A DNA stretch of 36,870 bases from Thermostichus sp. DRC_bins_24 (GTDB taxonomy: Bacteria; Cyanobacteriota; Cyanobacteriia; Thermostichales; Thermostichaceae): positions 1-36,870 of the forward strand of contig JAUQVK010000050.1 in the NCBI GenBank assembly GCA_039794845.1, written 5' to 3'. Position 1 is the first letter of the stretch; every line of letters begins with the position of its first letter. This document shows positions 1-36,870 of the stretch, piece by piece. Below the pieces are notes generated by a model. It did not search any database and was not told the origin of the DNA. It was given only the letters and a program-made list of their open reading frames with translations. A program made the translations under genes and the position numbers.

Positions 1-471
1 CCACTGCTGCCGAATGGCCTCGATCAAATCGCTGTGGGCCAGCACCTCTGCCAGGCGTTCTTGATCTCCACCTGTAAAGTAGATGCCGGTGGAGTGGCGA
101 ATTTTCTGGATAGCCTCCGGATCCCGGGCATCGAGGGGGTTGCGAATATCCAACACCTGCAGGCTGGCCGCTCCCATCTGCTGAAAAATGTTGCTGTACA
201 TCTCCCCCAGCACCGCTGGGATCCCGGAAGCCGCGGGCACGATTGTGATGTGGGCAGACTCCCCTCCCGAACGCCGGAAAAACTCCCAAAGGATGTGGCG
301 ATCATTTTCTTTGTCCTCCGCGCCCCCCACTGCGATGATGTCGGAACGGGTGGTGATGGGATCCTCCATAGCAGGATAAGTCAGCGGGTGGACATCGTTC
401 GTTTGGGTGGGACGAACCACGTTCCACTCCAGCTCACGGTGGGCAGCAGAGACATCAGACAGGTTGGGCAT
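1..471 (-). CDS. cphB: Cyanophycinase (peptidase S51 family), N-terminal part; runs off the left edge of the window
   Basis: Not in the ORF track because there is no stop in the window. Manual translation gives MPNLSDVS...SDIIAVGGAEDKENDRHILWEFFRRSGG...ITIVPAAS...GIYFTGGDQERL. GGAEDK, IVPAAS and FTGGDQ are cyanophycinase motifs. The start could alternatively be the ATG at 369. Confidence 0.85.
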   Translation of the reverse strand, partial: MPNLSDVSAAHRELEWNVVRPTQTNDVHPLTYPAMEDPITTRSDIIAVGGAEDKENDRHILWEFFRRSGGESAHITIVPAASGIPAVLGEMYSNIFQQMGAASLQVLDIRNPLDARDPEAIQKIRHSTGIYFTGGDQERLAEVLAHSDLIEAIRQQW

Positions 472-654
472 GGAGCGCAAAGGATCCCTGTGGAGCAAAT
501 GGGCACAATTCACTTTCACTATGCTACGGCCTGTGATCCGGTTTGGCGCGGCCCAACTTCGATTTCGTGGGTTAGTCAGGGTTCGCGGATGGGGGAATAA
601 TGTTCATGAGAGCGCCTCACGCCCCACTCAGCCGTTCACCCATCAGGAGCCCCC

Positions 655-897
655 ATGGCCAGAAAACCCGACGAATATCTGATCCACATCATGCTTGAGG
701 GCGGACAAACCTTGCAAGTGCGGGTCAAGGAAGCAAGAGAATACACTGAGGTGATCAACAACCTGATGGTGGGCGGAGAGGAGTTCATCACCTTGCCCAA
801 GCAAATGGACAACGAGTACATGATCGTGCGTCCCCAACGGGTGGCTGGGGTGGCGGTCGAGGCGATCTATGCTTCCAGTGTCGGTATCGACTTGTGA
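655..897 (+). CDS. Small conserved cyanobacterial hypothetical protein (80 aa)
   Basis: AGGAG RBS at 646-650. The sequence MARKPDEYLIHIMLEGG...EYMIVRPQRV resembles a cyanobacterial family recalled from memory. Confidence 0.75.
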   Translation: MARKPDEYLIHIMLEGGQTLQVRVKEAREYTEVINNLMVGGEEFITLPKQMDNEYMIVRPQRVAGVAVEAIYASSVGIDL

Positions 898-960
898 GGT
901 CAGGGATCCCTTCTCCCAAGAACGGTGTTGAAGGAAAAGCTCTGGGTTAAAGGGGGATCC

Positions 961-994
961 CAACACAAAACCCCCACCACTCAGGGCAGGGGCC
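961..994 (-). terminator. Probable intrinsic terminator of the fasciclin gene
   Basis: Minus strand reads GGCCCCTGCC-CTGAGT-GGTGGGGGTT then TTGTGTTG: a GC-rich stem with wobble pairs and a U tract about 50 nt after the stop. Confidence 0.55.
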
Positions 995-1042
995 GCCAAA
1001 ACACTAGTCCCCAAAGGGCCTAGAACCTAGGGCATTGTTAGG

Positions 1043-1579
1043 TCACTCTTGCGGAGGCATGATCACCCGATCAATGACGTGGATCACACCGTTGGAGGCT
1101 TCGATGTCTGCTGTCACCACATTGGCATCGTTGACCATAACACCGTCAGCCAAGGAGATCTCCACAGGAGAGCCTTCCACAGTGATCACTTCTCCGGCTT
1201 CCAAAGAAGTGGAGAGGGCTTCGCCGGGCACCACATGATAGGTGAGAATTTGGATCAGCTTGTCGCGGTTTTCCGGCAGCAGCAGCTCTTCCAGGGTGCC
1301 TTCCGGCAGGGCCGCAAATGCTTCGTCAGTGGGGGCGAAGACGGTGAAGGGGCCTTCCCCGGACAGAGTCTCCACCAAGCCGGCGGCCTCCAAAGCTTGG
1401 GTCAAGGTGGTGAAAGAGCCGGCCTCGATGGCAACATCCACGATGGTGCCGGTGGCTGCATCGGCAGTTTCAACAACTTCCGTGGCAGCACCGTGGCTGC
1501 TGGCATTGACCACGGGGGCAACCGCCAAGGTGGTGGCAGAGGTAACCGCCAAAGAAAGAGCGAAGAGATTGCGAACCAT
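1043..1579 (-). CDS. Secreted fasciclin (FAS1) domain protein
   Basis: Signal-peptide-like N-terminus [25 protein letters not shown]1 motifs [20 protein letters not shown] and [11 protein letters not shown]. Start moved to ATG 1579. Confidence 0.92.
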
Positions 1580-1948
1580 ACAATGTAACCCTTCGTGAAG
1601 AGTAGTTTTACATTCCTTCATGACGCAGGGGATCCCTCTCAGGTTCCCGAAAATCAGAAAAAACCTCAAGAAAAGATATTCTCGATCCCCTGACTCTCTT
1701 TCCAGGCAAAGATTTCGGGGCTGTGATCGCCTGTTGCACAATCCTCAAAAATACTCGGAGGATATTCCCGCATAAACAAGAATGGCTGAGAAGGGATCCC
1801 TTCAAGCGAGGAAAATCGTTACTTTTTTAACAGCACGACAAATATCCGGCCGATTGCCCGCTCGGACCACATGTCATGCCATCGGGGGTAGGTCGCCTCA
1901 CCACCCCTTAACCGCTATGCCCGTGGCAGGCTAGCGCCAATGAGGTAT

Positions 1949-1972
1949 CTTGCTACGCAAGGTGCGGAGCAC
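1949..1972 (-). repeat. 24-nt double-hairpin small dispersed repeat, intergenic copy
   Basis: Minus strand GTGC-TCC-GCAC-CTTGC-GTA-GCAAG has two perfect adjacent hairpins. The first 11 nt are identical to the element at 16058. Confidence 0.7.
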
Positions 1973-1993
1973 TGCGACCGATTTTGGGAGCGC

Positions 1994-2212
1994 TTACTCG
2001 TCCTCGCTGTCGAAGTCGTCAGCGTAATCGTCTCCGATCAGATCATCGATATCGTCAATGTCTTCTTCCAGAACAACTCCTGTGGTTTCGATGGGCTGTT
2101 CGATCAGACGACCTTCTTGGCGCAACCAATCGATGATGGAAAGGCTGCTGGGGGAGGGCACCACCGTTGGGGGTTGATCGCGGGGTTCTTCGCGTAGAGA
2201 AGGGTTGTACAT
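1994..2212 (-). CDS. DUF3134 family protein (acidic C-terminus)
   Basis: MYNPSLREEPRDQP...SIIDWLRQEGRLI followed by a D/E-rich tail. This is a cyanobacterial family usually found near cell-wall genes. Confidence 0.8.
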   Translation of the reverse strand: MYNPSLREEPRDQPPTVVPSPSSLSIIDWLRQEGRLIEQPIETTGVVLEEDIDDIDDLIGDDYADDFDSEDE

Positions 2213-2303
2213 GAGGGCGGGGTTATGGCCAAAGGTTCGGGTTTCAGGCAATGAAGGGATAATGAAGGGATTTTGTTCAGTAAGGATCCCAACCAGCCAT
2301 CCT

Positions 2304-3653
2304 CTAGCTTAGCTTACCCTCTTGCCACTCCTGCAAAAAGCGGTTCAGCACCCCCTCTAGTTCTACTGCCCGCGCCGCTTTGAACAACAGGCGATCTCCC
2401 GCTTGTACCTGATGCAGCAATACCTCGAGCAGTGTGGTTACCTCCCCGAAGCGTTCCGCCTGAGCAGCGGGCTGTTGGTCAAGCAGCGGTTGCATTTCCC
2501 CTTCGGGATCCAAAAGCAGCACCCGATCCAATCCCAAAGGGGCAGCAGCCCGTCCCACTTCTGCATAGAGCTGAGGGGCGTGGTCGCCCAGTTCCCGCAT
2601 TGGCCCCAAAATTGCCCAGCGTCTTTTTCCGGAGGTTTGGGCCAACAGGTGTAGGGCGGCGATCATCGCTTCGGGTGAGGCATTGTAGGTTTCATCCAAA
2701 ACTTCCACATCGCCGGGCAACTTCAGGTGTTGGTTGCGCCCCTTCAATTCGGCGGGCAGTTCTATGGGCTCTTGCAGCCGCTCCAGATCCAGCCCCAAGC
2801 TGAGCAGTGTCGCCAAAACCCCCATCCAATTCAGAGCATGGTGCCGGCCGGGCAAAGGCACGGGCAGGGTCAATCCCTTCAAGGTCACCCTTTGCCCGAC
2901 GGGATCCCATTCTCCCTGCAAATCTCCCCGGTCTAGGCCGTAGGTGAGGGTTTGCCCCGACCATACCCCGGCAGCGGTGGCCAACAGGAGGGGATCCTCT
3001 CCATTCAGTAGGGCAACCCCCTGGCCCAACTCTTGCAACAGCTCGCACTTGGCGGCGGCAATGGCGGCACGGGATCCCAGTCGGCCAATGTGGGCGGTGC
3101 CGATGTGGGTGATCAGGGCATGGGTAGGTTGGGCCATCCGGGCCAGCCGACGAATTTCCCCGGGGCCGCGCATGGCCATTTCCAAGACGGCGAACTGGTG
3201 CTCGGGTTGCATCTGTAGTAGTGTTTGGGCCACACCGATGTCGTTGTTGTGATTGGCATGGCTTTTGAGAACGGTGCCGTATCGAGATAAAGCCGCCGCC
3301 AACATCTCTTTGCTGCTGGTTTTGCCCGCCGAGCCGGTGATCGCCACCACCGGAATGGGAAACTGGGCCCGCCACCCTTTGGCGATCTGTTGATAGGCGG
3401 CCAGGGTATCGGGCACGCGAAAATGGGATCCCGCCACCGCTTGCTCACTGATCACAGCCACAGCCCCCTGGGCCAAGGCTTGGGGAATGAAATCGTGCCC
3501 GTCAAAGCGTTCTCCCCGTAAAGCGATAAATACATCCCCTGCTCGCAGTCGGCGGCTATCGGTACAGAGGGCCGGAAGGGGCAGGCGCAGCAGGCTGGGA
3601 TCCCCTTGTAGGGGAGTGTGGAGCAGGTCGGCCAGCATTTGCAGCGTGGGCAT
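2304..3653 (-). CDS. murF: UDP-N-acetylmuramoyl-tripeptide--D-alanyl-D-alanine ligase
   Basis: Motifs TDSR, GERFDGHDF, AITGSAGKTSSKE (P-loop), NHNNDIG, VLEMAM, DETYNASP and LGPMRELG. Confidence 0.96.
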   Translation of the reverse strand: MPTLQMLADLLHTPLQGDPSLLRLPLPALCTDSRRLRAGDVFIALRGERFDGHDFIPQALAQGAVAVISEQAVAGSHFRVPDTLAAYQQIAKGWRAQFPIPVVAITGSAGKTSSKEMLAAALSRYGTVLKSHANHNNDIGVAQTLLQMQPEHQFAVLEMAMRGPGEIRRLARMAQPTHALITHIGTAHIGRLGSRAAIAAAKCELLQELGQGVALLNGEDPLLLATAAGVWSGQTLTYGLDRGDLQGEWDPVGQRVTLKGLTLPVPLPGRHHALNWMGVLATLLSLGLDLERLQEPIELPAELKGRNQHLKLPGDVEVLDETYNASPEAMIAALHLLAQTSGKRRWAILGPMRELGDHAPQLYAEVGRAAAPLGLDRVLLLDPEGEMQPLLDQQPAAQAERFGEVTTLLEVLLHQVQAGDRLLFKAARAVELEGVLNRFLQEWQEGKLS

Positions 3654-3722
3654 AGGGCGGAGGAATAGACTGGATCCAGAGTAAAACCCGCCAGGGCATA
3701 GAGAATCACTGCGAGGGATCCC

Positions 3723-4181
3723 GTGAGCTTGCGAGAGAGAATCGACGCCGACCTTAAGGCCGCCATGAAGGCGAAGGACAAAACCCGCCTGGAGACGGTG
3801 CGCAGCATCAAAAAAGTGATCCTGGAAAAAGAATCCAGCGTGCGGGCCAGCGGCCAGACCTCCCTAACCCCTGAGCAAGAGCTGGAGCTGCTCTCCCAAC
3901 TGGCCAAACAACGGCGCGACGCCATTCAGCAGTACCAACAGGCCCAGCGGGAGGATTTGGCGGAGCAGGAGCGTCAAGAGCTAGCCATCCTAGAAGAATA
4001 CTTGCCCCGCCAACTAACCGACGCCGAATTGGATGCGGTGCTGGATCAGCTGATCACCGATTTGGGAGCCAAAACTCCCAAAGATATGGGCAAGGTGATG
4101 AGCGCTGCCATGCAACACCTAAAAGGCCAAGCGGATGGCAAACGGGTGCAGGAGCGGGTCAAGGCCAAGTTGACCGCCTGA
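3723..4181 (+). CDS. GatB/YqeY domain protein
   Basis: DLKAAMKAKDK, KQRRDAIQQY, YLPRQL, KDMGKVM, GQADGK. Confidence 0.93.
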   Translation: MSLRERIDADLKAAMKAKDKTRLETVRSIKKVILEKESSVRASGQTSLTPEQELELLSQLAKQRRDAIQQYQQAQREDLAEQERQELAILEEYLPRQLTDAELDAVLDQLITDLGAKTPKDMGKVMSAAMQHLKGQADGKRVQERVKAKLTA

Positions 4182-4264
4182 ACAGGGATCCCTTTCACCT
4201 CCTTTCACCCAGTAGATTGCAGATGAGCCGTAGGGATCCCTGTTGTTCACCCGTGAGATCCCAC

Positions 4265-6349
4265 CTAACTCAGGGATGAACCACAGCAGCTTTTGGTTTT
4301 CGGCGGGGAAGGGGGCACATCCAGAGCGGGGTTACGGTCGAAAAAGCCCACGGGTTTAAGCATAAAACCGATGTAGCTGACGGGCATAACCGGCCAGTCT
4401 TCTGGGCGCGGCAAGTGGTTACAGCCAAAGCTGTACCAGAGCACCAGCTCCGTATTCTCAATGGAGCGATTCGCTTGAGTCCATTTCACCAAGCCCTCGC
4501 CGCCGGGGTGCTGGTTGGGGTAGTCACCCGCCGGAAATTTCTCCTCAGGATGATAGGGCGTTGCCCAGAGGTGATAGGTCAGGTAACCCGCCCGTCGATG
4601 CAGCCAGGAGTCAGGCTGAGCCAACAGCTGCACATTCTCTCCCGGCAGGAGTTTGTAGCCCACCGCTTGGCCAAGACGATTGCGGCTTTGAGGGTTCACA
4701 ATCTTCCAGTAGCGCCCTTGCAAGGGATCCACGGTTTGGGCAGCCTGTTGCTCGGTTTTCAACAGGGTGGCCTGCGCCCGAAAGGCGTTGCCATGGGGGT
4801 TTTCGGGGCCAATGGGTAGCGCCTGCGAATGCACCTCGTAAAGGGAGTTGTGGTCTCCGTCCACCGCCATATCCAGCCGCACCGTGAAAAAGTGTTGATG
4901 GTTCAATCCCGCCAGTTGGGGAGCCACCAGAGTGCCAAACTCGGGCTCCTCTCCAGGCAGGGTGGCACAGGTGTTGATAATGCCCGTTAATTTGGCCTCA
5001 AACTCTAGGGTGCCATCTTGGTAGAAGTACCAAAAAAAGCCGTAGTCGTAGTTGCCCACCGTGGTGAAGAAGGAGATCACCAGCCGCCGCGAGCGCCGTA
5101 CTTGGGCCCGTTCGGTGCGCCAATCGCTGTGCTTCCACAGAATGCCAAAGTCCTCTTCGTGCATACAAACGGCATTTTTCAAGCGCATCGGCTCGCCACT
5201 GTTGGTGTGTAAATCGGCATCAAAGTAGTAAATTTCCCCCAGACAGTCGCACCCCAATCGCAGGGAGTTGGCCTGCATCCCGATCGCATATTCCCCCACA
5301 TCAAAGGCATTTTTGCGAAAGTGTGGGTCGCGGGGATCCCCGTAGGGCACCACCATTTCCGCTACAGAAGCCCGGTAGAGAATGGGGCGAATCTGGCCTT
5401 GCTCGCCGGCCTCCGGCAAACCTTGATCGTCTGCATAGCCCACCTGATGCAACACCAAACCCTCGCGGGGGTTGAAACTGATGCGCAGATCCCACTTTTG
5501 CCAGCGAATGTGATGACCTTCCACCTGAAAGCTCACCCCCTGGGGTTGGGTGATCTCCAGAGGTTTTAAGTCGGTGCGAAAGTCTTTGAAAAACAGCTCG
5601 TCGAAGTTACTGGATTCTGGCGGTAGCGGCCATAGGCCCCGATCCTCAATCTTGACCACCTGCATGCGGTTCAGGTCAATCCAAGGGTTCAACCCCTCGA
5701 TGGGGCGGGCATAGCCGTTGTCGCAGGGTTCTGAGCGCAAAAAGCACAGGCCCCGCACCAGCCGTTGTCCCTGTTCTTCCGGGATCCCGAAATGGCCAAT
5801 CGTCCAATAATCCACCATCACCAGGCTGACATCTTGGATCCCACGCCGCCCCAAGGCCGCCAAAAAACCGGGATCCTCCTTGAGCAGGCGATCGCACTCG
5901 TACACTTCATCATCCAACAGTGCCGGTTGTACGCCGGGAATGAGCCGCCAGGAGCGCACCTGTTGTGCCGAGAGAGAGACCACCGCCTCGTAGGTACTGC
6001 CGCCGGAGCGATCCAAAAGCACCACAAAAGCCTGTCGATCCCAGCTCATGCCGGGCTTCCAAGCCGACATCCAACGGCGATCCGGCTCTTGTAATTGGAT
6101 GGTGACAAAACGCCACTGATCCGTGATGGGCCGTTGCTGGCGCAGGATCTTCACCGCCTCTTGAATCTCTGCGGCACTGAGGGGATCCAACGGGTGCAAT
6201 GGGGGGGGTAGTGTTTGCAGAGGGGCTTCAAGTTTGGCAGACAACGTGGGCAAGCTCGCCTTGACTTGTCCATCACGGCTGCGAGAAAGTTCACAAACCA
6301 CAGGAATAACCTTGAATTCTTTTGGGAAAGGCCAAAGGGATCCCGTCAA
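4265..6349 (-). CDS. Copper-containing primary amine oxidase (TPQ-dependent)
   Basis: HPLDPLS N-terminus, catalytic Asp in KNAFDVGEY, TPQ consensus GNYDY, copper ligands HQH and HLPRPEDWPVMP. The start codon is uncertain (TTG 6349 or GTG 6301). Confidence 0.95.
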   Translation of the reverse strand: MTGSLWPFPKEFKVIPVVCELSRSRDGQVKASLPTLSAKLEAPLQTLPPPLHPLDPLSAAEIQEAVKILRQQRPITDQWRFVTIQLQEPDRRWMSAWKPGMSWDRQAFVVLLDRSGGSTYEAVVSLSAQQVRSWRLIPGVQPALLDDEVYECDRLLKEDPGFLAALGRRGIQDVSLVMVDYWTIGHFGIPEEQGQRLVRGLCFLRSEPCDNGYARPIEGLNPWIDLNRMQVVKIEDRGLWPLPPESSNFDELFFKDFRTDLKPLEITQPQGVSFQVEGHHIRWQKWDLRISFNPREGLVLHQVGYADDQGLPEAGEQGQIRPILYRASVAEMVVPYGDPRDPHFRKNAFDVGEYAIGMQANSLRLGCDCLGEIYYFDADLHTNSGEPMRLKNAVCMHEEDFGILWKHSDWRTERAQVRRSRRLVISFFTTVGNYDYGFFWYFYQDGTLEFEAKLTGIINTCATLPGEEPEFGTLVAPQLAGLNHQHFFTVRLDMAVDGDHNSLYEVHSQALPIGPENPHGNAFRAQATLLKTEQQAAQTVDPLQGRYWKIVNPQSRNRLGQAVGYKLLPGENVQLLAQPDSWLHRRAGYLTYHLWATPYHPEEKFPAGDYPNQHPGGEGLVKWTQANRSIENTELVLWYSFGCNHLPRPEDWPVMPVSYIGFMLKPVGFFDRNPALDVPPSPPKTKSCCGSSLS

Positions 6350-7016
6350 CTGTTCATCACAGAAGCGGGTAAGGCCAAACCAGGCCGACGGGATCCCGCA
6401 AAACAGAGAGAAAGATTGGCGCCAAGCTAGAACCCCGTTCCGCTATCCAAAGCAGAGGGAAAACGAGGGCAGGTTCCGCAGGCAAGCCAAAACTGGGGAG
6501 AATGCTTGTCGCCCCCAGTGCTACCACATCTTCCCCCTAACCAAAAGACGAGGGCAGCGGCACTTTCAGAAGGATATAAGTCAGTCGGGAAAAGCTTGGA
6601 ATGGGTTTTGCTGGGAGCAGACCCAAAATCAGGTGCAGCAGAAACTTTAGGCTTAACGTCGCATAGGACAGCATAAAAAAGCAGAAACGCTTCATGCAGG
6701 CTGAGGGCGAAACTACTCGAAAGAGGCTCAACCCAAAGGCTCACCTTCTCCGATGCGCGAGAACCTGGCGCACCTTACCCTCACCCCACCTGCTGGGGGG
6801 ATCCTGATCCACCAGGATCCGAAACATAGTTGCTCACTACTATAGCAGAGGGCTGGCCCTCTCGGCTGAGGGGCAGGGGAGGAAAGTCCTACTAACCGTT
6901 TGAGAAAGTGCACCCCTACTTTTGAAACTCAAGCCCGCAGAGTTAAGGATCCCTGACAATCCAAGGCCCTCAATCTCCATCAAAAATCAAAATCCGTCCA
7001 CAATGGGACGCAGGTT

Positions 7017-7030
7017 GTAGAGGATTTTAC
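7017..7030. promoter_or_regulatory. Putative NtcA binding site
   Basis: T-GTA-GAGGATTT-TAC-A is a perfect GTA-N8-TAC with the preferred T/A flanks, 14 nt upstream of the kinase ATG. Confidence 0.55.
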
Positions 7031-7044
7031 AGTTGGCTGGTGAG

Positions 7045-9315
7045 ATGCCTTCATTTCCATACCGCTTGGTGCCGGTGCAACCGGGAGACAATCGCTTTTA
7101 TCCAGAGCATCTGCATCTGGCGCTGGAGGCAACACAGCTTGGCTATTGGCAAATGGATTTGCGCAACTGGCAACTGAGCGCCTCACCCCAATGCAAAGCC
7201 AAATATGGATGGGATCCCGACCAGGACTTCACCCTGGAGATGTTTTTGGATTGCATCCACCCCGAAGACCGGGAGAAGGTGCTCCAGGCCTTTCAATCTG
7301 TCAGCAGTTCGGATCCCAACTTTTCGGTGGAGTACCGCTGCTATTGGGCGGATCGACAACTGCGCTGGAACCTATCGATGGGTATTGCCTTGGGGGACCG
7401 ACAGGGCAAGCCTCAACAAATCGTCGGCGTTACCCTCGATATTTCCGAACGCAAACAAACAGAATTGAGGCTGCAGAAGCGCATTGAGCGGGAACAGGTG
7501 CTCAACCGGCTGGTGCAGGCGATCAATGCTTCCTTGGATTTGCCCACCCTTTTTGAGGTAGCGGTGCAGCAGGTGGGTCGGGTTTTACAGGCCGCTCGGG
7601 TCACCCTTTATCAATATCTGCCCGGCGAAGGAGTGTGGGTGGGCATTGCCAGCCATAGGGAATCGGCAGACTTGCCCAGCACCCTGAACCGGCGGGTGAC
7701 GGATACCAACGAGTTTAGGGTCATCGACCACATGAAACGGCTGCAGGTGTTTTGTGTGCAGGATCCGGAGCAGGCTGCCGACGCTTCCCCCAACTTTCAA
7801 ACGGTTCTGCGAGAAAAACATGAGCATCAGCTCGGCCCTTGGCTGGCGGTGCCCGTCGCCCATCAAGGTCACCTGTGGGGGGGCCTATCCTTACGGCGCT
7901 TGACGACGGATCCCGATTGGCAACCGGATGAAATCGAGCTGACGGTGGCGATCAGCGATCACCTGATGGTGGCCATTCAACAGGCAGAACTTTATCAAAA
8001 GCTGCAACAAACCAATGCGGAATTGGATTACCAAGTGCGGGTGCGCAATGCAGAAATTCAGCAAGCCTACAACTACGAAGCGCTGCTGCAGCTGATCACC
8101 GAAGAAATCCGCGCCAGTTTGGATGAACACCACATTTTGGAGACGGTGGCCCAAGAATTGGCCATGAGCCTGAACCTCTCCAACTGTGCCATTGCCCTGC
8201 ACGATCCAGACCGGCAAGTCAGTGTTTTGGCGGTGGATTACCTGGCGGGCGAAGGGCTCCGCCGCTTTCCTTTAGAGATCCCATTTGCAGATTTTGCCGA
8301 GGTGTTCAACCAGCTCAGTCGTGGGCAAATCTGTCATTTCAGCAACTTCCATCATCCCTGCTGGCCCAGCCATGATCGCTACACCCTCCTAATTGCCCCC
8401 ATTTACGATGACGGGGATCCGACCCGACGGGATGGGGAGCCGCGGGTGTTGGGGGATATTTGCGGATCCCGGCCTCCAGGGCAGGTGTTTACGGAGCGAG
8501 AACAGCGCTTGATCCAACGGGTTGCCAACCAGTGTGCCATTGCCATTCGTCAGGCCCGCTTTTACCAAACCATTCAGCAGCAGGTGCAGCAATTGCAAAC
8601 CCTCAACCAACTGAAGGATGAGTTTCTGCACATGGTCTCCCACGAGATGCGCACGCCCCTCACCAATATGAAGTTGGCCATCGGGTTCCTTGCAAAAGCT
8701 AATTTAACAGAACGAGAAAGGCGCTATTTACACATTTTGGAGATGGAAACCAACCGCGAGATCGACTTGATCAACGATCTGCTGGAGTTGCAAGCGATCG
8801 AATCGGGGAATAAAGCCCTTAAGCTGTCCTGTTTATCTCCCCAAGAGTGGATCGAAGATCTTTCAGCGCCGTTTTTGATGCGGGCCACCGAACAGCGACA
8901 ACACTTTCACGTGCAGAGGGATCCCCATCTTTCGCCCATTTATACCGATGAAAGTTTGCTGTCGCGGGTGGTGAGCGAGCTTTTGAACAATGCCTGCAAA
9001 TACACCCCCGCTGAAGAAAGCATTCATTTGCGAGTAAACCAAGCGATTCAGAACGGCACCTTGGGCTGGCTGATCACCGTACGCAATACCGGCGTGGAAA
9101 TTCCGGCGCAGGCTTTGCCCCATCTGTTTGAGAAGTTTTACCGCATTGCCCACTTGGATCGGCGCAACGTTGGAGGGACAGGCTTGGGTTTGTCCTTGGC
9201 CCAAAAAGCGGTAGAGCTGTTGCAGGGATCCCTAACGGTGGAAAGCCACGCAGAGCAGGTGGTATTTCATGTCTGGTGCCCGCACCAGGGCAGCCCCTTA
9301 GACTCCCAAGACTAG
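7045..9315 (+). CDS. PAS/PAC-GAF-GAF sensor histidine kinase
   Basis: PAS_3 (IHPEDRE, VGVTLDISERK), two GAF domains, H-box SHEMRTPL, N-box ELLNNACKYT, G-boxes FEKFYR and GGTGLGL. ATG 7045 is preferred to TTG 7033. Confidence 0.93.
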   Translation: MPSFPYRLVPVQPGDNRFYPEHLHLALEATQLGYWQMDLRNWQLSASPQCKAKYGWDPDQDFTLEMFLDCIHPEDREKVLQAFQSVSSSDPNFSVEYRCYWADRQLRWNLSMGIALGDRQGKPQQIVGVTLDISERKQTELRLQKRIEREQVLNRLVQAINASLDLPTLFEVAVQQVGRVLQAARVTLYQYLPGEGVWVGIASHRESADLPSTLNRRVTDTNEFRVIDHMKRLQVFCVQDPEQAADASPNFQTVLREKHEHQLGPWLAVPVAHQGHLWGGLSLRRLTTDPDWQPDEIELTVAISDHLMVAIQQAELYQKLQQTNAELDYQVRVRNAEIQQAYNYEALLQLITEEIRASLDEHHILETVAQELAMSLNLSNCAIALHDPDRQVSVLAVDYLAGEGLRRFPLEIPFADFAEVFNQLSRGQICHFSNFHHPCWPSHDRYTLLIAPIYDDGDPTRRDGEPRVLGDICGSRPPGQVFTEREQRLIQRVANQCAIAIRQARFYQTIQQQVQQLQTLNQLKDEFLHMVSHEMRTPLTNMKLAIGFLAKANLTERERRYLHILEMETNREIDLINDLLELQAIESGNKALKLSCLSPQEWIEDLSAPFLMRATEQRQHFHVQRDPHLSPIYTDESLLSRVVSELLNNACKYTPAEESIHLRVNQAIQNGTLGWLITVRNTGVEIPAQALPHLFEKFYRIAHLDRRNVGGTGLGLSLAQKAVELLQGSLTVESHAEQVVFHVWCPHQGSPLDSQD

Positions 9316-9381
9316 TTCCATTCATTGCCCTAAGCCCTAAGGACGACCTGGAGGCTCACAGCTTGGTTGAGTCGGCCCAAA

Positions 9382-9454
9382 CGCCTTGCGCAGGACTCGA
9401 ACCTGCAACCATCGACTTAGAAGGTCGGTGCTCTATCCTTTGAGCTAGCAAGGC
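9382..9454 (-). tRNA. tRNA-Arg (anticodon UCU), CCA not encoded
   Basis: GCCTTGC/GCAAGGC acceptor stem, D arm GCTC-AAAGGATA-GAGC, anticodon loop CTTCTAA, T arm GCAGG-TTCGAGT-CCTGC. Confidence 0.96.
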
Positions 9455-9630
9455 CAGAGACGTTTTGCCGCAAGGCCATTATATCCCCGCCGGTTGAGCG
9501 TTCAGTTTGGGCCCCTTCTGGCGAAGTTCTGCATTGCTGCTGAGGCAAGTTGCGCGGTTTGACTTAAGGATCTGGAGCGGGATCCTTCCACCATAGAGAT
9601 ATTGGCGATGGTGTTTTTCTTGCTCAGGTT

Positions 9631-9846
9631 ATGAACGTTAAAGAGATTGCCCAACAGGCTTTTAAGACCGGGCGTTTGAGCCTTCTTCAGGAAACCTATC
9701 TGTACGAACTGTTTGAGGCTCACCGTACGGATGAGGAGGATTTGCAGGCGGCAGATTCCCTGATCAATGCGCTTTTGGATGGCGCTGTGCAGCGGGAGGG
9801 CTACGGCTGGGATCCCTGCCCGACCCTGCCCGACTTTAATGTCTGA
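9631..9846 (+). CDS. Small cyanobacterial hypothetical protein (71 aa)
   Basis: MNVKEIAQQAFKTGRLS...LINALLDGAVQRE resembles a small helical cyanobacterial family and fills the gap between the tRNA and radC. Confidence 0.7.
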   Translation: MNVKEIAQQAFKTGRLSLLQETYLYELFEAHRTDEEDLQAADSLINALLDGAVQREGYGWDPCPTLPDFNV

Positions 9847-9972
9847 AGAGTTGAGATTACAGCCTTTGTGCGGGCTTGCCATAGCAATTTCCATAACAAG
9901 ACTTGCGCCTGCTTAGATGGGAAAGTCTCGGCTTCTACAGTGGTAGGTGGCTAGCCGAAAGGCCGTAGGGGG

Positions 9973-10707
9973 TTATTCCGATTGAGGAAACTCCTCCCAG
10001 AGATCGGTGCGTTGGCGCAGACTAAGGAATTGTCCACCCCCGAGGATGAGGTGATCCAGAACCGGAATTTGCAGCAGCTGCCCCGCTTGTAACAGTCGTC
10101 GGGTGAGGGCGAGATCCTCTGGGCTGGGATCCAAGCTGCCGGAGGGATGGTTGTGGGCAATGAGGATGCGGCTGGCTCCTTGCCTAATGGCACTGCGAAA
10201 GGTTTCCCGAGGGTGGGAGAGGGTTTCGGTGGCCGTGCCGCGGGTGATGATCTGCTGGCCGAGCAATTTGTGTTTAATATCCAGGTGTAGGACGGCAAAT
10301 TGTTCCTGGGGATCCCACATCAATTCGCCGCTCAGGGCCATAGCCGCCTGTTCTGGGGAGTCGATCACGGTGCGCTCCGGTGGACGGGCCAAGAACACCC
10401 GCCGCCCCAATTCGATCGCTGCCAACACCGTGGCTGCCTTGGCCGGGCCAATGCCCTCGATCTGGATCAGTTCCCCTGCCTCCACTTCCCGCAATTGCCT
10501 GAGGGGATCCCGTTGGTGGCGTTCCATTTCCTTGAGAAGCAACTGCCCCAACCCCACGGCTGAGAGTTTGCCCGGCCCCTGACCGGTGTTCAACAAAATG
10601 GCCAGCAGCTCTGCATTGGAGAGGGTTTTCGCCCCGTAGGTGAGCAGCCGTTCGCGGGGGCGATCGTGGGCGGGAATATCGCTAATGCGCAATACATACT
10701 CGTTCAT
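9973..10707 (-). CDS. radC: RadC/JAB domain protein (244 aa)
   Basis: RPRERL, ELLAILL, HhH motif GIGPAKA, HPRETF and JAB motif HNHPSG...SPED...DHLI. The ATG overlaps the ArnT stop (ATGA). Confidence 0.95.
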
Positions 10708-12500
10708 GGCTGCAGAAGCGAGCTGGGAGAGGTTTTCAGTAGCCAGTAGGGCCCCTGTTGCTCGAGCACCTGTAAAGACGGGATCCCGGCCAACTCCTCC
10801 ACAAAGGGATCCCAGGTAACCAGATAATCCGGCATTTGTCCTGTGGCTTGCCAGGCCGACAACTCGGCTCGATTGGCGGCATAGGGAACCTGCAGCGGGC
10901 CATAAAAGTAGGGCACAAAGGAGCGGAATCCGTACAGGCCCACCGTTCCTGATAGGACCGCTTGGGAGTCTTCGGGTGAAAATAATTCTGCATCGGGGCT
11001 GACAAACCGTTGAAAGAATTGGATGGATCCCCCTTGGGTATGTTGCAGTAACCTTGGAAATACCCAGCCCCAAGCCAACTGAGCGCTCAACCCGGTGGCC
11101 AACAGCAGCCCCACCCAGCCCCACAGCTTGTGCCGACCGAATATCCATGCTAGTCCCCCCAGCAGTAGCAGCAGGGCAGAGCCATAGGTGAACACCGGCC
11201 AATCCACCCCGGCCCGCAGATAGCCCAACGTCAAACCCCCGGAAAGGGTAATCCCCAGAGCTGTCAGTCCTTCTCCTGCCGATGCCCCCAGCCAAGGCAA
11301 CACCAGCCACAGGGCCACCCAAAACAAGCCGCTCAGCAGGATCCAAAGGGTCTCCCAAAGGGTGAGTTTGACCTCTCCTGCCCAAAGACGTTGCAGTCGC
11401 CCAGCGGCGAAATAGGCCCCCATCGGGTACAACAGCGACGTGTAATGCACCAGTTTGGTTTGCACCAGCAGTGAAAACAACGCCAGCACCACCGCAAAAG
11501 CCACCAAGAGCAAATGTTCTGCCCGCTGGGTGGGATCCGCAGCCATAGCCGCCGAGCCGAGCCGTAACCGGGTACTGCGGGTTCTGGCTCCCCAGCGGGA
11601 AGAGTGCTCTCCCCCCCGGATCGTCTGCAGGAGCCCGGCCAAGGCCACCGCCCCCCAAGGGAAACACCCCAAACCAAAGGCCAGCACATGAAAATAAACC
11701 GGGCCAGGATGCCCATCCGAGCGGGTGAGGATACGCCACTGATAGCGGAGAAACTGCTCCACCCATTGCGGCCCCTGCTCTGCCCACTCGACAACAAACC
11801 AACTGAGGGAGACCGCCCCCGCCAACGCCAAAAATGCCAACCCCTCCCCCCAACGGGGCCAGGGATCCCGATGCCAAAACTTGTAGAGAGCCCAAATCAA
11901 CAGGGGCAACCCCAACCCCAACGGCCCCTTGGCCAACACCGCCAAGCCCAGAGCCAGCGCCCCCACAACCGCCCAGCCTCGACCGGAGTGCCCATCTAAG
12001 CGGGCCTGATCCGCTGCAAACAAAGATCCCAGCCCCACCCCCATCCCCAAATTAAACAGGGGGTCGATCAGGCCCGTTTTGGCGAAGAACAGGGGCAAAT
12101 AGCCCGTCAGCAACAGCATCCCCCAGAGGCAGCCAAACCCCACCCCGCGCAGGTAGGCTCCCCACCCCACCAGTAGCGCTACCGTAATCCCCCCCACCCA
12201 AGCATTCGGCAGGCGGGCCGCCCATTCGTTCACTCCCAAGGCCGCCATGGCCAAGGCTTGCAGCCAAAAAAACAGGGGGGGCTTTTCAAAAAAGGGTTCA
12301 CCATTGATGACCAGAGAAAGGGGATCCCCGCTCACCAGCATCTGCCGCGCCAAGCTGCCGTAGATCAGCTCATCCCAATCGAACAAAAAAGGGATCCCTT
12401 GCCACCACAGCAGCCACAACCCCGCCAAAAGCCCCATCGCCAGGGAGGGCCACAGGGCGAAGGAGGCAACCGAGGGTTTCCACACCGGGGATTTAAGCAT
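10704..12500 (-). CDS. ArnT/GT83-PMT family membrane glycosyltransferase
   Basis: [34 protein letters not shown] and many transmembrane segments. ATG 12500 overlaps the upstream stop (ATGCTTAA). Confidence 0.9.
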
Positions 12501-13548
12501 GGGCGTGCTCGACCCGTTCCACACGGCCCACCGCTTGCGGAGAACCCAGCACCCGTATCAACTGCGGGATCGGATCCGCAGCATCTGGAGCGACTTCCAC
12601 CACACACCAACGGCTAGAACTGGCCTGCACCTCCGCCAAAAGATCTTCCGCAATGGGGCCCCGTGCCACCCCGATTAGCTGCGGCCAGGGATCCCGGCGG
12701 TAGGCCCCGATCCAACGCAAGCCCAGTTGAAAGGGCCCCGGTCGAAACTGCGGGTTCAGGCTCCCATCCGCCTCAAACTTACTCAGCATCAACTGCAACG
12801 AGCAGATCTGGCGGGTATTTAAGGGAGGAGCAGCGGGCACAATGCGGGCGCGAAAGGTGGGCACCATCTCCGCAAAAGGGATCCGTACCGTTTGCTCCAA
12901 CTCAGGCGTGGTCTCAAAGGCATAGCTGTAAGCGGGGCTATCCCACCCGGTTTGATCCCGCAAAAAGAACTTGTACCGTTGTCCATCTCCCCGCAGGCGC
13001 AGCTCCAGGCCCGCAAACCCAGACAAGTCCAGCGGTGGCTGCATATTGCGTGTGCGGGTCGAAACAAACCCGCCGGAGTTGGCCGTAGAAACCTGCCCTG
13101 TAAACAGAAGCTGCTGCTCCCCCCACAACAACTGGCTTTGGCTAACCCCCCCCATGACCACATCATCCAAAATGCCCCAAAACTCGTTTAGATTTGGGTT
13201 GGGCTGGCGAAAGTCAAACAGCAGGTGTTCCGTTTGGGCCGTGGCTCGCAGCGCTTGCAGATGGGCTTTGGCCACCTGCGCATCCGCCAGACCGAGGATC
13301 ACGGTTGCTGAGGTCAGATCTTGACTGACCTGAACGCCTTGCTTTTGCAGGGCCTCGGGTAATCCGGCAGGCAGTCCTTCCCCCCACAACAGAACCTGAG
13401 CAGGGCGCGATCCAGCAAGGAGAGGGGGCACAAAATTGACACTCATCGTTGGTTGGAACCCATTTTGAACCCAACGCCAAGCCTCAGCAAAAGGTAGAGC
13501 ATCGTAGTAGGTCAGGGTATTGAAAAAACGGCCCAGATCCCAAGACAT
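12493..13548 (-). CDS. CIA30 (complex I intermediate-associated protein 30) domain protein
   Basis: MSWDLGRF N-terminus after a GAGGTGAGG RBS. Motifs WGILDDVVMGGVSQS, NSGGFVSTR, RGDGQRYK, QLMLSKFE and LNPQF. Confidence 0.9.
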   Translation of the reverse strand: MSWDLGRFFNTLTYYDALPFAEAWRWVQNGFQPTMSVNFVPPLLAGSRPAQVLLWGEGLPAGLPEALQKQGVQVSQDLTSATVILGLADAQVAKAHLQALRATAQTEHLLFDFRQPNPNLNEFWGILDDVVMGGVSQSQLLWGEQQLLFTGQVSTANSGGFVSTRTRNMQPPLDLSGFAGLELRLRGDGQRYKFFLRDQTGWDSPAYSYAFETTPELEQTVRIPFAEMVPTFRARIVPAAPPLNTRQICSLQLMLSKFEADGSLNPQFRPGPFQLGLRWIGAYRRDPWPQLIGVARGPIAEDLLAEVQASSSRWCVVEVAPDAADPIPQLIRVLGSPQAVGRVERVEHAHA

Positions 13549-13699
13549 AACCTCACCTCGGCCTAGAACACAACCGCTTTGCAAGCAACCGCCTACAGAA
13601 TAGCCTTGGCTGCTGTACCTCTGACAATCCAAGCCTCTCAGCTGAGCTGCTGCGATTCCCCCCAGAATAAAAGGGATCCCTTGTTCGGAGGCTGTCTTT

Positions 13700-14602
13700 G
13701 TGTTCAGCATTACCCAATCTGCCAAGCCCTACCTGACCTATCACCTCAAAGATGAACACAGCCGCGCCGAAGCTGAGATCGTGCCGGAGCGGGGCGGCAT
13801 TCTCACCCATTGGCGCATCGGTGGGGCAGAGATCCTCTACATGGACGAAGCGCGATTTTTGGATCCCAGCCTGACGGTACGGGGGGGCATTCCGATCCTA
13901 TTCCCCATTTGCGGCAACCTTCCCGACAACACCTACAGCCATGCGGGGCAAAGCTACACCCTCAAACAGCATGGTTTTGCCCGCAACCGACCCTGGCAGG
14001 TGGTGGATCAAGATACAGATGGCCAAGCCTCCCTGACTGTGATGCTGGAAAGCGATGCCGAGACTCTATCGGTCTATCCGTTTGAGTTCACCCTTTTGTT
14101 CAGCTACCAACTGCGGGGCCGACAACTCACCCTCAAGCAACACATCACCAACCGCTCCCCAGAGCCCATGCCTTTTTCGGTCGGGTTTCACCCCTATTTC
14201 CAGGTGGAAGAGGCCGCCAAACCCAAGTTGCGACTCGGGATCCCGGCCCATGAACTCTACGACCACCGAGAACTCCGTCCCGCTAGCGCGAACAGCAAAA
14301 CCAGCGCCCCTTTCCACAATGCTTTTGATTGGGCTGCGCCTGAGATCGACGTGGCCTTTAAGTCTTTATCTGCCCAAGAGGCAACCGTTACCGATCCGAC
14401 GGCGGGGAGAAGGCTGATCCTCACCTACGACGAGATCTTCAGCACCCTTGTTTTCTGGACAGTGCAGGGCAAACCCTTCTTTTGTCTAGAACCCTGGACA
14501 GGGCCACGCAACGCCCTGATCACGGGCGAAAAGCTGATCCAACTGCCACCGGGAAACAGCCTAGAAACCCAGTTTGCACTGCGGGTGGAAGCCCTAGGTT
14601 GA
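13700..14602 (+). CDS. Aldose 1-epimerase family protein
   Basis: PERGG, VRGGIPILFPICGNL, QHGFARN, GFHPYF, FCLEPW. GTG start. Confidence 0.93.
   Translation: MFSITQSAKPYLTYHLKDEHSRAEAEIVPERGGILTHWRIGGAEILYMDEARFLDPSLTVRGGIPILFPICGNLPDNTYSHAGQSYTLKQHGFARNRPWQVVDQDTDGQASLTVMLESDAETLSVYPFEFTLLFSYQLRGRQLTLKQHITNRSPEPMPFSVGFHPYFQVEEAAKPKLRLGIPAHELYDHRELRPASANSKTSAPFHNAFDWAAPEIDVAFKSLSAQEATVTDPTAGRRLILTYDEIFSTLVFWTVQGKPFFCLEPWTGPRNALITGEKLIQLPPGNSLETQFALRVEALG
14270..14293 (+). repeat. 24-nt double-hairpin element inserted in frame (encodes ELRPASAN)
   Basis: GAAC-TCC-GTCC-CGC-TAGC-GCG-AAC. It matches the core of the element at 32079-32102 at 17 of 22 nt. Confidence 0.65.
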
Positions 14603-14641
14603 GTAGCCTGTCAGGAACCGGATCCAAACCCCAGGCTTTAT

Positions 14642-15727
14642 CTAATCTCCAGAGGCTTGTCCATTGCTCAACACCTGAATCGCCACTTGCAGTTGTAGCG
14701 CCTCCTCTCCGCTACCCAGTCCCGTCCGTAGGGTTGGGCCCGAAAGCGTCTCGAGACTGCGACAAAGCCGACGCAAATGGGGGGTACTTGCCCCGATATG
14801 GCCATCCAACTTTTCGGCTAGGGATCCCAGGCGTTTCCAGGTGGTGAAGAGGCGGGCCAGGGTTTGTTCCAGTTGAGCCGCTTGATTCACCAAATCGGCA
14901 GTTAAGTTGAGCAAGCCCAACCGCAGGGCTTCCTCGAGCGCTCCCTCCAAATCCAACCCTTCTGGTTCCTGTAGAGCCTGTACCTGAGCCGCAGATTGCA
15001 AGTATCGGGCCAGAAAACGGGCATCGGCGGTGGCTTGCTTGAGGGTATCCACATCGGGGTTGCGGGCGATCTCCTCTTGTAGGGCTTGTTGATGGGATCC
15101 CGGCAATTTTTCCAGTTCCCGCACCAGGGGGGTGAGGTAGCGAGTGGGAAGGCTCTGTTCGGCGGCTTTGGCCCGTACGGGTGCTGGCAGCAATTCGGAA
15201 GTGGCGGCGGTCCATTCGTCCGTGAGGTCGCGCACCTGTCGGCGGGTAATGCGTTGCCCCTGTTGGGCGGCTTCCACCACCATCTGTTGCACTTCTGCAG
15301 GAGCCTGGGCGGTTTCCAAAAAGGCGCGTTTGCTAAACCGATCCACCGTTTCTGGGGCCAATTCCTGGGCTTGCATGAGGCGATCGGCACTATCTGCCAA
15401 TTCCAGCAGCGCATAGGCCCGGCTTTTGCTGATCTCTCGATCCTTCAGCCAATGGAGAAAGCCACTGCCGCGTCCATCCCCCCGCTGCTTTTCCCGATCC
15501 CGTACCACCCGCAAAATGCGCCCCCGCCAAATCTCCGTTTGCAGATCAAAGCGGTCGCATACCTGCCAAGCCTGTTCCACCTGCTGATGGAACTCCAGGT
15601 CGGGCAAGGCTGCATCCGTCGGATCCGGCAACGCCAATTCCTGCAGGGATCCCACCCCATTCCAAGGCTCTAGGCTGATGGCGGTTGGTTCAGCCGTCGG
15701 TTCAGCCGTCGTTTCAATGGTCTCCAT
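14642..15727 (-). CDS. Conserved cyanobacterial hypothetical protein
   Basis: Long ORF with AWQVCDRFDLQTEIWRGRILR...GSGFLHWLKDREISKSRAY, recalled as a cyanobacteria-wide uncharacterised family. GAGGGGG RBS before ATG 15727. Confidence 0.85.
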   Translation of the reverse strand: METIETTAEPTAEPTAISLEPWNGVGSLQELALPDPTDAALPDLEFHQQVEQAWQVCDRFDLQTEIWRGRILRVVRDREKQRGDGRGSGFLHWLKDREISKSRAYALLELADSADRLMQAQELAPETVDRFSKRAFLETAQAPAEVQQMVVEAAQQGQRITRRQVRDLTDEWTAATSELLPAPVRAKAAEQSLPTRYLTPLVRELEKLPGSHQQALQEEIARNPDVDTLKQATADARFLARYLQSAAQVQALQEPEGLDLEGALEEALRLGLLNLTADLVNQAAQLEQTLARLFTTWKRLGSLAEKLDGHIGASTPHLRRLCRSLETLSGPTLRTGLGSGEEALQLQVAIQVLSNGQASGD

Positions 15728-15892
15728 GCACCCCCTCACACCTGAGCCGACCCATTATGGCAGAGCAACCCAGCCCCTTCAGATCCTCAATCGGCTACAC
15801 CTTTCGCTTATCTCCCGAAAAAATTGCATGGGTTGATACAGGTTTTTTCTCGGATCCCATCTCAGGATCAGCTTGATCCATCGGGAGCCACC

Positions 15893-16297
15893 ATGATCGA
15901 GCGGGTCGATCACGTCGGGGTTGCAGATCTGGATGAGCGGATCCAGTTTTTCACCGAGCAGATGGGCATGCACCTGAAGCGTCGCGGCACCCACAATGCC
16001 ACGGGTGGGCGAATTGCATTTCTGGCGGATGCTGCCGGGTTCAAGCTGGAGCTGATCGTGCTCCGCACGGCGCGGAGCGCCATTGAAACCCCCGACCGCC
16101 AAACGGGGCTGATGCCCATCGCCTTCCGGGTGGATGACCTGCCTACGGAGCACGAGCGCCTATGCCAAGAGGGATTGACGCCCCTGCGGGGCCCCCTACA
16201 CCTGAATGCCGCCAAGGCCGATACGGCCCTGCTCAAGGATGCGGCTGGCATGGAGATGCAAATTATTTGCTACGAGCCGGATAGCCCTGATGTGTAG
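15893..16297 (+). CDS. VOC (glyoxalase/bleomycin resistance) family protein
   Basis: IERVDHVG, FFTEQMGM, KLELI, IAFRVDD, KD..G..MQI. GGAG RBS. Carries an in-frame repeat insertion. Confidence 0.8.
   Translation: MIERVDHVGVADLDERIQFFTEQMGMHLKRRGTHNATGGRIAFLADAAGFKLELIVLRTARSAIETPDRQTGLMPIAFRVDDLPTEHERLCQEGLTPLRGPLHLNAAKADTALLKDAAGMEMQIICYEPDSPDV
16058..16081 (+). repeat. 24-nt double-hairpin element inserted in frame (VLRTARSA), flanked by ATC/ATT
   Basis: GTGC-TCC-GCAC-GGCGC-GGA-GCGCC has two perfect hairpins and interrupts LELI|ETPD. Confidence 0.72.
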
Positions 16298-16434
16298 AGG
16301 GCTTGGGTTGCGGATCCCTTGGCCCTGCCGGTCGTCCCAATCCAGATTCGTCTACAAGTTGGGTACCAGGAGTTCGATGCTCCTCTTGGTTTCTTTGGCC
16401 TATCTTTGACCGGCAACTCCTTATTCCAAGACGG

Positions 16435-17829
16435 TTAAGCTCGTTCCAGAAAGGCAACCCCCTCCACATGTCCGGTTTGGGGGAAAAAGTCGGCAGCTCG
16501 CCATTGGGTGAGGCGATAGGCTCCCTCTGCAAGCAGGATTTGCAAGTCCCGTGCCAACGTTGCAGGGTGGCAGCTGATGTAGACCAGGCGCCGAGGTCGC
16601 TGCAGCATCAGGGTGTCGAGCACTTGGCGATCACAGCCTCGTCGCGGCGGATCCAACACCACGATGTCTGCGGGTGGGAGGGTTGGCAGAACCTGTTCCA
16701 CAGTACCTTCAAAAAATTGCACCGAGTTGATGCTGTTGAACTGAGCATTGTGGCGTGCCTGTGCCACGGCCTCTGGCAAAGATTCCACCCCCATCACCCG
16801 CTTTGCTCGTTGGGCCAACAGTAATGTGAGGGTGCCGATGCCGCAGTAGGCATCCAAAAGGGTTTCTTGTCCCTGCAAGTTCAGTTGATCGGCAATCCAA
16901 GTAAAAAAGGCCTCTGCCTGCTCCGTGTTCACTTGAAAGAAAGAGGTGCTGTCCATCCAAAGGGAAAGCCCGGCAAATTCTTCCCGTAGCGTGCCCCGAC
17001 CGGCAATCACCTCCGTCTGGGGGCCGAAGATGGCGTTGGTACGGGCCGGATTGAGGTTTAGGCAAACCCCCACCAAGTCGGGATATCGCTCCATCCAGCG
17101 GTGTGCCCAGGTTTCTATGTTGGGGAGGTGGCGGCTACGGCTGACCAGTGTCAGGAGCACCTCTCGCGTCCGACGACCGATGCGCAGACCCAAATGGCGG
17201 AGGTGCCCTTGATGGCGGCTTTCCTCGTAAACGCTCCAGCCGGTCTCTTGCAGATCCGCCTTCAGTTCCCGCAAAAAGGTATCCAGCCGTTCATCCTGAA
17301 CCGGGCATTGGTTCAGGTTCACCAAGCGATGGCTGCCCTTCCGGAAATAGCCCATGCGCAGCGGTTGTCCGTCGGATTTGGCGATGGGATAGGTTACTTT
17401 GTTGCGGTAGCGGAGGGGCTGCAGGGATCCCAAAATGGGAACGGGTTCTGGCAAAGAAATCCCCCCGATGCGTTCCAGAGCATCCGTCAAGATCTGCTGT
17501 TTGGCGGCCAGTTGCCTTGCGTAGCTCACGTGCTGCCACTGACAGCCCCCGCATTTGTCCGCCACGATGCAGGCCGGTCGCACCCGATCCTCCGACGGAT
17601 CCTTTATCGATTGAATGCGCCCAGTTAGGTAATTGCGCTTTTTCTCCAGCACCTGCACCTCCACCCGATCCCCCGGCACCCCCTGCTCCACAAACACCAC
17701 CTGTCCCCGCCCCGCCCCGGCGGTATGGGCAATGCCGTCTCCTTGGGGAGTGAGCCCTGTGATTTGTAGCGAGAGGAGCTCTCCGGGTTTGACCTCAGAT
17801 TCAGAGGAAGACAGGCGAGGAGAAGTCAT
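16435..17829 (-). CDS. rlmD: 23S rRNA (uracil-C5)-methyltransferase, RlmD/TrmA family
   Basis: TRAM domain, Fe-S motif C..ADKCGGCQWQH, SFFQVN, LDAYCGIGT, LDPPRRG, YISCHPATLARD, FFPQTGHVE. Confidence 0.93.
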   Translation of the reverse strand: MTSPRLSSSESEVKPGELLSLQITGLTPQGDGIAHTAGAGRGQVVFVEQGVPGDRVEVQVLEKKRNYLTGRIQSIKDPSEDRVRPACIVADKCGGCQWQHVSYARQLAAKQQILTDALERIGGISLPEPVPILGSLQPLRYRNKVTYPIAKSDGQPLRMGYFRKGSHRLVNLNQCPVQDERLDTFLRELKADLQETGWSVYEESRHQGHLRHLGLRIGRRTREVLLTLVSRSRHLPNIETWAHRWMERYPDLVGVCLNLNPARTNAIFGPQTEVIAGRGTLREEFAGLSLWMDSTSFFQVNTEQAEAFFTWIADQLNLQGQETLLDAYCGIGTLTLLLAQRAKRVMGVESLPEAVAQARHNAQFNSINSVQFFEGTVEQVLPTLPPADIVVLDPPRRGCDRQVLDTLMLQRPRRLVYISCHPATLARDLQILLAEGAYRLTQWRAADFFPQTGHVEGVAFLERA

Positions 17830-17998
17830 AGGATAGGGGATACGGGTGAAGGGCTTTCCATTTTGGCATTTGCCCCAGGCTGAGCTCCTGTCCCATGACA
17901 AGTTGCGGCCGGGGGGCGCTCTGAAGATCTACTGAAGATCTATCTGAAAGCAGGGTTGGCCGTCGCTGCTGCTCGGAATGACCTGCGGTCTACCGACC

Positions 17999-19996
17999 TC
18001 AAAAGGGCAGCTCCTCCTCCTCTGGGAGCCCTGGGGCAACAGATTTTGGGGAATGGAAGGGGTCTGAGGCCGGGACTTCGTCGCTCGGGTCTGTACCGGA
18101 TAGTAGCTCCAGGGATCCCTCCCCTTCCAACGTCTCAAGTGAGGATGCTTCCGGGAATCCCAGCACTCCTTCCAAATCCACCAGGCTGCCATTGAAGTGG
18201 TCGGCAAAACGACGGGCGATCTCCTCCAGCTCATCAATCGCCGTTAAACCAGCAGGGGGGCTAGGGACGGGGATAGAGCCTGGATTGGGGGATGAAGATG
18301 GCGCTTTTGGGGCCGGAGCCTGGCCCGCTTTTGCAGGGGTGGGCGAAACCCTGTGCCCAGAACTTGCTACACCGATGGCACCCTGGTGGGAAGGCGTGAG
18401 GGGAGAAGACTCTGGGGCTGCCGGGGCAGAAGCATGCCGGCCGGAGGTGGTGTGAACGGCCTCGGTGGACCGTTGCACAACCAAGTTGAGTCGCACAGAG
18501 CGCTGCAACAGGCTTTGGAGCACCGACCGCAGTTCTGCCTCTTTGCTGCGTACCTTTTCAACCAATCCTTTGCTGGGAAAGGCGAGGGTGATCTCTTCTG
18601 GGGTTTCTTGATGCAAATGCCCGGATCCCATCAAGGCTTTGGTGATCGGCGAGAGCCGTTTGAGAAACTCATCCCAACGGGGCCGCAACAGACTGACTGG
18701 GTTGGGGAGCTGCTGAGGTAGGGGATCCCTTGCTTTGGGGGGAGGCTCTGCAGGAGGAGGGGGCGTTACGGGCTGGGTGGGTACCGGCTCGGGGATCGCC
18801 GGATCAACAGCCGCCACAGGAGCCGTTGCTTTGACTGTTTCTGAACCAGGGTGACCCATCCCGTGTTGCTCTGCAACGCCCATGCGACCAGGGTGCTGTA
18901 GCCATAACAAATCGATCAGGGCAATCTCCAACCATAGACGCGGTTGCCCACTCTGGCGTATCTGAGGCTCACACTGGCGCAAATGGCTTTGAGCAGCCAC
19001 GATCTTCTCTACGGAGTAGCTGGGGGCACGCTGTTGCAGGGCTTCCCAGGTGGGATCCGTCAGGGCGACCAACTCCCGCCGGTCTGGCGCCGTTTTGATC
19101 AGCAGCAAATCCCGGTAGAAGGCCACTAAGTTTTGCACCAACACCAAAGGCTCTTTGCCATGCTCCAACAACTGCCGCGCTTGGGATAACACAGCCTGGG
19201 CATCCTGAGCCATGAGCGCATCGAGCAACTCCAGGAGGTGCCGTTCGGGGATCGCCCCCACCAAATCCCAAACTACCTCAGGGGTAATGGAGCCGTCTAA
19301 CAGGCTGAGCTGATCCAAGAGGCTTTCGGCATCCCGCAGTCCCCCCTGGGAAAGTTGGGCCACCAATTGCAGGGCATCGGTTGTGATCGGGATCCCTTCT
19401 TTTGCTGCGATTGTTCCCAGGTGCGCCACCATATCGTTGAGGGGAATGCGCCGATAATCGAAGCGCTGACAACGAGAAATGACAGTGGGCAAAACCCGCT
19501 GAGGATCGGTAGTGGCCAACACAAACACCACATGGGCGGGAGGCTCTTCTAGGGTTTTCAGCAAGGCATTAAATGCAGCATTGCTGAGCATATGGCATTC
19601 ATCGATCACGTAGACCTTGTAGCGACTGTTCACCGGGGCAAACTGCGCCCGTTCGATCAACTCCCGAATGTTGTCTACACCGGTATTGCTGGCAGCATCG
19701 ATCTCGATCACATCCAAGGAGGCCCCCCCCGTGATGGCGCGGCACTGACTGCATACCTGACAGGGATCCGCCGTTGGCCCTCGTTCACAATTCAAAGATT
19801 TGGCCAGAATGCGAGCACTCGAGGTTTTTCCCGTACCGCGTGGCCCGCAGAACAAATAAGCCGGGGCAATACGACCCAAGCGGATGGCATTGGCCAGGGT
19901 TTGTACCACTGCCGATTGACCGACCACATCTGCAAAGCGTTGCGGGCGGTATTTCAAATGGAGTGGTTCGTAGACGTCTTTGCCGCCGGCGGCCAT
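17999..19996 (-). CDS. dnaX: DNA polymerase III subunit gamma/tau
   Basis: KYRPQRF, Walker A GPRGTGKTS, zinc motif C..C..C, EIDAAS, IDECHML, FNALLKTLEEP, SRCQ, followed by a Pro-rich linker. Confidence 0.97.
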   Translation of the reverse strand: MAAGGKDVYEPLHLKYRPQRFADVVGQSAVVQTLANAIRLGRIAPAYLFCGPRGTGKTSSARILAKSLNCERGPTADPCQVCSQCRAITGGASLDVIEIDAASNTGVDNIRELIERAQFAPVNSRYKVYVIDECHMLSNAAFNALLKTLEEPPAHVVFVLATTDPQRVLPTVISRCQRFDYRRIPLNDMVAHLGTIAAKEGIPITTDALQLVAQLSQGGLRDAESLLDQLSLLDGSITPEVVWDLVGAIPERHLLELLDALMAQDAQAVLSQARQLLEHGKEPLVLVQNLVAFYRDLLLIKTAPDRRELVALTDPTWEALQQRAPSYSVEKIVAAQSHLRQCEPQIRQSGQPRLWLEIALIDLLWLQHPGRMGVAEQHGMGHPGSETVKATAPVAAVDPAIPEPVPTQPVTPPPPAEPPPKARDPLPQQLPNPVSLLRPRWDEFLKRLSPITKALMGSGHLHQETPEEITLAFPSKGLVEKVRSKEAELRSVLQSLLQRSVRLNLVVQRSTEAVHTTSGRHASAPAAPESSPLTPSHQGAIGVASSGHRVSPTPAKAGQAPAPKAPSSSPNPGSIPVPSPPAGLTAIDELEEIARRFADHFNGSLVDLEGVLGFPEASSLETLEGEGSLELLSGTDPSDEVPASDPFHSPKSVAPGLPEEEELPF

Positions 19997-20315
19997 TCTT
20001 TAGCCCTCAACCCACACACAGCACAAACGGGTATGGCGCTAGCCTATCCAATTGTGGCCGGTGCAACCATGACATACTCCCCACATACTCCCCGACGCCG
20101 TGGTCTGTTTGGGGTTGCGGCCCACTTAGCAGAGGCCTCTCAGGGGTTCCCAGCCTTTGGCAGGCGTTGCCTGAGCCCCCACCCCGTGGTGCCGACTCGT
20201 CTCTTGGCCCATTCCTGTGGGAAGAGAGAGCTGTTTTTCCCTTCCCCTAGTGCTTCCCCTGCGGATGTCGGGTAGATTTGGCGGTAGCCATCGCCGAAGT
20301 ATGGGTCAACGCGCT

Positions 20316-21104
20316 ATGAACAGCCCGGTTCAGGATCCTGATCCCACTGCCTCGTCCAAATCCCAGAAGGACAGCCCAGGTGGGAGGCTTCTCATCAGGA
20401 GGCTCCTCAAAGGTCTCGGCCTTGGCCTGTTTTCCGGATCCCTGATGTTGGGGTGGTGGGCCTTCAAGCCCCTGACTTGGGCACAAGAGGCAGAGCTAGA
20501 CCTAGAAACTGAGACTTTTGTGCCGGGGGGTAACATCGACCCGGCTTCGCAAATCCGGGTGCGCAATGAGCTGGTGACAATCTGCGGTGATTACCGCTGT
20601 GAAGGGTATCGCTTTACGGTGCGGGTGTTGATCGGCCCCGAGGATACTCTAGAGAGCCTGTTGGAGCGACTGGATACGGGAATGTTGCGGGAGGTGGATC
20701 GGGTATTTCAAACTCGGCCGGATCTGAACCGCGTCATCGTCGATGGCTACGTCTTCTCGGGGACTCCCGCCTTTGCCAGCCGGGAAGTTTTGCTACAAAC
20801 GATGTTTGTGCCCCGTCACCGCTGGGAGGTGGGCCGTTTTGGGCTGGAGCAAGATGCAGTTTTCTACAGCGAGCTGTTGGGGCAGGTGACTCCTCTGCTT
20901 ACACCGCCCCCACCGCCCGAAGCGGAGCCAGAGGAGACTTTGCCCCCGCTGCCCGACCTCCCCCCAGAGACTCCCGAACCTTTTGAAACGCCTGTGCCCG
21001 AAGAAACTCCCCTGATCGAGGAGACACCGATACCAGAAGAGACCCCCGAAGCTCCCCCACCACCGGAGGGGGATGTGATCGAGCGACAGCCCATTCAGCC
21101 TTAA
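20316..21104 (+). CDS. Hypothetical membrane-anchored or exported protein with a Pro/Glu-rich repetitive C-terminus
   Basis: Hydrophobic segment LLKGLGLGLFSGSLMLGWWAF..AQE and C-terminal (E/F)ETPxP hexapeptide repeats. The start is uncertain. Confidence 0.75.
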   Translation: MNSPVQDPDPTASSKSQKDSPGGRLLIRRLLKGLGLGLFSGSLMLGWWAFKPLTWAQEAELDLETETFVPGGNIDPASQIRVRNELVTICGDYRCEGYRFTVRVLIGPEDTLESLLERLDTGMLREVDRVFQTRPDLNRVIVDGYVFSGTPAFASREVLLQTMFVPRHRWEVGRFGLEQDAVFYSELLGQVTPLLTPPPPPEAEPEETLPPLPDLPPETPEPFETPVPEETPLIEETPIPEETPEAPPPPEGDVIERQPIQP

Positions 21105-21182
21105 TCGGGTCGACCTGAGTTCTCGGATGGGCAGACGGCAGGTTGTTTCCGACCCTGCATCCTCCCCTGTCTCAAGAGTATG

Positions 21183-22667
21183 TCACTCTTCAGAGGGTTC
21201 CAGCTTGGGATCCAGGCTCTTGGCGGTGAGGCGGAGGGCTTCCGCCTGATCCATCACCCGCGGGGCTGCTGCTGCTGCCTCAATGCCCTGGCCATAGCTC
21301 TCCCACAGGGACATTTCTGGATAGGTCTGTTGCAGCTCGCCGATTTGATCCAGAAGGGCCTCTAGCCAGCCGGCACTGCTCCAGGTGAGCAAAAATTGGA
21401 AGGGGTTCCAGAGGTTCAGTTGTCGCCCCAATTCGTTCAGGCCTTCGTTGCGAATGGGCGGATCAAAGGTATCGGCCACCGCCATCAACTGCCGTGCCAA
21501 CAGGGGTTTAAGGGTTTTCTCGGCTGCCTCGGTCACCGCCGGGATGGCTGCCCGGATGCGATCAGGGCTGGGAATGTTCCGCGCTTGGGGCAAAGCTTGT
21601 AACACCAACTCCAGCCGTCGCCCCGCCTCTGCCGATTCCAGGGCTGCTTCCAGGGTCGTGCCGACGCTGAGAAACACTTCTCCTGTCAACAGCCGCATTG
21701 CATCGATCACCAGGTGATACAGAGGCGGGATCAAGAGCTTAATCCATTCGCTCTGGAAAAACTCCCGCAGCCGCCGTGCTACGTAATCCCCCACTTGGGT
21801 GGTTTGGATCCCTATCTGGGTGAGGTTGAGATACCAGTCATCACCGGGGGGGGATCCCTTGGGATCCAGCCAACGGCGTAGGGTCTGCCATTCCTCTTCG
21901 GTGAGCGCGGTTCGTCCCTGTTTCAGACCCGTCTGCCGCAATTTGCCATCGGCGCTCAAGAGTTTGCGCAGCTCCGGCGTGCCCAGCAAAGACAGGGCCC
22001 CTGCCGACCCCACGCTGCCGATCTCGATGGCGATCAAAGTGGTCAGTAGGGCAGCTGAGGCTTTCACCTGGATCTGGCCGGTTTTGTCCATCACCAGGGG
22101 CATGCGGCTGTTGCCATAGGCGCGGGCGCTCATCGCTTCCAAGGAGGCGCGGAGGTCAGGCGAAAGGAAAGAAGAAGGGATCCCATCGGTTTCCGGCTCT
22201 GGATCGGGGTGTTCCCGCACCCATTGGTGCAGCAGGCTCGCCACCAGCGCCCGATCGGAGGCCCGCTGCAAGGAGAGGATCACCACTTCCCACTGGCTAG
22301 GGTTGAGCAGGGGCAAAAGCGCTTGCAATTCTTGCTGGAGCGGTTCTAAAGATGCCGCTGTTTCGGCCCGTTCCAGAGCCCTTTGCAGCCGATCCCGCGC
22401 CTCTCGGCACAGCCCTCCCCATTCCAATTGCAGCCGTGCCAGCGTTTGTTGCACGGTTTCTTCCGAGCGCCGCGGTAGCTCCTGCCATCCTGCCTCCAGC
22501 TGCCGCAACAACTCCTCCCAGTTCAGTCCGGCAGCAGGGGGGGAAGCTGAACCGTTGACAGAATGGGCTGACTCTGGGGCAGCAGACTCAGTGACCGTAG
22601 AAGATTCGGAGGAGGACTCAGATGAGGACAGCGGGACAGCGTTTTGGAGCTTGGGGTCATCCAACAT
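21183..22667 (-). CDS. Hypothetical helical protein (about 494 aa)
   Basis: Long ORF co-oriented directly after argC with protein-like L/E/A/Q-rich composition. No domain recognised. The start was chosen to avoid overlap with argC. Confidence 0.75.
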   Translation of the reverse strand: MLDDPKLQNAVPLSSSESSSESSTVTESAAPESAHSVNGSASPPAAGLNWEELLRQLEAGWQELPRRSEETVQQTLARLQLEWGGLCREARDRLQRALERAETAASLEPLQQELQALLPLLNPSQWEVVILSLQRASDRALVASLLHQWVREHPDPEPETDGIPSSFLSPDLRASLEAMSARAYGNSRMPLVMDKTGQIQVKASAALLTTLIAIEIGSVGSAGALSLLGTPELRKLLSADGKLRQTGLKQGRTALTEEEWQTLRRWLDPKGSPPGDDWYLNLTQIGIQTTQVGDYVARRLREFFQSEWIKLLIPPLYHLVIDAMRLLTGEVFLSVGTTLEAALESAEAGRRLELVLQALPQARNIPSPDRIRAAIPAVTEAAEKTLKPLLARQLMAVADTFDPPIRNEGLNELGRQLNLWNPFQFLLTWSSAGWLEALLDQIGELQQTYPEMSLWESYGQGIEAAAAAPRVMDQAEALRLTAKSLDPKLEPSEE

Positions 22668-22705
22668 GAGCAAAATCGGCCTCAGAAGGGCTACCGGCAT
22701 TATAG

Positions 22706-23818
22706 CTAGGGGTAAAAAGCCAGCTGTGGCAAGCCCAGGGTTTCCGGCCACCCCATCATCAGGTTCAGGCACTGCACCGCCTGTCCGGCTTGCCCCTTCA
22801 TCAGATTGTCAATCACCGAGAGAACGATGACGCGATTGGTGCGGCTATCCACCTCCACCCCGATCATGCAGTTGTTGGTGCCCGAGACCCATTTGGTTTG
22901 GGGGTAAATGCCCCATGGCAGCATCTTCACCCAGGCGCACTGACGATAAAAGGCGTTGTAGATGGTGAGCAGATCTTCCCCCACCAGGCCGGGATCCCGT
23001 AGGGTGGCGTAGAGGGTGACGAGAATGCCCCGCACCATCGGCACCAGATGGGGGGTAAATTGCACCGTGACCGGGGTATGGGCCAAGTCGGTGCAGGCTT
23101 GCTCGATCTCAGGGGTATGGCGATGTTGGGCCACCCCGTAGGCGGCAAAAGATCCATCCACTTCAGCAAACAGGGATCCCACCTTAGCGGCTCGGCCTGC
23201 CCCAGAAACACCCGATTTGGCATCAAAAATGAGGCTGTCTGGCTCCACCAATCCCTGCCGCAAGAGGGGGGCTACCGCCAAGAGTGAGGCCGTCGGATAG
23301 CAGCCGGGGCACCCCACCAATTGCGCTTGGGCGATCGATTCCCGGTACAGTTCCGGTAACCCGTAGACGGCCCCCTCGTTGGCTTGGCGATATTCAGGGC
23401 TAGGCCAGCCGGGATCCGTTTTGCCCATGCGATACCAAGACTGATAGGTGGCCAGATTGCGAAAGCGGTAGTCCGCCGACAGATCCAAAACCTTGCACCC
23501 TTTAGCCAATAGGGGCGGAGCCAGCTCAGAGGCTAGGCCATTGGGCAAAGACAAAAACACCACATCGCTGCTGGCGGCAATTTGATCCACCTCCACCGGC
23601 TGAATCGGCAGATCCACCGCATGGGCCAGCTGGGGGTAGAGATCCCCGTATCGCTTGCCGGCACTGTCTTGGCCGGCCAGGTAGGTCATCTGAACGCCAG
23701 GATGTTCGCTCAGCAACCGCACCAGTTGTACCCCTCCGTAGCCAGAGGCACCGACGATACCGACACGAACAGCCTCTGTGGGGTGAGAAGGGCGGGGCGC
23801 TTGAGCACTGTTGGACAT
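22706..23818 (-). CDS. argC: N-acetyl-gamma-glutamyl-phosphate reductase
   Basis: [60 protein letters not shown]. Confidence 0.97.
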
Positions 23819-24123
23819 GACCGGTCGCCTGCGCAAAAGAGATTGCATTACTTTTATCGCATTTGGCCGGATCTCGTCTTGTCCGAAGACCAGAAGCAGC
23901 TAGCCGGGCAGTGGGAGCACCCCGGCAGTTTCCGCTGTTACCGCCACCGAAAAGGAGTTTGTTATGCTGATTCACTAAGAACCTGGGGCACTCTGATCTT
24001 GGCAGGCTACGGCTCTTGCGCAGGTTCCCTACAGCGAGGTTATGGCTGTGGCTGATCGTCAGGGTTGGAACTGACAGCTTCTACCGTGGTCAATGACTAG
24101 CAAATGACTAGCAAAAGAGCTGT

Positions 24124-24405
24124 ATGTACTATGAGCGACAGATTAACATCATCTTGCGGGCCTACGGCCAGAGCAGCCGCCACGGGCTGGATCAAGAAAC
24201 CCTGACCCTTTACACAGAAGGCCCCTACACCCTCTATAAGCTCACTTCCCATTTCGACCGCCGCTCCATTTTTGTTTTGGCGCAAAACCAGCGGGATGTG
24301 TTCGTTTCCGGCGATGCTTTCAACAACAAGCTGATCCCCGGCGATTGGCAGGAGTGGCTGCAGCAGAAGGCCTTGAGCATTGCCCCGGATGTGGAAGCAG
24401 GTTAG
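24124..24405 (+). CDS. Hypothetical protein (93 aa)
   Basis: ATG-started ORF filling the argC-comB gap with plausible composition. No family recognised. Confidence 0.6.
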   Translation: MYYERQINIILRAYGQSSRHGLDQETLTLYTEGPYTLYKLTSHFDRRSIFVLAQNQRDVFVSGDAFNNKLIPGDWQEWLQQKALSIAPDVEAG

Positions 24406-24507
24406 TCGGAGCTTATCGGGGTGTGGAGGGATCCCTGCCAACCCAAGTGACCCGCCAGGCCCCGTCACCCCGATTCATAGCCCCCGCTGTAGCCCAGCCG
24501 CATCCAT

Positions 24508-25233
24508 CTAGGCCAGAACCCCCGGCTGGATCTGCCGGGGCACCACCGCCAAGCAGTCTAGCTTGGCGCAATAGGCCAGATCCGTGTCATTGTCCAGGCT
24601 AATGCCCAAGAGCCGCTGCCCATGACTGGAGTGCCGCAACAAAGCCAACAGATCCGTTTGCCAGGTGTGGTAGAGGGCCAGTGCCGCGACAGCCTCATCG
24701 TTGCCCAGTTGCTCAAGTTGGGTTTGACAGCCAAGCCGATGCAAGATCGCCCCGGCACAGACGGTATCTTCCAAAGAAAAAGCCCCCTCCCAGCCGGATC
24801 CCACCAGCCACACCTCCTCAAAAGCCCCTGCCTTGAGAAAATCCACCACCGCCCCCAAATTCACCAGGGCTGCCGTAATCACCACAGGGATCCCTTCGAT
24901 GCGTTGGAGGCTGCGGGTGCCGTTGGTGGTGCTCATGAAAATGCGTTTGTCCTGAACCCGCTCCGGTGTGTAGTCCAGGGGAGAATTGCCGAGGTCAAAT
25001 CCCTCCACCGTCTTGCCCCCTCGCTCCCCGGCCAACAGCCGCTTGGAAGGGGGCCAAGCTTGGCTTACCTCCTGCAGCTGCTGCAAATCGGCAAACACCT
25101 GTACCGCTTCTGCTCCCGCCGCCAGCGCCGTGGCAATGGTCGTGGTAGCCCGCAACACATCGATGGCCACCGCACACTCCGGGATCCCGGATAGGGGCAC
25201 CTGCTCGGGCGTATGAAAATGGAAAAAACGCAT
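24508..25233 (-). CDS. comB: 2-phosphosulfolactate phosphatase family protein
   Basis: [43 protein letters not shown]. Confidence 0.92.
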
Positions 25234-25252
25234 GGGGGAATGAAGTAAAGGA

Positions 25253-26026
25253 TCAAAATTGACGACGGGCGAACACCAACACCGCCAGAATCAGGAGCAG
25301 GAGCGTGTAAACCAAACCATAGAGGGCATCCCCCAGCAACTCTCCTGCCGGTGGAATTTGGCCGTAAACAGCGGCATCCCTTAGGTTAAGCCGTTCCAGA
25401 TCGGGCAAAACCAAATAGATCACCTCGAACACCCGGCCAAACCCGGCATCTTCCACCAACCGGCTCAGTTGCAGCAGAGCACGGCTGGCATGGCCCATCA
25501 GGAACAGGGCAATGGTGTAGAGGGTGGCCAAAATCGAGGAGGTGAACACCCCAAACACCAGCGCCGCCGCCACGATCAACACCAGCTCCAGAAAGGTAAA
25601 CGCCGCCGCCCAGAGAATGGCGATTACGGGGATCTCCGCCTGCACCAGCAGTAGGCCTAGCAAAAAAATCGCCGTCATGATCAGCAGCAGCACCGATAGC
25701 AAAGCCGACAGTCCCAGATGCTTACCAACGATGAACTCCGCCCGGCTCATGGGTTTGGCGATCAACACGTAGACCGTGCGCTTTTCGATCTCTTTATTCA
25801 CCAAGCCGGTCCCAACAAAGATTGCGACAATCAGCCCGAGAAAATGAATTGCCGCCAGCCCCAAGTCGGCAATGATCTTGTTGTGGGCTTGGTTGGCCAC
25901 CTCGGGGATCAAGAGAACCGCCCCCAACATGACCACCGCGAACACCATTACCAGGTAGAGAATTCGATCCCGAATCGTTTCCCGGAAAACATTATGGGCA
26001 ATGGCCACCACTCGCAACGCATCCAT
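25253..26026 (-). CDS. ABC transporter permease (ABC-2/PilI-like)
   Basis: [34 protein letters not shown], six transmembrane segments, ends FARRQF. Confidence 0.88.
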
Positions 26027-26087
26027 GATTTGACCTGAAGCCGTGACGGTCTGGCTATACACTTGTAGCAGATCCAACTTTCATTCT

Positions 26088-26345
26088 ATGCAGTTCCAGG
26101 CCCAGATTCAGATTCACCTGCGCCCTTCTGTGCTTGATCCTGCCGGGGTCGCCGTCCAGTCCAGCCTACATCAGCTGGGGCATACCCAGGTGCAACAGGT
26201 GCGCATCGGCAAACACATTCGACTGCAGCTAGAAGCCCCGGATGCTGAGACGGCGCAAAAACGGGTGGGGGAACTGTGCGAGCAACTGCTGGCCAACCCG
26301 GTGATCGAAACCTATCACATTCAAGTGGATCCCATCGCTGCTTGA
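26088..26345 (+). CDS. purS: Phosphoribosylformylglycinamidine synthase subunit PurS
   Basis: [23 protein letters not shown], directly upstream of purQ. Confidence 0.95.
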
Positions 26346-26388
26346 ATTCACTTACCCTCTGTGCCACTGTCTTTCCCAAGGGATCCCG

Positions 26389-27066
26389 ATGTCCAGCGTC
26401 AAGTTCGGTATTGTCGTCTTTCCGGGTTCCAATTGCGACCGGGATGTTGCCTGGGTAACGAGGGGGCTGTTGGGGTGCCCCACCCGCCTGATCTGGCATT
26501 CGGAGTCGGATCTGTCGGGATTGGATGTGGTGGTGTTGCCGGGGGGCTTCAGCTACGGAGACTATTTGCGCTGTGGGGCGATTGCCCGATTTGCCCCGGT
26601 GATGGGATCCCTCCAGGAACATGTGGCGCGGGGGGGTTATGTGCTGGGTATTTGCAATGGCTTTCAGATCTTGACCGAGGCGGGGCTGCTGCCGGGGGCA
26701 CTGGTGCGCAACGCCAATTTACATTTCATCTGCGCACGCGTCGGCATTCAAGTGGAGCGGCAGGATTTAATCTGGACGAGTGCCTACCCCCAGGGATCCC
26801 CCCTGACGTTGCCGATTGCCCATGGGGAAGGGCGCTACACCTGCGAGCCGGATACCCTTAAGCAGCTTCAGGATCAAGGGCAGATCGTGTTTCGCTATCG
26901 GCCCCCGGCTCCCAATGGATCCCTAGATGGCATTGCTGGCCTTTGCAACCCTACCGGGCGCGTCCTGGGTCTGATGCCCCACCCGGAACGAGCTGCCGAT
27001 CCCGACTTGCCCGGAACCGATGGGATGCCACTGTGGCAGTCTATTTTGCAGAGTTTCGCCCCCTAG
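26389..27066 (+). CDS. purQ: Phosphoribosylformylglycinamidine synthase glutaminase subunit PurQ
   Basis: [36 protein letters not shown]. Confidence 0.97.
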
Positions 27067-27087
27067 CCGCTACCCGGGGAAAAACGC

Positions 27088-27507
27088 TCAAGCCTGCTGG
27101 GGTTCTTCCAAAGGCTGCGGCAAAACCTTACGGACTTGATTCACCATGTCTTCGTGATCCACCACCGGCTTGGCAATGTAGCCATCGGCCCCACTTTGCG
27201 CCAAAAACGCCTCGCGATCGCCGCGCATGGCATGGGCGGTCACCAAAATCACGGGAATAGAACGACTGTCGGGATCCGCTTTCAGCAATTGGGCAATGCG
27301 GATCCCGTCTACGGCCTCGCCGCGAAAGGTGCTCTGGGAAAGGGAGACATCCAGCAGAATCACATCCACCTCATGCCTCTGGGCCAGCTTCAGAATGTGC
27401 TCCACATCTTGGCTGTGAAAGACCTCGAAGCCGCCGCGCCGCCGCAACACTTTATCGAAAACCCGGGCATTGACCGGATCGTCTTCCACCAGCAGCACTG
27501 TCGCCAT
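27088..27507 (-). CDS. Single-domain response regulator (CheY/DivK-like)
   Basis: LLVEDD, phospho-acceptor in ILLDVSL, VTAHAM, YIAKP. Confidence 0.92.
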   Translation of the reverse strand: MATVLLVEDDPVNARVFDKVLRRRGGFEVFHSQDVEHILKLAQRHEVDVILLDVSLSQSTFRGEAVDGIRIAQLLKADPDSRSIPVILVTAHAMRGDREAFLAQSGADGYIAKPVVDHEDMVNQVRKVLPQPLEEPQQA

Positions 27508-27634
27508 TGTCAATCGAGATCTGGAATGTCACTGCGATTTTAACGATCTTAAAAGGGGAGGGGGCAAGGGATCTCCGCCAAAATGCTGAGAAATGCTCCT
27601 GAGAGCTTTGTGAAACTCACCCTTTAGCCCCCAC

Positions 27635-27664
27635 AAAACAAAGCCGGAGAGATCTCCCCGGCTT
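27635..27664 (-). terminator. Intrinsic terminator of psbB-psbT
   Basis: Minus strand AAGCCGGGGA-GATC-TCTCCGGCTT followed by TGTTTT. Confidence 0.75.
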
Positions 27665-27724
27665 AGTAGGCGGATGACAGTCTGACAGCAGTGTCAACGC
27701 ATCACAACCGTTGCTGACCCCGGC

Positions 27725-27823
27725 TCACTTTTTGGTGATTTTGGGGGTTTCCCGGAAAGCGACGGCGAAAAACAGCACGCCCAAGGTGAGAAACAGAATA
27801 AAGGTGTAGGCAATGGCCTCCAT
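27725..27823 (-). CDS. psbT: Photosystem II reaction center protein T
   Basis: [42 protein letters not shown], downstream of psbB. Confidence 0.97.
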
Positions 27824-27949
27824 ACAAAACCTCCTCGTCAGCGTTTTTAAGATGGGCTTGATTCCGCTTGATTCCAGATTAACTTGAAGCCGCCAGCACC
27901 CCATCTCCACAGCGAAACAGAGTGCCGACGGTCATCGGGTCAAAGGACT

Positions 27950-29482
27950 TCAGGCCTCTTGGGTCTTGCGAGTGGAGGGATCCCCCAATTTTTGGAAGAC
28001 ACCGAATTCCACCATTTCCTCGCTCATGTTCGGGTCAATACCGGCAAACACATCCCGGAACAGGGTGCGAGCGCCGTGCCAAATGTGGCCGAAGAAGAAC
28101 AGTAGCGCAAAGACCGCATGGCCAAAGGTAAACCAACCGCGGGGGCTGGTGTGGAAGGTGCCATCCGCCTTGGGAGTTTCGCGGTCGAACTCAAACAACT
28201 GACCCAACTGGGCTTTACGAGCATATTTCTTCACAGTGGCGGGATCGGTGAAGATTTGGCCGTCCAACTTACCGCCGAAGAACTCGACCGTAACTCCCAC
28301 CTGCTCAAAGCTGTAGCGAGACTCCGCCCGACGGAAGGGAATGTCCGCCCGCACCACGCCATCGGCATCCCGCAAAATCACCGGGAAGGTCTCAAAGAAG
28401 TTGGGCAACCGCTGTACCGTCAGCTCCCGCCCTTCCTGATCACGGAACACAGGGTAGCCAAGCCATTCGGTGGCGATGCCATCCCCCTTGTTCATGGGGC
28501 CGGCCCGGAACAAACCACCCTTGGCGGGGCTGTTGCCCACGTAATCGTAGAACAGCAGGGATCCCGGTAGAGAATCGTAGGCCTCACTGCGGGTCATACC
28601 GGCTTCCATAGCGGCATTCACCCGGCGGTTAATCTCTTGGTTGAAGTAGCCGGAATCCCACTGATAGCGGGTCGGGCCAAACAGCTCCACCGGCGTGGTG
28701 GCGCTGCCGTACCACATCGTACCGGCCACCACAAAGCCCGCAAAAAACACCGCCGCAATCGAGCTGGAGAGCACCGTCTCGATATTCCCCATCCGCAGGG
28801 CGCGATAGAGGCGCTGGGGGGGACGCACCGTCAGGTGAAATAGGCCGGCGATAATGCCGACGATGCCGGCGGCAATGTGGTGGGCAACCACACCCCCCGC
28901 GTTGTAGGGATTAAACCCGGCCGGCCCCCATTCCGGCGCTACCGGCTGCACATGCCCCGTCGTTGCGTAGGGATCGCTCACCCACATTCCAGGGCCAAAT
29001 ACCCCGGTCAGGTGAAAAGCCCCAAAACCGAAGCAGAGGATCCCGGCCAACAGCAGGTGGATCCCGAACATTTTCGGCAAATCCAGAGCCGGCTCACCTG
29101 TGCGGGGATCCCGGAACAGCTCCAGATCCCAGTACACCCAGTGCCAGCAAGCGGCCAAAAAGAGCAGCCCGGACAGAACAATGTGGGCAGTGGCTACCCC
29201 TTCAAAGGTCCAGAAGCCCGCATTGGCAACGCTCTCACCATAGATATTCCAGCCACCCCAGGAGTTTTCCACCCCGAGGCGCGCCATAAATGGCATTACA
29301 AACATGCCCTGACGCCACATCGGGTTCAGGACGGGATCCGACGGATCAAAAATTGCCGTTTCATAAAGCGCCATCGATCCGGCCCAACCTGCTACCAGAG
29401 CGGTATGCATGAGGTGCACCGAGATCAGGCGACCTGGGTCATTCAGTACAACCGTATGGACCCGATACCACGGTAGTCCCAT
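27950..29482 (-). CDS. psbB: Photosystem II CP47 chlorophyll-binding protein
   Basis: [19 protein letters not shown]...[16 protein letters not shown]...FQKLGD. Confidence 0.99.
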
Positions 29483-29666
29483 AAAGTTCGGTCCTCCACG
29501 TTCTCCAACAAGTGCGCGATATCCAAGAAAAAATTAAGCCGACATCTTCACCTGGGATCCTGACCTGAGCAGTCTCTTCAGTGTTGAGGGGTGCCGCACC
29601 CGCTTGAACCCCTAAGCGCACCCCGAAAGGATATCGCTCTCAGAATCTTCATCACGGGCATCAAAC

Positions 29667-29672
29667 AGTATA
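29667..29672 (-). promoter_or_regulatory. Candidate -10 element for psbB
   Basis: TATACT on the minus strand about 185 nt upstream of psbB. Confidence 0.35.
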
Positions 29673-29842
29673 ACGAAACGCAACCGACCCAAGAACTTCC
29701 AGGCAGGATGCCGTCCGGTTTGGCATCATCCTCCCAGATCTCTCGACGCAGATTAAAAATACGACTTAAAATGTAACAATACTTAGCAAATGCCGGCGTT
29801 TTTCTGGCTCAGGCTGAAAGGTGTTGTGCCCCCTGCAAATCT

Positions 29843-30139
29843 ATGGCAACGATCCGCTTCGTCAACGAGAACCAAGAGATCTTCGTCGCCGATGGCGCCA
29901 ACCTGCGCCTTAAGGCGCTGGAAAACCAGATCGATCTCTACAAGATGATGGCCAAGCTGATGAACTGTGGCGGCTACGGCCAGTGTGGAACTTGCGTGGT
30001 GGAGGTCATTGAGGGATCCGAAAACCTCTCGCCGCGTACCGAAGCTGAAAACCGCAAGCTGAAGCGCAAACCCGATACCTACCGCCTCGCCTGCCAGACC
30101 AAAGTGCTAGGGGATGTTTCTGTCAAGACCAAGCCCTAA
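29843..30139 (+). CDS. 2Fe-2S ferredoxin-like protein
   Basis: [11 protein letters not shown]...RLACQ. It lies divergent from psbB and upstream of psbM, the usual cyanobacterial synteny. Confidence 0.94.
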
Positions 30140-30224
30140 GACAAGCCCGCCCGTTCTCCTTTTGCGCAAGCCGCACCCGAGAATGATATGCTGACTGCCA
30201 GTTGGGTTCGCGGCATTCGAAGCT

Positions 30225-30332
30225 ATGGAAACAAATTACTTGGGCCTTTTGGGCACAATGTTGGCCATTTTGGTGCCCGCCATCTTTTTGGTGATTCTGT
30301 ACGTGCAAACCTCCAGTAAGTCTGGTGACTAA
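30225..30332 (+). CDS. psbM: Photosystem II reaction center protein M
   Basis: Below the ORF-track length cutoff. Manual translation gives [35 protein letters not shown]. Confidence 0.95.
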
Positions 30333-30378
30333 CTGGCGACTCCTGCCGGTCGGATTCGGTGAAGGATGCTTCTGGATT

Positions 30379-30420
30379 GAAGGGATCCCTTTTTGAAAGA
30401 GGGGATCCTTTCTTTGTGAC
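30379..30420 (+). terminator. Intrinsic terminator after psbM, built from two GGGATCC(C) motifs
   Basis: GAAGGGATCCCTTTTT-GA-AAGAGGGGATCCTTTC followed by TTTGTGACTTTCTTTC. Confidence 0.65.
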
Positions 30421-30472
30421 TTTCTTTCTGGATAAAGGGGCGGTTTTAACCAGCTCAAAAACCAAACCGTAA

Positions 30473-30674
30473 CTAAACTGTTGCTTGGGCTGCCATTGCC
30501 TGGGCAAAAGTTCCTGCAGGCTCATACAAAAGCTCGAACAGGTTGCCATCGGGATCCTTGCCATAAAAAAAAGAGGCCGGGCCATCCCGATGACTGTGAA
30601 TTGACCGTGAATTGCCCCCACCGGGATCTCTTGAGATTTCAAGTGAGATTTCAAGCGTTGATGTTCCCGCCCCA
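30473..30674 (-). pseudogene. Decayed duplicate of the 3' end of the VOC gene at 31278-31670
   Basis: Aligns to 31292-31459. It carries an 11-nt frameshifting duplication, a 12-nt duplication and an A5-to-A8 expansion, and keeps its own ending ...AQAMAAQATV*. Confidence 0.88.
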
Positions 30675-30679
30675 AGAAT

Positions 30680-31078
30680 TTAGGGGACGCCCATTTCTCG
30701 TTTCACGGTGGGTAGATCCGGCAAGATTTGCGGCACATCCATCACCTCAAGCCCAAGCAGCATGGCCATGTTGTTCCACTTTTCCTCATGGAGAATGTAG
30801 GTATAGGCTAAATCTACTGGAAAGTCATTTAGGTATAGGGAATAGTAATCGTCTAAACCGGTGTAATAGACAGCAATCGCATCCACCACCAGAAATTCCG
30901 ACTGCGTATCTCCACAGGGCTGACAGAAAAAGCGCACCTCTTGATCCAGATCAATGAGGTTACCGGCTCGAACGGCATCGGCTCGGCTAATGTAGCTGGC
31001 TTGGTCGGCAGAGGCAGCTGCCCCCAGCCAATGTGTGACAACAACTGCAAGACCTGCGATCCAGAGCAGTCTTCTCAT
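30680..31078 (-). CDS. Orphan secreted protein with a CxxC motif (132 aa)
   Basis: GGAG RBS, signal peptide MRRLLWIAGLAVVVTHWLGAAASA, motifs FFCQPCGD and VDLAYTY. Visibly AT-richer than neighbours and has no GGGATCCC. Confidence 0.78.
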   Translation of the reverse strand: MRRLLWIAGLAVVVTHWLGAAASADQASYISRADAVRAGNLIDLDQEVRFFCQPCGDTQSEFLVVDAIAVYYTGLDDYYSLYLNDFPVDLAYTYILHEEKWNNMAMLLGLEVMDVPQILPDLPTVKREMGVP

Positions 31079-31277
31079 GACCGTTCTCCAAAGGATGATC
31101 GACAGTAGACAACTGAAAACTAGCACTTCAGCTGTTTGGCTTCTGTGATCGGGATCCCGGCTTTACCGGGCTTGAGGCAGGGCATCCCGGTAGAGAACCT
31201 CGAACACCAGCAGCGTCCGAAGGATGTAGACGTCACACCTGTGTTATCGCCGGAAAAGGCTGTAACCCACTCAAAAA

Positions 31278-31670
31278 TCAGGAATTGGACATTGCCTTTG
31301 CTGCCATGGCTTGGGCAAAAGTTCCCTCAGGCTCATACAAAAACTCGAACAGATTACCATCGGGATCCTTGCCATAAAAAGAGGCCGTGCCATCCCGATG
31401 ACCGTGAATTGCCCCCACCGAGATCCCCTGAGATTTCAAGCGTTGATGTTCCCGCTCCAGTTCTTGCAGATCCTTGAAGACAAAGCCAAAATGCGGCCCT
31501 GCCGAGCGATACCCCGGCCCCAGCAGCGCCAAGCCATCCTCTCCCGCCTTCATGTAGGCCCAATCGTCATCTTGCCAAACATTGACCATGCCCAACTGAC
31601 GGTAAAACTCCACCGCCTTGGCAATGTTTTCTACCCGAACGGCGACATGCCCGAGTTGCTTGAGTACCAT
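31278..31670 (-). CDS. VOC (glyoxalase) family protein
   Basis: LGHVAVRV, FYRQLGM, HFGFVF, HRDGTASFYGKDPDGNLFEFLYEP. Confidence 0.92.
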   Translation of the reverse strand: MVLKQLGHVAVRVENIAKAVEFYRQLGMVNVWQDDDWAYMKAGEDGLALLGPGYRSAGPHFGFVFKDLQELEREHQRLKSQGISVGAIHGHRDGTASFYGKDPDGNLFEFLYEPEGTFAQAMAAKAMSNS

Positions 31671-31845
31671 GTCATCCTCTACCTTCTAAACCGATGCTCT
31701 ATCGAGCTCACCGCGACTGGTTCTTCTGTCTATCCCCTAGCATAACTTGCGTCTGGGAAAGGCAGAATGTCGGTCGGTACAGCCCCCGGGTTTCCTACGG
31801 CTTGGTCTGTACTTTTGTCTCCCACCCCGCCGGAAGGTTTCAACC

Positions 31846-31887
31846 TACATACATACATTCATACATTTATGTGACTGTATGTGACTG
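31846..31887 (+). repeat. (TACA)n microsatellite followed by a TATGTGACTG x2 direct repeat
   Basis: TACATACATACATTCATACAT then TATGTGACTG-TATGTGACTG. Confidence 0.7.
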
Positions 31888-31946
31888 GTGGCCCCACTGG
31901 CGTGCCTTGAGCGCAAAGGGCTGTATCAGCAGACAATCTGGAACCT

Positions 31947-33248
31947 TTACAACGTCAGGGATCCGACCTTTTGCTCCAGCAACTGAGCCAAATCTTGTAA
32001 GAATGCAGCGGCATGGGATCCGTAAATGACGCGGTGATCGCAGGTGAGGTTCACCTGCATTTGAGACTTAATGGCAATCGCGTAAGCGGAGCGGAGCTCT
32101 TTCGCCTTTTCGGGTGTTGCCACCACCGTCGGGCGAGAGGCCCCAATGGCCAAAATGGATCCCTGGTTGGGGGGCAAAATGGCATCAAAACGATCCACCC
32201 CGAACATGCCCAAGTTGGAGAGGGTGAAGGTGCCGCTGTTGTACTCTTCCGGTTGCAGTTGCTTTTGGCGGGCCCGCTCCACCAGATCTTTCCAACGACG
32301 AGAAATCTCGTACAAATCCAGTCGATTTGCCTGTTTCAGCACGGGGGTAATCAGCCCGCCATCTTCCATGGCTACCGCCACCGCAAGGTTGATATCGGCT
32401 TTGTAGTGGATGCCACCCTCGCTGTAGCTGGCATTCAACAACGGGTGTTTCTCCAGCGTGAGGGCGACGGCTTTGGCCAAAAGGGCCGTCATGGTCACCC
32501 CTTTCGGTTTCACCTGCCTGTAGAGTTCATCCAGGCCATCGGTGGTGATGGTATAGCCCACATGAAACACCGGCACACTGAGGCTGGCATTCATGTTGCG
32601 CACGACAGCCGCTTGCAGGGTGCTGAAGGGAACCGTCTCTCCTAGGGGTGCGGCCACCGCAGGTATAGGGGTTGGGGTCGGGCGAGCCACCACGGCAGGC
32701 GTAGAGGCCGGGATCCCTTGGGCAGCAGCCCGTTCCACATCCTCGGCCACGATGCGACCGTTGGGGCCGGAGCCGCGCAGGGTAGTCAGATCGATTTTCA
32801 GGTCTTCCGCCAGCTTCTTGGCACGGGGAGAAGCCAGGACTCGTCGGGATCCCGAACCATTGGGGGAGCTTGGGGCAGCCACAGCTCCGACAGGAACCGC
32901 CACAGGGGCAGGGCTGGATGCGGGTGGAGCGGCAGGAGCAGAGGGAGGAGGAGCAGCCCCGCCGCCGGAGAGGGCTTTAGCCTTTTCTTGGGCCTGGGCT
33001 ACTTCCGCTTCACTTTCGGCAATCAGGGCGATGGGAGCACCCACCGGAGCAGATTCCCCGGCAGGCACCACAATAGAGGCAAGGATGCCCGCGTAAAACG
33101 ACTCCACATCCATGTCGGCCTTATCCGACTCCACCACCAGGATGTTTTCTCCTTTCTCCACGCGATCTCCCGGATGTTTAAGCCAGGAAACAATCTTGCC
33201 CATTTCCATCGTGGAGCTGAGGGCAGGCATGGAGACTTCGTGGATCAT
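31947..33248 (-). CDS. pdhC: Pyruvate dehydrogenase E2, dihydrolipoamide acetyltransferase
   Basis: MPALSSTM, lipoyl motif VESDKADM, E3-binding ASPRAKKLA...GSGPNGRI, GTFTLSNLGMFG, catalytic CDHRVIYG. Confidence 0.96.
   Translation of the reverse strand: MIHEVSMPALSSTMEMGKIVSWLKHPGDRVEKGENILVVESDKADMDVESFYAGILASIVVPAGESAPVGAPIALIAESEAEVAQAQEKAKALSGGGAAPPPSAPAAPPASSPAPVAVPVGAVAAPSSPNGSGSRRVLASPRAKKLAEDLKIDLTTLRGSGPNGRIVAEDVERAAAQGIPASTPAVVARPTPTPIPAVAAPLGETVPFSTLQAAVVRNMNASLSVPVFHVGYTITTDGLDELYRQVKPKGVTMTALLAKAVALTLEKHPLLNASYSEGGIHYKADINLAVAVAMEDGGLITPVLKQANRLDLYEISRRWKDLVERARQKQLQPEEYNSGTFTLSNLGMFGVDRFDAILPPNQGSILAIGASRPTVVATPEKAKELRSAYAIAIKSQMQVNLTCDHRVIYGSHAAAFLQDLAQLLEQKVGSLTL
32079..32102 (-). 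repeat. 24-nt double-hairpin element inserted in frame (KELRSAYA)
   Basis: Minus strand GCG[AAA-GAGC-TCC-GCTC-CGC-TTAC-GCG]ATTGC with a GCGA direct repeat at both ends. Confidence 0.72.
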
Positions 33249-33339
33249 GGTGGATGGCACACAAAGGAGCTAGCAGGAAAGATTTTAACCTAGGGTGTCG
33301 GATCCTTGCGCACCCCATTCCCATCCAGACTACATCCAC

Positions 33340-35796
33340 CTAAGATTGCTCGGCTTCCGCCACCAAAAGCAGGGTTTTGAGCAGCGAGTCGGGGTTGAGG
33401 CTAATCGAATCGATCCCTTGTTTCACCAAGAAGCGGGCGAACTCTGGATAGTCGCTGGGGGCCTGGCCACAGATGCCGATCTTGCGACCCTGCTCTTTCA
33501 CGGTGCCGATTACCTGAGCGATCATCCGTTTAACGGCTTCGTTGCGCTCATCAAAAAGGTGCGAGACCAAGGCCGAGTCTCGATCCAGCCCTAGGGTGAG
33601 CTGGGTGAGATCGTTGGAGCCAATGGAAAAACCATCGAAAATACGGCAAAATTCATCCGCCAAAATCACATTGCTGGGCAACTCGCACATCACGTACACT
33701 TCCAGGCCGTTTTCGCCGCGAATCAGCCCATGGCGAGCCATCTGGGCCAACACTTGCTGCCCTTCTTCTGGGGTGCGACAGAAGGGGATCATCAAAACGA
33801 CATTGGTCAAGCCCATTTCATCCCGCACCCGCTTCATGGCGCGACATTCGAGGGCAAAGCCTTCCTGATAGCGCGGATCGTAGTACCGAGAAGCCCCCCG
33901 CCAGCCGATCATCGGGTTTTCTTCCGCCGGTTCGTAGCGGGATCCCCCCAACAGGTGGGCGTATTCGTTGCTCTTGAAATCCGAGAGGCGCACGATCACG
34001 GGCTTGGGATAGAAGGCGGCGGCGATGGTGCTCACCCCCTGGGCCAGCTTGTCGACGAAGTATTCCGGCTTATCCGGATACTGGTAGGTCAGCTCCGCCA
34101 AGCGGGGTTCCTCTTTCACCGCCTGTTCGTAGTTGAGCAAAGCCAGCGGGTGCACCTGAATGTGGTTGGCAATGATAAACTCCAGACGGGCCAAGCCCAC
34201 CCCATCACAGGGGATCCCGCTCAGGCCAAAGGCTTTTTCCGGGTTGCCGATGTTCATCATCAGTTGGGTGCGGGGGCGCGGCAGATTCTCCAATGGGATC
34301 TCCTGAACCTCGTAGGGCAGCAGGCCGGGATAAACCCGCCCTTCTTCTCCTTCAGCACAGGAAATGGTGATCGGCTGGCCGGAGCTGAGCACCTGAGTGG
34401 CATTTTCGCAGCCGACAATTGCCGGGATCCCCAGCTCGCGAGCGATGATCGCCGCATGACAGGTTCTGCCCCCCTGATTGGTGACGATGGCGCTGGCCTT
34501 TTTCATGATCGGTTCCCAGTCGGGATCGGTTTTGTCGGTAACCAGTACCTCCCCGGCCTGAAACTGATCTAGCTTGTGCACATCCAAAATCAGCCTTGCG
34601 GTTCCTTGGCCAATGGCTTCCCCCACGGCACGTCCGCGTACCAAGGGTTCTGGTCGGGCCTCGGAGCTGGTAAAGCGATAGGTTTTCAGCAAGTTGGCCG
34701 CCTTTTGGGATTGCACCGTCTCGGGGCGTGCCTGCACGATGAAGAGTTCTCCGGTGATGCCGTCTTTGGCCCACTCGATATCCATCGGCGTGAAGTGACC
34801 GTGCTGGGCCGAGTAATGCTCTTCGATCAGACAGGCCCACCGAGCCAACTTCAAAATTTCTTCATTCTTAAGAGCGTATTGCTTGCGCAGGCTCTCAGGG
34901 ACGGCCACATTTTTCGTGAAGCGGGATCCCCCTTCGTCGTAGATCATCTTCAACTCTTTGCTGCCCAGCTTGCGGGAGAGAATCGGGCTGAAGCCTTGCC
35001 GGAGGGTGGGTTTAAACACCACATATTCATCTGGGTTGACGATCCCCTGCACCACGTTTTCCCCGAGGCCGTAGGCGGCGGTGATCAACACCGCATCTTT
35101 GAAGCCGGTTTCCGGATCGATGGAGAACATTACCCCCGAAGCGGCCAAATCCGAGCGCACCATCTTCTGTACCCCCACCGAAAGGGCAACTTGAAAATGG
35201 TCAAAGCCCTTGATCTGACGATAGGAAATGGCTCGGTCGGTGAACAGGCTGGCAAAACAGTGGTGGCAGGCATCCAGTACGCCCCGTACCCCGTGCACGT
35301 TCAAATAGGTCTCTTGCTGGCCGGCAAAGCTGGCATCCGGCAGATCTTCGGCAGTGGCACTGGAACGAACCGCCACATCGGTATCCTGGCCGTACTGGGC
35401 ACACAGGGTGAGGTAAGCCTCCGTGATTGCCCGCTGTAACTCCAGCGGGAAGGGGGTATGCAGGATCAGGGCCCGGGCTGCCTTGCCCCGATGGCGCAGG
35501 TTGTTCACATCTTCTACGTTCAAATCCCGGAAGATCTCGCGCAGTTTTTCCTCCAAGCCCCCAGAGGCGATGAACTGACGGTAGGCATAAGCGGTGGTGG
35601 CAAACCCCGTCGGTACCTGGATCCCCCGTGGGGCCAGCTGTTGCATCATTTCCCCCAACGAGGCGTTTTTCCCGCCCACCTGGGCAATATCCTGTAGACC
35701 CACCTCTGCCAAGGGCAACACCAAAGGGGGCTCCGGCAACAGCCAGCGTTCTTGCTCTTGTTGAGGCCGGGATCCCATAGTTGTTCCATCCGACAT
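33340..35796 (-). CDS. ppsA: Phosphoenolpyruvate synthase
   Basis: VGGKNASLGEM, VAVRSSATAEDLPDASFAGQQ, phospho-His GGRTCHAAI, SDFKSNEY, FSIGSNDLTQ, GICGQAPSD. AAGGAGG RBS. Confidence 0.98.
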   Translation of the reverse strand: MSDGTTMGSRPQQEQERWLLPEPPLVLPLAEVGLQDIAQVGGKNASLGEMMQQLAPRGIQVPTGFATTAYAYRQFIASGGLEEKLREIFRDLNVEDVNNLRHRGKAARALILHTPFPLELQRAITEAYLTLCAQYGQDTDVAVRSSATAEDLPDASFAGQQETYLNVHGVRGVLDACHHCFASLFTDRAISYRQIKGFDHFQVALSVGVQKMVRSDLAASGVMFSIDPETGFKDAVLITAAYGLGENVVQGIVNPDEYVVFKPTLRQGFSPILSRKLGSKELKMIYDEGGSRFTKNVAVPESLRKQYALKNEEILKLARWACLIEEHYSAQHGHFTPMDIEWAKDGITGELFIVQARPETVQSQKAANLLKTYRFTSSEARPEPLVRGRAVGEAIGQGTARLILDVHKLDQFQAGEVLVTDKTDPDWEPIMKKASAIVTNQGGRTCHAAIIARELGIPAIVGCENATQVLSSGQPITISCAEGEEGRVYPGLLPYEVQEIPLENLPRPRTQLMMNIGNPEKAFGLSGIPCDGVGLARLEFIIANHIQVHPLALLNYEQAVKEEPRLAELTYQYPDKPEYFVDKLAQGVSTIAAAFYPKPVIVRLSDFKSNEYAHLLGGSRYEPAEENPMIGWRGASRYYDPRYQEGFALECRAMKRVRDEMGLTNVVLMIPFCRTPEEGQQVLAQMARHGLIRGENGLEVYVMCELPSNVILADEFCRIFDGFSIGSNDLTQLTLGLDRDSALVSHLFDERNEAVKRMIAQVIGTVKEQGRKIGICGQAPSDYPEFARFLVKQGIDSISLNPDSLLKTLLLVAEAEQS

Positions 35797-36108
35797 ACCC
35801 CACCTCCTTAACCAAGGGTTGCGATGATTGGGTACAGGAGAAAGACTCCTTGACTGACCCGCTTTCTGTTAGGGGGCCATACTTTCACTCTACTGAGGAG
35901 TTTCCTCCGGGTGAAACGCCTGAATATCCCTTACAGAAAGGCTCAGAAGGGGATGAGACAAAGGGGATCGCAGGGGATCCGATTGGGGCGGTTGCTACAA
36001 TTCTTTGGCCTTCGTTACCCAAAGCAAAAATGGCCGGGCTGCCACAATGGAAACAACAATGGAAACAATAGAAACAAAACAGGGGTGTTTTGATCGGGCA
36101 AATGCGCC

Positions 36109-36870
36109 ATGAACGATAGAGTCATCGGGGTTGAAGACCACCCCGATCTTCGGCGAGGGGCTGACATTCGCCAGGTGACGGTAACCGAAAGGCAGCAGGG
36201 ATCCCGATTGGATCGGGGTTTGGCTGAGCAACTTCCGGATCTGTCTCGGTCTCGACTGCAACAGTTGATTCGGGAGGGCCAGGTTTGGCTGAATGGGGAT
36301 CCCTGTCTGGATAAAAATCGCACCTTGCAAGCGGGGGATCAGGTTGAAGTGCGGATCCCGGCGGCAACTCCCCCGACCCTGCAAGCGGAGCAGATCCCGT
36401 TGGATATTCTCTACGAAGATGCCGACCTGATTGTGCTCAACAAACCCCGCGATTTGGTGGTGCATCCTGCCCCCGGCCACAGCAGCGGCACCCTTGTTCA
36501 TGCACTCCTAGCCCATTGTCCCCATCTGTCGGGCATTAACGGTGAACAGCGCCCAGGCATTGTGCATCGCCTCGACAAAGACACCACCGGTGCTCTGGTG
36601 ATCGCCAAACATGATCAGGCTCACCAACATCTACAGGCTCAAATTCAAGCCAAAACTGCCCGACGCATCTATCTGGGGGTAGTGTTTGGTCGTCCGGCCC
36701 AAAGCCAGGGCACCCTCTCCGCTCCGATAGGGCGGCACCCGGTGGATCGACAAAGAATGGCGGTGGTGGAGGCCCACAAAGGCCGCTCGGCGGTGACCCA
36801 TTGGCAAGTGCTGGAGCGATTGGGCAACTACAGCCTGATGCAGTTTGAGCTGGAAACCGGGCGTACCCAT
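36109..36870 (+). CDS. rluD: RluA family pseudouridine synthase (RluD-like with S4 domain); runs off the right edge
   Basis: Not in the ORF track. Manual translation gives RLDRGLAEQLPDLSRSRLQQLI (S4), LDILYED, NKPRDLVVHP, RPGIVHRLDKDTTG and LETGRTH. Confidence 0.9.
   Translation, partial: MNDRVIGVEDHPDLRRGADIRQVTVTERQQGSRLDRGLAEQLPDLSRSRLQQLIREGQVWLNGDPCLDKNRTLQAGDQVEVRIPAATPPTLQAEQIPLDILYEDADLIVLNKPRDLVVHPAPGHSSGTLVHALLAHCPHLSGINGEQRPGIVHRLDKDTTGALVIAKHDQAHQHLQAQIQAKTARRIYLGVVFGRPAQSQGTLSAPIGRHPVDRQRMAVVEAHKGRSAVTHWQVLERLGNYSLMQFELETGRTH

Follow-up and report, generated by a model that had tools for sequence, protein, structure and literature searches.

To our knowledge, small dispersed repeats (SDRs) have so far been recorded only from Nostoc-type cyanobacteria, the families SDR1-8 of Nostoc punctiforme and its relatives having reportedly been described by Elhai et al. 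in 2008. As they are presented in the passages of PMC5861425, PMC4390886 and PMC3116915 that discuss them, SDRs resemble the Thermostichus elements reported here, compared by description, in their cyanobacterial host, their length of 21-27 nt, their dispersed copies, a predicted secondary structure held by compensatory changes, insertion polymorphism among relatives and the lack of coding capacity. Here we analysed a stretch of 36,870 nucleotides from Thermostichus sp. DRC_bins_24 (the window) and two sister Thermostichus-type contigs, L001 and L002 (67,598 bp together), in which hairpin repeats of 24-27 bases have very probably entered many unrelated genes as in-frame copies, both in this hot-spring cyanobacterium and in its close relatives. 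The host differs from that of the SDRs in being unicellular, thermophilic and early-branching and in carrying GGGATCCC instead of HIP1; the preliminary description of this DNA had already spoken of a GGGATCCC-type lineage, in agreement with 61 copies of this palindrome in the window and with its nearest named proteins, those of Thermostichus and Synechococcus sp. Nb3U1. Whereas SDR5 is inserted in HIP1 (PMC4390886, in its passage on that family), the Thermostichus copies lie outside the iterated palindrome of their lineage, and neither an association with heptamer tandem repeats nor nested copies were seen in the 67.6 kb of Thermostichus-type DNA.

Other mobile hairpins provide further points of comparison. 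REP and REPIN sequences are likewise non-autonomous hairpins of 20-40 nt, sometimes located within genes, and are recognised as folded single strands by RAYT (TnpA-REP) HUH enzymes (PMC3733652, section on these repeats), subclasses of TnpA-REP being present in cyanobacteria according to the relevant part of PMC6006769. They are however mainly extragenic, while 7 of the 8 independent Thermostichus copies are inside coding regions; they form one long palindrome rather than two adjacent mini-hairpins; their conserved unpaired GTAG or CGTC end tag has no counterpart in the Thermostichus elements, and the window showed no RAYT gene. The double-hairpin elements of Allomyces mitochondria, reportedly described by Paquin, Laforest and Lang in 2000, also insert into coding regions and cover a wider range of lengths. 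As far as PMC2800124 treats them, they too consist of two adjacent GC-rich hairpins without flanking duplications, their copy number differs between close relatives, and their mobility is deduced from comparative data only. They belong, in contrast, to a fungal organelle genome and have other sequences, and no homology is implied. The palindromic elements of Rickettsia, an obligate intracellular proteobacterium, measure ~100-150 bp and are thus several times longer. Like the Thermostichus elements, they are selfish palindromes inserted in frame into genes whose products are probably still functional (PMC3733652, in the part concerning them). Finally, HIP1 and GGGATCCC are likewise short and lineage-specific, and also occur highly iterated inside genes, but they are octamers, and HIP-type palindromes have been proposed to arise by substitution and not by insertion (Elhai 2015, PMC4390886, passage on their origin), whereas the Thermostichus elements leave alignment gaps of 8-9 codons.

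The four sequences on which the preliminary description was built all read as written there, and are listed here with the genes that carry them:

1949..1972, minus strand: el1, candidate B-type copy, intergenic, similar to el2; GTGC-TCC-GCAC / CTTGC-GTA-GCAAG
13700..14602, plus strand: host gene of el4, aldose 1-epimerase family (Pfam Aldose_epim, E 2.4e-32)
14270..14293, plus strand: el4, A-type, 24-nt in-frame insertion in the aldose-1-epimerase-family gene, adding ELRPASAN; GAAC-TCC-GTCC / CGC-TAGC-GCG
15893..16297, plus strand: host gene of el2, VOC/glyoxalase-family protein (Pfam Glyoxalase)
16055..16083, minus strand: el2, B-type, 27-nt in-frame insertion in the VOC/glyoxalase-family gene, adding IVLRTARSA; GCGC-TCC-GCGC / CGTGC-GGA-GCACG on the minus strand, the plus strand matching the form first described, GTGC-TCC-GCAC/GGCGC-GGA-GCGCC
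31947..33248, minus strand: host gene of el3, dihydrolipoamide acetyltransferase (pyruvate dehydrogenase, PDH, E2; Pfam 2-oxoacid_dh, Biotin_lipoyl and E3_binding; PDB homologues)
32078..32105, minus strand: el3, A-type, 24-nt in-frame insertion in the PDH E2 gene, adding AKELRSAY; GAGC-TCC-GCTC / CGC-TTAC-GCG

Comparison of filled and empty sites covers the three coding copies, el1 being a candidate insertion. Orthologue alignments showed gaps matching el2, el3 and el4, bearing out the claim that the coding copies add 8-9 codons without a frameshift, and relatives with an empty site were present for all three. Of the 121 rows aligned at the el3 site, 5 are filled (P0006, P0007, P0008 and two that are the window's own protein) and 116 empty; the site of el4 is filled in 3 of 81 (window, L001 and L002) and empty in 78, and that of el2 is filled in 1 of 28 and empty in 27. 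The insertion point can be placed to within 4 nt in el3, because GCGA is present on both flanks, and to within 2 nt (AT) in el2. As for el1, a DUF3134 gene ends with its stop codon 22 nt upstream of it, and a terminator-like T tract was looked for there and not found.

That such elements move is supported by the sister contigs, both of which carry the same 24-mer (consensus AGGACTCCGTCCCGCTTACGCGAA), nearly identical, in unrelated genes and at different positions, at which the window has an empty site. L001 holds three copies within 10,075 bp (0, 0 and 1 mismatch to a 23-mer). The corresponding sites of the window are:

10969..10986, minus strand: variable region in a PMT-like gene; A-type copy in L001 (KDSVPLTR)
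12008..12009, minus strand: empty site in the PMT-like glycosyltransferase gene; perfect A-type copy in L001, adding ERTPSRLR
13327..13337, minus strand: empty site in a CIA30-domain gene; perfect A-type copy in L001 and L002

At 12008..12009 L002 is empty too, window and L002 showing a clean 8-residue gap against L001, and the CIA30 copy adds RTPSRLRE inside a 10-residue gap. In the region 10969..10986 L002 is 7 residues shorter than L001, and the window has an unrelated-looking sequence of intermediate length that may be an element remnant. An antisense A-type copy in a PIN-domain gene, encoding IASAVPST, is filled in 3 of 34 rows. The window itself has only two copies of the A-type, both diverged, with 3 and 5 mismatches in 23 positions, and two of the B-type. 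One of the A-type pair, el4, differs from the L001 consensus at 3 of 23 positions, and its orthologous copies in L001 and L002 are more decayed, with stem pairs lost; el4 is an old, partly decayed copy, decay taking place at the site of insertion.

Both subfamilies share hairpin 1 (G-N-N-C, loop TCC, G-N'-N'-C). Hairpin 2 has a 3-bp stem and a T-N-A-C loop in the A-type (24 nt; 32079 and 14270) and a 5-bp stem with a G-N-A loop in the B-type (27 nt; 16058 and 1949). The proposal of a single family of four copies therefore holds with regard to the shared hairpin 1 and to relatedness, but not with regard to a uniform layout. As originally proposed, stem 1 covaries (GGAC/GTCC, GAGC/GCTC, GTGC/GCAC): across 11 copies, in 9 distinct rows, bases pair in 86% of cells, 2 of the 4 pairs change on both sides, and the covariation score is reached by 0 of 500 shuffles. 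The set is small and not wholly independent, three rows representing a single insertion in orthologues, and it includes el1 and el2, chosen by eye for their pairing. Fold energies of the A-type were unexceptional against shuffles (z from -1.0 to -1.5, whichever strand was folded and whether as RNA or as DNA), and the case for structure consequently rests on covariation. The copies encode RTPSRLRE, ELRPASAN / KELRSAYA, KDSVPLTR and the antisense IASAVPST, so that the family uses every sense frame and one of the antisense frames, and selection is accordingly not on a peptide.

Within the window, the structured motif exceeded dinucleotide-shuffled controls. A descriptor consisting of a perfect 4-bp stem with TCC loop followed directly by a perfect 3-5-bp hairpin gave 4 matches at 3 loci (16058 was counted on both strands, and the 14270 copy matches once one stem mismatch is permitted) against 0.27 +/- 0.53 in 100 dinucleotide shuffles, 0 of which reached 3. 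To allow for the TCC loop having been chosen after the fact, all 64 loops were compared in the shuffles, and the highest-scoring one attained at least 4 matches in 2 cases out of 100. When any loop was permitted, double hairpins were not clearly enriched in the window (23 against 15.7 +/- 4.6), nor were hairpins of at least 7 bp in excess (13 against 15.9 +/- 4.3). The covariance model CM R1 found 9 matches of at least 20 bits in the window, L001 and L002, seven being training sequences (el3 among them, with 37.9 bits) and two being new (L002 1117-1145, 25.4 bits; L001 5015-5043, 20 bits); its best match in 1,358,503 bp from 78 other cyanobacterial loci scored 16.4 bits (E 1.5). The 67,598 bp contain 8 occurrences of the paired G-N-N-C/TCC/G-N'-N'-C motif, and the 1,358,503 bp also contain 8.

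Taking these results together, and considering the 67.6 kb of lineage DNA behind them, we are fairly confident that a non-autonomous, structure-defined family of micro-elements is spreading in the Thermostichus lineage, working like the Nostoc repeats. New copies appear at new sites in both orientations, with no frameshift and no target duplication beyond a junction ambiguity of 1-4 nt; their stem sequences differ between lineages yet are always complementary, and neither a target rule for insertions nor an intermediate or a trans-acting factor was found in the 67.6 kb. The insertions occupy surface loops of unrelated proteins, which AF2 models predict as low-confidence loops between strands (el3 in one joining two strands, el2 in one following strand 51-55). 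The element length is divisible by three and 5 of the 6 frames are free of stops, which may be how it survives in a gene-dense genome. We infer that the folded single strand would be recognised by a trans-acting enzyme encoded elsewhere: comparison of 39 window ORFs with Pfam yielded no transposase, reverse transcriptase or HUH family match, the absence of a transposase agreeing with the preliminary description. Within the window el1 and el3 lie on the minus strand and el4, together with el2 as first written, on the plus strand, a freedom of orientation that speaks against a mechanism like that of IS200/IS605, bound strictly to one replication strand. On the complementary strand the A-type has the loops GGA and G-T-N-A, with C-G as the closing pair of each. 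Loops of the G-N-A and G-N-N-A forms make unusually heat-stable mini-hairpins, above all in DNA, and would suit a 4-bp stem that has to fold at hot-spring temperature. Because of these loop types, and from such general biophysics, we tentatively favour a single-stranded DNA intermediate, at rather less than an even chance, over an RNA intermediate, the remainder falling to other routes.

The same family could also move through RNA, a transcript carrying the element or an excised RNA hairpin being inserted at the RNA level or reverse-transcribed, and the cDNA then recombined into the chromosome; we regard this as possible but doubtful. Such a route was reportedly proposed by Elhai and co-workers for the Nostoc repeats. 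It has been put forward for the Allomyces elements too, as a paper citing that work reports, and the argument from missing target duplications, applicable here as well, has been used for them (PMC2800124, in the part on their mobility). Five of the six A-type coding copies are sense to their host gene, and the second loop of the complementary strand keeps the G-N-N-A form, with G and A invariant, in 8 of 8 A-type rows. This form also stabilises RNA tetraloops. However, with three sense and two antisense frames open the sense bias is not significant (P about 0.23), the antisense copy in the PIN-domain gene is verified, no reverse transcriptase was found in the window, and an Rfam search with the element returned no match. 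A G-N-A triloop moreover stabilises DNA more than RNA, which counts against the RNA route.

It is unlikely, though less so than the alternatives that follow, that of the four sequences just el3 and el4 are members of the dispersed 24-nt family, with el2 an unrelated palindromic insertion of 27 nt and el1 an ordinary intergenic hairpin sharing an 11-mer with el2 by chance. The minimum-energy folds of el1 (8 bp with a 1x1 internal loop) and el2 (9 bp) are single long hairpins, of a kind (at least 7 bp) unenriched in the window; CM R1 is at noise in the el2 region (10.3 bits, E 2.1) and does not match el1; of these two elements the empty-site comparison covers el2; and no further B-type copy was found in the window, L001 and L002. 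Against this, el2 is a verified insertion, and its minus strand is identical to el1 at 19 of 24 positions, the four stem differences forming two compensatory pairs and the AT beyond being common as well, the two elements matching best in opposite orientation. A chance match of 19/24 in the window has a probability of ~0.02 by a binomial estimate, and 1.36 Mb of control DNA contained no el1/el2-type match at up to 5 mismatches. The A-type copy at L002 1120 combines the GTGC/GCAC stem of el1 and el2 with an A-type second hairpin and thereby links the two types. El2 also resembles two inverted hairpin-1 modules, reminiscent of the REPIN doublet.

Short templated repair patches, in which breaks in many genes would be mended with a hairpin template copied from a master locus by polymerase template switching or gene conversion, seem improbable. 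They would account for the lack of target duplication and of a nearby transposase, and homogenisation would explain why the CIA30 copies of L001 and L002 are identical over 41 nt while their flanks differ at 24 of ~150 positions, a pattern that simple neutral decay does not explain; a second hairpin-1-like 11-mer also lies 13 nt downstream of the CIA30 copy in L001. Nevertheless the inserts have a constant length, 24 nt in each of 5 A-type events, and sharp, invariable ends, no master locus was seen, and the stem variants covary in a lineage-specific manner, which points to selection on the folded form rather than passive copying. Independent slippage around a CTC-CGC (Leu-Arg) core in GC-rich codons mimicking mini-hairpins, which the x-L-R-x-A reading of all three coding copies of the window, the only mild excess of any-loop double hairpins over shuffles and the weak fold z-scores might have favoured, is as good as refuted by the recurrence of one 23-26-nt string with 0-1 mismatch in unrelated genes and three reading frames, by the exact coincidence of each copy with an orthologue gap of 8-9 residues, and by the absence of matches in the 1.36 Mb of control DNA.

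Returning to the spreading micro-element family, its hosts had been characterised as housekeeping genes, a term that suits the PDH E2 gene. Compared with 14 homologues, the VOC protein lacks two residues after an invariant DHV and has Pro in place of a nearly invariant His; from its sequence, this host gene of el2 looks to be decaying.

Genes unrelated to one another have received the same short sequence by repeated insertion, and these insertions date to different depths of the tree. The four sequences of the window given in the preliminary description were recovered letter for letter where it had placed them, and the copies (el1 to el4) are distributed as follows:

1949..1972, minus strand: el1, intergenic, separated by 22 nt from the stop codon of a DUF3134 gene upstream
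14270..14293, plus strand: el4, within an aldose-1-epimerase-family gene
16055..16083, minus strand: el2, within a VOC/glyoxalase-family gene
32078..32105, minus strand: el3, within the gene for the E2 acetyltransferase of pyruvate dehydrogenase (PDH E2)

The three coding copies had been proposed to add 8-9 codons without a frameshift, and the orthologue alignments, which contain both filled rows (carrying the insert) and empty rows (with a gap at the site) for el2, el3 and el4 alike, bear this out. In the E2 alignment (121 rows, being the translated ORF and 120 database matches) the eight residues AKELRSAY are present in five rows, two of which are the window's own protein and the others Synechococcus sp. 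Nb3U1 (P0006), a Thermostichus MAG (P0007) and P0008. The remaining 116 rows are empty, with ...TPEK joining AIAI... directly; some of them are Thermostichus proteins that share about 90% identity with the query. The residues ELRPASAN of el4, or a diverged form of them, fill 3 of 81 rows (the window and the sister Thermostichus-type contigs L001 and L002), and in 78 other cyanobacteria the site is empty, a clean gap of 8 columns. As for el2, its nine residues IVLRTARSA are confined to the window's own protein (1 of 28 rows), and the insert is missing from the closest homologue, which is 87% identical by BLASTP and 94% in the multi-sequence alignment. Both el3 and el2 are placed by AlphaFold in low-confidence loops between strands, at residues 375-401 of an E2 model that is only moderate (mean pLDDT 60) and at residues 59-73 of the VOC model (mean pLDDT 79). 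Homologues of the DUF3134 and VOC genes, sought as orthologous DNA for el1 and el2, were found in none of the fetched loci.

The VOC gene that hosts el2, at 15893-16297(+), lacks two residues directly after the invariant DHV and has Pro for a nearly invariant His (LMPIAFRV vs LMHIAFRV) when compared with 14 homologues, and may be a decaying gene. In another VOC homologue (P0127, 79% identical), an insert of nine other residues, PAPQGLEGH, follows the el2 site at a distance of five residues. A role of el1 as an intrinsic terminator was rejected, there being no T tract and no terminator-like site in window 1700-2320.

When window 9971-15880 was aligned with its syntenic counterparts in L002 and in L001, a contig of a Thermostichus MAG, 24-nt blocks present in these contigs and missing from the window proved to be copies of each other. 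Read on the strand matching el3 and el4, the unit of this 24-nt subfamily, which we call A-type, is AGGACTCCGTCCCGCTTACGCGAA. Within 10,075 bp, L001 contains two copies that match a 23-mer of this unit perfectly and a third with a single mismatch, and L002 has one perfect copy of the 23-mer, orthologous to one of these three; el4 and el3 differ from it at 3/23 and 5/23 positions, respectively. The sites concerned are:

PMT-like glycosyltransferase gene: filled in L001 only, with a clean 8-residue gap in the window and in L002
CIA30-domain gene: filled in L001 and L002, empty in the window
PMT-like gene, variable C-terminal region: site ambiguous

With seven copies as its basis, a covariance model recovered two more in the window, L001 and L002; the decayed L001 orthologue of el4 scored 20 bits, and a new copy at L002 1117-1145 scored 25.4 bits (E 0.0011). 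The latter lies antisense within a PIN-domain gene, to which it adds IASAVPST, with 3 of 34 aligned homologues filled and 31 empty. Counting A-type and B-type together (the B-type being a 27-nt subfamily of el2 and, as a candidate, el1), there are three near-identical copies and one decayed copy in 10 kb of L001, three copies in 20.7 kb of L002, and two A-type and two B-type copies in the 36.9 kb of the window, a tally of these contigs. Six insertion events of differing phylogenetic depth are represented by filled and empty sites in relatives. The oldest copy is el4, which is decaying in place; the CIA30 and PIN copies are common to the L001 and L002 genomes, el3 is common to the window and three close relatives, and el2 and the L001 copy at 2617 are private.

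L001 and L002 agree at every position of a 41-nt stretch made up of the CIA30 copy and the bases directly beside it, in a ~190-nt alignment (L001 3950-4140, L002 9210-9400) whose surrounding ~150 nt differ at 24 positions. Such identity does not fit simple neutral decay, and homogenisation, selection or reinsertion at the same site is possible. Downstream of this copy in L001, at a distance of 13 nt, is another 11-mer that resembles the first hairpin with one mismatch. Towards the C-terminal end of the CIA30-domain gene, opposite window 12564, the two sister contigs share a further in-frame block of 30 nt, missing from the window. This block has an inverted repeat of 5 bp, CTACG...CGTAG, and may be another type of small element.

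The A-type layout consists of a first hairpin, G-N-N-C / TCC / G-N'-N'-C, directly abutted by a second, CGC / T-N-A-C / GCG, with one to three flanking bases completing a unit whose ends are AAG... and ...GCGA(A/T). Its length is 24 nt in five events, and alignment gaps give 27 nt for el2. The first stem exists as GGAC/GTCC (L001, L002), GAGC/GCTC (el3) and GTGC/GCAC (L002 1120, el1, el2), so that stems differ by lineage yet are always complementary. Over 11 copies (9 distinct rows, in a set to which one insertion contributes three orthologous rows and in which pairing seen by eye guided the choice of el1 and el2) 86% of cells pair, two of the four pairs change on both sides, and the observed covariation score was reached by 0 of 500 shuffles. 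This covariation of stem 1, together with two compensatory pairs in the B-type, supports the earlier claim that stem sequences change while pairing is kept. The sense copies are read in all three frames (RTPSRLRE; ELRPASAN / KELRSAYA; KDSVPLTR) and one copy is antisense, and therefore no feature of the encoded peptides is conserved. The exact place of the junctions is uncertain by 1-4 nt (GCGA for el3, AT for el2, and A or AA for the PMT site of L001), and no target duplication longer than this was seen at the aligned junctions. No consistent target motif emerged either, CAG following 3 of 5 A-type sites, too few to call.

The preliminary description had united the four copies of the window in one double-hairpin family. 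Their sequences and the shared first hairpin stand, but the uniform layout gives way to two subfamilies. The minimum-energy fold of el1 and el2 is one long hairpin and not two short ones, the A-type covariance model fails to detect them, and el1 agrees with el2, read on its reverse strand, at 19 of 24 positions and at the next two bases as well; for these reasons both are treated as B-type, el1 as a candidate copy grouped by its likeness to el2. Four of their five differences are in the stem, forming the two compensatory pairs, and the fifth is in a loop. The B-type, 27 nt long by the el2 gap, has an A-type-like first hairpin and a 5-bp second hairpin with a G-N-A loop, and it is connected to the A-type through L002 1120, an A-type copy with the GTGC/GCAC stem. 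In the window, L001 and L002, 67.6 kb in all, a search for more B-type copies found none.

A descriptor of the motif (perfect 4-bp stem with TCC loop, followed immediately by a perfect 3-5-bp hairpin with a 3-4-nt loop) yielded four matches at three loci of the window, the 16058 locus being matched on both strands, and el4 at 14270 was matched once one stem mismatch was permitted. In 100 dinucleotide-preserving shuffles the TCC-loop matches numbered 0.27 +/- 0.53, and 0/100 reached three. Because the TCC loop was picked after looking, the best of all 64 loops was also scored, giving at least four matches in 2/100 shuffles, and double hairpins with any loop were only mildly enriched (23 in the window vs 15.7 +/- 4.6 in shuffles). 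By themselves the motif statistics are no more than suggestive. A general excess of hairpins in the window was discarded (13 vs 15.9 +/- 4.3), and a k-mer census of the window, dominated by GGGATCCC contexts, identified no other short high-copy repeat family.

The best score of the A-type covariance model (CM R1) in 78 loci of other cyanobacteria (1,358,503 bp) was 16.4 bits (E 1.5), and the model had no match in the Nostocales loci among these controls, sampled at ~20 kb each. The 67,598 bp of the Thermostichus lineage contain the paired first-hairpin motif 8 times, the same count as in 1.36 Mb of controls. The element is real, lineage-specific and repeatedly mobile. A chance motif was rejected on the shuffles and the control loci, as was a known RNA family, Rfam giving no element match at E up to 10. 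Plasmid and phage collections gave none at E up to 1. That the window holds no transposase, as noted earlier, was confirmed by a Pfam scan of 39 of its ORFs, none of which matched a transposase, reverse transcriptase, HUH or RAYT family. In literature searches that largely leave out subscription journals, no description of the element in Thermostichus or OS-type Synechococcus was found.

Small dispersed repeats (SDRs) of Nostoc were reportedly described by Elhai et al. in 2008 as elements of 21-27 nt. The Thermostichus elements, at 24 nt and 27 nt, match this unit length and likewise show compensatory stems and insertion polymorphism, and dispersal may be shared too, to judge from the contigs covered; but their host taxon differs and the contexts of the Nostoc repeats (inside HIP1, in heptamer arrays, as nested copies) were not seen here. 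No nesting was seen among our copies, save that el2 resembles two inverted first hairpins. According to PMC4390886, the insertion point of SDR5 in HIP1 follows the third base and precedes the fourth, and GGGATCCC stands in for HIP1 in Synechococcus JA-3-3Ab and JA-2-3B. The window is of the GGGATCCC type, as had been supposed, with 61 copies in 36,870 bp; GCGATCGC occurs only twice, and these counts fit the HIP1-derivative genomes of Synechococcus OS types A and B' (PMC4390886). No element copy interrupts GGGATCCC, the nearest octamers being 14-35 nt away. The elements are best filed with the SDR kind by their features, none having been reported before in this lineage. Recognition as a folded single strand is an idea common to REP/REPIN elements too (PMC3733652, PMC3116915 and PMC6006769), but their unpaired end tag, GTAG or CGTC, is missing at the Thermostichus element ends, where CGTC is present only within the stem of the GGAC/GTCC variant, and they are mostly extragenic whereas 7 of 8 independent copies here lie within ORFs. 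MITEs (70-300 bp, with terminal inverted repeats and target site duplication) differ from units of 24-27 nt with 1-4 nt of junction ambiguity. A striking analogue is provided by the double-hairpin elements of Allomyces mitochondria, which have two hairpins and no flank duplication (PMC2800124).

On the complementary strand the A-type loops are GGA and G-T-N-A, each closed by C-G, and the loop G and A are invariant in 8/8 A-type rows. Loops of these kinds, closed by C-G, form exceptionally heat-stable mini-hairpins, particularly in DNA. Such heat stability would make sense with stems of 3-4 bp in an organism whose closest named kin are from hot springs. By ViennaRNA energy neither strand stands out (-6.6 vs -7.5 kcal/mol as RNA, -4.2 vs -4.8 as DNA), and the fold z-scores of the element are unremarkable. 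In the mechanism that we propose, a trans-acting enzyme would recognise the element as a folded single strand, and a length that is a multiple of three, with no stops in 5/6 frames, would let copies persist in coding DNA. A single-stranded DNA intermediate has, in our estimation, somewhat less than an even chance of being correct; the orientation of copies on the DNA strands of the window is mixed and the cumulative GC skew shows no turn, which argues against a strictly replication-strand-bound route. An RNA intermediate, the route proposed for the Allomyces elements (PMC2800124), is a possible but rather doubtful alternative; A-type copies are oriented to their host genes five in sense and one in antisense, which is not significant. 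Templated repair or other routes take up the remaining probability. A bolder reading, less likely than not, is that of an independent, still active SDR-type family in the early-branching hot-spring genus Thermostichus, in which a heat-stable folded single strand of two mini-hairpins, with G-N-A and G-N-N-A loops closed by C, would be inserted by a host enzyme without target duplication.

As far as literature searches show, the movement of non-coding elements of 21-27 nt has been unresolved since their 2008 description. Clear filled and empty sites in another lineage, unrelated to the first, allow an independent comparison, in which an enzyme family tracking element abundance in both lineages would be a prime suspect. 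If the bolder reading is true, SDR-type elements are not confined to Nostocaceae, and Thermostichus, with its cultured strains, could be the system for solving the mechanism of the smallest known mobile elements; very deep population sequencing of Thermostichus exists. Additions of 8-9 residues to enzymes such as PDH E2 produce lineage-specific loops that could be mistaken for adaptive features, and the insertions are convenient for tracing recent common descent in hot-spring strains that are closely related.

Elsewhere in the window, 30470-30670 and 31281-31480 form a ~190-nt partial duplicate of the 3' part of a glyoxalase-family gene, with a mean column identity of 83% over a 246-column alignment, two small tandem duplications of 11-12 nt and a position in the lowest-GC stretch of the window (0.519); it is probably a pseudogene fragment. 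The sole Rfam match at the gathering threshold is a tRNA gene at 9382-9454(-). Two long ORFs, 9973-11895(-) and the PMT-like gene at 10704-12524(-), overlap on the same strand in different frames, and RadC-like domains are confined to the C-terminal third of the former, whose long N-terminal extension is probably a high-GC artefact and not a real coding region.
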